A stretch of 64,000 nt of DNA from Thermodesulfovibrionales bacterium (GCA_963715195.1 CAVQRT010000003.1:32001-96000); one strand, 5' to 3'. Shown: positions 1 to 64,000, numbered from the stretch's first letter. Numbers and translations: made by a program. Notes: generated by a model from the letters alone, not told the origin.

Positions 1-879
1 AGCATACTCCCTTTTCTTTTTCAGAAACCGTATGAACCCGTATATCGTTATCAATCCGGCAAGGACAAAGAGTATGGTATAGAGATGGCTGCTCAGGTAT
101 GAAAACCACGAATACGTTCCTCTGAGATGTTCCTGCCACATCTGTTCAAGCTCAGGCAGACCGACCGAAAGGCTTTTCTGCAATGATTGTTCTGCCGGAT
201 AACCCTCCCGTGCGTAGGCAAGTATGCGTAAAATACTGTCATGTCCGTAACGGCTATTGATATATTCGATGAGGCTTTTGCTCTGTTCATATGCAAGGAC
301 AAGGGACGCCTCATCCTTTGGGAATGTTTCGAGATCCTTTATTCTCATAACGGTATCCGCCGTGATCGCCCTTGCCAGTGCGCTGCCTCCGTTCGTCGCC
401 AGTAACTCTGAAATACCGCCGCTTGCCCACTGGCAAATACCTTCATCAAGCCACCGGGGCAGATTCCTGTTTGCAATCGAATGGTGCAGAAGAAGATGAC
501 ACATCTCATGCTTCAGTGTTGTCTCAAGGGTAAAAGGTTTTGAGTAGACCCTCGATGCATCCAGAACGATCAGGTACCTCCGGGGAACAGCATACGCAAG
601 AAAGATCTCACTGCCTGCAGCCCTTACAAAAGCATCCCTGTCTCTGATCAGGACTATTTGCGGCTTGAAATTCGTTTCCCATGAAAGAGATTTTTTAAGC
701 GCATCCTTGACGTCAGGAAACATCTTCATCACCTCTTCAGCCATGGCAAGAGAATCACCCTCATAGAAAACTTCAAGTTCAGATGTTTGCAGGGATTTGT
801 GGGCAGCCGGGAGGGACTGAGGAGGGAAAAAGCACAGCCATAGAAAGAGGAAAATGAAGAATGTTCTGCAGTTCATCAT
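1..879 (-). CDS. Peptidase MA-superfamily zinc metallopeptidase, exported/membrane-anchored (runs off window start)
   Basis: Read by hand, absent from the ORF track. ATG at 879/876, hydrophobic N-terminus (MNCRTFFIFLFLWLCFF), HExxH motif TLKHEMCHLLLH then LPRWLDEG. Frame reaches position 1 without a stop. Confidence 0.8.
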   Translation of the reverse strand, partial: MMNCRTFFIFLFLWLCFFPPQSLPAAHKSLQTSELEVFYEGDSLAMAEEVMKMFPDVKDALKKSLSWETNFKPQIVLIRDRDAFVRAAGSEIFLAYAVPRRYLIVLDASRVYSKPFTLETTLKHEMCHLLLHHSIANRNLPRWLDEGICQWASGGISELLATNGGSALARAITADTVMRIKDLETFPKDEASLVLAYEQSKSLIEYINSRYGHDSILRILAYAREGYPAEQSLQKSLSVGLPELEQMWQEHLRGTYSWFSYLSSHLYTILFVLAGLITIYGFIRFLKKKREYA

Positions 880-915
880 CTTCTACTATACTGTATCTGG
901 TGCAGCGAAGGCTCT

Positions 916-944
916 TTGCCGATTTATTATGCAAATGCTATAAT
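916..944 (+). promoter_or_regulatory. sigma70 promoter of nadE
   Basis: TTGCCG-N17-TATAAT, 40 nt before the nadE ATG. Confidence 0.6.
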
Positions 945-984
945 AATCGGAAATATAGGCTGATACCATACAGAGAAGAACGAG

Positions 985-2727
985 ATGAGATCGATACGAA
1001 TTGCGCTTGCACAGATCAACCCGACTGTTGGAGATCTCGAGGGTAATGTTTTCAGGATCATCGATTACCTTCAGATGGCAAAACGTCTTCAAGCCGATCT
1101 TGTTGCATTTCCGGAACTTGCGGTTACCGGATATCCACCTGAAGACCTCCTGCTAAAATCGCAGTTTATTAATGACAATCTTCAGGCCCTGAAAAAGATA
1201 CAGGTGGTCGCTTCTGACATTACCGCCATTGTCGGCTTCGTCGACAGGAAAAAGGCACTCTATAATGCGGCTGCCCTCATACACGATGGCCACATCATCG
1301 ATGTATATCACAAGGTGTTCCTCCCGAATTACGGGGTATTCGATGAATACCGCTATTTCCAGGCCGGTGCACGGTATCCCATATACTGCGTAGGAGGTGT
1401 TTGGATCGGAGTGAATATCTGTGAAGACATCTGGTATCCTGAAGGCCCGGCCCGTCCGCAGTCTCGGGCTGGTGCCGAGATGATCATCAATATCAATGCC
1501 TCACCGTATCACATCGGAAAAGGAAAACAAAGAGAGGAAATGCTGACGGGACGGGCGTCCGAAAATATGGTTGCCCTTGCCTACCTGAATACCGTTGGCG
1601 GACAGGACGAACTGGTATTCGACGGCTGCAGTCTGATCATTGACCCGGACGGAAACATCCTCAGCCGCGGAAAGCAGTTCCAGGAAGACTTGATTGTTGC
1701 CGACCTCTCTTTTGAGGACGAGATGATGAAACGGCGCCGGGCTTTCCGTAAGCAGCAGAAAATGACAAAAGCAGAGAAGGGGTCTGTCGAAAAGATCATT
1801 GCCACGGAAGGAGAACTGTCGCGAAAAGAACTGCCATGCTTGCCGGCTCGCCCAGCACCCTCTTCCGCTCCGGTTGACACTATGGAAGAGGTATATGCTG
1901 CGCTCGTTCTCGGCACATCTGACTATGTCAAAAAAAATGGATTCAGGGGGGTTGTCATCGGGCTGAGCGGCGGGATCGATTCCTCACTCGTAGCCTCCGT
2001 TGCCGTCGATGCACTGGGCGCAGATAATGTGAATGGATTATTTATGCCCTCTCCATATACATCCACAGAGAGCAGCGAGGACACACTTGCCCTTGCAGCA
2101 AACCTCGGGATAATGGTGAGAGAGGTTCCGATTCACGACATCATGGACAGTTATCTCGATGCATTGAAAAAGGATTTCAGCGGCATTCCGCCGGATGTAA
2201 CCGAGGAAAACCTCCAGGCGCGGATACGCGGGAATATCCTGATGGCTTTCTCGAATAAATTCGGCTGGCTTGTTCTGACCACGGGAAACAAATCAGAAAT
2301 GAGTGTCGGGTATGCCACCCTGTATGGCGACATGGCGGGTGGTTTTGCCGTCATCAAGGATGTGCCGAAAACCATGGTATACCGGATTTGCAGGTGGAAG
2401 AACGATCATGCCGGCAGGGTCGTCATTCCGGAGCGGGTTTTCACCAAAGAGCCCTCGGCTGAACTCAAGCCGGGTCAGAAAGACACAGACATGCTCCCGC
2501 CATATCCGGTGCTTGATCCGATTTTGAAGGCCTATATAGAGGAAGACAGAACGTTTGAAGAAATATTATCCTTTGGATACGACGTGGAAGGAACCCGGAT
2601 GGTCATCCGGATGGTTGACTCGAGCGAGTACAAGAGACGCCAGTCTCCTCCGGGCATCAAAATCACGCAGAAGGCATTCGGACGGGACAGGCGTTTTCCG
2701 ATCACCAACAGATACCACGGGTTCTGA
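985..2727 (+). CDS. nadE: Glutamine-dependent NAD+ synthetase
   Basis: Nitrilase domain (FPEL, ICEDIW) plus synthetase domain (GLSGGIDS, ENLQARIRG, TTGNKSE, EYKRRQSPPG). Confidence 0.97.
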   Translation: MRSIRIALAQINPTVGDLEGNVFRIIDYLQMAKRLQADLVAFPELAVTGYPPEDLLLKSQFINDNLQALKKIQVVASDITAIVGFVDRKKALYNAAALIHDGHIIDVYHKVFLPNYGVFDEYRYFQAGARYPIYCVGGVWIGVNICEDIWYPEGPARPQSRAGAEMIININASPYHIGKGKQREEMLTGRASENMVALAYLNTVGGQDELVFDGCSLIIDPDGNILSRGKQFQEDLIVADLSFEDEMMKRRRAFRKQQKMTKAEKGSVEKIIATEGELSRKELPCLPARPAPSSAPVDTMEEVYAALVLGTSDYVKKNGFRGVVIGLSGGIDSSLVASVAVDALGADNVNGLFMPSPYTSTESSEDTLALAANLGIMVREVPIHDIMDSYLDALKKDFSGIPPDVTEENLQARIRGNILMAFSNKFGWLVLTTGNKSEMSVGYATLYGDMAGGFAVIKDVPKTMVYRICRWKNDHAGRVVIPERVFTKEPSAELKPGQKDTDMLPPYPVLDPILKAYIEEDRTFEEILSFGYDVEGTRMVIRMVDSSEYKRRQSPPGIKITQKAFGRDRRFPITNRYHGF

Positions 2728-2777
2728 ATCTCTTATACCACTGAATTATTATTCAGGAGGTATTTTGTTACTATGTT

Positions 2778-2876
2778 TGTCATTCGCGCTTGGCGGGAAT
2801 CCTTCCGATTCATTTTTAGCTCAGGGAGATAAATTGGCTTTTTTATAAGAAAGATTCTGGCCAAGCCAGAATGACA
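2778..2876. repeat. REP/RPE-like palindromic intergenic element
   Basis: Terminal inverted repeat TGTCATTC...GAATGACA with internal hairpins (ATTCTGGC-CAA-GCCAGAAT; GAATC-CTTCC-GATTC). Confidence 0.55.
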
Positions 2877-2914
2877 GGATACAGACCTTAAATAACGATA
2901 TGGTTAGAATACCA

Positions 2915-3172
2915 ATGAAGAAATTATGTATTCAATCGTTCATAACAATATGCACTGTCGTCTTTCTGTCAGATTCCGTGTTCACTATCGAAAACAAAAA
3001 TATCCAGATCAAAAAGCAGCCTGAAATCCAGCAGATAAAACCGAAGAAACCCGTAAAAATCAAACTGAAGCGAACGGCAGAGGGAAAATATACCTGGGAA
3101 CTCTCGGGGGATGACGTTAACGAGATCGTGAGGGCCGATAGAAAACTGAGAAAACTTGTGGGCGTCGAGTGA
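2915..3172 (+). CDS. Small hypothetical protein with N-terminal hydrophobic segment
   Basis: ORF 2900/2915-3172. Stop overlaps the rsmI GTG (GTGA), implying translational coupling. Confidence 0.7.
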   Translation: MKKLCIQSFITICTVVFLSDSVFTIENKNIQIKKQPEIQQIKPKKPVKIKLKRTAEGKYTWELSGDDVNEIVRADRKLRKLVGVE

Positions 3173-4017
3173 AAGGTACACTTTACATTGTATCGACCCC
3201 GATAGGGAATCTTGAGGATATCACCCTGAGGGCCCTGAGGATACTGAGCGAAGTCGATATCGTTGCGGCTGAAGACACCCGCCATTCGATAAAACTGCTC
3301 ACTCACCACGGCATTAAAAAACCTCTGATCAGCTACTGGAAGGAAAAAGAATCCGAAAGATCGGACGAGATCCTCAGGAGGCTGCACGGAGGACAATCCG
3401 TTGCCCTCATCTCTGATGCCGGCACCCCAGGCATATCAGACCCCGGTTCGGTCATTATCAATAAAGCCGTTCAGGAAAATATCCAGCTTGTTTCAGTCCC
3501 GGGACCATCCGCGTTCGTCGCAGCCCTTTCTCTGTCAGGACTGCCGGCGGAGCATTTCTCCTTTTTGGGTTTCCTTCCTGCCCGGAGAAATCAGCGGAAA
3601 AAAATCATTTCGGAATTGCGGTTCGAAGAAAAAACGCTCATATTTTATGAGGCTCCCCACAGGATCATCGGGTCACTGCAGGACATTGTTGAAATTTTCG
3701 GGGAGAGGCAAGCGGCTCTTGTCAAGGAGATTACGAAAATACATGAGCATGTGCTTCGTGGCAGTATTTCGGACATTATCGAAGAGGTGCAACAAACTGT
3801 GATAGCGGGTGAATACGTGATTATCGTCCACGGATGGTCACGAATGCACACATCGATTACGGAAGACGTGCTCACGGAACTTCACGCGTACATGAGGAAA
3901 GGCCTCGGCAGAAAGGAGGCTGTGCGGATGATTGCAGAAAAATACGGACTCAGCAAAAAGGAACTCTATAAAAAAAGTCTGGATGAAGATTTTGTACATT
4001 CCGATGAAACTCCTTGA
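3169..4017 (+). CDS. rsmI: 16S rRNA C1402 2'-O-methyltransferase
   Basis: LYIVSTPIGNLEDITLRA, AAEDTR, SDAGTPGISDPG, FYEAPHR, EITKIHE. Confidence 0.96.
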   Translation: MKGTLYIVSTPIGNLEDITLRALRILSEVDIVAAEDTRHSIKLLTHHGIKKPLISYWKEKESERSDEILRRLHGGQSVALISDAGTPGISDPGSVIINKAVQENIQLVSVPGPSAFVAALSLSGLPAEHFSFLGFLPARRNQRKKIISELRFEEKTLIFYEAPHRIIGSLQDIVEIFGERQAALVKEITKIHEHVLRGSISDIIEEVQQTVIAGEYVIIVHGWSRMHTSITEDVLTELHAYMRKGLGRKEAVRMIAEKYGLSKKELYKKSLDEDFVHSDETP

Positions 4018-4043
4018 CTTTTCCCGAGACAGAACAATACAAT
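4014..4043 (+). promoter_or_regulatory. sigma70 promoter of the response regulator-valS operon
   Basis: TTGACT-N18-TACAAT upstream of AGAGG RBS and ATG 4069. Confidence 0.5.
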
Positions 4044-4068
4044 TTTTCATTCCAGTAAAAAGAGGTGC

Positions 4069-5031
4069 ATGGTGTCCTTTAATCTCCTGCTTGCAGATGA
4101 CAGCATAACGATCCAGAAGGTTGTTGAACTCATTCTTGCTGACGAGGACTGTGAAATCAGATCCGCGAATAACGGTGAAGAGGCCCTCTCCCTTCTCACA
4201 TCTTTTCACCCGGATATCATTCTCGCTGATACAGACATGCCTGCAATCGACGGATATGCGCTCTGCGAACGGATCAAGCAGGAACCAGCAATGAACGCAA
4301 TTCCTGTCATTCTCCTGACCGGTGCCTTCGAGCCGCTCGATGAAGAGCGTGCCCGGCAGGTGAGAGCCGATGATTACCTGATAAAACCATTCGAGGCGCA
4401 GGAGCTGATACAGAAAATCAATGAGGCATTGGCAGGGAAAGCATTCCCGGTTGAGAGCGAAGTCCCCTCCGAAGCCAGCCCCCTGTACCCCGGACAACTG
4501 CCGGCAGACGACGAAATCTGGGATAATGTTGAAGAGACTCCTGAGACGGTACCGGCAACCCCGCTGACAGGGGAAGAAGAGGCGGGAGCAAGTACTGAAG
4601 AGTTAATCAGTATTGCGGAGGAGGCTGAACATGAGGTATCCCCGGGTGCTGAAATGGTGCACGAGCCGGTGAGCGAAGAAATTCCGCCTGCTGAAAAGAC
4701 AACGGGTCTTCCGGCGATGGAGCTGCTCTCAAGGGATGAACTCAGGGAACTATTCGAAAAATCATTCCGGGAAAGGCTATCGGCACTTCTCTCTTCTGCT
4801 GATCTGAAAGAAACCTTAATCGCGTCAATAACTCCTTTCATGAAGGATTCCGTCGATAAGATACTCTGGGACCTTACTCCTGAGCTTATCGAAAGAATGC
4901 TCAAAGAGATACTGAAAGGTTCGATTGAATCACTGACCACAGAGGTCCAGAAGGTTATATGGGAAACGGTGCCTGAACTCGCAGAGACAATGATCTCTCA
5001 GGAAATAGAGAGGATTAGGTCAGAATTTTAG
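4069..5031 (+). CDS. RomR-like response regulator (REC + acidic/Pro linker + helical C-terminus)
   Basis: REC domain LLADDSITIQKVVELIL...KPF; Glu/Pro-rich linker; C-terminal VIWETVPELAETMISQEIERI; no DNA-binding output domain. Confidence 0.8.
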   Translation: MVSFNLLLADDSITIQKVVELILADEDCEIRSANNGEEALSLLTSFHPDIILADTDMPAIDGYALCERIKQEPAMNAIPVILLTGAFEPLDEERARQVRADDYLIKPFEAQELIQKINEALAGKAFPVESEVPSEASPLYPGQLPADDEIWDNVEETPETVPATPLTGEEEAGASTEELISIAEEAEHEVSPGAEMVHEPVSEEIPPAEKTTGLPAMELLSRDELRELFEKSFRERLSALLSSADLKETLIASITPFMKDSVDKILWDLTPELIERMLKEILKGSIESLTTEVQKVIWETVPELAETMISQEIERIRSEF

Positions 5032-7727
5032 ACAAGGGTTTTCAACCAGAAGGCATCGAGGAGAAGTGGTATGCATACTGGATCTCGAAAGGGTATTTTA
5101 AACCGGATCCACGTTCCCAGTCTCCGTACTCCCTCGTAATTCCGCCTCCGAATGTTACCGGTTCACTCCACATGGGGCATGCCCTCAATACTGTCATGCA
5201 GGACGTCCTTGCCCGGTGGAAACGCATGTCTGGGTACGCGGTCCTGTGGGTTCCGGGCACTGACCACGCTGGCATTGCCACGCAAAATGTTGTTGAAAAA
5301 CAGCTTGCAGCCCAAGGTATCGACCGTCATCAGATTGGCCGTGAAGCCTTTATCGAACAGGTATGGAAATGGAAGGCTGAATCAGGAGGAAAAATTCTCC
5401 ACCAGCTGAAAAGGCTCGGCGCATCGTGTGACTGGTCGAGAGAGCGGTTTACCCTCGATGAAGGCCTGTCAAAAGCCGTACGCGAAGTATTTGTGCGGTT
5501 GCATGAGCAGGGACTGATATACCGGGATAACCGTCTTATCAACTGGTGTCCGCGATGTCACACAGCCCTCTCTGACCTTGAGGTGGAGCACGAAGAACTC
5601 GACGGGAAACTGACGTATATACGCTATCCCCTTTTTGATAAAAGCAGCAAACACATCACCGTCGCAACGACCCGTCCGGAGACAATGCTCGGTGACACTG
5701 CCGTGGCAGTGAATCCGTCAGATGACCGATACAGGGATGTAATCGGCAAAACGGTTGCCCTCCCTCTCACAAACAGACACATTCCGGTTATCGCAGACTC
5801 CGCGGTCGACCCTTCGTTCGGCACCGGTGCGGTCAAGGTAACCCCCGCCCATGATTTCAATGATGAGACGATCGCAAGGCGCCAGAATCCGCCCCTGCAA
5901 TTTATTACAGTCATCGGAAAAGACGGCAGGATGACTGCAGAAGCAGGTGAGCGATATGCCGGCATGGACAGATATGCGTGCCGGAAACTCGTTCACGATG
6001 ATCTCAGACAACTGCACCTGATTGCACAGGAAGAATCCCACCGGTATGCGGTCGGTCACTGTTATCGCTGCAAAACAATAACCGAACCCCTTTCAACGCC
6101 GCAGTGGTATGTTAATGTTCAATCCATGGCAAAGAATGCAATCAAAGCGGTCAGGGGAAAAAGAATCAGGATTATTCCTGACATGTGGGAAAATACCTAT
6201 TTTGCATGGATGGATGATATCAAAGACTGGTGTATCTCCCGTCAAATATGGTGGGGACACCGTATGCCCGTATGGTACTGTCAGCAAATGCTGAATGAGA
6301 GCTGCAAGGCACAGCAAGGCACTGTTATATCGAGGGTTGAGCCGCAGAGCTGTCCCTACTGTGGTTCAGAGGTGTTGATCCGGGACGAAGATGTCCTCGA
6401 CACCTGGTTCTCGTCCGCGCTCTGGCCGTTTTCCACACTCGGCTGGCCTGACCGGACCGATGACCTGAAAACCTTCTATCCGACCAGTGTACTCGTGACC
6501 GCTTTTGACATTATTTTTTTCTGGGTCGCGCGCATGATCATGATGGGCATACAATTCATGCAGGATGTGCCGTTCAGAGATGTTTACATCCATGCCATTG
6601 TGAGGGACAGCAAAGGCCAGAAGATGTCGAAATCAAAGGGAAATGTTTTGGACCCACTGATCATGATCGACAGATACGGCACGGATGCCTTCAGGTTCAC
6701 CCTCGCTGCTTTTGCTGCACAGGGAAGGGATATCAAGTTTTCCGAGGACAGGGTCGAGGGCTACCGACATTTCGTAAACAAGCTCTGGAATGCCTCGCGC
6801 TTCATCATGATGAACACCGGTCAATTTCATCCTTCAGAGCCAACAACAAAAGGTACGCCGGTGCTCTCGCTCCCCGGCAGATGGATACTGAGCAGGCTTG
6901 CCGCAGCTGCTGAGGACATGGACACCGCTCTTCGGGAGTACCGGTTTAACGACGCGGTCAGCAGCATATATCATTTCATCTGGCATGAATTCTGTGATTG
7001 GTACATCGAGATGTCCAAAATCGAACTCCCGGACAGCCGGTTGTGCGAAGGGACCCGGTGGTGCCTCCTCACGGTCCTTGATACATCCCTGAGGCTTCTT
7101 CACCCCTTCATGCCCTTTGTTACCGAAGAAATCTGGCAGAAAATCAGGGAAACCGGGGTGCAGGGAATTTACCCGCATCCGGATATTCCGGAAAGCATCA
7201 CGATCTCTGCCTATCCAAAGTCCCTTACGAGGGACTATTCTACTGAAGAGGAAATGTCCTTTATCATTGATACAGTCATGGGAATCAGAACTATCAGGGG
7301 AGAGCTGAATATCTCGCCGGCTCTCAAACTGTCTGTATCAGTCAAAACCCTTTCCAGCTCAGCAGAAACGGTATTGCGGGAGAATCTTCATTATCTGAAA
7401 ACCCTTGCAAGGGCAGACGACGTAGCGGTTGGGCCAGAGATCAAAAAACCTGATTGTTCAGCAACCGCCATAAAGGGGTCCATGGAAATCTATGTCTACC
7501 TGAAGGGTGTCTTGAATATTGCAGCTGAAATCGATAGACTTAAGAAAGAAAAGGCAAAAGTCGATAAAGACCTTGTCATGCTGAACAGCAAGCTCTTTAA
7601 TGAAGATTTTCTCGGGAAAGCGCCAAAGGAAATCATCGAAAAGGAAAAGGCAAAACACGAAGAAGTGAGCAGAATGAGAGACAAGATTACAGACAGTATA
7701 AACATGCTTAAAGAAGCGGAGGTTTAG
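5025..7727 (+). CDS. valS: Valine--tRNA ligase (true start upstream of track ORF, probably ATT at 5025)
   Basis: PPPNVTGSLHMGH, KMSKS and DWCISRQIWWGH motifs. Frame extends 5' of 5172 as LDKGFQPEGIEEKWY up to an in-frame TAG at 5016-5018. Confidence 0.95.
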   Translation: MLDKGFQPEGIEEKWYAYWISKGYFKPDPRSQSPYSLVIPPPNVTGSLHMGHALNTVMQDVLARWKRMSGYAVLWVPGTDHAGIATQNVVEKQLAAQGIDRHQIGREAFIEQVWKWKAESGGKILHQLKRLGASCDWSRERFTLDEGLSKAVREVFVRLHEQGLIYRDNRLINWCPRCHTALSDLEVEHEELDGKLTYIRYPLFDKSSKHITVATTRPETMLGDTAVAVNPSDDRYRDVIGKTVALPLTNRHIPVIADSAVDPSFGTGAVKVTPAHDFNDETIARRQNPPLQFITVIGKDGRMTAEAGERYAGMDRYACRKLVHDDLRQLHLIAQEESHRYAVGHCYRCKTITEPLSTPQWYVNVQSMAKNAIKAVRGKRIRIIPDMWENTYFAWMDDIKDWCISRQIWWGHRMPVWYCQQMLNESCKAQQGTVISRVEPQSCPYCGSEVLIRDEDVLDTWFSSALWPFSTLGWPDRTDDLKTFYPTSVLVTAFDIIFFWVARMIMMGIQFMQDVPFRDVYIHAIVRDSKGQKMSKSKGNVLDPLIMIDRYGTDAFRFTLAAFAAQGRDIKFSEDRVEGYRHFVNKLWNASRFIMMNTGQFHPSEPTTKGTPVLSLPGRWILSRLAAAAEDMDTALREYRFNDAVSSIYHFIWHEFCDWYIEMSKIELPDSRLCEGTRWCLLTVLDTSLRLLHPFMPFVTEEIWQKIRETGVQGIYPHPDIPESITISAYPKSLTRDYSTEEEMSFIIDTVMGIRTIRGELNISPALKLSVSVKTLSSSAETVLRENLHYLKTLARADDVAVGPEIKKPDCSATAIKGSMEIYVYLKGVLNIAAEIDRLKKEKAKVDKDLVMLNSKLFNEDFLGKAPKEIIEKEKAKHEEVSRMRDKITDSINMLKEAEV

Positions 7728-7728
7728 A

Positions 7729-8214
7729 ATGCAGAGAGAGGGGATGGAACTCGAGAAAAGTGACATAGAGTTAATCGAAGGTGAATTTATTACCATTAAA
7801 CAGAGTACTGTTCGGTCTGTTGAAGGAGGGCACATCGAACTTCAGCAGGTCGGAGCGTTGAGTATAGACGGAGAAAAAATTGAGGTAACACAGGGGGCTT
7901 CAGGTATCCTGAAGGGAAATGATGTGAGTCTGAACCAAAGTATAAGCGCTGTTACTGCCGCAGACAATGTGGCGGTAAATTTTTCTTTCTCCCCCGTTAC
8001 CATCTCACGGGAACAGATGACCATAAATCGGTCGGCTGTCGGGATGATGGCTGCCCGTGAAATAAACTCGGAGAATACTTCCGCATTTCTCGTTGTCGCA
8101 AATAAAGTTGAAGGAAATATCACAACACTCCTGGACTGGCGTTCTTCACTAGCCCTGGCTGCCGTCTTCGGAGGCCTGTGGGGCCTCTTTTCCGTCTTGT
8201 TCAAACGGAAATGA
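7729..8214 (+). CDS. Hypothetical protein, ~15-residue periodic beta-solenoid-like body with C-terminal TM helix
   Basis: Tightly coupled between valS and nadC; repeat periodicity; terminal SLALAAVFGGLWGLFSVLFKRK. Confidence 0.7.
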   Translation: MQREGMELEKSDIELIEGEFITIKQSTVRSVEGGHIELQQVGALSIDGEKIEVTQGASGILKGNDVSLNQSISAVTAADNVAVNFSFSPVTISREQMTINRSAVGMMAAREINSENTSAFLVVANKVEGNITTLLDWRSSLALAAVFGGLWGLFSVLFKRK

Positions 8215-9053
8215 CCTCATCCATTATCCCCTCAGGTGTTCTCGAAAGCATACGCCGGGCACTTGAAGAAGATATCGGACCAGGGGATATTACAACCTCA
8301 CTCCTGATTCCCGATGAGGACATTTCCAGGGCACAATTCATTGCAAAAGACACCTTCATTCTTGCGGGAATCCCGTTTGCACGGGAGGTTTTTCGCATCC
8401 TCAGCCCCGCGGTGGAATGGATGTCCTTTTTTGATGATGGCGACAAAATCAGGAAAGGCGATGTAATCGCCGAGATTTCAGGTACAACCAGCGTCATCCT
8501 CACCGGTGAGAGAGTAAGCCTTAATATTCTGCAGCGGCTCTCAGGGATAGCGACTCTCACCAACAGGTATGTGGAAAGAATACAGGGGCTGAAAGCGCGA
8601 ATTGCGGATACGAGAAAGACCGTCCCCGGAATGCGTTTCATGGAGAAATACGCTGTGAGAAAAGGCGGCGGGTACAACCACAGATTCGGACTCTTTGACG
8701 GAATTCTCATCAAAAATAATCACCTTGCAGCTGTAGGCAGTATTTCAGAAGCTGTCAAACGTGCAAAACAAGCACATCACCTCGCAAGGATTGAAGTTGA
8801 GGTAGAGAACCTTCACGATCTTATCCAGGCCGTTGAATCCGGTGCAGATATCGTCATGCTTGATAACATGTCCGTCAGCGACATGAGCAAGGCTGTCCAG
8901 ATTGCGCAGGGAAAGGTTTTACTGGAGGCATCAGGCGGGATCAACCTCGATAACGTGAGGGAGATCGCGAGTACCGGCGTGGATATCATTTCTGTCGGCG
9001 CACTGACCCATTCTGCTTCCGCAGTTGACATCAGTATGCAATTAGTCAAATAA
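8211..9053 (+). CDS. nadC: Nicotinate-nucleotide pyrophosphorylase (quinolinate phosphoribosyltransferase)
   Basis: ALEEDIGPGDITT, DTRKT, NHRFGLFD, EVEVE, MLDNM, EASGGI. ATG 8211 overlaps the upstream stop. Confidence 0.96.
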   Translation: MTSSIIPSGVLESIRRALEEDIGPGDITTSLLIPDEDISRAQFIAKDTFILAGIPFAREVFRILSPAVEWMSFFDDGDKIRKGDVIAEISGTTSVILTGERVSLNILQRLSGIATLTNRYVERIQGLKARIADTRKTVPGMRFMEKYAVRKGGGYNHRFGLFDGILIKNNHLAAVGSISEAVKRAKQAHHLARIEVEVENLHDLIQAVESGADIVMLDNMSVSDMSKAVQIAQGKVLLEASGGINLDNVREIASTGVDIISVGALTHSASAVDISMQLVK

Positions 9054-9117
9054 TCTGATACATTGAAAATAATTTCGTCCGATACATTCATAAACAGCAC
9101 TAACCAAGGAGCCGCAT

Positions 9118-9300
9118 ATGACAGTAAAGCAAATAAAGGAAATTGCCCGGCAAAAGCAGATCAAAGTCGGCAACATGAAAAAAGAAAATATCATCAGGGC
9201 AATACAAAGGGCGGAGGGAAACTTCGACTGTTTTGGGACCGCTGCTGCAGGCATCTGCAATCAGGTGAACTGCCTCTGGAGAGAAGACTGCCTTAAATAA
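9118..9300 (+). CDS. Small SAP/Rho-N-like protein with Cys cluster
   Basis: AAGGAG RBS; MTVKQIKEIAR...IIRAIQRAEGNFDCFGTA...CNQVNCLWREDC. Confidence 0.8.
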   Translation: MTVKQIKEIARQKQIKVGNMKKENIIRAIQRAEGNFDCFGTAAAGICNQVNCLWREDCLK

Positions 9301-9321
9301 CAGATACCGCCCGTTTCTTGC

Positions 9322-10683
9322 TCACTGACCGGTTGCCTCTTTAATGCTCTTCGCAACAACCTTCATGAGCTGAGTAAGATTCTGTTTGCTGATCGTAAGA
9401 GGCGGCATAATGACAATGATGTTTCCAAGCGGCCTGATGAAGACGCCGTGTTCGCGGGCACGGTGTGCCACTTGCCATCCCATCTTCTCTTCCCAGTTAT
9501 AGGGGCTCTTTGTTTCCCCGTCCTTCACAAGTTCTATCCCCGCCATAAAACCTGCGTTTCTGACATCCCCGACATGAGTCAGTTGCAGTATTTCCTGAAG
9601 ATGCGTTTCAAGGAGCGCGATGTTGTCGCGGAGGGTTTCAATCACATTCTCTCTTTCGAAAAGGTCGAGGCATGCAAGCGCAGCAGCGCAGGCGAGCGGA
9701 TTCCCCGTGTATGAATGGCCGTGGAAAAATGTTTTCAGTTCACTGAACTGCCCGAGGAATGCATCATAGATTTCATCAGTTGCGAGTGTTACCGCCAAAG
9801 GCATATATCCACCGGTTATTCCCTTCGACAAACAGAGAATATCAGGCACGACGTCTTCATGCTCGCAGGCAAACATTTTCCCGGTTCTTCCGAAACCGGT
9901 TGCAACTTCATCAGCAATCATCAGGATATTGTATTTACTGCACAATTCTCTCACACCTCTCAGATATCCTGGAGGTGAAGCAATCATTCCTCCTGCAGCC
10001 TGAATGAGCGGTTCAAGAATCAGCCCCGCGATTTCCTCCGAATGGTCATGGAGGATTGTGTCCATCTCCTGAAGACATGCTAAATTGCAGCCGGGAAACG
10101 CCTTGCCGAGTTCACACCGGTAGCAGTAGGGAGAGGGTGCCTTATACGCATGAAACAGCAATGGTTCGAATGTTTTATGGAATATGTCAACGCCTCCGAC
10201 ACTTACCGCTCCGATCGTATCTCCGTGATAGGCATTTTTGAGGGACAGGAAGCTATTCCTGCCGTCAATGCCTTTATGCTTCCAGTATTGAAAGGCCATT
10301 TTTAGGGCAACTTCGACCGCGGTCGAACCGTTATCGGAATAGAAGACCTTATGAAGAGAAGTAGGCGCTAAATGCACTAGCTTTTCCGCAAGGTTAATTG
10401 CAGGGACATTACTGAGCCCCAGCAATGTGCTGTGTGCTATCCTGTCAAGCTGTTTCCTGATTGCATCATCGATCTCCTTTTTTCGATGCCCGAAGAGGTT
10501 AACCCACAGTGAAGAAACCCCGTCGAGATACCACCGGCCATATGAGTCTTTTATGAAGCAATCCCTGCCCTCAGTAATGACAAGAGGAGGTTCCTCCAGC
10601 CACTCCTTCATCTGGGTAAAGGGATGCCAAATGTATTGCCTGTCAAGCTCTTCGAGCTTTCTGTTGTCTTCAGATATACCCAT
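9322..10683 (-). CDS. bioA: Adenosylmethionine-8-amino-7-oxononanoate aminotransferase
   Basis: IWHPFTQM, DNGSTAVEVALKMA, DEVATGFGRTG, SKGITGGY, HGHSYTGNPLAC. Confidence 0.96.
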   Translation of the reverse strand: MGISEDNRKLEELDRQYIWHPFTQMKEWLEEPPLVITEGRDCFIKDSYGRWYLDGVSSLWVNLFGHRKKEIDDAIRKQLDRIAHSTLLGLSNVPAINLAEKLVHLAPTSLHKVFYSDNGSTAVEVALKMAFQYWKHKGIDGRNSFLSLKNAYHGDTIGAVSVGGVDIFHKTFEPLLFHAYKAPSPYCYRCELGKAFPGCNLACLQEMDTILHDHSEEIAGLILEPLIQAAGGMIASPPGYLRGVRELCSKYNILMIADEVATGFGRTGKMFACEHEDVVPDILCLSKGITGGYMPLAVTLATDEIYDAFLGQFSELKTFFHGHSYTGNPLACAAALACLDLFERENVIETLRDNIALLETHLQEILQLTHVGDVRNAGFMAGIELVKDGETKSPYNWEEKMGWQVAHRAREHGVFIRPLGNIIVIMPPLTISKQNLTQLMKVVAKSIKEATGQ

Positions 10684-10701
10684 GCCAAACGATAAGAAAA
10701 T

Positions 10702-11574
10702 TTAAAGCCATATCGTTATAATTCTGTCAATACCCGCATAATCCTTTCTCAAAGTAGTATGCCCATATCCCGCTGCCTTTGCAATTTCCTGCACCGCATC
10801 TGTCTGACCCATACCCATTTCAAACATGACAAGGCCTTTACTGCGCAGATACTTTTTCGCTTCAGGAATTATTATCTTGAAGTAATCGAGCCCGTCTTCT
10901 CCCCCGTTGAGGGCATCAACAGGCTCCCAGTCCTTCACTTCGGGTTGCAAGTACTTTATCTCAGCAGTCCTGACATAGGGAGGATTCGATATGATCAGTT
11001 CGAATGCCGGACACGAGAGGTGAGATGCGAGTTTTTCCGCAAGAGGCTCAAAGAAGGAACCTTTCAAAAATGTGACGTTTTGAATGCCGTTGGCCCTTGC
11101 ATTTTCTTCGGCATAGTGAATTGCGGTTTCTGATGTATCGGTACCGTAAACTGCAGAACCCGGAAATGCTTTCGCAAGAGCAAGCGCAATGCATCCGGTG
11201 CCGGTGCAGAGATCAAGAAATCTGAGTTGTGAGTCGTGAGCTTCGAGTTTCGCAATCGACCCAACAGCTTCTTCAACCAATAATTCCGTCTCAGGCCGTG
11301 GGATGAGAACACCCGGCCCTACCCTTATTACAAGACCATGGAATTCTGTGTACCCGAGAACATACTGGAGTGGCTCCCTTTGGGCTCTCCTCTGAAGGTA
11401 CGTTTCGATGTGCTGCATCACTTTCTCCCCGATCTCGGGATTGTCCCGGAATAGGTTCATGCGATTCATCCCGAGACAATGAGCAATGATCTCCTCAGCT
11501 TCATTCTGCGGATTACCGATGTCGGCGTGCAGCAGCAACTCACGGGCATCCCGAAGTTTAACGAGGGCTCTCAT
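10702..11574 (-). CDS. prmC: Release factor glutamine methyltransferase
   Basis: EPLQYVLG, VLIPRPETELLVE, DLCTGTGCIA, SNPPY. Confidence 0.95.
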   Translation of the reverse strand: MRALVKLRDARELLLHADIGNPQNEAEEIIAHCLGMNRMNLFRDNPEIGEKVMQHIETYLQRRAQREPLQYVLGYTEFHGLVIRVGPGVLIPRPETELLVEEAVGSIAKLEAHDSQLRFLDLCTGTGCIALALAKAFPGSAVYGTDTSETAIHYAEENARANGIQNVTFLKGSFFEPLAEKLASHLSCPAFELIISNPPYVRTAEIKYLQPEVKDWEPVDALNGGEDGLDYFKIIIPEAKKYLRSKGLVMFEMGMGQTDAVQEIAKAAGYGHTTLRKDYAGIDRIITIWL

Positions 11575-11633
11575 GCATATCACGCCGGGCGGAACTTGTC
11601 ATGGTTCATTTCGCTCGATCCATACTTCACCGC

Positions 11634-12512
11634 TCACTGAGCCGTTACAATCAGCACAAAACCTGCGAGCATTATTATAGCCCCCGCAAGTCTCTCTTTG
11701 ATATGCTTTTCTCTGAAGAGAAAATACCCGTACAGTACGCCTATGAGGACACTTATTCTCTTAAGGGAAATCATATACGCGACATTTGTGAGGCTGATAG
11801 CTGTCATATGGGAAACTACCATGATTCCGTAGAACATCCCTGGTACAAAGAGTTCCCGGTAGTATTTATTCGTGACAAATTGTCTTATATCATGCCTTCC
11901 TTTCCATAAGGCAACCGGTGCAAGAAAGAGGGTCAAAAATATAACATATATTGCACCAAAAAAGAGCGGAGACGAATGTATGATTGCCATTTTTCCGAGA
12001 GACGAAGTAACGCTGTAAATCAGAGCGACGCCTATCATGAGGACAGAACCTTTCTCCTTTGCGATAGCTTTGATGGGATTAAGGATCCCCTTCTGAAACT
12101 CATGGAAATGGAGAACATAACTTCCACCTGCGAGGAGAAAAATTCCAGTTACACCTTGTAAAGAGATTTTTTCTCCGAGTATTGCATATGAGACAACAAT
12201 AACGAAAACAGGGGTGAGAGACAGAAACGGAAGTGTCAGACTGAGCGGAGAGAGTCTCAATGCCTTTATATAGAGAATTACTGAGATTATTTCGAGAGGT
12301 AAGGCGATGATAAAGGCTATGAAAAATTCAAGGTCAAGATGTGGCCGTGGGAGCACTATAAGAAAAGCAACGAGAACAGGGATCGAAAAAAGAAGTCTGA
12401 ACCATGCAACAAGATATTCGTTATGTACCTCGAGAGTTCTCTTCGTAAGTGCATCACTCGTAGCAAGTGTGAATGCAGAAACAAGCGACAAAAGTATCCA
12501 TAAAGGTGCCAT
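11634..12512 (-). CDS. EamA/DMT family transporter
   Basis: About 10 hydrophobic segments in two EamA-like halves. Confidence 0.85.
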   Translation of the reverse strand: MAPLWILLSLVSAFTLATSDALTKRTLEVHNEYLVAWFRLLFSIPVLVAFLIVLPRPHLDLEFFIAFIIALPLEIISVILYIKALRLSPLSLTLPFLSLTPVFVIVVSYAILGEKISLQGVTGIFLLAGGSYVLHFHEFQKGILNPIKAIAKEKGSVLMIGVALIYSVTSSLGKMAIIHSSPLFFGAIYVIFLTLFLAPVALWKGRHDIRQFVTNKYYRELFVPGMFYGIMVVSHMTAISLTNVAYMISLKRISVLIGVLYGYFLFREKHIKERLAGAIIMLAGFVLIVTAQ

Positions 12513-12569
12513 GCATAATAATAGTACTGCAAAACGCTAACTTTATGAAATATTTATATTTTTTATCAA

Positions 12570-12598
12570 TTGACTAATTCTTCAAGATGTGGTATACA
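12570..12598 (+). promoter_or_regulatory. sigma70 promoter of the fdh operon
   Basis: TTGACT-N17-TATACA with TG extended -10. Confidence 0.45.
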
Positions 12599-12719
12599 TG
12601 AGACAAATTAATCACTGTAAGAAACTGGATTCATACGTAGCCTGTAAGTAATAAGGATGCATTTAACATAGTGTTATGGCAAAGTCATTGTATTAATAAT
12701 CAAAGAAAGGAGGGTATTC

Positions 12720-15700
12720 ATGAGTATTGTAACACGCAGAGACTTTTTGAAAATCTCTGGGGTGGCTGCAGCAGGACTGACCCTGAGTCAACTCGGATTT
12801 GACCTCACGGCTGCGGAAGCTCCATGCCGCTGAACTTCGAACAGTCTCTTCGCATCAAAGGAGCAAAGGAAACTCCTTCCATATGCTGCTATTGTTCAGT
12901 CGGATGTGGAATTTTGGTATCAACAGATGCAAAGGGAACGGTTATAAATGCAGAAGGTGACCCCGATCATCCAATCAGCGAGGGTGCTTTATGCGCAAAA
13001 GGCGCCTGCAGCCTACCAGATTGCGGTCAATGATAACCGTCTGAAGAAAGTGCGCTACCGGGCTCCGAACAGTGATAAGTGGAAAGAGGTGAGCTGGGAG
13101 TGGGCACTGGACAAAATCGCAGCAAATATCAAGAAGAGCAGGGACAAAAGCTTTGTCGAGAAGAACAAAGACGGCAAAGTTGTAAACAGAACCGATGGGA
13201 TAGCATCAGTCGGAAGTGCAGCGCTGGACAACGAGGAATGCTGGCTGTATCAGACGTTCCTCAGATCGCTCGGCCTCGTATATATTGAGCATCAGGCCCG
13301 CATATGACACAGCGCCACGGTAGCGGCTCTGGGAGAGTCGTTCGGACGCGGCGCAATGACAAACCATTACATTGATTTCAGGAATTCTGATGTCATCCTC
13401 AACATGGGCGGTAATGTGGCGGAAAATCACCCGGTTTCCTTCAAATGGGTTCAGGCTGCACGCGAGAAAGGTTCAACATTCATCCATGTAGATCCCCGTT
13501 TTACCAGGACTTCTTCGAAAGCTGATATCTATGCCCGGCTCCGCTCAGGAACGGATATCGCATTTCTCGGCGGCATGATAAAGTATATCCTCGACAATAA
13601 TCTTTATGATGATTTTTATGTCAAAAACTATACGAATGCACCATTCATGTTAACCGATAAGTATAGTTCTTCTGACGGTTTGTTTGCTGGGTATGACCCT
13701 ACGAAACGGTCGTATGATAAATCGTTCTGGGCCTTCGAGAAGGATGAAAAAGGAATCCCCAGAAAAGACATGTCTCTCAATGATGAGAGGTGCGTATTCC
13801 AGCACCTCAAGAAACATTACTCCCGGTACACCATGGAAAAGGTTGTCACCATAACGGGAACCCCGCAAGAAGATCTGGAGACGGTATATAAAACATATGC
13901 TGCAACAGGCGTCCCTGAGAAATCAGCGACTATTCTTTACGCAATGGGATGGACGCAGCATACTGTCGGAACTCAGAATATCCGTGCCATGGCTATGATC
14001 CAGCTCCTCCTCGGGAATATGGGGATAGCCGGAGGTGGAGTGAATGCCCTCCGCGGCGAATCGAATGTTCAGGGTTCAACGGACCATGCGCTCCTGTTCC
14101 ATATTATTCCCGCTTACATGCCTACTCCGAGAGCTAAATGGCAGACCCTCGCAGACTATAATGCAACGACACCCAAGACCAGCGACCCAAGAAGCGCAAA
14201 CTGGTGGCAGAACAGACCCAAGTATATAGCTAGCCTTTTGAAATCCATGTTTGGCGACAAGGCTTCAAAAGACAATGATTTCGGTTATTCCTGGCTGCCG
14301 AAGCTTGAGGATACGCAGAACGCATCCTGGTTAGTGTTATTCGATGAAATGTATAAAGGGAAGTTCACCGGTTTGTTTGCCTGGGGGATGAACCCTGCCT
14401 GTTCAAGCGCAAACGCAGGTAAAGCGAGAGAAGCTCTCACAAAACTCGACTGGATGGTGAATGTGAATCTTTTTGACAATGAGACAGGCTCATTCTGGAA
14501 GGGACCGGGAATGGATCCGAAGAAGGTCAAGACCGAGGTCTTCCAGTTCCCCTGTGCTGCATTTATGGAAAAGGAAGGGAGCATATCACAATAGCGGCCG
14601 TTGGAGTCAATGGCGATGGAAAGCGGCAAATCCACCCGGGACAGGCGATGCCGGACAGTGAGATCATGTATGCACTCATGAAGAAAGTGAAGGCACTGTA
14701 TGAAAAAGACAAAGGGGCTTTTCCTGATCCTATTCTGAACCTGAAATGGGACTACGAAACAAGCCGAAAGTTTGATATCCACAAAGTTGCGAAAGAGATT
14801 AATGGATACGATCTTGCGACTGGTAAACTGGTAGCTAACTTTACCAAATTGAAAGATGACGGAACAACTTCTTGCGGGAATTGGCTCTTCTCAGGTAGTT
14901 ACACAGAAGACGGGAACATGGCAGCCCGCAGGAAGAAAGACGATCCCACTGGCCTGGGTCTTTTCCCGCAATGGGCATGGTGCTGGCCGGTCAACAGGCG
15001 TATTATTTACAATCGTGCCTCAGTTGATCTGGAAGGAAAACCGCGTAATCCGGCAAAGGCCATTGTAAAGTGGGATCTTGAAGCTAAAAAATGGATAGGT
15101 GATGTTCCTGACGGCGGATGGCCTCCGATGGGCACAGATGGATACTACCCGTTTATCATGAAACCGGACGGGGTTTCTTCAATCTTCGGTTCGGGTCTGG
15201 CAGACGGTCCGTTCCCTGAGCATTATGAGCCGCTGGAGTGTCCGATTGAAAAGAATATTATGTCCAGCCAGAGGATAAATCCTGTCATAAAGATATTTGA
15301 GGGCGGACCGGATACTTTCGCAACATGTAATCCGAAGTACCCCTTCGTATGCACTACATACAGGGTAACAGAACACTGGCAGACGGGAGTTCTCACACGC
15401 TGGTTACCCTGGCTAATCGAAGTTGAACCCCAGATATTCTGTGAGATAAGCCAGGAGCTTGCTAAATTGAGAGGGATCGAAAACGGTGACAAGGTGCTCG
15501 TGGAAACCTCTCGCGGCAAGGTGGAAGCAACCGCGATGGTTACCTTACGATTCAAACCTTTCGTGATCGCAGGCCAGACGGTCCATCAAATTGGGCTTGC
15601 CGTGGCACTTTGGCTGGCTCCATCCGAAGGACGGCGGTGACAGTGCAAACTTGCTCACCCCGACAGTCGGTGATCCAAACACAATGATACCCGAGTCAAA

Positions 15701-15755
15701 GGCATTCATGGCAAACGTGACAAAAATAACGGCTAAAAAAGCCGCGAAAGCCTAA
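12720..15755 (+). CDS. fdnG: Selenocysteine formate dehydrogenase alpha subunit (FdnG/FdhA type, Tat-exported); frameshifted in this assembly
   Basis: AGGAGG RBS; MSIVTRRDFLK twin-Arg signal; CCYCSVGCG [4Fe-4S] motif; HQARI-UGA-HSATV; RGESNVQG; RVTEHWQTG. Split across track ORFs 12824, 12948, 13356, 14473 and 14648; removing 6 bases restores ~1009 aa. Confidence 0.93.
13305..13341 (+). promoter_or_regulatory. Sec UGA codon and bacterial SECIS of fdnG
   Basis: TGA 13305-13307 at the catalytic position; hairpin GCGGCTCT-GGG-AGAGTCGT at 13323-13341. Confidence 0.85.
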
Positions 15756-15770
15756 GGGAGGTGAGATACT

Positions 15771-16475
15771 ATGGCCGATAAATCATTTTTTGTAGATACG
15801 ACAAAATGTACAGCCTGCAGAGGGTGTCAAGTAGCTTGCAAGCAGTGGAATATGAATCCTGCAACAAAGACCTTGCAAAGAGGAACCCATCAAAATCCGG
15901 AAGATCTCTGCTTTGTCACGTACAAACTGGTCAGATTCAGTGAATTTGAAGAAAACGGGAAGCCGGTATGGTATTTCTTTTCAGACCAGTGCAGGCATTG
16001 CACTACTCCGCCCTGCAAACTAGTTGCCGAGTCGCTCAATGTAAAAGCCATCACCCAGGACGAAGCGACGGGCGCTGTTCTCTATAACCCGAGGATGAAA
16101 GTCAAAGAGAAGGATTTCAAGGAAATACGCGGAGCCTGCCCCTGGGACATTCCCCGATGGGACCCAAAGACCCAGGGTATGGCAAAATGCACCATGTGCA
16201 TCGACCGGATCAAGGAAGGCCTTCTGCCGGCCTGTGTAAAAACCTGCCCGACCGGCGCTCTGAATTTCGGGGATAGGGATAAAATTCTCGCTATGGCAAA
16301 AGAACGTCTCGGGGAAGTCAAAAAGAAATACCCAAAAGCTGAACTCCTGAATCACGATTTCGTACGCACCATCTTCCTTGTGGTTGACGACCCTAAGAAG
16401 TATCATAAATTCGCTGAGGTCAGCGATGAGACGGTCATTGCATCGCTGAGCAGCATTGCGGTACCGGTAGGGTAA
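15771..16475 (+). CDS. fdnH: Formate dehydrogenase iron-sulfur (beta) subunit
   Basis: CTACRGCQVAC, QCRHCTTPPC, CPWDIP, CTMCIDR...PACVKTCPTGAL. Confidence 0.92.
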   Translation: MADKSFFVDTTKCTACRGCQVACKQWNMNPATKTLQRGTHQNPEDLCFVTYKLVRFSEFEENGKPVWYFFSDQCRHCTTPPCKLVAESLNVKAITQDEATGAVLYNPRMKVKEKDFKEIRGACPWDIPRWDPKTQGMAKCTMCIDRIKEGLLPACVKTCPTGALNFGDRDKILAMAKERLGEVKKKYPKAELLNHDFVRTIFLVVDDPKKYHKFAEVSDETVIASLSSIAVPVG

Positions 16476-16494
16476 ATCGAAAATAAACCGTTTT

Positions 16495-16542
16495 AAAAAA
16501 AACGGCTTGTTCCCTGCTTTTTCCGGAGCAAGCCGTTTTTTT
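16495..16542 (+). terminator. Intrinsic terminator/stabilising hairpin between fdnH and fdhE
   Basis: AAAAAAACGGCTTGTTCC...GGAGCAAGCCGTTTTTTT. Confidence 0.75.
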
Positions 16543-16560
16543 GTACCTAAGGAGTATTCT

Positions 16561-17424
16561 ATGAACCAGTCGTTTTCCGGGAAAAAAGAACGTATTGATT
16601 TTCTGATAGCGAAGAAGCCTGAATATGCGGATATCCTCCGTTTTTATGGGGACATATTCGAGCTTCAATCAGGCGCCTCCCCCCGTCTGTACCTGAAACT
16701 ACCCAAACCCGAAAAAACCTTTATTGATATCGGGGAAAAGGAAGGTTTTCCCCTCATCAGCAGGGATGACTTCATGATTGACCTTTCGGCCTCGTCCTCA
16801 CTGTTCGAATCAATATGCAATACTGCGAAACATGCAAATGAAAAGATGCACACCACTATTCAAATCCTTGAGGATGCTTTTGCTGTCAATGCCCTCAGAC
16901 ATGAAGAGCTGCTAAAACGTCATGCGGACGATGCATATCTTAATTCCGTCATACGGGATTTCAACGTCGACAAGTCTATCCTGAAATTTCTGATCCATGT
17001 GAGTATTTATCCCTCGCTTCGCGCCCATGCTGAAATGCTGAAGGACCAGATAGATATGAAAAAATGGCTTAGAGGATATTGCCCGATATGCGGTTCACCT
17101 CCTCTCATATCGCAATTCAAATCTGAAGGACATCGTTTCTATCTCTGTTCATTCTGCGGATTTGAATGGCCGGGTGAACGCTTGAAATGCCCCTTCTGCG
17201 AGAACTCCGACCACACGAAACTCCACTATTTTTACGCCGAGGGGGATGAAGCACACAGGGTAGACCTTTGCGATAACTGCAATCAATACATTAAGACTGT
17301 TGACAGCCGCACATTAAATTATGAACCAGACCTTGATCTGGAGGATATCGTTACTATCCACCTCGACATCCTCGCATCAGAAAAGGGCTATAAGCGGCCG
17401 GTTGCTTCCCCCTGGGGGCTTTGA
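16561..17424 (+). CDS. fdhE: Formate dehydrogenase accessory protein
   Basis: AAGGAG RBS; CPICGS, CSFCGFEW, CPFCEN, CDNCNQYIK; HLDILA. Confidence 0.92.
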   Translation: MNQSFSGKKERIDFLIAKKPEYADILRFYGDIFELQSGASPRLYLKLPKPEKTFIDIGEKEGFPLISRDDFMIDLSASSSLFESICNTAKHANEKMHTTIQILEDAFAVNALRHEELLKRHADDAYLNSVIRDFNVDKSILKFLIHVSIYPSLRAHAEMLKDQIDMKKWLRGYCPICGSPPLISQFKSEGHRFYLCSFCGFEWPGERLKCPFCENSDHTKLHYFYAEGDEAHRVDLCDNCNQYIKTVDSRTLNYEPDLDLEDIVTIHLDILASEKGYKRPVASPWGL

Positions 17425-17450
17425 ACCCAGGTTAGAGTCTCTTTTTCCCA

Positions 17451-19049
17451 TTAATCGTTGATAAAGCAGAAGGGATCTTTTTCTTCAAAAATATTCCGGC
17501 CGAGGCTGTGTGCGACTGCAAGACACCCTCCGCAGACCGGATGGAGCTTACAGGCATGGCACGCTGTGCATCCGGCACGATATCGTTGTGCCTGAGGGGA
17601 GTCATAAATATCAGCAATACTCTGATGAAAGATGTTCCCGAGAGGTGACGGGAATTTCCTGCATGCATGTACCTCACCATCTGAAAGCACTGCGAGGAAA
17701 TTAAAGGCGGCTCCGCAGCCGAATGTGGTGCATCCCCCAAATGCTTCGAAGCCCTGCTTATACCAGCGAATACTCAACATGTTGTCTTTCAGGCCAAGAA
17801 CGGGATACTTCTGAATTGCCTTTTCATAATCATCCAGAAACCTGAGATATTCTTCCTTGTCAGGCAGAGAAAGATGTGCACCTTCTCCGACCATCGAAAG
17901 CCTGTTGAAGTGGAACCGGTCCGCGCGTTTATTGAGGATCTCTGCAAGAGGAAGGATATCGTTCATATTGGTTTTTGTGAGGGTCAGCATTACCATCGAA
18001 AATATATTCAGATCCCTGAGCAGATCGAGGAATTCTATGGTACGCCTGAAATGGCCCTTCCCCCGCATAAAGTCATCCAGTTCCTGCAGTCCTTCAAGGC
18101 TCACCTGAAAATGTGTCGGTTTCTGAATGGAAAGCAGTTCTTCAATTTTACCTCTTTCGGTGGGGTTCCCGAGGATGCCGATGCTGAATCCCCTCTCCGA
18201 AGCTGCTCGGTATAATTCAGGAAAATGAGGATACAGAAAGGGATTGCCGCCGGTAAAGCTTACCGCTTTCACGACATGTCTGTCCCGGCAAAACCTGCGG
18301 ACATCGTCAAGGATTCGTATGCCCTGTTCCAGACTCATCGGCGAACGCGCGCTCCGGTCATAACAATGCCGGCAGTGAAGGTCGCATGCCTGGGTAATGT
18401 GCCACTGCAGAGTAAAGCTGTGCGATGAGAGAAAGCTTTCGTCAATGTAGTCATTGGCAGAGAATACTGATGGATCACGGACGATTTGCGAAGGCGGGGA
18501 GAGGAGGATGCCTTCTTGGACAGCCTCATCAATAATACTATCAATCAGTCCAACCGGTGTATGTCCTTCTGCTGCTGCCATTTCATGATCTATGTTCTCT
18601 TCCGTGATCTTCAGGGCAAGGAGATCACTCTGGGATGCCACCCGGTATCTCACTTTTCTTTCCAGCAGATCTTTCCAGACAAGGACAAGTTCACTACCTG
18701 GCTCCGGCTCAGAATGCACAGTTTTGCTCTCCGGAGTGAGAAGAGAAAGGAGATTTTTCCAGGAGAGGTCCACCAGTCTTAACGTCGGATTCATACAGAC
18801 CTCGGTGGGGTCTTCCGGACCGCTGACATCACTGCCGCGAACGTCATGAATAGTGTATTCGAGGCGGGCGAGATCAGGGAGAAATGTGGGCATTCCCTGT
18901 TCACCCGCCTGAATTAAAATTTGCTTCAGTGATTCAGGTTCATACGGCAATTTTACTTCGCGGATTAACCTGTCCCATCTTTCCGAACCGACAATTGAAC
19001 GGCACGTTGTATAGATATCGGCATGCGCTACTTCCTGAAATGTTTTCAT
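17451..19049 (-). CDS. sbtM: Radical SAM/SPASM peptide maturase, SbtM (selenobiotic/thio(seleno)oxazole) type
   Basis: LQWHITQACDLHCRHCY (CxxxCxxC); SPASM GCGAA..ACRK..CHAC..CGGC..DPFC; long N-terminal extension; directly downstream of the Sec peptide. Confidence 0.85.
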   Translation of the reverse strand: MKTFQEVAHADIYTTCRSIVGSERWDRLIREVKLPYEPESLKQILIQAGEQGMPTFLPDLARLEYTIHDVRGSDVSGPEDPTEVCMNPTLRLVDLSWKNLLSLLTPESKTVHSEPEPGSELVLVWKDLLERKVRYRVASQSDLLALKITEENIDHEMAAAEGHTPVGLIDSIIDEAVQEGILLSPPSQIVRDPSVFSANDYIDESFLSSHSFTLQWHITQACDLHCRHCYDRSARSPMSLEQGIRILDDVRRFCRDRHVVKAVSFTGGNPFLYPHFPELYRAASERGFSIGILGNPTERGKIEELLSIQKPTHFQVSLEGLQELDDFMRGKGHFRRTIEFLDLLRDLNIFSMVMLTLTKTNMNDILPLAEILNKRADRFHFNRLSMVGEGAHLSLPDKEEYLRFLDDYEKAIQKYPVLGLKDNMLSIRWYKQGFEAFGGCTTFGCGAAFNFLAVLSDGEVHACRKFPSPLGNIFHQSIADIYDSPQAQRYRAGCTACHACKLHPVCGGCLAVAHSLGRNIFEEKDPFCFIND

Positions 19050-19064
19050 ACAGTTGATGATAGC

Positions 19065-19083
19065 ATAGTGCCAACTGCACTAT
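19065..19083 (-). promoter_or_regulatory. SECIS hairpin of the Sec precursor
   Basis: Perfect 7-bp stem ATAGTGC-AGTTG-GCACTAT starting 11 nt after the UGA, G at loop position 2. Confidence 0.7.
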
Positions 19084-19274
19084 TTTTTCCCTGTTCAACT
19101 GCTCGGAGCAGGGGCTTCCTTGGCCGGTGCAGTTGTTGTCTCAGTTTGTGCCGGGGCTTTGTCCTGGCCCGCCGGAGGCGGTTGCTGCTCAGTCTTACAA
19201 CCAAAACTTACTCCGGTCAGGAGACCGGCAACGCTGAGACCTGCGAGGATCTTTTTGAAATCCTGTTTGTTCAT
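19080..19274 (-). CDS. sbtA: Selenocysteine RiPP precursor (SbtA-like), 64 aa with UGA read-through
   Basis: AAGGAGGTG RBS; MNKQDFKKILAGLSVAGLLTGVSFGCKTEQQPPPAGQDKAPAQTETTTAPAKEAPAPSS-U(TGA 19097-19095)-TGKK-TAG. Confidence 0.82.
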
Positions 19275-19505
19275 TCTTTCACCTCCTTTTTCAGTTATTG
19301 TGTCTATCCATCAAGGATAGAGTGTAATGAGGAGATAGGTTGCGCCAAAACTATATAGAAAAACTATCTTTCCTGTTTTATTTATAGATGAAGAATATCA
19401 ACTAAGGGATTTCCTGTCAAGGATGCGTATGAATTGCAATATATATATTTCCACAGTATTATGAAACGGTAGAGATATAGTGCCGTTTCTAAACCTTGGG
19501 ATAAT

Positions 19506-20204
19506 ATGAGCAGGACATCATTGAAAAGAATACTCATCGCAGCAGTAATAGTGGGTATTATTGTCGTATTCAAGATTTTTAATCTTGGTGAGTATTTCAC
19601 CCTTTCGTATATAAAAGCTTCACAGCAGATATTTGAAGCCCTCTACAGCGAGCATAAACTCCTTGTTATTGGAAGTTATATGCTGATCTATATTCTTGTG
19701 ACATCACTGTCCTTGCCGGGTGCCGCCGTCATGACGCTGGCCGGAGGAGGGATGTTTGGTTTGTTGCTGGGGACCGTTATTGTTTCCTTTGCAAGCACCA
19801 TCGGGGCAACCATGGCTTGCTTTGTCTCCAGATTCATACTGCGGGACTGGTTACAGGGAAAGTTCGGCGACAAACTGAAAACGGTGAACGAAGGCATTGA
19901 GAGAGAAGGAGTTTTTTATCTGTTTACTCTTCGCCTCATTCCTGTCTTCCCATTCTGGCTTATCAACCTTCTAATGGGACTGACAAAGATGCCATTGAAG
20001 ACATTTTACCTGATTTCACAGGTGGGCATGCTTCCCGGAACCATAGTGTATGTGAATGCAGGAAAGGAGCTTGCCAAGATTGAATCTCTTTCGGGTATCC
20101 TCTCCCCCGGTCTCATCCTGTCATTTGTGCTTCTCGGACTTTTCCCGATAATAACAAAAAAATTACTCACCTTCTATAAAACGAAGAAATCAAGGAATAC
20201 TTAG
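19506..20204 (+). CDS. TVP38/TMEM64 (DedA/VTT) membrane protein
   Basis: SLSLPGAAVMTLAGG, STIGAT, LRLIPVFPFWLIN, GMLPGT. Confidence 0.9.
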   Translation: MSRTSLKRILIAAVIVGIIVVFKIFNLGEYFTLSYIKASQQIFEALYSEHKLLVIGSYMLIYILVTSLSLPGAAVMTLAGGGMFGLLLGTVIVSFASTIGATMACFVSRFILRDWLQGKFGDKLKTVNEGIEREGVFYLFTLRLIPVFPFWLINLLMGLTKMPLKTFYLISQVGMLPGTIVYVNAGKELAKIESLSGILSPGLILSFVLLGLFPIITKKLLTFYKTKKSRNT

Positions 20205-20226
20205 TTCAGTCACAAGGAGGTCGGAA

Positions 20227-21678
20227 ATGGCACAGTATGATTTTGATATAGGCATTCTCGGAGGAGGATCTGCCGGACTTACGGTTGCGTCAGGGGCTGC
20301 CCAGTTTGGGGCTAAGACCCTTCTCATCGAAAAGGAGAATCAACTTGGGGGAGATTGCCTTCACTATGGATGTGTGCCGAGCAAGACACTGATCAGGACT
20401 GCTCATATCTACCATCTTATGAAGCACGCTGAAAAATACGGTCTTCCGCGTACCGACATCATACCGGTGGATTTCCAGGTCATTGCAGGAAGAATTCAGT
20501 CGGTAATTCGCACCATACAGGCGCATGACTCGAAGGAAAGGTTTTGCAAGCTTGGGGCCAGGGTTGAATTCGGCAATGTACAATTTACGGATGAACATGC
20601 AGTTCGGTTGAATGGTGAGATGTTTTCTGCTAAGCATTGGGTTATTGCCACGGGGTCGTCTCCACTTATCCCGCCAATAGCAGGAATTGATAACACATCA
20701 TATATTACTAACAAGGAACTCTTTTCACTGAAAACCCTTCCCAAATCTATGATCGCAATCGGCGGCGGCCCTATATCAATCGAGATGGCTCAGGCGTTCA
20801 GTCGTTTGGGGACAAAGGTGACCGTAGTTGAACTTGCGAATCAGATTCTGGGGGCTGAAGACAAAGACATGGCTGAACATCTCATGAGCATCCTGATTTC
20901 AGAAGGGATAACGTTTCATCTGGGCTCTCTGCCTATCAGTACAAAAGACCTTGGCAATGAAAAAGAGATGGTTATTAAAAATGCTGAGGGCAATACCATA
21001 AGCCTGAGGGCCGAAACAATCCTTGTTGCCGTCGGAAGAAAGGCAAACCTGCAGGGCCTTGGGCTCGAAGATATATCGGTGGAAACCGACAAAAAAGGCC
21101 TGAAGATAGACGAAAGGCTCAGGACAAATCATAAGCACATCTTTGCTGCAGGAGATGCGACTGGTTCTTATCAGTTTACCCATGCAGCAGGATACGAAGG
21201 TGGTATAGTCCTCAGCAACGCTATTCTTCATCTGCCGAGAAAAGCGGATTATACCCATCTGCCGTGGTGCACCTATACAGATCCTGAACTTGCCAGCATC
21301 GGAATGAATGAAAAACGGGCTGCTGCTGCAGGCATCTCCTATTCAGTCTGGACTGAAGAATTTCGAACAAACGACCGGAGCCTTGCAGAAGGCGAAGAGA
21401 CAGGGAAAATAAAGCTTCTCCTCGATGAAAAGGAAAAGCCCCTGGGTATCCAGATACTCGGCCCTAGCGCCGGGGAACTCATCAGCGAGTGGGTTGCGGT
21501 CATAAACGGGAATGTAAAACTTTCAGTCATCGCGTCAGCTATCCATCCTTATCCTACCCTTGGTGAAATAAACAAAAAGGTCATCGGAACGTTTTTTTCC
21601 GGTAAAATCTTTTCAAAAAAAGTTAAATGGGCGTTGAAATTCTTCTTTAATCTAAAAGGAAGGGCTTGTCAGGAATAA
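20227..21678 (+). CDS. Pyridine nucleotide-disulfide oxidoreductase (lipoamide dehydrogenase/MerA-like)
   Basis: GGGSAG, GGDCLHYGCVPSK redox CxxxxC, HPYPTLGE; lacks the MerA C-terminal CC pair. Confidence 0.9.
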   Translation: MAQYDFDIGILGGGSAGLTVASGAAQFGAKTLLIEKENQLGGDCLHYGCVPSKTLIRTAHIYHLMKHAEKYGLPRTDIIPVDFQVIAGRIQSVIRTIQAHDSKERFCKLGARVEFGNVQFTDEHAVRLNGEMFSAKHWVIATGSSPLIPPIAGIDNTSYITNKELFSLKTLPKSMIAIGGGPISIEMAQAFSRLGTKVTVVELANQILGAEDKDMAEHLMSILISEGITFHLGSLPISTKDLGNEKEMVIKNAEGNTISLRAETILVAVGRKANLQGLGLEDISVETDKKGLKIDERLRTNHKHIFAAGDATGSYQFTHAAGYEGGIVLSNAILHLPRKADYTHLPWCTYTDPELASIGMNEKRAAAAGISYSVWTEEFRTNDRSLAEGEETGKIKLLLDEKEKPLGIQILGPSAGELISEWVAVINGNVKLSVIASAIHPYPTLGEINKKVIGTFFSGKIFSKKVKWALKFFFNLKGRACQE

Positions 21679-21771
21679 CGAAAGAGGTGTGTTCAGGGTT
21701 TTTCCATGGGGGGATGATATGATAAAATTGATTTTTTGTAACGGGTAGGTTGTTCTCCCGATTGCACTTAC

Positions 21772-22467
21772 ATGACGAGAAATATGAACAGAATAACAGT
21801 GGTTATGCCTGTATTGAATGAAGAAGTCGTCCTGAACGAAACGCTCTCTTCACTTCACCTTTCAGATCACGAAGAATTGATAGTTGTTGATGGAGGAAGC
21901 ACTGATAATACGGTCTCAATCGCACATACCTTTACCGATAAGGTCTATATCACCAAACGAGGGAGAGGTCATCAAATGAATTTTGGTGCGGCAAAGGCAG
22001 ATGGAGATATACTGCTTTTCCTTCATGCTGACTGTATCCTGCCTCGTGAAGGGTTCGGGTTAATCAGAACTGTGCTGCAAGATAAGGAGATATCGGCAGG
22101 CGCTTTCGACCTCAGCATTGTTCATCCTAAATTGCGTTTTCGGATAATCGAGTATGGTGCAAATCTGAGATCACGAATGACGTCGGTTCCTTATGGCGAC
22201 CAGGGTTTATTTATGAAACAGGAGGTTTTCGAGCAGTCGGGGGGATTTCCAGATATACCAATTATGGAGGATATTGAGATATCCAAAAGGCTCAAGAAGG
22301 CAGGGAAGATAGTTTTTGTAAGGCCGCCCATAAAGACATCGCCAAGGAGGTGGTTAAAAGAAGGACCGGTATTCACTACGTTGAGAGACTGGGCAATTGC
22401 GGTTTCGTTTGCGTTCTTTAAGATATCGCCACATAGACTGATAAAGTACTATGAAGATGTTCGATGA
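21772..22467 (+). CDS. GT2 glycosyltransferase, TIGR04283-like
   Basis: VVDGGSTD, GRGHQMNFGA, LFLHAD, PYGDQGLF, IPIMEDIE, TSPRRW. Confidence 0.85.
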   Translation: MTRNMNRITVVMPVLNEEVVLNETLSSLHLSDHEELIVVDGGSTDNTVSIAHTFTDKVYITKRGRGHQMNFGAAKADGDILLFLHADCILPREGFGLIRTVLQDKEISAGAFDLSIVHPKLRFRIIEYGANLRSRMTSVPYGDQGLFMKQEVFEQSGGFPDIPIMEDIEISKRLKKAGKIVFVRPPIKTSPRRWLKEGPVFTTLRDWAIAVSFAFFKISPHRLIKYYEDVR

Positions 22468-22521
22468 GAACAAACACGAGAAAACTTTGAAGATATGCAG
22501 ATATGAGATGCGGATCATAGT

Positions 22522-23247
22522 ATGAAATCCTGCTTGGTAAACCTATTTGCCCTTTCCTTTTTTCTCAGCCTTCTCGTTTTACCTCAGATTTACGCCGAGG
22601 ATGGAAATATCCTGATCCATGAAGATTTCCATAATCTTGAAAATTGGGGGCCCTTCTATTTCCCGAAGATCAAGAAACATACCCAGTACACTGTCATAGA
22701 AGAAGATCGTAAAACATATCTGAAAGCAGAAAGTAATGCATCCGCATCAGCGATAATCTATAAAAAAGAATTCAATATATATGAATATCCAAGGATGAGA
22801 TGGAAATGGAAGATAGACAACATATACCACAAAGGAAATGTAAAGGAAAAATCCGGTGATGATTATCCTGTCCGTGTCTACGTTATATTTAAATACGACC
22901 CGGACAAGGCGACTTTTGGACAGAAGATCAAATATGGCTTAGCCAAAAAAATTTACGGTGGGTATCCTCCGCATAGCAGTCTCAATTACATCTGGGCGAA
23001 CAGAACCGACGAGAAGGGGATAGTCACAAATCCTTACGCAGATGAGGCAAAGATGGTAATACTCGAGGCTGGTCCCGAAAAGATCGGTTTATGGGTACAA
23101 GAGGATGTTCATATCGTTGACGATTACAGAAAAGCATTTGGAACTGATCCCCCGGCAATTGCCGGCATTGCGGTCATGAACGATTCAGACAACACGGGAG
23201 AAAGTTCCGTTTCGTATATTGAGTATATTAATATCTTTAAAAAATAA
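22522..23247 (+). CDS. DUF3047-like exported protein
   Basis: Signal peptide; WKWKI, KSGDDYPVRVYVIF, LNYIWA, MNDSDNTG. Confidence 0.8.
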   Translation: MKSCLVNLFALSFFLSLLVLPQIYAEDGNILIHEDFHNLENWGPFYFPKIKKHTQYTVIEEDRKTYLKAESNASASAIIYKKEFNIYEYPRMRWKWKIDNIYHKGNVKEKSGDDYPVRVYVIFKYDPDKATFGQKIKYGLAKKIYGGYPPHSSLNYIWANRTDEKGIVTNPYADEAKMVILEAGPEKIGLWVQEDVHIVDDYRKAFGTDPPAIAGIAVMNDSDNTGESSVSYIEYINIFKK

Positions 23248-23275
23248 CATCGCATAAGAAAGAAATGGGAGATCA

Positions 23276-24178
23276 ATGCAACTAGGATATGTAGGTTTAG
23301 GAAAAATGGGGTTCAATATGGTCGAGCGCCTTCTCGAGAAGAAGCATGAGGTTGTTGTTTTTGACAAGAACGTAGAATCCGCAAGGAACATTTCAGTCAA
23401 GGGAGCTCATCCTGCAGATTCAATTCAGTCACTGGTATCAGCTCTGGCTCCAACTCGGCTTATCTGGATGATGGTTCCGCATCAAGCAGTCGACAGAGTA
23501 CTTCAGGAACTGCGCTCCTTCCTTCAAAGAGGTGATACCGTAATTGATGGAGGAAATTCTCCGTACAAGGAATCCATGAGGCGTTTTCAGGAATTGAATA
23601 AGAGCGGAATAGACTTCTTAGATGCCGGTGTGAGCGGCGGTCCATCAGGAGCGCGAAATGGAGCCTGTATCATGGTAGGCGGCAAAAAGGAAATTTTCAG
23701 AAGATACAAAAATCTCTTCCGGGATTTGGCGTGTAAAGGCGGGTATGCATTTATGGGAAGCCCCGGAGCTGGACATTTTGTCAAAATGGTGCATAATGGA
23801 ATCGAATATGGGATGATGCAGGCTCTGGCAGAGGGGTTTGCCGTAATGAAGGCCTCTCCTTTTAATCTGGACTTAACGAAAATAGCTAATCTTTATAACC
23901 ATAAAAGTGTTATTGAATCAAGACTGGTCGGATGGCTCCAAAAGGCATTTGCCCAACATGGTGAGAACCTGGATGACATTTCAGCGACAGTATCGCACAG
24001 CGGAGAAGGTTCATGGACAGTCGATGCTGCAAAGGAACTTGGAATCCCTGTGCCGGTAATTGAGGGCTCACTGAACTTCAGAATACAATCTCATGCTAAT
24101 CCAGGGTATACGGGACAGATTCTCTCTGCCGTGCGAAATCAATTCGGGGGGCATGAGGTATTCAGGAAATCTTCATGA
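23276..24178 (+). CDS. gnd: 6-phosphogluconate dehydrogenase (short, YqeC type)
   Basis: GLGKMG, IDGGNS, DAGVSGG, GAGHFVKMVHNGIEYG, RNQFGGH. Confidence 0.95.
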   Translation: MQLGYVGLGKMGFNMVERLLEKKHEVVVFDKNVESARNISVKGAHPADSIQSLVSALAPTRLIWMMVPHQAVDRVLQELRSFLQRGDTVIDGGNSPYKESMRRFQELNKSGIDFLDAGVSGGPSGARNGACIMVGGKKEIFRRYKNLFRDLACKGGYAFMGSPGAGHFVKMVHNGIEYGMMQALAEGFAVMKASPFNLDLTKIANLYNHKSVIESRLVGWLQKAFAQHGENLDDISATVSHSGEGSWTVDAAKELGIPVPVIEGSLNFRIQSHANPGYTGQILSAVRNQFGGHEVFRKSS

Positions 24179-24235
24179 GGATACTACTATGCATGAGAGA
24201 CAGTATTTTTCCTCAGATTGGAATGCATTAATTCA

Positions 24236-25843
24236 ATGATGAAAGATTCCAACGAACAGACAGAAAGTCAGCCACAGTTTCACACATTCGGTGCGTGTCA
24301 AATAGAAATCTTAAGATCCTTTTCTCTGATTATCTTCGGTGCCTCGGGGGATCTTGGGAAAAGAAAGCTCATGCCCGCACTCTATCATTTATTTCAAGAC
24401 GGCCTTCTCCCGGATAATTTTTTTATTTACTGCACCGACCGGATTGAAATGAATATCGAACAATATCGTGAATTAATCAAAAATGCAGTGGAGTCTGCCA
24501 TCCCGAAAGATTTTAAACCCTCCAAGTGGTTGAAATTCGCAAAAAGATTGTATTATTCGTCGTTCAATTATTCCGATCAGAATTCCTACAAAAGACATCT
24601 GAAAGAAAAGCTTCCCTCTTTGGAAAACAGACACCGTACAAACGGAAACCGCGTTTTCTACTTGGCCATACCACCATCAATTCTTGAAAGTGTCATTGTA
24701 AATCTCGGTGAAGCGGGTTTATCAGTCGAAGAGAAGGGATATTCTCATGTTGTCATCGAAAAACCATTTGGCCGAAGTTTTGAAACAGCAAGAAAGTTGA
24801 ATAAAGCCCTGACAAAGTATTTCGAAGAAAAACAGATCTTCCGAATAGACCATTATGTTGCAAAAGAGACCGTGCAGAATATGCTCATGTTCCGCTTTGC
24901 AAATTCTATCCTTGAGCCGCTCTGGAACAGAAGGTACATAGATCACATACAGATAACTGCTTCAGAAACGCTCGGCGTGGAACACAGAGCAGGTTATTAT
25001 GAAGAGTCTGGTGTCATACGGGATATGTTTCAAAGTCATATCTTTCAGCTTCTCGCTGTGACAGCCATGGAACCGCCCGTGGCATTTAAAGCAGATTTTG
25101 TCAGGGATGAAAAGATCAAGGTCTTCCGATCAATGAGGCCTTTTCCGACCGACAGGCTCCATGATGTCATCGCGGTCGGACAATACGGGAAAGGCACTAT
25201 CAATGGAAAGCCTGTTGCAGGCTACCGGGAAGAGCCGGGAGTTGCTCCAAAATCCACTACGTCTACCTTTGCGGCAATGAAGGTACTGATAGATAACTGG
25301 AGATGGAATGGGGTGCCTTTCTACCTCCGCTCAGGCAAGAGGCTCCCGGTCAGGAAAACCGAAATTTCTATACATTTCAAGCAGGTTCCGCACATGATGT
25401 TTATAAAGGTTATGGATGAATTCATTGAACCGAATGAGCTTGTGTTCAGGTTGCAGCCGGAAGAAGGTATCAGTCTCAACTTGCAAACAAAAAAACCGGG
25501 TACGAAGGTATGCCTGAATCCGGTCCAGATGGATTTTTCTTACCAGAAAGATGTATTCCTCGATGCTTACGAGTGGGTATTGCTCGACTGCATACTTGGA
25601 GATCAGATGTTATTCCTGAGGCAGGAAGGAGTCGAAGAAACATGGTCTCTGCTTACACCGGTAATCGACCAACTCGAAGCTACAACAGAAGCTACAAAGT
25701 TTCCTAACTATGCTGCCGGTTCATCCGGACCTGATGATGCGAGGGTATTGATCGAAAAGGACGGACGTGTCTGGAGAACTCTCATTGCCGAGAAACCTCC
25801 TGAACGCGTCAATATTTTCGGACCCAGAGGCCATCAGCCGTAA
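24236..25843 (+). CDS. zwf: Glucose-6-phosphate 1-dehydrogenase
   Basis: IFGASGDLGKRKL, EKPFG, RIDHY, RWNGVPFYLRSGK; exact start uncertain. Confidence 0.95.
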   Translation: MMKDSNEQTESQPQFHTFGACQIEILRSFSLIIFGASGDLGKRKLMPALYHLFQDGLLPDNFFIYCTDRIEMNIEQYRELIKNAVESAIPKDFKPSKWLKFAKRLYYSSFNYSDQNSYKRHLKEKLPSLENRHRTNGNRVFYLAIPPSILESVIVNLGEAGLSVEEKGYSHVVIEKPFGRSFETARKLNKALTKYFEEKQIFRIDHYVAKETVQNMLMFRFANSILEPLWNRRYIDHIQITASETLGVEHRAGYYEESGVIRDMFQSHIFQLLAVTAMEPPVAFKADFVRDEKIKVFRSMRPFPTDRLHDVIAVGQYGKGTINGKPVAGYREEPGVAPKSTTSTFAAMKVLIDNWRWNGVPFYLRSGKRLPVRKTEISIHFKQVPHMMFIKVMDEFIEPNELVFRLQPEEGISLNLQTKKPGTKVCLNPVQMDFSYQKDVFLDAYEWVLLDCILGDQMLFLRQEGVEETWSLLTPVIDQLEATTEATKFPNYAAGSSGPDDARVLIEKDGRVWRTLIAEKPPERVNIFGPRGHQP

Positions 25844-25930
25844 GGCCGGCGAAATATATTTTTGGGTCTCCCGGAAAAATGATGATGCATACGATTATTC
25901 TTTCAGGAGATATCGGTGTGACAAAAACCG
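25800..25930 (+). pseudogene. Fused remnants of pgl and glk N-termini
   Basis: SIFSDPEAISRKAGEI (Pgl-like start), then in another frame from ATG 25879 MMMHTIILSGDIGVTKT (glucokinase GDIGGTKT-like). Confidence 0.5.
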
Positions 25931-25970
25931 GCCAACGAAGAGAAGAATCAGCGTTTCAACAGGGAAACTG

Positions 25971-27002
25971 TTATGCAAAACGGACGCCCTTGCGTCCTCT
26001 TTCTATCTGTCCGATAATGAAAGCTGGGTATCCTGACTGATTCAGCAGCGAAACTGCTTTTCCGGCCGCCCGCGTTGAGACGATCACGACATACCCTATC
26101 CCCATGTTAAACGTCTTTTTCATCTCATCTTCAGGGACATTCCCCAATTTCCGGATAAGGCTGAAAACAGGCGGGACAGGCCATGACCCGATTTGAAGAA
26201 CAGCTCTCATATATTTTGGCAATATTCTCGGCAGGTTGCCCGGTATCCCCCCTCCGGTAATATGCGCCATTCCTTTTATCTGAATAGCATCTTTAAGGGA
26301 TTCAAAAGCCTTCACATAAATTCGCGTTGGTTTTAGCAATTCGTCCCCGAGTCTTGCACCGATCTCGGGAAGGTAAGCCGACACGTTCATCTTCTTCAAA
26401 TCGAAAAAGAGTTTTCTGACGAGCGAAAAACCATTGCTGTGGAGACCGTTTGAGGCGATGCCAATGATCGAATCACCCTCCCTTATCGAAGACCCGTCAA
26501 TAATCTTATGCCGGTCTACAACGCCAACAGCAAAACCCGAAAGATCGTATTCATCCTCTGCGTAAAAACCCGGCATTTCAGCTGTCTCACCACCGATAAG
26601 TGAGCATCCTGACTGCCTGCATCCACCCGCGATACCTTTCACAATCTGCACTGCCTGTTCAGATTTCAGTCTGCCGGTCGCAAGGTAATCGAGGAAAAAC
26701 AATGGCTCGGCACCACTCGTGAGAATATCATTCACGCACATAGCAACAAGGTCTACCCCCACGGTATCATGCTTATCCATCATAATAGCAATCTTCAGTT
26801 TTGTACCGACCCCGTCTGTCCCGCTCACGAGAACAGGGTTTTTGTACTTGCGGGTATCGAGCTTGAACAGTGCGCTGAATGAACCGATATCTGTTATAAC
26901 CTCAGGCCTGAACGTTTTCCTGGCCAGTGGAGAGAGTAGCCTGACAAACTGCTCTCCTTCATCAACATCTACACCTGACTTCTTGTAGGTAAGCTGTTTC
27001 AT
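25971..27002 (-). CDS. purM: Phosphoribosylformylglycinamidine cyclo-ligase
   Basis: YKKSGVD, GTDGVGTKL, GGETAEMPG, SNGLHSNGFS, AHITGGG, TFNMGIG. Confidence 0.97.
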   Translation of the reverse strand: MKQLTYKKSGVDVDEGEQFVRLLSPLARKTFRPEVITDIGSFSALFKLDTRKYKNPVLVSGTDGVGTKLKIAIMMDKHDTVGVDLVAMCVNDILTSGAEPLFFLDYLATGRLKSEQAVQIVKGIAGGCRQSGCSLIGGETAEMPGFYAEDEYDLSGFAVGVVDRHKIIDGSSIREGDSIIGIASNGLHSNGFSLVRKLFFDLKKMNVSAYLPEIGARLGDELLKPTRIYVKAFESLKDAIQIKGMAHITGGGIPGNLPRILPKYMRAVLQIGSWPVPPVFSLIRKLGNVPEDEMKKTFNMGIGYVVIVSTRAAGKAVSLLNQSGYPAFIIGQIERGRKGVRFA

Positions 27003-27285
27003 TTTTTCTTATCCTCTCTATCATGGTGTTCATAAAATGGACGGCAGATATCGTATTTGAGCGGATTATTTTGCCGAATGTCGAACAATATATTCAAAAA
27101 ATGAAGAGGCAGAAACCTCAGAGGTCGCGATTCATATCGAGACCGAGAATGAGCGAAAATATTGCATATGCCGGTGCAAATAAAATACATACAGAAAGCA
27201 GGTTAATAGAAAGCTCGGGTTTCTCTATTGTGCACAATCAGGATATCCAGAGCAAGTCCTGCATATATTTTGATACAATAATTAT

Positions 27286-28050
27286 ATGCCGGTCATTCTT
27301 GTTACCAATGACGACGGAGTGCATTCCCTTGGCCTCTCTTCTCTCTTTAAGGCAATGACCGCCCTTGGCGATGCATACATTATCGCACCCGACAGAGAGC
27401 GGAGCGCGGTCAGCCATTCTCTTACCATGCACAGGCCTATTAAGGCAGAACAACTGAAAGAGCGCATTTACAGCATCAACGGGACACCTACTGACTGCGT
27501 GGCTGTTGGCATCAATAAAATACTCCCAGACAGGCCAGCTTTTGTGGTTTCCGGCATCAATAATGGCGCAAATCTCGGTGATGATATCACATATTCAGGC
27601 ACTGTCTCGGCAGCGATAGAGAGCACCATCATGGGGATTCCTGCATTTGCCGTCTCCCTGGTCCTGCAGCAACAGCCGTTATCGCACCCAAATTTCGAGG
27701 CTGCAGCAAAGGTTGCTCTTAAGATAGGCACGTATATCCTGGCTCATTCCCTTCCCTACGACACGCTCCTGAATGTGAATATTCCTGATGTTTCACACGA
27801 CAATTTACGGGGAATAAAACTGACCAGGCAGGGAAAGCGCATCTATGATAATGCAATCAAGGAGACATTCGATCCCCATGGGCAGAAGCACTACTGGATC
27901 GGCGGGGGGAAACCGTATTGGGAGCATGGAGAAGACACTGATATCCATGCTGTTCAGGATCACTATGTCTCTGTCACCCCCATTCATCTTGATCTCACCA
28001 ATTACGATGCGATGCAATTTCTGAAAAACCGTTTATCGTTCAGGCTGTAA
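27286..28050 (+). CDS. surE: 5'/3'-nucleotidase SurE
   Basis: ILVTNDDG, GTPTDCV, SGINNGANLG, YSGTV, SVTPI. Confidence 0.97.
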   Translation: MPVILVTNDDGVHSLGLSSLFKAMTALGDAYIIAPDRERSAVSHSLTMHRPIKAEQLKERIYSINGTPTDCVAVGINKILPDRPAFVVSGINNGANLGDDITYSGTVSAAIESTIMGIPAFAVSLVLQQQPLSHPNFEAAAKVALKIGTYILAHSLPYDTLLNVNIPDVSHDNLRGIKLTRQGKRIYDNAIKETFDPHGQKHYWIGGGKPYWEHGEDTDIHAVQDHYVSVTPIHLDLTNYDAMQFLKNRLSFRL

Positions 28051-28055
28051 AACAG

Positions 28056-29444
28056 ATGATCAAGAAGCACTATGACATCATCATTGTTGGCTCAGGACCT
28101 TCAGGCGTCTTCGCAGCCCTCGAACTGCTGAGAAGCAGACAGGACATAAAAATCCTTCTGATCGAAAAGGGCAGGGACATTGACAAGAGAATCTGCCCGA
28201 TGAAAAAATCGGGTATTTCCTGTTCCGAGTGTCCGGAGTGTTCCCTGCTGAGCGGTTGGGGAGGTGCCGGCGCTTACAGCGACGGCAAACTTACTCTTTC
28301 TCCGCACATAGGCGGATCTCTCGTCAAGTATATCGGTAGTGATTCCCTTCAATCGATGATACGCGACGCAGACAGGACCTATGTAACATACGGAGCCCCT
28401 GATGAAGTGTACGGACCGGAAGAAGATGACATAACAACCTTGACAAAGCGCGCTGCAGAGCATGATCTCACATTTATCCCTTCAAAAATCAGGCATATCG
28501 GCACTGACCGATGCAGAACCGTGCTCAGAAACATCAAGAAATCACTCAACGGCAAGGTGGACATTTTGTTTGAGTCCGAAGCCAAGCGCGTTCTCACCGC
28601 AAAGCGGAAGGTCAAGGGCATTCTCCTTGCGACGGGAGAGAAATTCTCCGCAGAGTATCTGATTCTTGCTCCGGGGCGCGAGGGTTCCAGATGGCTTGAA
28701 CGCGAGGCACGGCGCCTGCGCCTCACCCTCCTGAAGAATCCTGTTGATATCGGGGTAAGAGTAGAAATACCGGCTGCCGTGTTTCAACCGCTTACTGACA
28801 TAACGTATGAACCGAAGCTTGTTTTCCACTCAGGAACGTTTAACGACCGGGTCAGGACTTTCTGCGTAAACCCCTATGGCGAGGTGGTGAAAGAATACCT
28901 CAAGGGAATCTGGACAGTAAACGGCCACAGTTATGCAAACAGCAAGACATCCAACACAAATTTTGCCCTCCTGGTCAGTACATTCTTTACAGAACCCTTT
29001 GACGAACCGATCCTCTACGGGAGGTATATAGCAGGTCTTGCCAACCTCCTCGGCAAGGGGGTCATCATCCAGCGTCTCGGAGACCTGCGCCGCGGCAGGC
29101 GTTCGACCACGGAGAGGATTGCCCGGGGAGGAGTACGTCCGACCCTGAAGGACGCCACGCCGGGTGATCTCAGTTTTGTATTGCCGTACCGCCATCTGTC
29201 TGATATCCTGGAGATGATTGAGGCGATTGACAAAATCGCTCCTGGAGTCAATTCCGATGATACGCTGCTCTACGGCGCAGAAGTCAAATTCTATTCAATG
29301 CTGCCAAAACTCACTGGATCCCTTGAAACCGAGATAGCCAATCTGTTCGCGGTAGGTGACGGTGCCGGGGTCAGCAGGGGACTGATACAGGCTTCAGTAT
29401 CAGGTACTATCGCGGCTCAGGCAATTATCCGGAGACTGAAATAG
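28056..29444 (+). CDS. FAD-dependent oxidoreductase (COG2509-like)
   Basis: IVGSGPSG, GWGGAGAYSDGKL, IGVRVE, VRTFCVNP, GDGAGVSRGL. Confidence 0.85.
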   Translation: MIKKHYDIIIVGSGPSGVFAALELLRSRQDIKILLIEKGRDIDKRICPMKKSGISCSECPECSLLSGWGGAGAYSDGKLTLSPHIGGSLVKYIGSDSLQSMIRDADRTYVTYGAPDEVYGPEEDDITTLTKRAAEHDLTFIPSKIRHIGTDRCRTVLRNIKKSLNGKVDILFESEAKRVLTAKRKVKGILLATGEKFSAEYLILAPGREGSRWLEREARRLRLTLLKNPVDIGVRVEIPAAVFQPLTDITYEPKLVFHSGTFNDRVRTFCVNPYGEVVKEYLKGIWTVNGHSYANSKTSNTNFALLVSTFFTEPFDEPILYGRYIAGLANLLGKGVIIQRLGDLRRGRRSTTERIARGGVRPTLKDATPGDLSFVLPYRHLSDILEMIEAIDKIAPGVNSDDTLLYGAEVKFYSMLPKLTGSLETEIANLFAVGDGAGVSRGLIQASVSGTIAAQAIIRRLK

Positions 29445-29445
29445 C

Positions 29446-30093
29446 ATGGACTTTGACGCCTTACGGGAATTCATGGTTCGAACCCAGCTTGTTCCCAGAG
29501 GGATCAGGGATGAACGGGTTCTCGATGCAATGAGAAAAGTGCCCCGTCATCTCTTTGTCGATGAATCGATGCAATACAAGGCTTACGATGATATGGCCCT
29601 TTCGATTGGTGACGGGCAGACGATTTCCCAGCCTTACATGGTTGCAGTCATGACCGAGCTCCTTGAGCTGAGGGGGAATGAAAAAGTGCTGGAAATAGGA
29701 ACTGGTTCCGGCTATCAGGCAGCAATCCTTGCTGAACTCGCAAAAGAAGTTTATTCTGTTGAAAGGCTTCCATCGCTTGCCGCTCGAGCCGAGGAGAGAT
29801 TGTATGCTATCGGTTACCGGAATGTTCATATCAAGGTCGATGACGGGACCTTAGGTTGGCCAGAGAAAACACCTTTTGACAGAATTATCATCACTGCCGG
29901 AGCTCCGAAGGTTCCGGAACCTCTGTCAGAACAACTTTCGGAAGACGGCATTTTGCTTGCTCCGGTAGGCGACCGTTTCTCACAGCAGTTGATCAAAATG
30001 ACAAGAGGTAAGGATAAGCTAACCGAAGAATTTCACACCTTCTGTGTCTTTGTGCCCCTCATCGGAAAGCACGGATGGGAAGGCGAGAAATAA
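29446..30093 (+). CDS. pcm: Protein-L-isoaspartate O-methyltransferase
   Basis: VPRHLFV, GQTISQPY, LEIGTGSGYQAA, FVPLIG. Confidence 0.97.
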   Translation: MDFDALREFMVRTQLVPRGIRDERVLDAMRKVPRHLFVDESMQYKAYDDMALSIGDGQTISQPYMVAVMTELLELRGNEKVLEIGTGSGYQAAILAELAKEVYSVERLPSLAARAEERLYAIGYRNVHIKVDDGTLGWPEKTPFDRIIITAGAPKVPEPLSEQLSEDGILLAPVGDRFSQQLIKMTRGKDKLTEEFHTFCVFVPLIGKHGWEGEK

Positions 30094-30190
30094 CCCGGAT
30101 AATTTTGCGTAATTCGCGATAGAAAAAAAAGATACAGCAAATTGCTTTTTCTGGTATAATGCTACAAATTTTATAAATAAGGAGGAGTAC

Positions 30191-30463
30191 ATGACAAAAG
30201 CTGATCTCGTCGACAAAATGGCAAAAGATGCAGACATATCAAAAACTGCGGCAGGGAAGGCTCTGGATTCCCTCATTGATACTGTCACCAGAACCCTGAA
30301 GAAAGGTGATAAACTTGCTCTTGTCGGGTTCGGCACTTTTTCTGTAGGCAAGAGGAAAGCCAGAACAGGCAGAAACCCCCAGACCGGTGCAACCATAAAA
30401 ATCCCTGCACGAAAAGTTCCGAAGTTCAGTGCCGGGAAATCACTCAAAGATGCTATAAAATAG
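30191..30463 (+). CDS. hup: DNA-binding protein HU
   Basis: [40 protein letters not shown]. Confidence 0.97.
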
Positions 30464-30490
30464 ATCCAACCGTCTTCATTACACATAACC

Positions 30491-30522
30491 GGGGCGGCAT
30501 CAACAGGTTGCCGCCTTTTTTT
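30491..30522 (+). terminator. Intrinsic terminator of hup
   Basis: GGCGGC...GCCGCC followed by T7. Confidence 0.8.
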
Positions 30523-30608
30523 CGCCGCAGTAACAGTTTTTGTCATCCCGCAGCCATAGAAGCACGTTTTTTCGTCAATAATTTCAATGTCTTGTGAGTT
30601 CTTTTCTA

Positions 30609-30624
30609 TGGCACAAAACGTGCT
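30609..30624 (+). promoter_or_regulatory. sigma54 (-24/-12) promoter
   Basis: TGGCAC-AAAAC-GTGCT with exact GG-N10-GC spacing, ~20 nt before ATG 30646. Confidence 0.6.
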
Positions 30625-30645
30625 TATATTACTGAATTGAATCAT

Positions 30646-33063
30646 ATGTCGACTGAACCAAGAACAGATCCTCATACCGGAAAAAAGAACGCCGTTCGGT
30701 GCTGGGAGGAATTCGGCTGTGCCGACCTCGCATGCCCGGCTTACAATTCCGGATCCTTCAGATGCTGGCTTTTTGCCGGAACCCACTGCCACAATCAGAT
30801 CCAGGGCAGGTTTATCGAAAAAATGGAAATGTGCCTGAACTGCAGTGTATTTCGGGTAAATATGGACACCGAATCCCTCCAAGAAACCCTCGAAGTTACC
30901 AGGCATCAATTTAACCAGTTCAGACAGCTTGTTGATGACAGAGATAAGGAAGCAGAGAAAATCAGCATGGAGCTTTCGATAGGATTGTCAGAAGTCTTCG
31001 ATGCGTTGAAAAAAATCGCTACCGGTGACCCAACCATACGGCTGTCAGAAAATTCAGAGATTGAGCTCATCAGCAAACTGAAATGCATGGTGAACCTGAC
31101 TGCCGAGGAAATCGGTGAAATCGTCAACCTCTCCCATGAGTTTGCCATTGATCTCGCCGAGCATTTCGATGTGCTTCACAGGGTTGCAAAAGGCGACCAC
31201 AGCTCTCGCGTCACCGGCAGCTCCCGTACTGAATTGTCGGAATCCCTGAAAAAAGTAACCAATGAGATGATCGAAAATATAGAGCGAGAAATTGCAGAAC
31301 GCAAGAGGGCAGAGACAGATTTACGCAAGAGCGAGGAACGGTACCGGAGTTTCTTAAAGAATTTCCAGGGCATTGCTTTCCGGGGCAGAATGGATTTTCG
31401 ACCGATTTTCTTTCACGGCTCCGTGGAGGATATTACGGGGTATAATCCCGACGTATTCATGAGCGGGCAGGTGAGATGGGATCAGGTCATCCATCCCGCT
31501 GACCTGGATCACCTTGCCGGTAACGATGAACTGCGTTCTAAGCCGAACTATTCCCTGTCACGGGAATACCGCATCATCCGGAATGACGGGGAAATTCGCT
31601 GGGTTCATGAAGTCATACGGAATGTTTGTGATGAATCCGGAATTCCGATACGGGTTGAAGGAGCAATCTATGATATTACCGACCGGAAGGTGGCACAGGA
31701 AAAAATGCTTCATATGGCTTTCCACGATGACTTAACCGGCCTTCCGAACCGCCATCTGCTCAAAGACCGCCTCAATCAGGCAATCAAGACAGCCCAGCAT
31801 CACAACCGGCTGGTTGCTACCCTCTTTCTGGATATAGACAATTTTAAACGGGTTAATGATACCCTCGGACATAATGCTGGTGACATGCTCCTCAAAAATG
31901 TTGCCGAGCGTCTGCAGGACTTTGTCCGCAGAAGCGACACAATATCGCGCTCCTCAAACGAAGGCAGCGACCCCACCATCGCGCGTCTTGGCGGAGATGA
32001 ATTCACGGTATTACTTTCTGAAATCAATACGATTCAAAATGCAGCACAGGTGGCGCACCGCATCCTTGATATCATCCGGCATCCGTTCACGATAGACAAT
32101 CATGAAATATTTGTCACATCGAGCATCGGCATATCCGTCTATCCGCATGACGGCATCGAAGCCGAAAGCCTGCTGAAAAATGCCGATACCGCGATGTACT
32201 ATGCCAAGGATCAGGGAAGGAACAATTTCCAGTTTTATGCGAAGCATATGAATACAACAGCCTGCGAGCGCTTTGAGATGGAGAACAAATTACGCAAAGC
32301 CCTCGATAACCAAGAATTTCATCTGTATTACCAGCCGCAACTGGACATACGCAGCGGCAATGTTGTTGGGGTTGAGGCGCTCATACGCTGGATCGATGCA
32401 CAGAACAATGTGATTCTCCCGGGCAGATTTATCTCGCTGGCGGAAGACACAGGCCTGATTGTTCCCATCGGGGAATGGATTCTGAACACTGCATGCAGAC
32501 AAAACAGGGCTTGGCAAGATGCCGGCTTCGCACCCATGTATGTTTCCGTAAATATATCGAGTGTTCAATTCAGGCAACCATCGTTCATCAGAACCGTTGA
32601 TGAGGTGCTGCAGGATACCGGATTGAACCCCCAGTATCTTGAATTGGAACTGACAGAGAGTATCCTCATGGAGACAACAGAATCTGCAATACAAACCCTG
32701 AATGAGCTGAAATCCATGGGTGTACGGATTTCGATTGACGATTTCGGCACCGGATACTCATCCTTAAGTTACCTGAAGCGTTTCCCGATCGACACCCTCA
32801 AGATCGACCGTTCTTTTGTGCGCGATGTGACTTCGGATCCCGACGATAAGGCAATAATCAATGCAATCATCGCTTTGGCCAGGAGTCTCAATCTCAAGGT
32901 TATTGCCGAGGGCGTTGAGACGATACAGCAGCTTGTATGCCTGCATGAACAGGGGAGCGATGGGATGCAAGGGTACTTATTCAGTCCACCGCTGCCGAAA
33001 GACTCTCTGACACAACTACTGAAAGAAGGGAAAAATCTCAAAACCTGGTGGGTTCTCTCCTGA
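30646..33063 (+). CDS. Diguanylate cyclase/phosphodiesterase (Cys-rich N-terminus, HAMP-like, PAS, GGDEF, EAL)
   Basis: CWEEFGC..CP..CW..GTHC..CLNC; PAS ending DITDRK; intact GGDEF, EAL and DDFGTGYSS. Confidence 0.93.
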   Translation: MSTEPRTDPHTGKKNAVRCWEEFGCADLACPAYNSGSFRCWLFAGTHCHNQIQGRFIEKMEMCLNCSVFRVNMDTESLQETLEVTRHQFNQFRQLVDDRDKEAEKISMELSIGLSEVFDALKKIATGDPTIRLSENSEIELISKLKCMVNLTAEEIGEIVNLSHEFAIDLAEHFDVLHRVAKGDHSSRVTGSSRTELSESLKKVTNEMIENIEREIAERKRAETDLRKSEERYRSFLKNFQGIAFRGRMDFRPIFFHGSVEDITGYNPDVFMSGQVRWDQVIHPADLDHLAGNDELRSKPNYSLSREYRIIRNDGEIRWVHEVIRNVCDESGIPIRVEGAIYDITDRKVAQEKMLHMAFHDDLTGLPNRHLLKDRLNQAIKTAQHHNRLVATLFLDIDNFKRVNDTLGHNAGDMLLKNVAERLQDFVRRSDTISRSSNEGSDPTIARLGGDEFTVLLSEINTIQNAAQVAHRILDIIRHPFTIDNHEIFVTSSIGISVYPHDGIEAESLLKNADTAMYYAKDQGRNNFQFYAKHMNTTACERFEMENKLRKALDNQEFHLYYQPQLDIRSGNVVGVEALIRWIDAQNNVILPGRFISLAEDTGLIVPIGEWILNTACRQNRAWQDAGFAPMYVSVNISSVQFRQPSFIRTVDEVLQDTGLNPQYLELELTESILMETTESAIQTLNELKSMGVRISIDDFGTGYSSLSYLKRFPIDTLKIDRSFVRDVTSDPDDKAIINAIIALARSLNLKVIAEGVETIQQLVCLHEQGSDGMQGYLFSPPLPKDSLTQLLKEGKNLKTWWVLS

Positions 33064-33081
33064 CCCTTCCTGTATGGACCG

Positions 33082-33516
33082 CTAAAGTCTGAGGAGAACC
33101 AGTCCGCTTTCCTGATCCACTTCCCGCTTTGCGTCAATCCCGTCTATCTCGAAAATGACTACTTCAAGAACAAGAAACGTTTCTGACGGGCCCCGAAGAC
33201 ATCCAACCTTGACGGCATCCCTTTTCCCGAAGGAACCGTGGAAATGGATCTTGGGTTCATTTTCGTGCCAGAATATGGTACCGACACCGATGACTTCCGT
33301 GCTCTCCTGAATAGCCCTCCAAACTGGCTTTGGCGGGAGAATCTCCTCCTCGGGACCGACCACGATTTTCCCCGCCTTTATTCCCCCTATCAGATTGAAC
33401 ACCGCACTGCGTATGTTCTCATTTCTTGCAATCACGGCAAGATTCTCCAGAATGTCCTCCCTGTCCTCAAATCTTGCAACAATAACCCTTCCCATCCGCC
33501 CTACCCGGTATTGCAT
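33082..33516 (-). CDS. PPC/DUF296 domain protein
   Basis: EVIGVGTI, PKIHFHGSFG, GCL, LEVVI. Confidence 0.8.
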   Translation of the reverse strand: MQYRVGRMGRVIVARFEDREDILENLAVIARNENIRSAVFNLIGGIKAGKIVVGPEEEILPPKPVWRAIQESTEVIGVGTIFWHENEPKIHFHGSFGKRDAVKVGCLRGPSETFLVLEVVIFEIDGIDAKREVDQESGLVLLRL

Positions 33517-33749
33517 ATTCCCTCCTGAAGAGATTTTCGATGCTTTGTCACTTTGTTTTGTTCGAAGATATCATAAACATTTTCTGAATCACGTTCAAGG
33601 AAACAGGCCGGTCGATTCGCACCGGATGTTCCAGGTCGTGAATTCACCTGCACTTCAATGCTATTATATTCACACCTGTTGCTCTCAAGTGCAGCAGCAC
33701 TCTTGCATGCCTGACAGACCAGGCTGTATGAAATGAAAGGAACTCCCGT

Positions 33750-35543
33750 ATGAGACCTTCTGAATGGAATCTGAAACTTCTCTTTCGAGGCGACGACGAT
33801 CCCCGCATAGCAAAGACGCGAAAAATCGTTGAGCAGAAGAGCCGCGCATTCATCAACAAATGGAGGAACCGCACGGATTATCTCAGAAATCCTGCGGTAC
33901 TGAAGAAAGCCCTGGATGAATACCAGGAATGGAAACGATATTACGGCAGCGAAGGTGACGAAGGATACTATTTCTGGCTCAGAACATCTCAGAACCAGAA
34001 CGATCCTGTTCTGAGGGCAAAATTCAACCTCATTGAAGAGTTCAGCAAAAAGATCCAGAATGATATCCAGTTTTTTACGCTTCGGATTGCCAAGATTCCC
34101 GTCAGATTTCAGAAGAAGTTTATTCAACACCCAAGCCTGAGAAAATACTGGCATTACCTAGAGCGGCTTTTCGCTCAATCGAGATACCTTCTCAGTGAAC
34201 CGGAAGAAAAAATCATGAATCTCAAGTCGCCGGGTTCCTACGGAAACTGGGTAAGGATGACTTCAAGTTTCCTTGCAAAAGAAGAGAGACCGGTCATTCT
34301 GGAAAACGGACAGCGGTCACTGAAATCATTTTCAGAAATAGCGAGCCTTATGAATAGCAGGGAGAAGAGGGTGCGCAATACTGCAGCAAAGGCATTCAAT
34401 GAGATTCTGAATAAGCATGCTGATGTTGCCGAGGCAGAGATCAATGCTGTTCTTGCAAACAAGAAGGTAGATGATGAACTCCGCTGTTTTTCACGACCGG
34501 ATTCAGCCAGGCACATCAGTGATGACATGGACACAGAAGTGGTAGATACGCTGATCACGTCGGTGGCTGGCGGGTTTGACATCCCCTCACGGTTCTACAG
34601 CCTGAAGGCCCGTCTCCTGAGAGTCAGAACATTACAGTACCATGAGAGAAATGTAGAGTACGGGACGATCAGCAGCAAATACCCCTACCAGAATGCTCTC
34701 AACCTCATCAGAAAGGTTTGCGGCAATCTTGATCACACATTCGTGCATATCCTTGATGGTTTCATACGAAACGGTCAATTCGATATCTATCCGAGAAAGG
34801 GGAAAACAGGGGGAGCATTCTGCGCTCACAATCTGATTTCTCAGCCCACGTACATTCTCCTGAACCATACGAACAGACTGAATGACGTCCTGACATTGGC
34901 ACACGAACTCGGGCACGGGATCAATAATGAACTGATCAGGGAAAAGCAGCATTCCCTATATTTTGGCACGCCCGTGTCGACTGCTGAGGTTGCCAGCACC
35001 TTCATGGAGGATTTTGTCCTTCAGGAGATCATAAGGAAAGCAGACGATGAAATGCGCCTCGCGGTTATGATGATGAAACTGAATGATGAAGTATCCACCA
35101 TATTCAGGCAGATCGCATGCTACAGATTCGAGCAGGAACTGCACGAACGGTTCAGGAAGACAGGATACCTCTCGAAGGAAGATATCGGGCAACTCTTCCA
35201 GAAACACATGAAATCCTATATGGGCAATTCTGTGGAACAATCTCCCGGCTCGGAGAACTGGTGGGTATATTGGGGGCATATCAGGAGCTTTTTCTACGTT
35301 TATTCTTATGCGAGCGGTCTTCTGATCTCAAAATCACTTCAGAACTCGGTTAAGAAAGATCCCCGTTTCATCGGTAAAGTGAAGGAATTTTTATCAGCAG
35401 GACTATCGGATTCCCCGAAAAATATTTTTCGTGGGCTCGGGATTGACATCACTGATAAAAAATTCTGGGTCAGGGGGCTCGAAGAGGTCGAAACGCTCCT
35501 AAACGAAACAGCTCATCTGGCAACAAAGCTCGGAAAAATCTGA
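33750..35543 (+). CDS. pepF: M3B oligoendopeptidase F
   Basis: GKTGGAFC, TLAHELGHG, AEVASTFME, FYVYSYA. Confidence 0.9.
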   Translation: MRPSEWNLKLLFRGDDDPRIAKTRKIVEQKSRAFINKWRNRTDYLRNPAVLKKALDEYQEWKRYYGSEGDEGYYFWLRTSQNQNDPVLRAKFNLIEEFSKKIQNDIQFFTLRIAKIPVRFQKKFIQHPSLRKYWHYLERLFAQSRYLLSEPEEKIMNLKSPGSYGNWVRMTSSFLAKEERPVILENGQRSLKSFSEIASLMNSREKRVRNTAAKAFNEILNKHADVAEAEINAVLANKKVDDELRCFSRPDSARHISDDMDTEVVDTLITSVAGGFDIPSRFYSLKARLLRVRTLQYHERNVEYGTISSKYPYQNALNLIRKVCGNLDHTFVHILDGFIRNGQFDIYPRKGKTGGAFCAHNLISQPTYILLNHTNRLNDVLTLAHELGHGINNELIREKQHSLYFGTPVSTAEVASTFMEDFVLQEIIRKADDEMRLAVMMMKLNDEVSTIFRQIACYRFEQELHERFRKTGYLSKEDIGQLFQKHMKSYMGNSVEQSPGSENWWVYWGHIRSFFYVYSYASGLLISKSLQNSVKKDPRFIGKVKEFLSAGLSDSPKNIFRGLGIDITDKKFWVRGLEEVETLLNETAHLATKLGKI

Positions 35544-35600
35544 TAGGATAAAGATACCTATATCCATAAACTGGATGGCAGATATTGCGAAGAACAGAGA

Positions 35601-36797
35601 ATGAACATAGCATACATTGACTGTTTTTCAGGCATCAGCGGTGACATGTGCCTCGGTGCCATCATTGATGCCGGCCTGCCCTTACGGACACTGGAAAAGG
35701 AACTGAAGAAAATTCCGGTAGCAGGATACCGCCTGAGGGCAAACAGGGTGCAACGCGGACACCTCATGGCGTTGAAAGTGGATGTTGTACTTAAACCGGG
35801 ACTCGGGGTCCAGGTTGCAAGAAAGTGGAAAGACGTCCGGAAGATCATTCAGGAGTCCACACTTCCTCAGGTTATCAAGAAAAAAGGTCTGTCTGTTTTC
35901 AGAACACTCTTTGAAGCTGAGGCGAAAGTCCATGGCGGAAGTCTTCAGACGGCTCACCTCCATGAGCTCGGTGCCGTCGATTGTATAGTAGATGTTTTTG
36001 GAACGATTATCGGATTGCATCTGCTCGGCGTGGAGAAAATATATTCATCTCCGGTAAATCTCGGAAGCGGTTTTGTAAGGACAAAGCACGGTATCCTTCC
36101 CATACCCGCACCGGCAACAGCGGAAATACTCAAGGATATACCGGTATATTCTCACCACGTCCGGGCCGAACTGACAACACCTACTGGTGCAGCGATCATC
36201 AAAGAACTGTCCTCCGGCCACGGCGGCATCCCGACGATGAACATCGAAAAGATCGGGATTGGAGCAGGCAGCCGTGACTTCAGAGACTGGCCGAATGTCC
36301 TGCGTATCTTTACAGGCGCTGCCCATTCACTTCTGCTGGCGGGCTACAGGACGGCTGTTCCGGAAGAAATGATAACCGTCATTGAGACAAATATCGATGA
36401 CATGAACCCTCAGGTATTCGAGCATATTATGGATATGCTCTTTCAAGCCGGTTCCCTTGATGCCTACCTCACACAAGTGATTATGAAAAAAGGGAGACCG
36501 GCAGTTAAACTGACTGTCCTCTGCGATACAAAGCGCCGGGAACCGATTGCGAAGATCATCCTCGGGGAAACCAGTTCTATCGGACTGAGATACTATGAGG
36601 CCGGAAGGTGCGTCATGCAGCGGGAGATTAAAACCATACATACAAAACTTGGGAAGATCCGGTATAAGTTTGCAAAGCTGGGGAATGAAATCATGAAATC
36701 TTCCCCTGAATATGAGGACTGCCGGAAAATTGCTCGGCGACTCAACATCCCGCTCATTGAAGTCATGAAGAAGATACAGCAAACAGAAAGTCCGTGA
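35601..36797 (+). CDS. larC: Nickel pincer cofactor biosynthesis protein LarC
   Basis: DCFSGISGDMCLGA, AEAKVHG, HELGAVD, PAPAT, ETNIDDMNP, MKKGRP, PEYEDC. Confidence 0.93.
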   Translation: MNIAYIDCFSGISGDMCLGAIIDAGLPLRTLEKELKKIPVAGYRLRANRVQRGHLMALKVDVVLKPGLGVQVARKWKDVRKIIQESTLPQVIKKKGLSVFRTLFEAEAKVHGGSLQTAHLHELGAVDCIVDVFGTIIGLHLLGVEKIYSSPVNLGSGFVRTKHGILPIPAPATAEILKDIPVYSHHVRAELTTPTGAAIIKELSSGHGGIPTMNIEKIGIGAGSRDFRDWPNVLRIFTGAAHSLLLAGYRTAVPEEMITVIETNIDDMNPQVFEHIMDMLFQAGSLDAYLTQVIMKKGRPAVKLTVLCDTKRREPIAKIILGETSSIGLRYYEAGRCVMQREIKTIHTKLGKIRYKFAKLGNEIMKSSPEYEDCRKIARRLNIPLIEVMKKIQQTESP

Positions 36798-36853
36798 CCC
36801 GAATATAACAGGCCACGGACTTCGGGATCTGCCAGGGTGCCTTGCCGCGGAAA

Positions 36854-37012
36854 CTACTTATGGGTTTTAAGACCCATATCCCATTTCTTATTTTCTTCCA
36901 TTAACTCTTTCAGCTCGTCATACATCTTGGTAATTCCTATTTTACAGGAGACACAAATGCCGTCTTTCTGATACGTATTATTGTTGCACTGCGCACATTT
37001 CCTGACTTTCAT
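36854..37012 (-). CDS. 52-aa zinc-ribbon-like micro-protein
   Basis: AGGTGG RBS; MKVRKCAQCNNNTYQKDGICVSCKIGITKMYDELKELMEENKKWDMGLKTHK. Confidence 0.7.
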   Translation of the reverse strand: MKVRKCAQCNNNTYQKDGICVSCKIGITKMYDELKELMEENKKWDMGLKTHK

Positions 37013-37072
37013 GTTTTCGATCACCACCTTTTATCGTATTACGTGTCTTTTTCATCTCTCTGTCTATGCACA

Positions 37073-38539
37073 TTATTTTGCTGATAATGTCACATACATG
37101 GTCGAACCTTTCCTGAATATGAGGAGGAGGATATTCTCGTCCTGACGTATTCCGGAAACAACTTCCTCGTAATCCGTTACGCTGTTTATCCTTTTTCTGT
37201 TGATTTCCATAATGATGTCGTTCTTCAGTAACGCGCCCTCAGCCGGACTCTCATCATCTATGTCAGTAATAACAACGCCTGTTACACGCTTTGGGATATT
37301 GAGGGTTTCCTTCAACTGAGGCGTCAGGCTCTGGACAGAGACGCCCCTGAATTGAGTATCAATTAATTGGGACTGTGCATGAATTTCAGAGGGCATCTCG
37401 GCAATCTTCACCTTAAGAGTCTTTATCTCCCCATCTCTGATGAGCCTAACTGACACTTCATTGTAAGGAGCTACTTCAGCCACCACATTCCTTAGCTGTC
37501 TCACATCCTTTACCTGCACACCTTTGAATTCAGTAATGACATCTCCTCTCTGAATTCCTGCTTTTTCTGCAGGGCTGTCTTCGACAACATCACCGACGAG
37601 CACACCGTTATCATCGCTTAGGTTAAACTGCTTAACGAGATCGGCGGTCAGTGGCTGAATCGAGACGCCGAGCCATCCTCTGATAACCTTGCCACTTTTG
37701 ATAAGGCTTTCCATAACGTTCTTTGCCATATTGCTCGGTATAGCAAATCCGATTCCCTGGTAACCACCTGATGTGCTGAATATTGCCGTATTAATTCCGA
37801 TGAGCTCACCCCTGATATTCACCAGGGCACCGCCTGAATTCCCAGGATTAATAGCAGCATCAGTCTGAATAAAATCTTCGTAGTCTGCAATACCTACATT
37901 CGCCCTTCCCGTTGCGCTCACGATACCAGTAGTAACTGTCTGTGTCAATCCAAAAGGATTGCCTATTGCAAGAACGGTTTCCCCGGCTTTCAGGTTATCG
38001 GAATCACCAAGCTGAACGACCGGTAAATTGTCCGAGTCAATCTTAATTATGGCAAGATCGGTTTTCTGGTCCGTTCCTATGACCTTGCCTTTGAATTCCC
38101 TTCTATCGGAAAGCGTCACGGTAATTTCATCAGCACCCTTAATGACATGGTTGTTGGTAAGGATATATCCGTTCTTATCTACGATAACCCCTGAACCGAG
38201 CCCTGACCTCTTATGTTCCCTCGGCCTTTCAAAACTTCTAAATTCATCTCCGAAGAATCTCTTGAAAAATGGGTCTTGAAAAAATGGTGCTTGTCGCTCA
38301 GCCGTTTTGACGGTCTTAACTGACGATATATTGACTACAGACGGCTTCACGGCAGCAACAACTTCTGCCAATGCCTGATTCGTTTTTGAAAGAACGTCCA
38401 AGGCTTCTCTCGAAATCTTTACATCGTCTGCATAACTCTCCTGATGGAACGAAAGCGTCGAAGAAATGGTAAGCCCGGCAATAAGTCCGACTGTAATGAG
38501 AATTGCAGCATAAGACAGAATTCTTCCTGAGAATATCAT
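37073..38539 (-). CDS. degP: DegP/DegQ (HtrA) serine protease with 2 PDZ domains
   Basis: LTNNHV, TDLA, QTDAAINPGNSGG, RGWLGV. Confidence 0.93.
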   Translation of the reverse strand: MIFSGRILSYAAILITVGLIAGLTISSTLSFHQESYADDVKISREALDVLSKTNQALAEVVAAVKPSVVNISSVKTVKTAERQAPFFQDPFFKRFFGDEFRSFERPREHKRSGLGSGVIVDKNGYILTNNHVIKGADEITVTLSDRREFKGKVIGTDQKTDLAIIKIDSDNLPVVQLGDSDNLKAGETVLAIGNPFGLTQTVTTGIVSATGRANVGIADYEDFIQTDAAINPGNSGGALVNIRGELIGINTAIFSTSGGYQGIGFAIPSNMAKNVMESLIKSGKVIRGWLGVSIQPLTADLVKQFNLSDDNGVLVGDVVEDSPAEKAGIQRGDVITEFKGVQVKDVRQLRNVVAEVAPYNEVSVRLIRDGEIKTLKVKIAEMPSEIHAQSQLIDTQFRGVSVQSLTPQLKETLNIPKRVTGVVITDIDDESPAEGALLKNDIIMEINRKRINSVTDYEEVVSGIRQDENILLLIFRKGSTMYVTLSAK

Positions 38540-38678
38540 ACGTTTCTTTGTATACCTCCTTGTGATTTTTCTGTTATAAGCCTACAGGAATTTTATGAAG
38601 AAATTTCGAAGACACTGTGAAAATATTATGAAGATGCTTGAAAAGCAGGAAAAAACTACAAGCCGCAGCAAAAAATGC

Positions 38679-40139
38679 TTATTGATTCGAGAGCGTGATG
38701 AACAGGGAAGAACCGCCCCTGAATATAAGGAGCAAAATATCCGTATCCGCTTTTATCAGGGAAACAACCTGTTCATAGTCACTCATGCCGGTAATCTTCT
38801 TTCGGTTAATTTCCTGAATGACATCCCCTTTCATGAGGAGCATCGAAGCAGGGCTCTCTTCATCGACATGCGACACGATAACACCCGTTAACTTCTTCGG
38901 AAGATTCAGTCTGCCGGATAATTCAGGCGTAAGTTCCTCAACGGATACCCCGGCAAGCAGGTTATCATAGGCTCCTTTCGATGGTTTCAGCATATCGGCA
39001 GGCAGATCGAGGATGGTAACTTTCAGCGCATGTTTCCTGTTCTCTCTGATAATCTTCATATCGACAGTCTGTCCCGGGGCGGTATTGGCAATCAGATTTC
39101 TCAGCTGATTCGGTTCCTCAATCTTCCTGCCTGCACATTCGATTATGATGTCACCCCGCCGGAGTCCGGCTTGTTCCGCTGGGCCTCCTTCAACGACATC
39201 TCCGACAAGGACTCCCTTCTCGTCTAGCAAATTGAATTGTTTCGCGAGTTCAGGAGTCAGGTTCTGCACCGTAACTCCCAGCCACCCCCGAATGACCTTG
39301 CCTGTGCTGATAAGACTGTGCATGACAGATTTCGCCATGCTAGTTGGAATGGCAAATCCTATACCCTGATAGCCGCCGCTTGTGCTGAAGATAGCAGTGT
39401 TGATACCGATAAGTTCTCCCCGGACATTCACCAATGCTCCGCCCGAGTTTCCTGGATTGATTGCTGCATCAGTCTGGATGAAGTCCTCATAATCGGCTAT
39501 TCCAACATTTGCCCTTCCGACGGCACTGACGATGCCCATAGTTACGGTCTGACTTAACCCATAGGGAGTCCCGATTGCAAGCACAGTCTCTCCGACCCGC
39601 AAGCGGTCAGAATCGCCCCAGGTTATCGTCGGAAGGTTGTCGGCTTCTATTTTGATGATCCCGATATCCGTCATTGGGTCTGTGCCGACAATCTTTCCCT
39701 TTAACTCCCGTTTATCCGACAGGGTGACCTTAATTTCATCAGCACCCTGAATAACATGGTTCGCTGTCATGATATAGCCCTTCGGATCAACAATAACACC
39801 GGACCCGAGGCTTGCCGTCCTCCGTTCTCTTGGAACCCTGGACTGGTCCCCAAAAAACCTCCTGAAAAAAGGGTCATCAAAAAAAGGGGTCATTCCTCCC
39901 TGCATCCTTACGATTCTCATTGTCGAGATATTCACAACTGCAGGTCTCACCGCTTCAACAATCTCTGCCGTTGCCTGTCCGATCTTCGACAGGACATCAG
40001 AGGAGTGAGGGGAAATCTTCGCATCGCCGGCGTATGCCTCAGTGAAGCTTGCGCTAATGATAACAATACTGATCACAGCGGCGAGCAATGCATGTATACT
40101 ATGAAAAATGGGGAATGAAACGCTTTTTTCTGAATTCAT
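38679..40139 (-). CDS. degP: DegP/DegQ (HtrA) serine protease with 2 PDZ domains, tandem paralogue
   Basis: MTANHV, TDIG, QTDAAINPGNSGG, RGWLGV. Confidence 0.93.
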   Translation of the reverse strand: MNSEKSVSFPIFHSIHALLAAVISIVIISASFTEAYAGDAKISPHSSDVLSKIGQATAEIVEAVRPAVVNISTMRIVRMQGGMTPFFDDPFFRRFFGDQSRVPRERRTASLGSGVIVDPKGYIMTANHVIQGADEIKVTLSDKRELKGKIVGTDPMTDIGIIKIEADNLPTITWGDSDRLRVGETVLAIGTPYGLSQTVTMGIVSAVGRANVGIADYEDFIQTDAAINPGNSGGALVNVRGELIGINTAIFSTSGGYQGIGFAIPTSMAKSVMHSLISTGKVIRGWLGVTVQNLTPELAKQFNLLDEKGVLVGDVVEGGPAEQAGLRRGDIIIECAGRKIEEPNQLRNLIANTAPGQTVDMKIIRENRKHALKVTILDLPADMLKPSKGAYDNLLAGVSVEELTPELSGRLNLPKKLTGVIVSHVDEESPASMLLMKGDVIQEINRKKITGMSDYEQVVSLIKADTDILLLIFRGGSSLFITLSNQ

Positions 40140-40273
40140 CGTGCCTCCTGCACTGTAACAAGAATAGCACTAATATAACATGTATTATTCATGAAACGCG
40201 CACATGGTCCCACAGTGAGAACGTTAAGCCGAATATGCTCTGTATGACCAGAGTGCCGTAGAGGAGCGATACC

Positions 40274-41353
40274 ATGAAAGTTGCGATCATCGGACTGGCA
40301 AATGCAGGCAAGACAACAGTTTTCAATGCGCTGACCGGTCAGCACGTTGAGACCACGATCTACCCAACAACGTCGGGAGATCCGCATGTGGGAACTGTGA
40401 AAGTCCCTGATTCAAGGCTTGACAGTCTCTCTGCGGTCTTCAAACCAAAAAAGACCACACACGCAACAATAGAATATATTGACTTCATCGGACTGACCAA
40501 AGGCGACATCAAACAGAACAGGAAGGTTTTTGATCTCATCAAGGATGCAGACGCCATTGTACAGGTTGTCAGGTTATTTGACAATGATGCAGTCATTCAT
40601 CCGCTGGGAACCGTCAATGCCTCCCGTGACATTGAAACGGTTGAGCTTGAACTAATTTTTGGAGACCTTGAATTCATCGAAAAGCGTCTCGAGAGAATGG
40701 AGGAGGGGGTTAAGCGGGGGAAGAAACCCGATGAATCAGAGAAAAAATTCCTCTTGAAATGCAGGGACACCCTTATGAAAGAATTTCCTCTGAGAAATCT
40801 TGATTTCACCGGGGAAGATTTGCAGGTTATGAGACCTCTGCAATTCCTGTCAACTATTCCTGAAATCGTCGTCCTGAATCATGGTGAGCAGGATATCGGG
40901 AGTGGAACCGAAAAATTCCTGTTCAAAGAACTCTCAGCCAGATATCGTGAAACACCCTTCCTGCCGCTATGCGGAAAGATCGAGATGGAAATTGCCCAAC
41001 TCTCACTTGCGGACCGGAAGATGTTTCTTGATGACATGGGACTGAATGAACCCGCAGCGCATAAACTGATTCAGGCATGCTTCGATCTCCTCGGACTCAT
41101 GTCTTTTTTCACCTATGCCGGGGATGAAGTGCGGGCATGGACGATCAAAAGAGGCACGCCTGCACAGAAAGCAGCAGGCAAAGTTCACTCGGATATCGAA
41201 AGGGGATTTATCCGGGCAGAGGTCATCTCATTTGATGACTTCATCTCAGCAGGGGATATCCACAACGCCCGGGGAAAAGGGCTTGCGCGACTGGAGGGCA
41301 AGACGTACGAAGTAAAAGACGGTGATGTCATAAACTTCCGGTTCAATGTATAG
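40274..41353 (+). CDS. ychF: Redox-regulated ATPase YchF
   Basis: GLANAGKTT, AAGKVHSDIERGFIRAEV, EGKTYEVKDGDVINFRFNV. Confidence 0.95.
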   Translation: MKVAIIGLANAGKTTVFNALTGQHVETTIYPTTSGDPHVGTVKVPDSRLDSLSAVFKPKKTTHATIEYIDFIGLTKGDIKQNRKVFDLIKDADAIVQVVRLFDNDAVIHPLGTVNASRDIETVELELIFGDLEFIEKRLERMEEGVKRGKKPDESEKKFLLKCRDTLMKEFPLRNLDFTGEDLQVMRPLQFLSTIPEIVVLNHGEQDIGSGTEKFLFKELSARYRETPFLPLCGKIEMEIAQLSLADRKMFLDDMGLNEPAAHKLIQACFDLLGLMSFFTYAGDEVRAWTIKRGTPAQKAAGKVHSDIERGFIRAEVISFDDFISAGDIHNARGKGLARLEGKTYEVKDGDVINFRFNV

Positions 41354-41645
41354 GCTCACCCACTTGCAATAATATTCATTAAGTCATATCCATTGAATAG
41401 CAACAAATATAGTCGATACTTTCTTGATAAGCGGTGGAGTCACATATAGAAGAAATGCGCGCTACTAGTCGATAACACTTTTTGTGCCAGTCATTTCTAT
41501 TTTTCCATCTTAAACTTTACGATCTTAATCCTAAGATTGTTATACCCCAATAAAATTTAAATGTAATTATGATCATATTAATTAATGTTGAATTTTAATA
41601 TTGTTTGGTATAAGGCTTTGTTTTAATTAAATTCTTTTTAAATGC

Positions 41646-41690
41646 CCTACTTGGGTAGGGTTTACTTACTGATTTTTTTACAGAAACTAT
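41646..41690 (+). promoter_or_regulatory. Palindromic operator + promoter, copy 1
   Basis: CCTACTTGGGTAGG-G-TTTACT-N18-AACTAT upstream of the inhibitor/protease operon. Confidence 0.55.
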
Positions 41691-41769
41691 TTTCAAGATA
41701 CATATGAATACATCTTTTAGTGTTTCTTCGAACTTATTCCAAACTATTTTTTCTGAGTGGCAGGAAGAA

Positions 41770-42232
41770 AATGCAAATCGGAAATGAAAAATGCTCTTCA
41801 ATATCTGCACAAACTGGGTTACAACGAGTTTTCCTCTTTTTTCTTCTGAGTATTGCAATCATCTTTCCATATAGAGGGTTCTGTAATGGAGGAGTAATGA
41901 CAGGCGATGAGATCAGAATTGTTAATGAAAAGGATAATGGGAAAGAAGTCGAAGCCAAAGTCGGAGATGTGATACGGATTGAACTTGAATCATTGGGTAG
42001 TGCCGGATACAAATGGTTTATAGACAATGTAGACGCCAAGTATTTAGAGCTCATATCAGAAAAAACAGAGGCAACTGGAGATAAAGACAAAATAGGATCT
42101 CCTGTTATATCGATATGGCGTTTTAGATTACTTCAAAATGGCTTAACTGAGATCAAGATGTCTCATTATCGTGTGTGGGAAGGAAAGGAAAAGGCATCAG
42201 ATAGTTTTCATATAAAACTAAACATCCATTAA
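41770..42232 (+). CDS. Chagasin/I42 family cysteine protease inhibitor
   Basis: EKDNGKEVEAKVGDVIRIELESLGSAGYKW...IGSP...YRVWE matches the I42 loops (NPTTGYxW, GxG, RPWE); start uncertain. Confidence 0.8.
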
Positions 42233-42246
42233 AAAAGGAGGAGATT

Positions 42247-44433
42247 ATGTTTAGGAAAAAATTAATTGTTTTTGGACTTTTAATGGTTGCCGCTCTCTTT
42301 GTGTTCAGTGCAGTATCTTTTGCTGATGAATTGAGTGAAATCCGGGAAGCCATAAAGGCAAAAAAAGCGAAGTGGGTTGCCGGCAAAACATCAATGATGA
42401 TGCTCTCACCAGAAGAGAGAAGGATGCGTCTTGGTCTTGGTCACTTCAAGGGTATCCCTGAAGATGAGGGCATTCCGTACGAAGAGACATTTACTGCGGT
42501 TCCGGCAACCTTCGACTGGAGGAATATTGATGGAAATGGGAAAAGCTATGTAACCCCCGTCCGGAATCAAAGAAGCTGCGGAAGTTGCTGGGCGTTTGCT
42601 GCTGCGGCCGGACTTGAGTCGTATACTCTCATGACGGAGAATATGCCGAATATCAACCTGGATCTCGGAGAGCAGATACTTATTTCGTGTTATAACACGA
42701 ACGGATGCAGTGGGGGATCACCTTCTGGTGCATCATCTTACATCAAGACCACAGGATTGCCATTGGAGTCATGTTTTCCCTATGAGGCATATGACGCCAA
42801 TGACGGAGGGAACTCGGTTTTCTGCAGTGAAGCATGTGACAACTGGCAGCAGAATACATATAAAATTTTAGCCTACGGCTCCGTATCCAAAAATGTATCT
42901 GCAATCAAGGATGCACTCGTCAGTTACGGTCCTTTGGTGACAACGTTCAGTGTATATTCAGACTTTTACAGTTATAACGGTGGAATCTATTCTTATACCA
43001 CTGGTACGTATCAAGGCGGACATGCGGTACTAATCATAGGATATGATGATGGAAACCAGTGCTTTATCGTAAAAAACAGTTGGGGAACAGGTTGGGGTGA
43101 GGCCGGGTATTTCAGGATTGACTATAGTGAACTTAATACTGCAGTTAATTTTGGCGCTGGTACGCTCACCTATTATGGGTCTCTGGAAGTAGCTTGTTCA
43201 ATTCATGCTGAGTGCGATGACTCAAATGTATGCACAGCGGATGTTTGCATAAATTCAGGAACAGCCGAAGCTTATTGCTCGAATACACCACAGGCAGGAT
43301 CGTGTGATGACGGCTTGTTCTGTACAGTAAGCGATATATGTACAGATGGTTTGTGTAGTGGAGTAGCAAGAGTTTGTTCAGATGGTATAGCATGTACAAC
43401 AGATAGCTGCGATGAGGTAAATAATAATTGTATCCATGCACCTCAAGACTCACTTTGTGATGATGGCTTGTTCTGTAACGGGACAGAGCACTGTGACGCA
43501 ATGAATGACTGTGTGTCAACTGGTGATCCGTGTCCAGCAGGAACAACTTGTAATGAGACTGCAAATACCTGTTATTCAGATGCAGTTTGCGGCGATGGCG
43601 TAGTCGAAGGAATAGAGGAGTGTGATGATAGCAACAGGGCTGACGGCGACTGCTGTTCTTCAAACTGCACGCATGAGGCAAGTGGCAGTTCATGCTCAGA
43701 CGGGGAATTCTGTAACGGCGTTGAGACATGCGATGGTGCAGGGGTATGCCGGGCAGGCATGCCGGTAAGCTGTGATGATGGTGTTGATTGTACAGCTGAT
43801 TCCTGTAACGAAGCCACTAATCAGTGCGATAACACGCCAAATGATGCTGACTGTCCTGATGATGGCTCGTTCTGTAACGGGACAGAGCACTGTGATGCAA
43901 CGGGTGGCTGTCAGTCAACTGGCAATCCCTGTTCAGTGGGCAATGACTTGCAATGAAGAAACAGATATCTGTGACAGGCTGCTGGAGACGGAATATGTGA
44001 AGGACGGCCACTTGAGGACTGTAGCAGTTGTCCTTCTGATTGCCCTGGGAAGAATGTTGGTAAACCAAGCAAAAGATGGTGTTGTGGAGATGGAGATTGC
44101 CAAAGTGATCTGGGCGAAACAGCAACTATTTGCCCGGTAGATTGTGGTACACCGCCGTCACCGCCAGTTTGCGGCGACGGAACCTGTGATCCTAATGAGG
44201 ACACGTGCAATTGTTCAAAAGACTGCGGCGTGCAGGATTCTGTTGAGGTCACTTGCAATGACGGCATCGATAATGACTGTGACAGTTTTATCGACTGCAG
44301 CGACAGTGATTGCACCAGCGATTCAGCGTGCGACGGGCAATGCTCTCAGTTTAAACAACCATGCAATGCCGACTCTGACTGCTGCGCGGGTTTAACGTGC
44401 CATCCTAACAAAGGCTATTGCGATAGTAATTGA
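42247..44433 (+). CDS. Secreted papain-family (C1A) cysteine protease with long Cys-rich repeat tail; frameshifted near 43941-43982
   Basis: AGGAGG RBS; signal peptide; FDWR, NQRSCGSCWAFA, GGHAVLIIGY, KNSWG; Cys repeats continue through track ORFs 43772 and 44230 to TGA 44433. Confidence 0.9.
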
Positions 44434-44462
44434 CATTTGAAATTTTATGATCGAAATAGATG

Positions 44463-44494
44463 AAGGCAGAGTCAGCAATGGCTCTGCCTTTTTT
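44463..44494 (+). terminator. Intrinsic terminator after the protease
   Basis: AAGGCAGAGTCA-GCAA-TGGCTCTGCCTT-TTTT. Confidence 0.85.
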
Positions 44495-44690
44495 GTTTGT
44501 TTCATCATACATTAACGAATTGCTTGTTGCCGTGACAGTCAACAACAAACTTACTTGTGCCTTAGCGAAAAGCTGATAGCATCTTGCCTCACGCAAAAAT
44601 CTACTCGAAATGATACGTTGACTTGACTGTTCTGTTGCGTTACTCTAATGAACGAAAAAAGACTCCATCAAAAGAGGGAACCAGACCAGT

Positions 44691-45278
44691 ATGAAAGATA
44701 AAATCCGCAGGGTATTCGAAGAGAGCATTCAGGTTACGGAAAAATTCCTTGATGAAAAGAATATCGACAGAATCTGTGAGGTTTCAAAGGTCATTGCCGG
44801 CGCGTTCAATGACGGAAAGAAACTGATCCTGTTCGGCAATGGCGGGAGTTCTGCAGATGCCTCCCACATCGCAGCAGAGTTTATCAACCGGTTCAAACGG
44901 GAACGCCCGGGACTTCCGGCTATCGCCCTCAACACCGATATGGCAGTGATAACCTCGATCGCCAATGATTATGATTTTTCCGAGATATTCGCAAAGCAGC
45001 TGAAAGCAATCTCCGAAGAAGGCGATGTTGTCATCGCGATGAGCACCAGCGGGAATTCTCCGAATATCCTGAAGGCAATGGATGTCGCCAAGAAGAAGAA
45101 ACTCGTGACCATTGCTTTTACAGGCCTCAAGGGTGAGAAGTTTGCAGCGAAAGCACAGTATGCCTTTACCGTACCTTCAGATAGTACCCCCCGGATTCAG
45201 GAGACCCACATAACGCTCGGACATGTTATTTGCCAGATGGTTGAGGAAATCCTTTTCGAGGTGCCAAGAAAAAAATAA
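44691..45278 (+). CDS. gmhA: Phosphoheptose isomerase
   Basis: GNGGSSADASHIAAE, ANDY, STSGNS, PRIQETH. Confidence 0.95.
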   Translation: MKDKIRRVFEESIQVTEKFLDEKNIDRICEVSKVIAGAFNDGKKLILFGNGGSSADASHIAAEFINRFKRERPGLPAIALNTDMAVITSIANDYDFSEIFAKQLKAISEEGDVVIAMSTSGNSPNILKAMDVAKKKKLVTIAFTGLKGEKFAAKAQYAFTVPSDSTPRIQETHITLGHVICQMVEEILFEVPRKK

Positions 45279-45294
45279 TGATTCTTTCTGCTTG

Positions 45295-45780
45295 ATGATC
45301 ATTCTCGGGATAGACCCAGGTCTGACAACGACAGGATTCGGCGGAATTCTCTGTAATAATGCCACCCCTTCCCTGCTCACGTGCGGATCCATAAAAACTG
45401 TCCCTCGGGATCATATCTCCCGGAGGCTGTTTCAGATCCACACGGATATCAATACACTCATTCATTCCCTCCGGCCTGATTTGGTAGCAGTTGAGAATGC
45501 GTTCTCGCTCGTGAGGTATCCCAGGGCCGGTATATTATTGGGCGGAGTTTTGGGTATTATATATCTGTCCGTTTTCAACCATAGGGTATCCATGGTTGAA
45601 CTGACGCCGAGAGAAGTAAAGAAGGCCCTGGCAGGCTTTGGTGGAGCAGGGAAAGTGCAGATGAAATCCGCTGTCGAGCGTTTACTGAATATCGACGATA
45701 TACAGTCATCACATGCTTCTGATGCACTCGCTGTTGCGCTGACCGCATTTTACCGGAAAAGTACGAGAGTGAAACGGTGA
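45295..45780 (+). CDS. ruvC: Crossover junction endodeoxyribonuclease
   Basis: ILGIDPG, VAVE, VKKALAGFGGAGK, SDALAVA. Confidence 0.93.
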   Translation: MIILGIDPGLTTTGFGGILCNNATPSLLTCGSIKTVPRDHISRRLFQIHTDINTLIHSLRPDLVAVENAFSLVRYPRAGILLGGVLGIIYLSVFNHRVSMVELTPREVKKALAGFGGAGKVQMKSAVERLLNIDDIQSSHASDALAVALTAFYRKSTRVKR

Positions 45781-46397
45781 TTTCTTACCTCAAAGGAACC
45801 ATGCAAAAGAGTTACGCCCACGATGACAGGATAACACTGATTGTCAACGGCGTTGGGTATGAGATACTGATACCGGCCTTCGTGATGAAGAAGATAAAAC
45901 ACGAAAACCCTGAAGGCAGTGCGCTGGAACTCTTTCTTTCCTATAATCAGACTGAGCGACAACCGAAACCTGTTCTTGTCGGCTTCCAGTCACCTCTGGA
46001 CAAGGAATTTTTCGAGCTCTTTATCTCCGTGGAAGATATCGGTCCAGCCGCAGCGGTTAAAGCTCTCACGAAACCAATAAGAGACATCGCCCGTTCGATC
46101 GAGGATAAAGATACAAAGGCTTTAAAACAGTTAAAAGGAATAGGCGAAAGAAAAGCCGAAAAGATCATTGCAACGCTCAAAGGCAAAGTTGCAAAATATG
46201 CACTTATGCCGGAAGTTGAGATTGCGCCTGAAGTCGTTGAGGACTTCCGGAAAGAAGTAGCGGATGTCCTCGTCAACCAACTCGGTCACAAGCACCTGGA
46301 AGCCCGAACAATGATCGAAGAGGCAATGAAGAGAAATCCGGGGATAAGTTCTTCTGAGGAATTATTCGAGGAAGTTTACCGGGGACAGAAGACATGA
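45777..46397 (+). CDS. ruvA: Holliday junction branch migration protein
   Basis: [28 protein letters not shown]; lies between ruvC and ruvB. Confidence 0.93.
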
Positions 46398-47455
46398 TAC
46401 ACGAAGAATCCAACCAGGCTGATATGCTCCGGGATAATAATCCCCAGGATGAAGAACTGATTTTTTCTTTGCGGCCGGTTCATATTGCAGAGTATATAGG
46501 GCAACGGAATATTGTCGAAACTCTGAATATAGCAATTGAAGCGGCATTGCAAAGGAAAGAAGCGTTGGATCATGTGCTCTTTAACGGGCCCCCGGGGCTC
46601 GGGAAGACAACTCTGGCACATATCATAGCAAACGAGATGGGGACAAAGATTATCACCTCTTCAGGTCCTGCCCTGGAGAAAGGCGGGGATCTCATGGGAA
46701 TTCTTACTCATCTCGAAAGAGGCGACATTCTTTTCATCGATGAAATACACAGGATACCGAAAATTGTTGAGGAATTCCTCTACCCGGCCATGGAAGATTT
46801 TGCGGTGGATTTCATATTCGACAAGGGTGTGCATGCGCGGACCCACCGGTACAGGCTCGAACCGTTCACCCTGATTGGCGCAACGACACGTTCCGGACTT
46901 CTTTCCTCTCCCTTAAGGGAGCGTTTCGGTATCACCCGTGACCTTGATTTTTACGATGAGAGCGATCTCATTCTCATCATAAAGCGTTCCGCGTCGATTC
47001 TTGAGATACCAGTAGATCATGAAGGGGCTTATGAGATAGCCCGCAGGGCACGGGGCACTCCTCGTGTTGCCAACAGGCTCCTGAAAAGGGTCCGTGATTA
47101 TGCCCAGGTAAGAGCCGATGGAAGCATAACGCATGCAGTTGCCAGGGAGGCATTGGCCTTGGAGGGAATAGACGAATTTGGACTGGGAGTAACAGACAGA
47201 AAGCTCCTCAGTACAATCATTTTCAACTACAAAGGCGGCCCGGCCGGGATAGAAGCGCTCGCATCCACTCTGCAAATAGAAACCGACGTCCTGCTTGATG
47301 TCATTGAGCCGTTTTTGCTCAAAACAGGATTCGTTATAAGAACGTCACAGGGAAGAAAGGCCACGGAAAAGGCATACGCCCTTCTTGATATCCCGTTCAA
47401 ACATGAAATGAGTCTGTTCGCGGGCGGCAAAGGCAAACGGGAACCGCAGTCATGA
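46394..47455 (+). CDS. ruvB: Holliday junction branch migration helicase
   Basis: [34 protein letters not shown]. Confidence 0.97.
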
Positions 47456-48039
47456 AGCTCCTCATGCATATCTGCTGTTCAAACTGCTTTCTGTATCCTC
47501 TGCAAGCCCTGTCATCAAGAAATATTGCTATCAGAGGCTTCTGGTACAATCCGAACATCCATCCGTATACTGAATATGCACTTCGTCTGGAATCACTCCG
47601 GCGGCTGCAAAATGAATGGAACCTTGACATTGAATACGCCGACGCGTACGGTCTGAAAGAATTCTTAAGAGCGGTCGTGAATGAGGAGGACAAGAGATGT
47701 TCTGTCTGCTATACCATGCGGCTTGAAGAGACAGCCTCAACAGCAAAGCGAATGGGACTCGATGGGTTCACGACCACACTCCTCGTCAGCCCGTATCAGA
47801 AGTTTGACACCATCGTGAGTATCGGGAAGGAGGCCGGAGAAAAGTATGCAATCCCGTTTTATGCTGAAGATTTCAGACCGGGATGGAAAGAAGGCATGAA
47901 AATATCAAGGGAGCTCGGACTTTACCGGCAGAAGTACTGCGGCTGTATTTATTCTGAAATGGAACGATACACCAAGAAACCTCAGATAGTAGACAAGGGA
48001 AATTTAACACCCAGTATGCTGGTGAAAAACCCCCTTTGA
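47452..48039 (+). CDS. queH: Epoxyqueuosine reductase QueH
   Basis: [42 protein letters not shown]. Confidence 0.9.
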
Positions 48040-48044
48040 CAAAT

Positions 48045-48081
48045 TGTCTTGCTGAGTTTATTTCCCACGCTCAGGGTGACA
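48045..48081. repeat. Degenerate palindromic element related to that at 2778
   Basis: TGTCTTGCTGAG...CTCAGGGTGACA. Confidence 0.4.
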
Positions 48082-48141
48082 CAAAAAGGCACTTTTTCAG
48101 TAACCTTTTAAAACTGACAACTGATAGGGAACAGGAAAATC

Positions 48142-48369
48142 ATGGTTGACGGGATACAAAACGCCGGGAAATTGCTCATTGTTCTCGGGATCATCATCAT
48201 TGCCCTTGGAGGACTGCTGCTCTTTTCTGGGAAAATCCCCTGGATCGGCAGACTGCCCGGTGATATTCTGATTCAAAAAAAACATTATACGGTTTATTTC
48301 CCGCTCGCAACAAGCATTATCATAAGTCTGATTATCACCCTTATTTTTTGGATTTTCGGGAGAAGATAA
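48142..48369 (+). CDS. DUF2905 family small membrane protein
   Basis: IGRLPGDI...YFPLATSIIIS. Confidence 0.88.
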   Translation: MVDGIQNAGKLLIVLGIIIIALGGLLLFSGKIPWIGRLPGDILIQKKHYTVYFPLATSIIISLIITLIFWIFGRR

Positions 48370-49391
48370 TGATAAAATCCTTCTGCAAACAGCATACAAA
48401 ATTCATCATCCTTTGCATGCTTATTTCATTTTGTTTTCTTCATTTTCCCTCGTTCGCTTCAGATTCTTCTGCAAACAGCATCAAAATTCTGATCGTGAAT
48501 GAAATCTATCCAAAAATCCCTTCGAGGAATGAGAAAATTGAAAAACTCGGCTCCGTGCAGGGGGAACTCCTTGTCATGGGGTCGCGCTATGCCGGCAATA
48601 TCGATGTGTGGAAGGGTGAGAACGGTTTGTATATCATCAATGAACTGCCGCTCGAGGAGTATGTCAGGGATGTGGTTGCCGCAGAGATCAGTCCTGAATG
48701 GGATATGGAGGCATTGAAGGCACAGGCCGTTGTATCACGAACATACGCCCTCTATCAAAAGACCAAGAACGGCAATTCCCTGTATCACCTCGCATCATCT
48801 GTCCTCCATCAGGTCTACAAAGGGAAAAATACCGACATGCGAATAGCTTACGCTGTTTCAGCGACAACCGGTGAGGTGCTCACGTTTGACGGCACAATTA
48901 TTGAATCCCTCTATCATTCAACCTGTGGCGGAAAAACAGAAAATCCCGGAGAGGTCTTCGCGAAAAATTATCCGTATATGAAATCCGTTGAATCGAACTG
49001 CGACCTGTCACCATATTCGGTGTGGGAGCGGAATATCAGGCTCGATGAAATAGAAAAAGCCCTCGCTATAGAACATATTCAGGATATCAGTATCGAAGCC
49101 TACACATCCACGAACCGTGTCAGGCAGCTGAGCATAAAATCCGGCTTCGGCATCACCACAGTGAACGCAACCGATTTTAGGAAGGCACTCGGTTGGAACC
49201 GGCTCCCGAGTACAAACTTCACCCTCACGCGCACCGGCAGGGAAATTACCTTCCAGGGAAGGGGCTATGGTCATGGCGTCGGCCTCTGCCAGTGGTGTAT
49301 GCTGAGAATGGCACGTGAAGGGAAAAAATATGCGGAAATTCTGTCTTTTTTCTACCCCGGTACGACAATCCAGCTGTATGAAAACCGCTGA
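48369..49391 (+). CDS. SpoIID/LytB domain protein
   Basis: LEEYVRDVVAAE, ALKAQAVVSRTYA, YHSTCGG, GYGHGVGLCQ, FYPG. Confidence 0.92.
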   Translation: MIKSFCKQHTKFIILCMLISFCFLHFPSFASDSSANSIKILIVNEIYPKIPSRNEKIEKLGSVQGELLVMGSRYAGNIDVWKGENGLYIINELPLEEYVRDVVAAEISPEWDMEALKAQAVVSRTYALYQKTKNGNSLYHLASSVLHQVYKGKNTDMRIAYAVSATTGEVLTFDGTIIESLYHSTCGGKTENPGEVFAKNYPYMKSVESNCDLSPYSVWERNIRLDEIEKALAIEHIQDISIEAYTSTNRVRQLSIKSGFGITTVNATDFRKALGWNRLPSTNFTLTRTGREITFQGRGYGHGVGLCQWCMLRMAREGKKYAEILSFFYPGTTIQLYENR

Positions 49392-50454
49392 TTTCGACTA
49401 TGTTCTTCCCGAATTCCTGATCGCAGAAAAACCCCTAAAAGAGCGCTCTGTTTCCAGGCTTCTCGTGCTCCACCGGAACGGAAGGACAGAACACCGGCAT
49501 TTTTTCGATCTTCCCTCATACCTTGAGCAGGGAGATACCCTCATCATCAACAACACAAAGGTTTTTCCAGCGCGGCTCACCGGCACAAAAAAAAACGGTA
49601 AAACCCTGGATATCCTCCTCGTGAAAGAAGAATTCCCCGGTACCTGGGAGGTACTTTCGAAGGGAAATTTTTCCGGCAGACTGAGGATATCAGAAGAACT
49701 CGAGGTAGATCTGCAGAGGGGGACATCGGCCCGCTTTCAGTATTCCGGGGATCTTATGGATCTCATATGGAAATATGGGGATATGCCTCTCCCACCCTAT
49801 ATCGGGCGTTCACCTGATCAGTCAGACAAGCAGGCGTACCAGACAGTTTATGCCACAAAAGAAGGTTCCATCGCTGCGCCTACCGCCGGCCTTCATTTCA
49901 CCGGACCCCTTCTCGAAGCTATTGCCTCGAAGGGGGTCAAAATCAGGGAACTCACCCTGCATGTTGGTGTCGGCACATTCAGACCGGTACGAACAAAAAT
50001 GGCAGAAGATCATTGTATGGAAAGGGAATACTTTGAGATCTCAAAGGCAATGATTGCTGAGATACGGGAAGCAAAAGCTGCCAGGAAACGTGTTATTGCA
50101 GTCGGGACAACAACAACGCGTTCCCTGGAGGGGTATTTCAGCGGCAGATTCAACAACGGTTCAAAAATACGATCCTCCCCTGTTTCGCACCCGGAGTCGG
50201 CAGCGCATGATACTCGCGGAGAAGAGATGATGCCTTCCCGCTTCATTGCGGGCACTACAGATATCTTTATCTCGCCGGGGTATGCATTTCAGGTTATCGA
50301 TTCTCTCGTCACCAACTTCCATCTGCCTCGCTCGACTCCCCTTATGCTGGTATCTGCCCTCGCAGGAAGGGAAATGATCCTCACTGCATACAACGAGGCG
50401 ATCTCGAACGGGTATAGATTTCTCTCATATGGTGATGCTATGCTTATCTTATGA
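49378..50454 (+). CDS. queA: tRNA preQ1 S-adenosylmethionine ribosyltransferase-isomerase
   Basis: FDYVLP, PLPPYI, AAPTAGLHF, LHVGVGTF, TNFHLP, FLSYGDAMLI. Confidence 0.96.
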   Translation: MKTADFDYVLPEFLIAEKPLKERSVSRLLVLHRNGRTEHRHFFDLPSYLEQGDTLIINNTKVFPARLTGTKKNGKTLDILLVKEEFPGTWEVLSKGNFSGRLRISEELEVDLQRGTSARFQYSGDLMDLIWKYGDMPLPPYIGRSPDQSDKQAYQTVYATKEGSIAAPTAGLHFTGPLLEAIASKGVKIRELTLHVGVGTFRPVRTKMAEDHCMEREYFEISKAMIAEIREAKAARKRVIAVGTTTTRSLEGYFSGRFNNGSKIRSSPVSHPESAAHDTRGEEMMPSRFIAGTTDIFISPGYAFQVIDSLVTNFHLPRSTPLMLVSALAGREMILTAYNEAISNGYRFLSYGDAMLIL

Positions 50455-51176
50455 AACGGGGTGATGTTCGGAAGCCCTCTTCGGTCTTTTATATCGGGAA
50501 GGGATTGATTGTTGCGTCGATCGTGATTACCGCTTCCCTCGGTTTTCTGCTCGGTTTTTTTGTCGGGAAAAAATTCCAACCTCTATCGGAAACCCAATCG
50601 GCAAGCATGGTCCTCCCTGAAGGACCGGACCAGTTTCCTCAGGAAGCACCGGGGAAGGAATCGTTGCCGCAACAGCCTGAATTATCCCGGGAGCAGAATG
50701 ATAAACCGCTGAATGAGCAGCAGGAGACCACGCCCGTCAAAGCGCTTCGGGACACGGGTACAATCCCTTCAGAAAAACGTCATGATAAGCCGCAATCGAC
50801 GCCTTCATCGAAGACAACACACGTGCAGGAAACAAAGCCGGCGTCCGGGTCCTCTCAGACGAAACAAACAGCTATCTCCACAGACAAACTACAGCCCACA
50901 GTGACTTCCGTGACACGGAAATATACGGTTCAAATCGGTGCTTTCAAAAACCCTGAGGAGGCAGATGCACTCAGGAACAGAATGAGCAAGAAAGGATACA
51001 AGGCATTCGTCACTACAGCGAAGACGAAAAAACAGGAAATATTGCACAAGGTAATGGTGGGCACTTACACGACCAGGAAAGAAGCAGAGGTTTTATCGAT
51101 TAAACTCAAGAATTCCGAAGGTTTGCGCACGTTCGTCACTTTTTTCATGCAGGAGGGGACAACACGTCACCGGTAG
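50451..51176 (+). CDS. SPOR domain cell-division protein (DedD/FtsN-like)
   Basis: N-terminal TM helix, low-complexity linker, YTVQIGAFKN...HKVMVG. Confidence 0.88.
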   Translation: MKRGDVRKPSSVFYIGKGLIVASIVITASLGFLLGFFVGKKFQPLSETQSASMVLPEGPDQFPQEAPGKESLPQQPELSREQNDKPLNEQQETTPVKALRDTGTIPSEKRHDKPQSTPSSKTTHVQETKPASGSSQTKQTAISTDKLQPTVTSVTRKYTVQIGAFKNPEEADALRNRMSKKGYKAFVTTAKTKKQEILHKVMVGTYTTRKEAEVLSIKLKNSEGLRTFVTFFMQEGTTRHR

Positions 51177-52129
51177 AAATCGTATTCGACAGCGAGAAAG
51201 AGCCTGACCTCCTTTATGGCAAGCACGAAAGGGTCCTCAGAATTATCGGGGAAACGCTGGGAATTGTTGTTTCACAGCGGGGCAACAAGATTTTTTTGCA
51301 GGGAGATGATGTGTCAGTCCACAAGGCTGAAAACATTATCAGGGATCTTCGGTCCATAAGCGCCGAAGGATATAACCTCAGCCCTGAAGATATCCGTTAT
51401 GCCCTGAGGTCTATCGCATCCGACGAGCAGATATCAATAAAGGATCTCTTTCTCAATAATATACCCATTTCTTCAAAAAAGCGGTTCATCATACCAAAGA
51501 CGGAAACCCAGAGATTGTATATAGAAAGCATCAGGAATTTCGATATTGTAATAGGCATAGGGCCTGCGGGAACAGGGAAAACGTATCTTGCTATGGCGAT
51601 GGCGGTCAATGCCTTTCTCAAAAAACAGATAAGCAGGATCGTCCTTGCTCGGCCTGCGGTAGAGGCAGGGGAAAAGCTCGGATTCCTTCCCGGCGATATG
51701 TTCGAAAAAGTGAATCCTTACCTGAGACCGCTCTATGATGCCCTGTTCGACATGATGGAGGCTGAAAAAGTCGTAAAACTGATCGATCGCGGTACAATCG
51801 AGATTGCCCCCCTGGCGTTTATGAGGGGAAGAACCCTTAATGACTCCTTCATTATCCTCGATGAAGCACAAAATACCACTTCGGAGCAGATGAAGATGTA
51901 CCTGACCCGTCTTGGGTTTAATTCGAAAACTGTTATAACCGGGGATATCACCCAGATAGACCTTCCGCAGGGAAGGTCTTCCGGGCTTATAGAGGCAGAA
52001 AAGATCCTGAATAATATCGAGGGAATCAAAGTTATTTATTTTTCAGAGCGGGATGTCGTAAGGCACAAGCTTGTCCAGAAAATTATTCAGGCCTACGAAA
52101 AATATGAAAAACGGACAGCAGAAGAATAA
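51164..52129 (+). CDS. phoH: PhoH family ATPase (YbeZ); probable ACG start
   Basis: GPAGTGKTYLA, RPAVEAGEKLGFLPG, DEAQN, RHKLV. Frame extends 5' with a PhoH-like N-terminus to ACG 51164, 7 nt after AGGAGG. Confidence 0.93.
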   Translation, partial: TSPVEIVFDSEKEPDLLYGKHERVLRIIGETLGIVVSQRGNKIFLQGDDVSVHKAENIIRDLRSISAEGYNLSPEDIRYALRSIASDEQISIKDLFLNNIPISSKKRFIIPKTETQRLYIESIRNFDIVIGIGPAGTGKTYLAMAMAVNAFLKKQISRIVLARPAVEAGEKLGFLPGDMFEKVNPYLRPLYDALFDMMEAEKVVKLIDRGTIEIAPLAFMRGRTLNDSFIILDEAQNTTSEQMKMYLTRLGFNSKTVITGDITQIDLPQGRSSGLIEAEKILNNIEGIKVIYFSERDVVRHKLVQKIIQAYEKYEKRTAEE

Positions 52130-53708
52130 ACCTCGCCGCCTTTCATCACTTCTCAAGATGTTCCTCGACGGGAACCCGATAAAAGGAGAAGCCCCACCGG
52201 TGCGGCTCAGCAGACGGGATACCTTCATCAGAATATACTTTATTTTCATCTGTGGGCTTGTCGCCTCTGTCTCAATCCAGTCGAACATCGGTATTGAACA
52301 GATGCTCGGGGGATTTTTCATTTCATGCCTCCTCATGTTCATTTTTTACCGTGACATCATGCGATATAAGCCTGCATATACAAAAAAATACACCATGCTG
52401 TTTCTCCTCGGCCTGCTCCTTGTCGGGACACTCCTGCTGGGAAGATTGTTTGCCTATCTCCTCATCAATCTCTCAAAAGGTCTTGAATACCAGACGTTAG
52501 ACAGTTCCCTGTATGGAATTCCGATCCCTGTAGGCGCGATGCTGGTCTCTCTGCTGTTCGATTTTCACACCGCTATTACCTTTTCCTTCGCGGTCAGCTT
52601 GCTCACCGGTCTCTGGCTCCAGGACGCATCATTCACCGTATATGCCTTTGTCGGAAGCATTACAGCAGCCTTCAGCGTGATACGATGCAAGAAACGGTCA
52701 GGAATCCTGAAGGGGGGGGGATTTATTATTGCAGCAAATGTCATAACCCTCATCATCATTCTTCTCTTCCGGGGTGAGCTTTTCACGATAAAGGCACCAC
52801 CCGCTATCCTGTTTAGTGCTCTCTGCGGCATGAGCGTTGCAGCCGTTGTTTCATTAATTCTGCCGGTGATTGAGTACTTTTTTAAAGTTACAACTGATAT
52901 CAGCCTCCTTGAACTGCTTGATCTCAATCAACCCCTTATGAAAAACCTTATGGTAACTGCACCTGGGACATATCACCACAGCGTCATCGTAGGGAACCTT
53001 GCGGAATCAGCCGCTGAGATCGTTGGTGCAAACCCACTGCTCGCCCGGGTCAGCGCCTACTACCATGACATCGGCAAAATTAAGATGCCTGAATATTTTG
53101 TCGAAAATCAGAGCAGTACCGTGAGTAAACACGATAAATTAACACCCCATATGAGCAGTATGATCATTACAAACCACGTCAAAGAAGGGATTGAGCTTGC
53201 AAGGACCTACAAGCTTCCCGAGCCGATTATTGAGATCATCGAGCAGCACCACGGCACCATGCTCATCAGCTATTTCTATCAAAAAGCAAAAGAACGGGAA
53301 GGGAACGGCACACCGGCTGAGCAGGATTATCGGTACCTAGGGCCAAAGCCCCAGACCCGTGTAGCTGCCCTTGTCATGATGGCAGATAGCGTCGAGGCTG
53401 CATCACGGGTTCTTGCTGATCCTACGCCAGCAAGAATTGCTTCGTTGGTTGACCGGATCATCAATCATATATTCCTCGAGGGGCAGCTTGATGAGTGCGA
53501 ACTGACCCTGAAAGACATTCACGAAATCAAGAAGCGCTTTACGTACATTCTGACCGGCATATTCCATAAACGGGTAGATTACCCGGGATTCGATTTTAGC
53601 AATGAAGGTCTCTATAAAGAATCAGCAAAGACTCATAAGGGTAAACACGCAGAAAACAGCAAGGCTTCTCAGGAAAATGCTCAGTCTGCTCCGTCTCCCA
53701 AGAGCTGA
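52104..53708 (+). CDS. Multi-TM HD (HDIG) phosphohydrolase, PgpH-like
   Basis: APGTYHHS, YYHDIGK, YFVENQ, QHHGT, MADSVEAA; sits in a phoH-HD-ybeY arrangement. Confidence 0.9.
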   Translation: MKNGQQKNKPRRLSSLLKMFLDGNPIKGEAPPVRLSRRDTFIRIYFIFICGLVASVSIQSNIGIEQMLGGFFISCLLMFIFYRDIMRYKPAYTKKYTMLFLLGLLLVGTLLLGRLFAYLLINLSKGLEYQTLDSSLYGIPIPVGAMLVSLLFDFHTAITFSFAVSLLTGLWLQDASFTVYAFVGSITAAFSVIRCKKRSGILKGGGFIIAANVITLIIILLFRGELFTIKAPPAILFSALCGMSVAAVVSLILPVIEYFFKVTTDISLLELLDLNQPLMKNLMVTAPGTYHHSVIVGNLAESAAEIVGANPLLARVSAYYHDIGKIKMPEYFVENQSSTVSKHDKLTPHMSSMIITNHVKEGIELARTYKLPEPIIEIIEQHHGTMLISYFYQKAKEREGNGTPAEQDYRYLGPKPQTRVAALVMMADSVEAASRVLADPTPARIASLVDRIINHIFLEGQLDECELTLKDIHEIKKRFTYILTGIFHKRVDYPGFDFSNEGLYKESAKTHKGKHAENSKASQENAQSAPSPKS

Positions 53709-54087
53709 GATAAGCCTCCTGTTCGTCAACGACAGGAGGATGAGACTCCTGAACCGCCGTTACCGCGGAGTTGACCGGACAACGGATGTTCTGTCGTTCC
53801 CGCAATATAGCGCTGAGGAGCTGAAGGCAGAAAGCAGGAAATGTTCGCAGGTATCCACTTCAGATCTTCACACTTCATCCGGAGTGCTGCCGCTTGGTGA
53901 CATCGTTATCAATCTGCCACTTACAAAACGGCAGGCTCATGAAAACAGTCTCTCATTCGATGAAGCATTGAAGCAGCTCCTTATACACGGTCTTCTCCAC
54001 CTCATTGGGTACGACCATGAACAGGGCAGGAATGCAGCAGGGAAAATGCGAAAAAAATCACGGGAGGTTTTTGAAAAACTCCGGTAA
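53602..54087 (+). CDS. ybeY: rRNA maturation RNase YbeY
   Basis: LNRRYRG, TDVLSF, LGDIVI, IHGLLHLIGYDH. Confidence 0.95.
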   Translation: MKVSIKNQQRLIRVNTQKTARLLRKMLSLLRLPRAEISLLFVNDRRMRLLNRRYRGVDRTTDVLSFPQYSAEELKAESRKCSQVSTSDLHTSSGVLPLGDIVINLPLTKRQAHENSLSFDEALKQLLIHGLLHLIGYDHEQGRNAAGKMRKKSREVFEKLR

Positions 54088-54164
54088 AATCAGAATCAGG
54101 AGCACCTATCCTTTGCGATAGGAATTCTAACAGACCGCGATCACCTCATGAAAGAAACGGTAGA

Positions 54165-55679
54165 ATGACACCGAAGAAGTCTCCCGATCAAAACCCGATA
54201 GAACCCCGGCAGAAGGGTAAAGCCACTGATCTGATCCTCGGTTCCGAAGAGATGGATGAGAGGTACAGAGCCCTCTTTGACAGTTCACTGTGCAGTGTCT
54301 TCATCCATGATCTGAAAGGCACCTTTCTCGATGCGAATGAGACGGCGCTGAGGATTCTGGGATATACCAAAAAGGACCTGCCTGCTCTTTCGATCTCGAC
54401 GATTCTTGACAAGGATCACGTGCCAGTCGCCAAAAAACGCATCGAAGACATCATCAAATTCGGATCTGCAAAAGACCCTTTCCTTTATAGGGTGAGAAAG
54501 AAAAACGGGGATTTTGTCTGGATGGAAGTCGTCTCTACCCTTATCCATCGCAATGGGAAACCGTTCGCAATACAGGGTATGGCATGGGAGGTAACCGAAC
54601 AGATCAAGATCAGAGATGCGTTGCGGAGAAGCGAAGAACAGTACAGGACCATGATAGAAACCATGAACGAGGGACTCTCTGTTCTCGACAAGAACGAGAA
54701 CATGATCCTGGTCAACAACCGTTTCTGTGCCATGACGGCATACCACAGGGATGAACTGCTCGGCAAGCATGTTTCCCTAATCTTGGATAAAGAGAACCAG
54801 AAGATATTGCGGAATCAGTGGTCATTGCGGAAAAAAGGCATTGCAGACACATATGAAATAATGCTGACCAGAAAAGACAGGGAAAAAGTCGATACCCTTG
54901 TTGCACCATGCCCGATGTTCGACGATGAAGGAAGATTGAGCGGCAGTCTTGGTATCTTTACTGATATCTCCAGACTCAAGCAGACTGAAAGGGAACTGCT
55001 GTCGTATCAGGCAAGGCTCCGTTCCCTCGCCTTGGAGATGTCGATGGTCGAAGAACGGGAACGCCGTTACATCACGATAGAATTGCAGGATAATCTCGGC
55101 CGGACGTTATCGTACTGCAGGGACCAATTGAAAGCAATTCAGGAGAAGTCGCTCCCTCATGACATACGGACATCTTTGAACGAAATCACCGGTCTCGTTG
55201 AGCGGAACATCCATTATGCGAAGACCCTGACATACGAATTCAGCACGCAGATCCTCTATGAAAAAGGACTGGAAGCTGCTCTACAGTGGCTCGGGAATCA
55301 CTTCCGTGAACTGCATGCCTTAACGTTCCATTTTGAAGATGATCTGAAACCGAAACCGTTGTCAGACGAAACGAATATACTTCTCTACCAGGCGGTGAGG
55401 GAATTATTCCTGAATATTGTCAGGCACGCTTATGCAAAAAACGTTACCGTATCGTTCGAGAGGGATTACAAGAATATCCGGATACATGTGCACGACGACG
55501 GAGTCGGGTTTGATATGTCCAGAATAGGATCCTATCAAGACAAGAAGGAAATGTTCGGCCTTTTCAGTATCTATGAACGGCTCAAATATCTGGGAGGACA
55601 TGTTCATGTTGAATCGGGCCCCGGAGAGGGCACCCGGTTTACCCTCGTAGCCCCGCTCAAATCCCCAGGGAGAAAATAG
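54165..55679 (+). CDS. Cytoplasmic PAS-PAS histidine kinase, HisKA_3/NarL-partner type, H-box His replaced by Gln
   Basis: Two PAS domains; ERERRYITIELQDNLG; ELFLNIVRHA, DDGVGFD, FGL, GEGTRF. Confidence 0.85.
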   Translation: MTPKKSPDQNPIEPRQKGKATDLILGSEEMDERYRALFDSSLCSVFIHDLKGTFLDANETALRILGYTKKDLPALSISTILDKDHVPVAKKRIEDIIKFGSAKDPFLYRVRKKNGDFVWMEVVSTLIHRNGKPFAIQGMAWEVTEQIKIRDALRRSEEQYRTMIETMNEGLSVLDKNENMILVNNRFCAMTAYHRDELLGKHVSLILDKENQKILRNQWSLRKKGIADTYEIMLTRKDREKVDTLVAPCPMFDDEGRLSGSLGIFTDISRLKQTERELLSYQARLRSLALEMSMVEERERRYITIELQDNLGRTLSYCRDQLKAIQEKSLPHDIRTSLNEITGLVERNIHYAKTLTYEFSTQILYEKGLEAALQWLGNHFRELHALTFHFEDDLKPKPLSDETNILLYQAVRELFLNIVRHAYAKNVTVSFERDYKNIRIHVHDDGVGFDMSRIGSYQDKKEMFGLFSIYERLKYLGGHVHVESGPGEGTRFTLVAPLKSPGRK

Positions 55680-55743
55680 GGATACTCAGTCTGCAGCGCT
55701 TTTTTAGACGCAGAAAGCGCGGCTTTTTCAGGGTTGTATTTCT

Positions 55744-55911
55744 TTATAAGGAATTATCAGGTATTTTTGAACTGCTCATTTCTCGCGACTTGTTTAATCT
55801 TATCTTCATCAATCTTAAAAGGAGATCATATCGTTCCTTCACTCCGAGAACAAAATATAATGGTGACTCCATAAGTATGGAAATGTATTCTTTTTCAATC
55901 TCGCTATCCAT
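55744..55911 (-). CDS. 55-aa hypothetical protein
   Basis: MDSEIEKEYISILMESPLYFVLGVKERYDLLLRLMKIRLNKSREMSSSKIPDNSL; AAGGA upstream; directly downstream of operator/promoter copy 2. Confidence 0.6.
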   Translation of the reverse strand: MDSEIEKEYISILMESPLYFVLGVKERYDLLLRLMKIRLNKSREMSSSKIPDNSL

Positions 55912-55933
55912 AATGATCACGTTCCTTAATGAT

Positions 55934-55977
55934 ATTTTGGGAAATTCTGCTGGTTAAGTGAATCCTACCTAAGTGGG
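55934..55977 (-). promoter_or_regulatory. Palindromic operator + promoter, copy 2
   Basis: CCCACTTAGGTAGG-A-TTCACT-N17-CAAAAT. Confidence 0.6.
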
Positions 55978-56258
55978 GATAAACATTCTTTCTTGCTGGC
56001 TATGATTTGGGATGTGGCATTTATCAAAGAAGTGAAAGCATCATTGTTACAGGAAAAAAGAAATCGTTTCCTATTATTACAGAAAATAATGAAGCGAACC
56101 CAGGATGAGGTATCCTTGAGCTCTTTTGTTCAAATTGGTGTTTTGGTAGATGCTTTAGGCTTCCCTTCACTTGGGGCATGCTCACCACATCTAACACCTA
56201 CACCCTTCATATCTGACTTGATTCTCAGGCCTCATCTTCTGGGTATCGCATTAATGTT

Positions 56259-56302
56259 ATTATGATAACAATAGATCAGGTAATCAATCCTACCTGAGTA
56301 GG
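56259..56302 (-). promoter_or_regulatory. Palindromic operator + promoter, copy 3
   Basis: CCTACTCAGGTAGG-A-TTGATT-N17-CATAAT. Confidence 0.7.
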
Positions 56303-56390
56303 TTATATCTCTGAAATAATTATCATCTCATTTGTTATCACCTGAATACTCCAACGATTGGTCGATGTCATCCAGCTTTAAGGAACAAGC

Positions 56391-56423
56391 AAGAACTCCC
56401 TGTGCTCTTGGCGCAGGGTTCTT
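56391..56423 (-). terminator. Hairpin downstream of the CBS gene
   Basis: AAGAACTCCCTGTGC-TCTTG-GCGCAGGGTTCTT. Confidence 0.5.
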
Positions 56424-56464
56424 AACTTCGGGAAGAAGTCGATTAGCTATTGAAACGAGCGAAC

Positions 56465-56857
56465 TCAAGGATTGCTCAACGCAATCCGGAGGATAGCAGA
56501 TCTTGAAATTATTCCCACAAGGCGGAGACCATCGGTAACAGGTATTCTCAGTATCCCGTTCTCAAGCATAATATCCAATACATCGCTAAGTGGCGCATCG
56601 ACATTTACTGTAATGGGATTTCTCTGCATAACATCTTCTACTATGAGTTTATCGAGATCTTTTCCTTCGCGGATTTGGTCTAATAAGTCATGTTCAGTGA
56701 TGACGCCGATAACTCTTTCTTCCTCATCAATAACTGGCATGCCACTAAAACGACCTGAAACCATTTGCAAAGCACTGTCTCTTGCGGAGGCCCTTTTCTT
56801 CGTGGAAATAACAGGTATTTTTATAACATCTTTTGCTTCTAACTTTGCAATATCCAC
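56465..56857 (-). CDS. CBS domain pair protein
   Basis: SGMPVID..VIGVITEHD; RIPVTD..LVGIISRS. Confidence 0.9.
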   Translation of the reverse strand: MDIAKLEAKDVIKIPVISTKKRASARDSALQMVSGRFSGMPVIDEEERVIGVITEHDLLDQIREGKDLDKLIVEDVMQRNPITVNVDAPLSDVLDIMLENGILRIPVTDGLRLVGIISRSAILRIALSNP

Positions 56858-57009
56858 ATTTTATTCCCCCTTATTTTTTTATTGATTATCTCATGAAACA
56901 TCAATCATTACAATAGGGTGTTATTTTGAATATTTCAGGATGGGGTTTGCATAAAAAGCACATTCTCTCAAAAGTGCATCGTTTCCCCCATCTTGCTAAG
57001 TAGAGCAAT

Positions 57010-57729
57010 TTAAGGCTTTTTTAAAAGAAGCCTTCTTTTTCCTTCAGGCAGCCTCTTCGAACCTTCTCTGAGAGTAAGCCCGGAGGCTCTGTCCTTGATC
57101 CTCATCAGGAAATCGAATGCTGCTTCGGGATCTGCTTTGGCTATTTCCCGGATGCACCAGCCGATAGCCTTCCTGATAAAAAATTCCTTCTCCGAAACCA
57201 TCCTTTCGGCAAAATCGTAGAAAAGTTGCCTGTCTCCCTTGCCCTTTCTAAACATGAGTATTTGTGAAATAAGCGAGGCGCGTTTCATCCAGAAATTCTC
57301 TGACCTGCTCCATTTATTTAGAAATGCATATGCCTTCTTGTCCATCTCCAGCACTGTGCCAACCAGATGGATCGAGATATCGTCAACCAGATCCCAAGTA
57401 GGCGATTCCATAAGCATTTTCTCAAGCATAGATACCATGCCGATATCAAGATACTCCGGGAAGAACTGTAATAACCTAAGAGCAAGCCTCTTTTCGTCGT
57501 GGTACTCGGAAGCCCAAAGTTTTCCCGCAAGTTCAATAACAAGTTTGTAGCTGGCCCCCGGGTTTTCCTTTCTGAACTCTTTGGCCACCTTATCCGCATA
57601 TGGAAGTGATGTACCAAAGAATTTGAAAGGGCTTTTCAGGTAGCGTTTCTCCTGAACGGCTCTTTCGGAGCTACCGCCGGATTTCATTTTCTCTCTGAGG
57701 ATAGAGAGGGATACAGCAACAGACTTCAT
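57010..57729 (-). CDS. AlkD-like DNA alkylation repair protein
   Basis: TWDLVD, NFWMKRAS, EFFIRKAIGWCIRE, LTLREGSK; start could be 57765. Confidence 0.88.
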   Translation of the reverse strand: MKSVAVSLSILREKMKSGGSSERAVQEKRYLKSPFKFFGTSLPYADKVAKEFRKENPGASYKLVIELAGKLWASEYHDEKRLALRLLQFFPEYLDIGMVSMLEKMLMESPTWDLVDDISIHLVGTVLEMDKKAYAFLNKWSRSENFWMKRASLISQILMFRKGKGDRQLFYDFAERMVSEKEFFIRKAIGWCIREIAKADPEAAFDFLMRIKDRASGLTLREGSKRLPEGKRRLLLKKP

Positions 57730-58013
57730 GGATTGTGTCTCCTTTGCCAGCCTTCTACTCCTCATAATTATACCACCTCTTTGTTTGCAACCTTTCAGAA
57801 AGAAAAGGTTAAACTGTAAAGGCCCCGGCTATTATCCTTTGTACTGTACATAGATCGATCAGGCTGCCGCCACAAGGACTTCAGGAAGGAAGATTTGGAT
57901 ATGGGATATAATTCATAATGGTTGACAAAGATATAGAGATTTAGACTTGTATTGTATGTTTATATTTGAAAAACGATTGTTCTCTAAAAGTAAACGAGGA
58001 ATAATTTTTTTTA

Positions 58014-58042
58014 TTGACATATAAAAATTATTGACATATTAT
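58014..58042 (+). promoter_or_regulatory. Near-consensus sigma70 promoter of the Lys-rich micropeptide
   Basis: TTGACA-N17-TATTAT. Confidence 0.55.
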
Positions 58043-58099
58043 TTTCTTAAGTGTTGTTTGAATTTCTATCAACAACAAGAAAGGTAGGTGAAAGAGTTT

Positions 58100-58156
58100 A
58101 TGCCAGTAAAGAAAAAAGCTGCTGCAAAAAAGAAGACCGCAAAAAAGAAGAAATAA
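58100..58156 (+). CDS. 18-aa Lys/Ala-rich micropeptide
   Basis: AAGGTAGGTG RBS; MPVKKKAAAKKKTAKKKK-TAA; flanked by its own promoter and terminator. Confidence 0.65.
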   Translation: MPVKKKAAAKKKTAKKKK

Positions 58157-58188
58157 GTTTCCCTCGACACACATGCACACAATCTTTT

Positions 58189-58220
58189 GGGCTGGGGAAG
58201 ATTTTCTCCAGCCTTTTTTT
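58189..58220 (+). terminator. Intrinsic terminator
   Basis: GGCTGGGGAA-GATT-TTCTCCAGCC followed by T7. Confidence 0.8.
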
Positions 58221-58479
58221 ATGGTCTTCTCTTCTTGCGGTCTTTAGGTATTATAAAACTCCATTCCTAAGAAAATTTCAAGGTATTTTTATAACTCTCT
58301 GTAAATTCACAATTAATTAATGGTACGGATATTGCTATATTCTGGCTGTACAACTCAACCGAAGACTAATCCACAAAAAGCTCCATCAACAGGAGTTGGG
58401 AATGCTTTTCAAGCAACAACTTCATGGAGAAAAGTCTCCGGGTTGATTCTTCCTTGTCTTCGCATTTCAATATTATCTT

Positions 58480-58938
58480 CTAATTGTATGTATTCCCCTG
58501 AAGGCTTCCCATAAAAGCGTCATACATAGTACCCTCCACATTAGCCTCCAATAATCTTATGATTTCGGGTATTTCGCCCTTTATAACATCAATGAATTGC
58601 ATTCCAGCAATAAAAAGTGGGGTAATATCACCGTTGGCTTCCTTCACACTATCCGCTAATAAAGCCCAAACAACCAAAGCTTTAACAAAGACTGATTTGT
58701 CCTTATACCCTATTTTTAACGCATAACTCTTGCCGATATTTATAAACTTATCTACCATCACTAAAGCACCACCACTGCTGATGTTCATTACTTTCACCCG
58801 GCTGGCTGACGGTATATCGCAATCAACTCCCATATTCTCTACATTGAATCTCCTATGCTGTCTCTTCTCGTTCATACCATTTTCCGAGTACTCATCGTCC
58901 GCACGGCAAACTGACTCAGCGCTGTTATCTTGTATCAT
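58480..58938 (-). CDS. PilZ domain protein
   Basis: EKRQHRR (RxxxR), NISSGG (D/NxSxxG), AGMQF; AAGGAG RBS before ATG 58938. Confidence 0.85.
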   Translation of the reverse strand: MIQDNSAESVCRADDEYSENGMNEKRQHRRFNVENMGVDCDIPSASRVKVMNISSGGALVMVDKFINIGKSYALKIGYKDKSVFVKALVVWALLADSVKEANGDITPLFIAGMQFIDVIKGEIPEIIRLLEANVEGTMYDAFMGSLQGNTYN

Positions 58939-58959
58939 TTTATCTCCTTCCTTTTGATT

Positions 58960-59003
58960 ATTATTTCGATGGCTGCATTTACAATCAATCCTACCCAAGT
59001 AGG
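58960..59003 (-). promoter_or_regulatory. Palindromic operator + promoter, copy 4
   Basis: CCTACTTGGGTAGG-A-TTGATT-N17-AATAAT. Confidence 0.7.
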
Positions 59004-59037
59004 ATGGACGCTCCCAAGGCTATTCGTATAATAAGAG

Positions 59038-59097
59038 TACATTTTTCACTCTTTTCTCAAGCCTCCCATACTTTATGGGGGGCTTCATTTTCTTTTT
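59038..59097 (+). ncRNA. Candidate ~60-nt sRNA
   Basis: TGGACG-N16-TATAAT (59005-59032), then a CU-rich tract and hairpin AAGCCTCCCATA-CTT-TATGGGGGGCTT with U-rich tail. Confidence 0.35.
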
Positions 59098-59137
59098 ACC
59101 TTATCAACAGCAAGCTGCAATCAATAAGTTATATCCA

Positions 59138-59181
59138 CCTACTCAGGTAGGATTGATTACCAGGATGGAAAGAAGCAGAAT
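59138..59181 (+). promoter_or_regulatory. Palindromic operator + promoter, copy 5
   Basis: CCTACTCAGGTAGG-A-TTGATT-N17-CAGAAT. Confidence 0.7.
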
Positions 59182-59232
59182 TGAATTAAAGATGATATTG
59201 ACGGGACAATATGAAAAGAATGGAGGTCAATC

Positions 59233-59895
59233 GTGATAGATAGGAATCCCATGGGTTTGCCTCATTTGCCAAATGTCGATATAGACAGAAAGAAAACCCC
59301 ACTGGAAAGCAAACCAGTTCAGAGAGGGAAGGTGCTTATTGTTGATGATGAGATTGACGTTGTGAGCACGTTGCAGGGGTATCTTTCGGAGAAGGGCTAT
59401 AAGACACTCGGGTGCACATCAGCAAAAGGTGCGCTTGAGTCATTGAAGAAACATGATTTTGATATTCTCCTCATAGATCTTGCAATGCCTGAAATGAGTG
59501 GGATTGAACTGTTGAAGGCAGCGATGGAAATAGATCCCCATCTTATCGGTATCATCATCACGGGTAAGGGTACCATTGAGAGTGCCGTTGATGCCATGAA
59601 AGCAGGGGCTTTTGATTATTTGACGAAGCCATTTGAGTTTGCACTGCTGTCTCCGATACTGGCCCGTGCGATGAAAGTGAGGGAACTGAGTAAATCGGAG
59701 GATCAGTGCCGTGCTGCTGTAGCGGAACTTACTTATGAGGTGAACAAGCTCCAGAATGACTGTGATAAATCTTCAGTTAAGGAACTTGAAAATTATGAAC
59801 TGAAGGAACAAATAGAAGCCCTGAAGGAAACAGTGAGGAGATATAAAGAAATGCATGATACCTACTTTTTCAACGGCGGAGGGTTTGACTCCTAA
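59233..59895 (+). CDS. Response regulator (REC + coiled coil)
   Basis: VLIVDDE, IDLAMP, ITG, AGAFDYLTKPF; GGAGG RBS. Confidence 0.9.
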   Translation: MIDRNPMGLPHLPNVDIDRKKTPLESKPVQRGKVLIVDDEIDVVSTLQGYLSEKGYKTLGCTSAKGALESLKKHDFDILLIDLAMPEMSGIELLKAAMEIDPHLIGIIITGKGTIESAVDAMKAGAFDYLTKPFEFALLSPILARAMKVRELSKSEDQCRAAVAELTYEVNKLQNDCDKSSVKELENYELKEQIEALKETVRRYKEMHDTYFFNGGGFDS

Positions 59896-59910
59896 GAGCA
59901 CGGTATCTTT

Positions 59911-60732
59911 TTAGAAGCCTTGGTGTGTAGTTCTCTTGCTGAGAAATCCCATAATTTCTTGCCACCAAGGTTGCCCTACAATTCTTGGCCAATCGTTATG
60001 CCCAACCCCTTTCATTACCCACATCGCTTTGCTTCCAGGTAAGGATTGATACAATGCAGTGGCGTGCCCTATCGGGATTATCTCATCCCGTTCTGCTCCC
60101 ACTATGGCAGCTCTTCCCTGATAGCCTTTGAGATTCCCCATGGTGTCATATTTATCTTTCATAAAAAACTGTACCGGAAGCCAGGGGAATTTAGATTTGG
60201 CAACGGACAGGAGTGTATCCCACGGGGTAATGAGGAGAATTCCATCGATGTTACCAGGTGCATCCTTCGCTACTGCTGCTACCACTCCACAGCCTAAAGA
60301 TTCTCCCAAAAGAAAAAGTGGTCTTCCATAGCGTTTGTATGCAAGGCGTAATGTTTCTTTTGCATCGCTCACAAAAGACTTCTCTCCTAATTCTCCGGCT
60401 CTTGCTCCGTAACCTGGGTATTCGGCAAGGATAACCCGATACCCCAAAGGTTCTAATGCTTTCATATAATAGGTCCTATCTGCTGCTGTGCCGGCATTTC
60501 CATGAAAAACTATTATTGTACCTCTTAGGTGATTGATCTCAGCAGTGCCAACAAATCCTTTATAGCTGTCTTTGCCAGACGGCCAAAATTGAATATTGTT
60601 GGCATTGAGTGCTTCCTGAGAAGGTATAAAGGAACTTGGGTAATAGAGAAGTCTGTACTGAAAATCACAGCCGGAAAGAGCCATTAGAGTGATCATCGGG
60701 ATGAACACATTTTTCGCAATGATCGTAATCAT
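59911..60732 (-). CDS. Alpha/beta hydrolase, possible lipoprotein
   Basis: LSGC lipobox, FHGNAG, EYPGYG, GESLG, DEII, GHND. Confidence 0.88.
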   Translation of the reverse strand: MITIIAKNVFIPMITLMALSGCDFQYRLLYYPSSFIPSQEALNANNIQFWPSGKDSYKGFVGTAEINHLRGTIIVFHGNAGTAADRTYYMKALEPLGYRVILAEYPGYGARAGELGEKSFVSDAKETLRLAYKRYGRPLFLLGESLGCGVVAAVAKDAPGNIDGILLITPWDTLLSVAKSKFPWLPVQFFMKDKYDTMGNLKGYQGRAAIVGAERDEIIPIGHATALYQSLPGSKAMWVMKGVGHNDWPRIVGQPWWQEIMGFLSKRTTHQGF

Positions 60733-60866
60733 TTACAATAACTTTTCCCGAAACCCAGCTCCCGCCCCAGATTACCATAGAAACAACAACCAATGACTTA
60801 GACAGCGCAGTTTTATTGGAGCTGCTTGTTTTCACAATATGACAACAAGTTTTTTGTAAGTCTAAT

Positions 60867-61868
60867 TTACTGTATCCCCTTTGCCATATCTTGCAGCTTT
60901 TTCAGTTTTGAGATTTCACCGACAGCTATCAAAGTATCTCCTGCATTTATTGCACTGCTAAAAGTAGGATTGAATTTCATATCGCCACCTGATTGTTGGA
61001 TGGCAACAATAATTACTCCAAAGTCTCTCCCAATACCACACTCAGATAGCGTAAGCCCAGCGAGTTTCGAACTTTCCACAACTGGTATTTCCGCAAGCTG
61101 GAGATCGATATTGCCACTCTTTGTTGCAAATTCCAGGAAATCGGCAACGGCAGGCTTTAAGACAGTATGCGCCATTTTGAGCCCTCCAATATGATATGGC
61201 GATACAACTCTGTCAGCCCCGGCTCTGAGCAACTTTTTCTCTGATCCTTCTTCTCCAGCACGTGCAACTATGAACAAATTAGGGTTTAAACCCCTCGCAC
61301 TTAAGACGACAAAAAGGTTTTCTGCATCAGAGGGAAGCACAGAGATCAAACACTTTGCTTTCCCTATTCCAACCGTCTTCAATGTCTCATCTCTTGTAGC
61401 ATCTCCATGAATAAGTAATATATCCTCTTTTTCGACTGAGGGTCCCGTTTCCTTCTCGATAACGATAAATCTTTTTCCCTCGTTAAGGAGCTCTTTTGCT
61501 ATTATCTTTCCCATTCTGCCAAATCCACAGATGATATAGTGATCTTCAAATTTTTCTAATCTCTTTTCCAACCTTTTCCTCCAGAATATTCTGTGTAATT
61601 CACCTTCTACGATAAACTGTGCTCCTATTCCTAAAGAATAGAATACAGTTCCAACACCACTTATGACAAGAATGATCGTAAATACCTTTCCAGCAACTGA
61701 TAAGTCATGAATCTCCTTAAACCCAACGGTTGTGAGAGTAATCATCGTCATGTAAAGTGAATCTAGGAGGCTCCAACCTTCTATGCTCATATACCCAAAA
61801 GTTCCAAAAGATATGATGAGGCAAAGCAGCATACCCGAAAGAATGAGCCGCTTTTTAAGCTCTTTCAC
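60867..61868 (-). CDS. Potassium channel with RCK/TrkA domains (MthK/Kch-like)
   Basis: Selectivity filter TLTTVGF, ICGFGRMG, GDAT, TrkA-C. Confidence 0.92.
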   Translation of the reverse strand: MKELKKRLILSGMLLCLIISFGTFGYMSIEGWSLLDSLYMTMITLTTVGFKEIHDLSVAGKVFTIILVISGVGTVFYSLGIGAQFIVEGELHRIFWRKRLEKRLEKFEDHYIICGFGRMGKIIAKELLNEGKRFIVIEKETGPSVEKEDILLIHGDATRDETLKTVGIGKAKCLISVLPSDAENLFVVLSARGLNPNLFIVARAGEEGSEKKLLRAGADRVVSPYHIGGLKMAHTVLKPAVADFLEFATKSGNIDLQLAEIPVVESSKLAGLTLSECGIGRDFGVIIVAIQQSGGDMKFNPTFSSAINAGDTLIAVGEISKLKKLQDMAKGIQ

Positions 61869-62129
61869 TAATTATTGTTCCTCATATTCTTGATGAGCGA
61901 TTATTCTCAACATTATAGATACAATCATCTGAAAATTATACAGAATATTTATGTTAAAACTGTCTCTTTTTCCAGAAGCAGTATGTGTAGGAATGAAGCG
62001 TCAAGAAAACAACAATGTTACGCATAGCTGAACTACCAAAGTCATTATCCATTGAAATGGATACAAGCTTTGTCATTTCTTTCTATCGTGATGCTGGTAT
62101 GCTCTTCGTCCAGCACACGAAGAAATCAT

Positions 62130-62537
62130 TTACAGCATTGCTATTCTTTTGTCTTTGTAAGGCTGGGGCCAGTGGTATGTATCGATAAGCCAGGAGAGGT
62201 GCTCTATCAGCCGAGGCTGGTTCATCATGTTCAGCTCCTCATCGAAGATGATCCCGATAAGATAGAGGTCTGAAAATTTCCTCTGCCAGTCGACATTGCC
62301 TGCTGCAGAATCCTGCCGCATCTTTCCTTTTCTATCAACAAATGAAATGCTTATCATGACCCGCTTTCCTTTTCCGATCGGTTTCGATGAATAAATTCCC
62401 AGCCCGGAAAGGGAAATATTGGCAATGGTCGTCTTAAAAGTCATCTCCTCCTTCTGTGATGAAACATCAGCTACGCCGAAAAACTGATAGCGGTTCCAGT
62501 TGCGGGTATCGTGAGGAGCTGTCTTCTTTTTCTTCAT
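62130..62537 (-). CDS. PilZ domain protein
   Basis: RNWNR, NISLSG, IGIIF; AGGAGG RBS. Confidence 0.8.
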   Translation of the reverse strand: MKKKKTAPHDTRNWNRYQFFGVADVSSQKEEMTFKTTIANISLSGLGIYSSKPIGKGKRVMISISFVDRKGKMRQDSAAGNVDWQRKFSDLYLIGIIFDEELNMMNQPRLIEHLSWLIDTYHWPQPYKDKRIAML

Positions 62538-62564
62538 AATCCCTCCTGAGATAGTATGTCCGAA

Positions 62565-63446
62565 TTATAGCAGACCTGCACGCTCCATGATAACCGGCAC
62601 CTTATCCTCCATGCCGATCGCCATGATATGGACTCCGTCACAGATAGAACCAGCCTTCAATTGCTTGATATGACGAGCCGCGATATCCATCCCCGCTTCA
62701 AGTGCTTTTTCCTTTCCCGCTGCCTTCAGCTCATCGATCAATTCCTGCGGCACTCTTATTCCCGGGACATTTTTATTCATAAAATTGGCCATGCCGGCAG
62801 ATTTCAATACGACAATACCTGCGAGTATTTTTACCGGAAATTTCCGGGCATATTCCATAAATTTCCGAAAGGCCTCTATATCATATATCGCCTGTGTTTG
62901 AAAAAATTGAGCACCGGCATTCACTTTCTTTTCAAATTTCATGAGCTGTGGCTCAATGAAATCCGTCTCAGGCGTTACAACGGCACCCTGGAAAAATTCT
63001 GTCGGCCCTTTCAGTTCGTTTCCTGACATGTCTTTACCCTTATTCAGGCCGTCAAGAATCCTGAGCAACTGAACCGATTCGACATCATAGACCGGCTTTG
63101 CGTTTTTATGATCTCCGGCAGAGACATAATCTCCTGTCATGCAGAGAACATTTCGTATCCCAAGAATATGCGCTCCGAGCAAATCTGACTGCAGGCCGAT
63201 CCTGTTTCTGTCCCGGCATGTCATCTGGAGGATTGGTTCAAGCCCGTTTTCAAGGGCTATTTTGCATACTGCAAGCGAGCAAACCCTCATGACCGCAGAC
63301 TGATTATCGGTAACATTGGCTGCATCAATCTTTCCTTTTAGCAGTTCGATATGATGAAGCATGCCGCTAATATCAGTTCCCTTTGGAGGTCCTATCTCGG
63401 CTGTTACGACGAATTTTCCAGCATTTATGCTTTCTCGAAATGTCAT
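62565..63446 (-). CDS. metF: Methylenetetrahydrofolate reductase
   Basis: AEIGPPKG, NVTDNQ, QMTCRDRNR, TGD, FFQTQ, GVHIM. Confidence 0.92.
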   Translation of the reverse strand: MTFRESINAGKFVVTAEIGPPKGTDISGMLHHIELLKGKIDAANVTDNQSAVMRVCSLAVCKIALENGLEPILQMTCRDRNRIGLQSDLLGAHILGIRNVLCMTGDYVSAGDHKNAKPVYDVESVQLLRILDGLNKGKDMSGNELKGPTEFFQGAVVTPETDFIEPQLMKFEKKVNAGAQFFQTQAIYDIEAFRKFMEYARKFPVKILAGIVVLKSAGMANFMNKNVPGIRVPQELIDELKAAGKEKALEAGMDIAARHIKQLKAGSICDGVHIMAIGMEDKVPVIMERAGLL

Positions 63447-63459
63447 GGTATGCTCCTTG

Positions 63460-64000
63460 TCATTCCTTACCGATATCCATCCGGTAACGGATCCCTTCAA
63501 AGTGGATTTTTTCAATATTTCTGTAAGCAACAGACCTTGCATCCTTCAATGTCTTTCCCCTGCCAACCACATGGAGAACCCGGCCGCCGTCGGTAACCAT
63601 CCCTTTCACTTCGGAATTGCTCACACCAGCAAAGAAAATTTTACAATCCGGGTCATGGATATCATTAATTCCAGATATGGGGTATCCTTTTCCGTAGCGG
63701 GCCGGATAACCGGGATACCATCCCTTGTTTTTTCCATGTTTCAACTGTCTGGTTCTCCCTGCTGCCGCTACGACATCGCAGAAGTAATCTTTGCTCCATT
63801 CGACTTTCTTGTCACTGAGGACACCATTGGTAATCTGAAAACTGATATCACTCAGCGGAGTCTTCAGTCGCGGCAGAATTACTTCTGCCTCCGGATCTCC
63901 GAGACGCACATTGACCTCCAGGAGATGGGGAGTTTCATCAACCAGCATGAGTCCACAGTACAGAATCCCTTTATACGGTATACCTTCCTTTTCCCTGAAA
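63460..64000 (-). CDS. purD: Phosphoribosylamine--glycine ligase (3' part; runs off window end)
   Basis: LEVNVRLGDPE, GYP, FAG, TDGGRVL, RYRMDIG. Confidence 0.93.
   Translation of the reverse strand, partial: FREKEGIPYKGILYCGLMLVDETPHLLEVNVRLGDPEAEVILPRLKTPLSDISFQITNGVLSDKKVEWSKDYFCDVVAAAGRTRQLKHGKNKGWYPGYPARYGKGYPISGINDIHDPDCKIFFAGVSNSEVKGMVTDGGRVLHVVGRGKTLKDARSVAYRNIEKIHFEGIRYRMDIGKE

Follow-up and report, generated by a model that had tools for sequence, protein, structure and literature searches.

The closest described counterparts of the candidate regulator reported here are transcription factors with a LuxR-type HTH. VpsT carries a receiver-like domain; CsgD of E. coli resembles it in having a LuxR-type HTH and in controlling c-di-GMP and biofilm genes; VqmA and EL222 (7dwm, 6ugl and 3p7n) have the domain order PAS + LuxR HTH, and VqmA also activates a regulatory RNA. 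VpsT of Vibrio cholerae controls c-di-GMP and biofilm genes through a LuxR-type HTH, switches on a diguanylate cyclase from a palindrome next to it, and reads a degenerate 10 bp T-box (PMC8754643). Work on E. coli NarL describes non-canonical class II activation at yeaR from an inverted repeat centred at -43.5, upstream of the -35 element, by a protein with a phosphorylated receiver, a kinase and a 7-2-7 site (PMC10853779). The candidate regulator of the present system (B) shares with NarL the LuxR-type HTH and the repeat at -43.5, but has a 5-4-5 dyad, a PAS domain and no receiver (PMC10853779), and the dyad shares the C-N4-G core with the VpsT palindrome, but is a strict 14 bp in a constant promoter position (PMC8754643).

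The window, that is, the whole 64-kb stretch of DNA that was analysed, contains five exact copies of CCYACTYRGGTAGG at the positions and on the strands given by the initial annotation (Table 1), and copies 3 and 5 are indeed identical over 25 bp. When up to two mismatches are allowed, nine strand-matches are found in the window, against a mean of 1.07 in 100 shuffles, whose maximum was five and none of which attained nine. The regulon of five sites proposed at first is real, but it extends over the genome (G000): the consensus there is CCTAC-N4-GTAGG with a loose spacer, 14 exact dyads are present, and a PWM scan returned 21 oriented matches (promoters) on 18 dyads, with none in the reversed-genome control. 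The five palindromes of the window are probably bound by a DNA-binding protein that is as yet undescribed. The 21 sites have a G+C content of 0.38–0.47 within 1 kb, against 0.463 in the genome, so that their assignment to AT-rich DNA holds for most of them but not for all. Some of the dyad sites in G000 are paralogous duplicates.

Table 1. Features of the dyad regulon in the window, with two proteins encoded elsewhere in G000.
Feature	Position	Strand	Remarks
Dyad copy 1 (CCTACTTGGGTAGG)	41646..41659	+	PWM 24.3 bits
Copy 1, -35 TTTACT	41661-41666	+	1 nt after dyad
Copy 1, probable -10 GAAACT	41683-41688	+	spacer 16; predicted +1 about 41695
Chagasin/I42 peptidase inhibitor	41720..42232	+	first gene after copy 1; PF09394 E 6.7e-17
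Papain-family C1 peptidase, Cys-rich acidic repeats	42247..43956	+	PF00112 E 6.6e-52; TIGR02232
PAS-PAS-HATPase kinase-like protein	54165..55679	+	H-box ELQD, without His
55-aa protein, small unannotated family	55744..55911	-	target of copy 2
Copy 2, -10 CAAAAT	55934-55939	-	predicted +1 55927
Copy 2, -35 TTCACT	55957-55962	-	1 nt after dyad
Dyad copy 2	55964..55977	-	PWM 22.1 bits
6S (SsrS)-like RNA paralogue	56094..56249	-	third copy in genome; Rfam RF00013
Copy 3, -10 CATAAT	56259-56264	-	predicted +1 56252
Copy 3, -35 TTGATT	56282-56287	-	1 nt after dyad
Dyad copy 3	56289..56302	-	PWM 27.4 bits
PilZ-like protein, 152 aa from ATG with RBS	58480..58938	-	PF07238 E 2.4e-4
Copy 4, minus-strand -10 AATAAT	58960-58965	-	predicted +1 58953
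Copy 4, minus-strand -35 TTGATT	58983-58988	-
Dyad copy 4, probably bidirectional	58990..59003	-	PWM 31.3 and 26.2 bits
Copy 4, plus-strand promoter-like TGGACG	59005-59010	+
Copy 4, plus-strand promoter-like TATAAT	59027-59032	+	spacer 16
Dyad copy 5	59138..59151	+	PWM 30.0 bits
Copy 5, -35 TTGATT	59153-59158	+	1 nt after dyad
Copy 5, -10 CAGAAT	59176-59181	+	predicted +1 59188
Receiver-domain protein	59233..59895	+	PF00072 only
B, 181-aa PAS + LuxR-HTH one-component factor	G000:C31:322261-322806	+	off window
Protein A, atypical receiver-LuxR	G000:C7:207813-208436		adjoins PilZ gene

GTAG-tagged REP repeats exist, and a look-alike but unrelated REP-type repeat with a TTTC/GAAA loop dominates the phylum-wide search for the site of the long-form homologues, where only five of 25 loci have a LuxR helix nearby. 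It is nevertheless extremely improbable that the dyad, instead of being a protein site, marks the end of a mobile element, a repeat of REP type or a hairpin in RNA; this explanation is largely refuted. Flank similarity among the G000 dyads is confined to paralogous gene pairs, promoter spacing is constant and the sites are oriented toward genes; arm mismatches are uncompensated, and the motif tracks a transcription factor, as described below.

At all five copies the dyad does lie 1 nt from a -35 element (TTTACT, TTCACT or TTGATT), and the spacer of 17 nt assigned to copies 2–5 is correct. For copy 1, to which 18 nt had been given, GAAACT at 16 nt is the better -10: nAnAnT stands at spacer 16 or 17 in 18 of the 21 oriented G000 matches, against 61 of 2268 flanking positions, and at spacer 18 in none of the 21. 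The minus-strand promoter of copy 4 was recognised from the beginning; on the plus strand a promoter-like arrangement (TGGACG-16-TATAAT) is present as well. The -35/-10 spacing of 16–17 nt, with the dyad directly upstream of the -35, is that of an activator-dependent sigma70 promoter. The start was modelled on 54 training sites, taken from relatives only and picked on the dyad plus ATTGA alone, with the -10 unselected. In these 54 sites A is found at -11 in 49 and at -9 in 51, T at -7 in 41, Y at -1 in 44 and R at +1 in 47, and nAnnnT lies at spacer 17 in 40. The -35 is TTGAYT, near consensus; the -10 is nAWAMT, with T-12 in 15 of 54 only. From the -10 and the pyrimidine–purine start, which would mark where transcription begins, the dyad centre is placed at -43.5, in agreement with the class II-type activator geometry suggested earlier.

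It is also conceivable that B represses, in which case the extended site AATCCTAC-N4-GTAGGATT would overlap the first -35 bases and RNA polymerase would be blocked until ligand release. The ATT/AAT flank is symmetric in distant homologues, so the footprint could extend into the -35, whose near-consensus sequence also fits a repressor. Such a mode is unlikely, since the dyad position is constant at -43.5 and never falls between the elements or over the -10, the rarity of T-12 is expected of activator-dependent promoters, and the left flank of the Thermodesulfovibrionales sites is CC, not AAT.

PilZ, GGDEF and receiver proteins make up most of the dyad targets, and 15 of the 22 first-downstream genes in relatives encode PilZ or GGDEF proteins, which bears out the proposed link to c-di-GMP effectors more strongly than the window by itself could reveal. 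The further proposal that a secreted protease is joined to these effectors did not hold in the same way: the protease link is seen in G000 alone, and an I42 homologue occurs in only one of five motif-rich relatives, with its upstream DNA beyond the contig end. In the window, the PilZ-like protein scores 21.8 bits with PF07238, slightly under the cut-off of 22.5. The 55-aa protein has no family match in profile searches including Pfam; two G000 paralogues and three of ten homologues in relatives likewise lie behind an exact dyad. The receiver protein after copy 5 was considered as the regulator, but no DNA-binding domain is found in it by Pfam, and it is a target instead. A LexA-type box has an AC-N4-GT core as well; this identity of the dyad was rejected, as no SOS-type gene is among the annotated targets. 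With domain hits merged into genes by hand, the regulon includes three of about 17 GGDEF genes of G000 as first gene (five with second genes) and two of the 21 PilZ-hit genes plus two weak ones; that is to say, it takes in only part of the c-di-GMP network.

The target of copy 3, formerly regarded as a non-coding stretch, is a 6S-like RNA gene. Typical 6S/SsrS RNA (RF00013) is a rod of ~160 nt whose ends pair and which has an unpaired interior and a conserved apical region, and the window RNA is similar: its predicted fold is a long rod (MFE z -3.96) with a closing stem, an unpaired interior and an apical stem. Its match (E 2.6e-4, 29.8 bits; gathering score 46.4) appears only at the E-value threshold, and Rfam at the gathering threshold gives no match in the window. 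Close paralogues clear the gathering score; 19 of 20 homologue loci match 6S, three of them above gathering and up to 57 bits, and the dyad-linked orthologues reach 25.5–33.2 bits. Two-sided changes occur in 12 of 33 consensus pairs (26 sequences, counted without shuffle control). The 5′ end with the closing stem lies 3 nt past the predicted +1. The pairing of dyad and 6S-like RNA recurs in five genomes of three genera, and none of the 24 other extracted 6S copies has a dyad upstream; the two further paralogues of G000 are dyad-free. One metatranscriptome (share 0.09), which consists of contigs only and carries neither start sites nor levels, left the gene uncovered. The window RNA may act as 6S, and it differs from the known RNA as an extra paralogue under a regulator-specific promoter.

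As for the protein that reads the dyad, a LuxR/NarL-type regulator had been proposed, and a LuxR-type HTH is supported; candidate B, on another contig, had been missed. B matches PF00196 (GerE/LuxR HTH) with 65.7 bits (cut-off 23.5), and its recognition helix is EQTVKDHL. The predicted fold (pLDDT 86.5) is PAS + LuxR HTH, with EL222, CviR and VqmA as top structure matches; in the predicted structure the HTH aligns with NarL 1je8 (Z 9.9, rmsd 2.1, 64 aligned) and the PAS domain with 4ew7 (Z 10.4, rmsd 2.5, 93 aligned). No Response_reg match is given by Pfam, and the N-terminus models as PAS. NCBIfam CsgD reaches 47.3 bits against a cut-off of 250, covering the HTH only, and an ESM Atlas search returned generic GerE clusters only. 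Although VqmA and EL222 have the same domain order, their identity to B is 15–19%, and their operators differ from the dyad. The G000 sequence of B has no cysteine; therefore LOV photochemistry is excluded, and B is not a LOV protein.

Co-occurrence was followed in 257 Thermodesulfovibrionales genomes with sites at ≤1 mismatch. All 37 B-positive genomes have at least one site and 32 have at least two, leaving five with a single site; among the 220 B-negative genomes 192 have no site, 23 have one and five have at least two. These five (G020, G157, G214, G218 and G228; 2–4 sites, 85–93% complete) gave no B in a looser search. The Fisher p of ~1e-30 is overstated because kin are not independent, and in within-genus contrasts (g1, g19, g40, g35, g105, g100 and g91) site presence mostly tracks B. 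In addition, 21 of 44 full-length B loci have a site at ≤1 mismatch, and at 19 of 44 a site (≤2 mismatches) lies 16–337 nt behind the B gene on the same strand (reversed control 0). The B gene of G000 has no adjoining site, and no conserved motif stands above shuffles in 43 regions upstream of B. Distant homologues with the EQTVKDHL helix in other phyla, including those of Geobacteraceae, Syntrophales, Nitrospinota, Accumulibacter and Thiodiazotropha, have the dyad adjoining the gene at 18 of 31 loci, all of which were retrieved through a peptide pattern without use of the motif. The dyad is near 32 of 70 EQT[VI]KDH helices, a count in which three positive loci (L011-L013) were fetched via the motif, against three of 40 other helices; these three exceptions are a B variant or genes adjoining B. 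B is thus the likely regulator of the dyad regulon, and on this evidence it would bind the dyad and activate its promoters.

Another LuxR/NarL-type protein could be the reader, notably the VpsT/CsgD-like protein A, either by itself or paired with B in a heterodimer. The central 10 bp of the dyad fit the degenerate consensus of the T-box, including the key C -3 and G +3, as many dyads would (PMC8754643). A is present in motif-rich family members (41 genomes searched), and in three genomes with the motif but without B the top match is A-like. This, too, is improbable: unlike B, A does not track the motif, its orthologues in G001, G008, G021, G022 and G024 occur in genomes that are all siteless at ≤1 mismatch, G037 has B and six sites (≤2 mismatches) and no A, and none of the EQTVKSHC helices has a dyad nearby.

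The initial annotation also placed the adjoining kinase, described as a HisKA_3 protein, in the pathway, and together with a NarL-type response regulator it would form a two-component system. Only 285 nt separate the kinase from copy 2, its orthologues occur in three of four B-positive genomes tested and are absent from B-negative G001, and receiver proteins are among the targets. Yet the H-box carries Gln in place of His (ELQD in G000 and in two of three orthologues, the third not matching the H-box pattern used), Pfam finds PAS and HATPase but no HisKA_3, three orthologue loci have no dyad, B-positive G166 yielded no kinase orthologue, and each of the four G000 proteins that are clearly NarL-type regulators adjoins a large sensor gene of its own. 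A two-component pathway is therefore very unlikely. With an H-box that is without His, no dyad belonging to the kinase itself and no receiver domain in the candidate regulator, the kinase is probably outside the circuit and not its input.

From the motif, promoter geometry, target families, and co-occurrence, physical linkage and fold of B that were computed here, the best explanation as a whole is probably that CCTAC-N4-GTAGG is the operator from which B activates a c-di-GMP-linked regulon. A B dimer would sit tail-to-tail at -43.5, directly upstream of the TTGAYT -35 and in the position of NarL as activator at yeaR, and would recruit RNA polymerase of the sigma70 type to promoters in which the -10 (nAWAMT) is mostly without T-12. 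The output would be diguanylate cyclases, a GGDEF-EAL protein and PilZ proteins, as well as small proteins and receiver proteins that stand alone; an extra 6S RNA may be added in some lineages, damping housekeeping sigma70 transcription, and in G000 only, the secreted inhibitor/papain pair. The role of the regulon is probably to switch the cell to sessile life or slow growth.

Much more tentatively, B may belong to an undescribed cross-phylum EQTVKDHL LuxR-type family reading CC(T/C)AC-N4-GT(A/G)GG. In Desulfobacterota, Nitrospinota, Nitrospirota and Proteobacteria its long GAF-PAS-HTH form would have local control of secreted and surface proteins and might sense a diffusible signal, and the GAF-less form in Thermodesulfovibrionales would be a master switch for c-di-GMP synthesis and readers plus a dedicated 6S paralogue, coupling sessility to global housekeeping shut-down.

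In the full-text literature searched, no regulon of this kind is described for Thermodesulfovibrionales among the matches listed; the scope leaves out most subscription papers, supplements and RegPrecise, so a prior description is possible. Nothing was found on CCTACTTTCGTAGG; among the matches listed, those on AATCCTAC/GTAGGATT are unrelated, and none describes CCTAC/GTAGG as a LuxR palindromic motif, such regulation of a 6S paralogue, or its occurrence in Nitrospirota.

Thermodesulfovibrionales are sulfate reducers of sediment and subsurface (Nitrospirota), known mostly from metagenomes. The candidate regulator, operator, promoter position and targets form a complete testable set, and the pairing of helix and motif permits prediction of the targets of the long-form homologues, of which 107 were found, all unannotated. 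The regulon seems to turn on c-di-GMP signalling genes together with an extra 6S RNA, pointing to a lifestyle switch; if true, an activator-controlled 6S paralogue beside c-di-GMP genes would show duplicated 6S genes dividing jobs.

The palindrome is present at all five positions at which the initial annotation had placed it, and behind every copy 1 nt and then a −35-like hexamer follow, as had been described. With up to two mismatches allowed, the window holds 9 strand-matches against a shuffle mean of 1.07, and 9 or more were reached in 0 of 100 shuffles. In the genome of the window (G000; 2.81 Mb, G+C 46%), the exact dyad CCTAC-N4-GTAGG occurs 14 times. A position weight matrix built from 54 sites of relatives only, with the sites of G000 left aside, gave 21 oriented matches on 18 dyads at 16 bits or more, including all five window copies, and 0 in the reversed genome; three of the 18 dyads read in both orientations. 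Similarity of the flanking DNA is confined to paralogous gene pairs. This speaks against a MITE or REP element, and for the same reason a few sites are duplicates of others and do not count independently. The dyads very probably form a real regulon.

Coordinates of the features discussed (window positions unless a contig or locus is named)
Feature	Location	Observation
Dyad copy 1	41646(+)	I42/papain
Dyad copy 2	55964(-)	55-aa protein
Dyad copy 3	56289(-)	6S-like RNA
Dyad copy 4	58990(-)	weak PilZ
Dyad copy 5	59138(+)	receiver protein
6S-like RNA	56094-56249(-)	rod fold, z -3.96; Rfam 6S E 2.6e-4, 29.8 bits, under gathering score 46.4
Further 6S-like RNAs, no dyad	G000:C2:172132-172290; C3:294989-295147	Rfam 36-38 bits, below gathering
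Regulator B	G000:C31:322261-322806(+)	181 aa
Protein A locus (L008)	G000:C7:207261-208436	VpsT/CsgD-like gene between queD and Cys-rich PilZ gene
Kinase	54165-55679	PAS + HATPase domains
Hairpin element, 45 bp	56382-56426	in spacer preceding CBS gene
HtrA/DegP-type trypsin-PDZ proteases	37073-40139	two in tandem, upstream of YchF-like GTPase gene and copy 1
PAS-GGDEF gene	G000:C27:3302-4274	3′ of C27 dyad, split over two frames
GSU3473-family protein	L011:8994-9206	dyad target in a relative; NCBIfam match
GSU3473-like protein	L015:4806-5000	dyad target in a relative; resemblance only

The 54 training sites were selected by the dyad and ATTGA alone, and they carry A at the would-be −11 in 49, A at −9 in 51 and T at −7 in 41, with no base preference at −12; nAnnnT is placed at spacer 17 in 40, and Y at −1 (44) is joined by R at +1 (47). 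In G000, nAnAnT lies at spacer 16 or 17 in 18 of 21 oriented matches versus 61 of 2268 flanking positions, and at spacer 18 in none of the 21, so that GAAACT at spacer 16 is a more likely −10 for copy 1 than the AACTAT read earlier. From the spacing and the Y-R start, the dyad centre is predicted at −43.5. A NarL dimer activates yeaR from position −43.5 (PMC10853779), and the regulon is alike in geometry. In output it is like VpsT/CsgD; according to PMC8754643, VpsT switches on an operon for a diguanylate cyclase by way of an adjacent palindrome. No description of the regulon was found in the article texts searched.

G000 has 10 LuxR-HTH genes, and one kind, here called B, recurrently adjoins the dyad in relatives. 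B is modelled as a PAS fold with a LuxR HTH, a domain order like that of VqmA/EL222, and membership tests placed it in neither the NarL nor the VpsT/CsgD subfamily; by record title, its full-length homologues belong to Thermodesulfovibrionales or to unassigned Nitrospirota. In a profile of 257 genomes of the order, made with CCTACNNNNGTAGGATTGA as pattern and one mismatch allowed, all 37 B-positive genomes had at least one site and 32 at least two, while 192 of the 220 B-negative genomes had none, 23 had one and five had two or more; a looser search of these five (85-93% complete) did not find B. The p-values for this co-occurrence are inflated by kinship; within seven genera, sites mostly track B. 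A site lies inside 21 of 44 full-length B loci (up to one mismatch), and in 19 of the 44 a same-strand site stands 16-337 nt behind the gene (up to two mismatches; control 0); none adjoins the B gene of G000 itself. The dyad is near 32 of 70 HTHs with the EQT[VI]KDH helix versus 3 of 40 other helices, these three being a B variant or B neighbours, in a comparison whose regex misses many HTH types and in which three counted loci were fetched for the motif. Judged from sequence, B probably binds the dyad; activation is highly probable as its action, and a real regulon, read by B and activated, is jointly a reasonably likely reading. Start sites, signal and physiological state of the regulon are likewise putative.

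The VpsT/CsgD-like atypical receiver-LuxR protein A was rejected as dyad reader because it is also present in site-free genomes; its close orthologues occur in 16 of 24 family genomes, and it may be another regulator linked to c-di-GMP that acts at a site of its own. The adjacent kinase, earlier proposed as pathway input, is probably not one, since its H-box His is replaced by Gln, likewise in two orthologues, and no orthologue was found in the B-positive genome G166. Three of the five genomes tested have the kinase. Its gene adjoins a YbeY-like gene in G000 and stands in the same place in two relatives; it is possibly a pseudokinase.

The non-coding stretch at copy 3 stands as a target, and its identity as a 6S-like RNA gene had been overlooked. 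The downstream DNA is kept in 25 of 61 genomes, often in several copies, some matches being the promoter alone. Homologue loci match 6S in 19 of 20 cases (three above gathering), two-sided changes occur at 12 of 33 consensus pairs, and the closing stem begins 3 nt past the predicted +1; by sequence, the RNA would have 6S activity. Since the G000 copies score below gathering, 6S is probably under-annotated in Thermodesulfovibrionales. The dyad is upstream in 3 of 27 copies extracted, and five of the 257 genomes, from 3 genera and all B-positive, show the exact dyad-to-6S pattern. In a FastTree tree rooted at the midpoint, four of these five RNAs group together (support 0.98), and the fifth lies elsewhere with weak support. 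Tandem partial 6S-like copies are apparently present in G004.

Longer GAF-like+PAS+HTH homologues of B, retrieved by peptide pattern independently of the DNA motif, carry the same EQTVKDHL helix, and a variant dyad, mostly with a TTTC/GAAA spacer, adjoins their gene in 18 of 31 loci (25 viewed in detail, the other six without a match under a stricter pattern), facing large secreted lipoprotein, PEP-CTERM or kelch-PKD genes. These loci (L166-L196) span several phyla; the GAF-like part has a conserved Y..YY...DP pattern, and the 107 homologues of the long form with E ≤ 1e-20 bear generic names only. A variant ending in GAGGG lies near PAS-LuxR relatives with the helix EYTVKDHI or EMTVKDHM (L071 of G009, L276, L288, L292), which suggests possible helix-motif covariation; at L288 no helix was found near it. 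Many Nitrospirota genomes carry multiple copies of a REP-like repeat whose hairpin has a TTTC/GAAA loop (L268-L275, L283-L287); this repeat is unrelated to the regulon.

The window stretch is present in metagenomes from seawater and from sediments, estuarine and marine ones among them, with at least half of its words in 13 runs. The 45-bp hairpin is cleanly absent from three DNA runs, and near-identical copies lie on several other contigs, where some seem to form pairs of ends separated by about 150-550 nt; we take it to resemble a small IS200/IS605-type non-autonomous element.

First genes behind the G000 dyads encode a receiver-GGDEF protein, two GAF-GGDEF proteins, DUF6982 followed by MASE-PAS-GGDEF-EAL, PilZ-TPR, PilZ-PilZ and the window's weak PilZ proteins, a DnaJ-TPR protein, five receiver proteins in which a DNA-binding domain was not found (one with two promoters), three 55-60-aa paralogues, a TPR-RodZ_C protein, an 88-aa unknown and the I42/papain pair, besides the 6S-like RNA. 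The split PAS-GGDEF gene is read as a frameshift or an assembly error. The protease link is unconfirmed beyond G000, as an I42 homologue occurs in one of five motif-rich genomes, and the DNA upstream of it falls outside the contig; the exact dyad precedes 3 of 10 homologues of the 55-aa family in relatives. The proposed link to c-di-GMP effectors extends to relatives, where 15 of 22 first-downstream ORFs, hand-picked from motif loci and including three near-duplicates of one genome, are PilZ (11) or GGDEF (4). With domain matches merged into genes by hand, 3 of about 17 GGDEF genes of G000 are first genes (5 when second genes are counted), and 2 of 21 PilZ-match genes, plus two weak ones, belong to the regulon, which is a subset of the c-di-GMP network of this bacterium.
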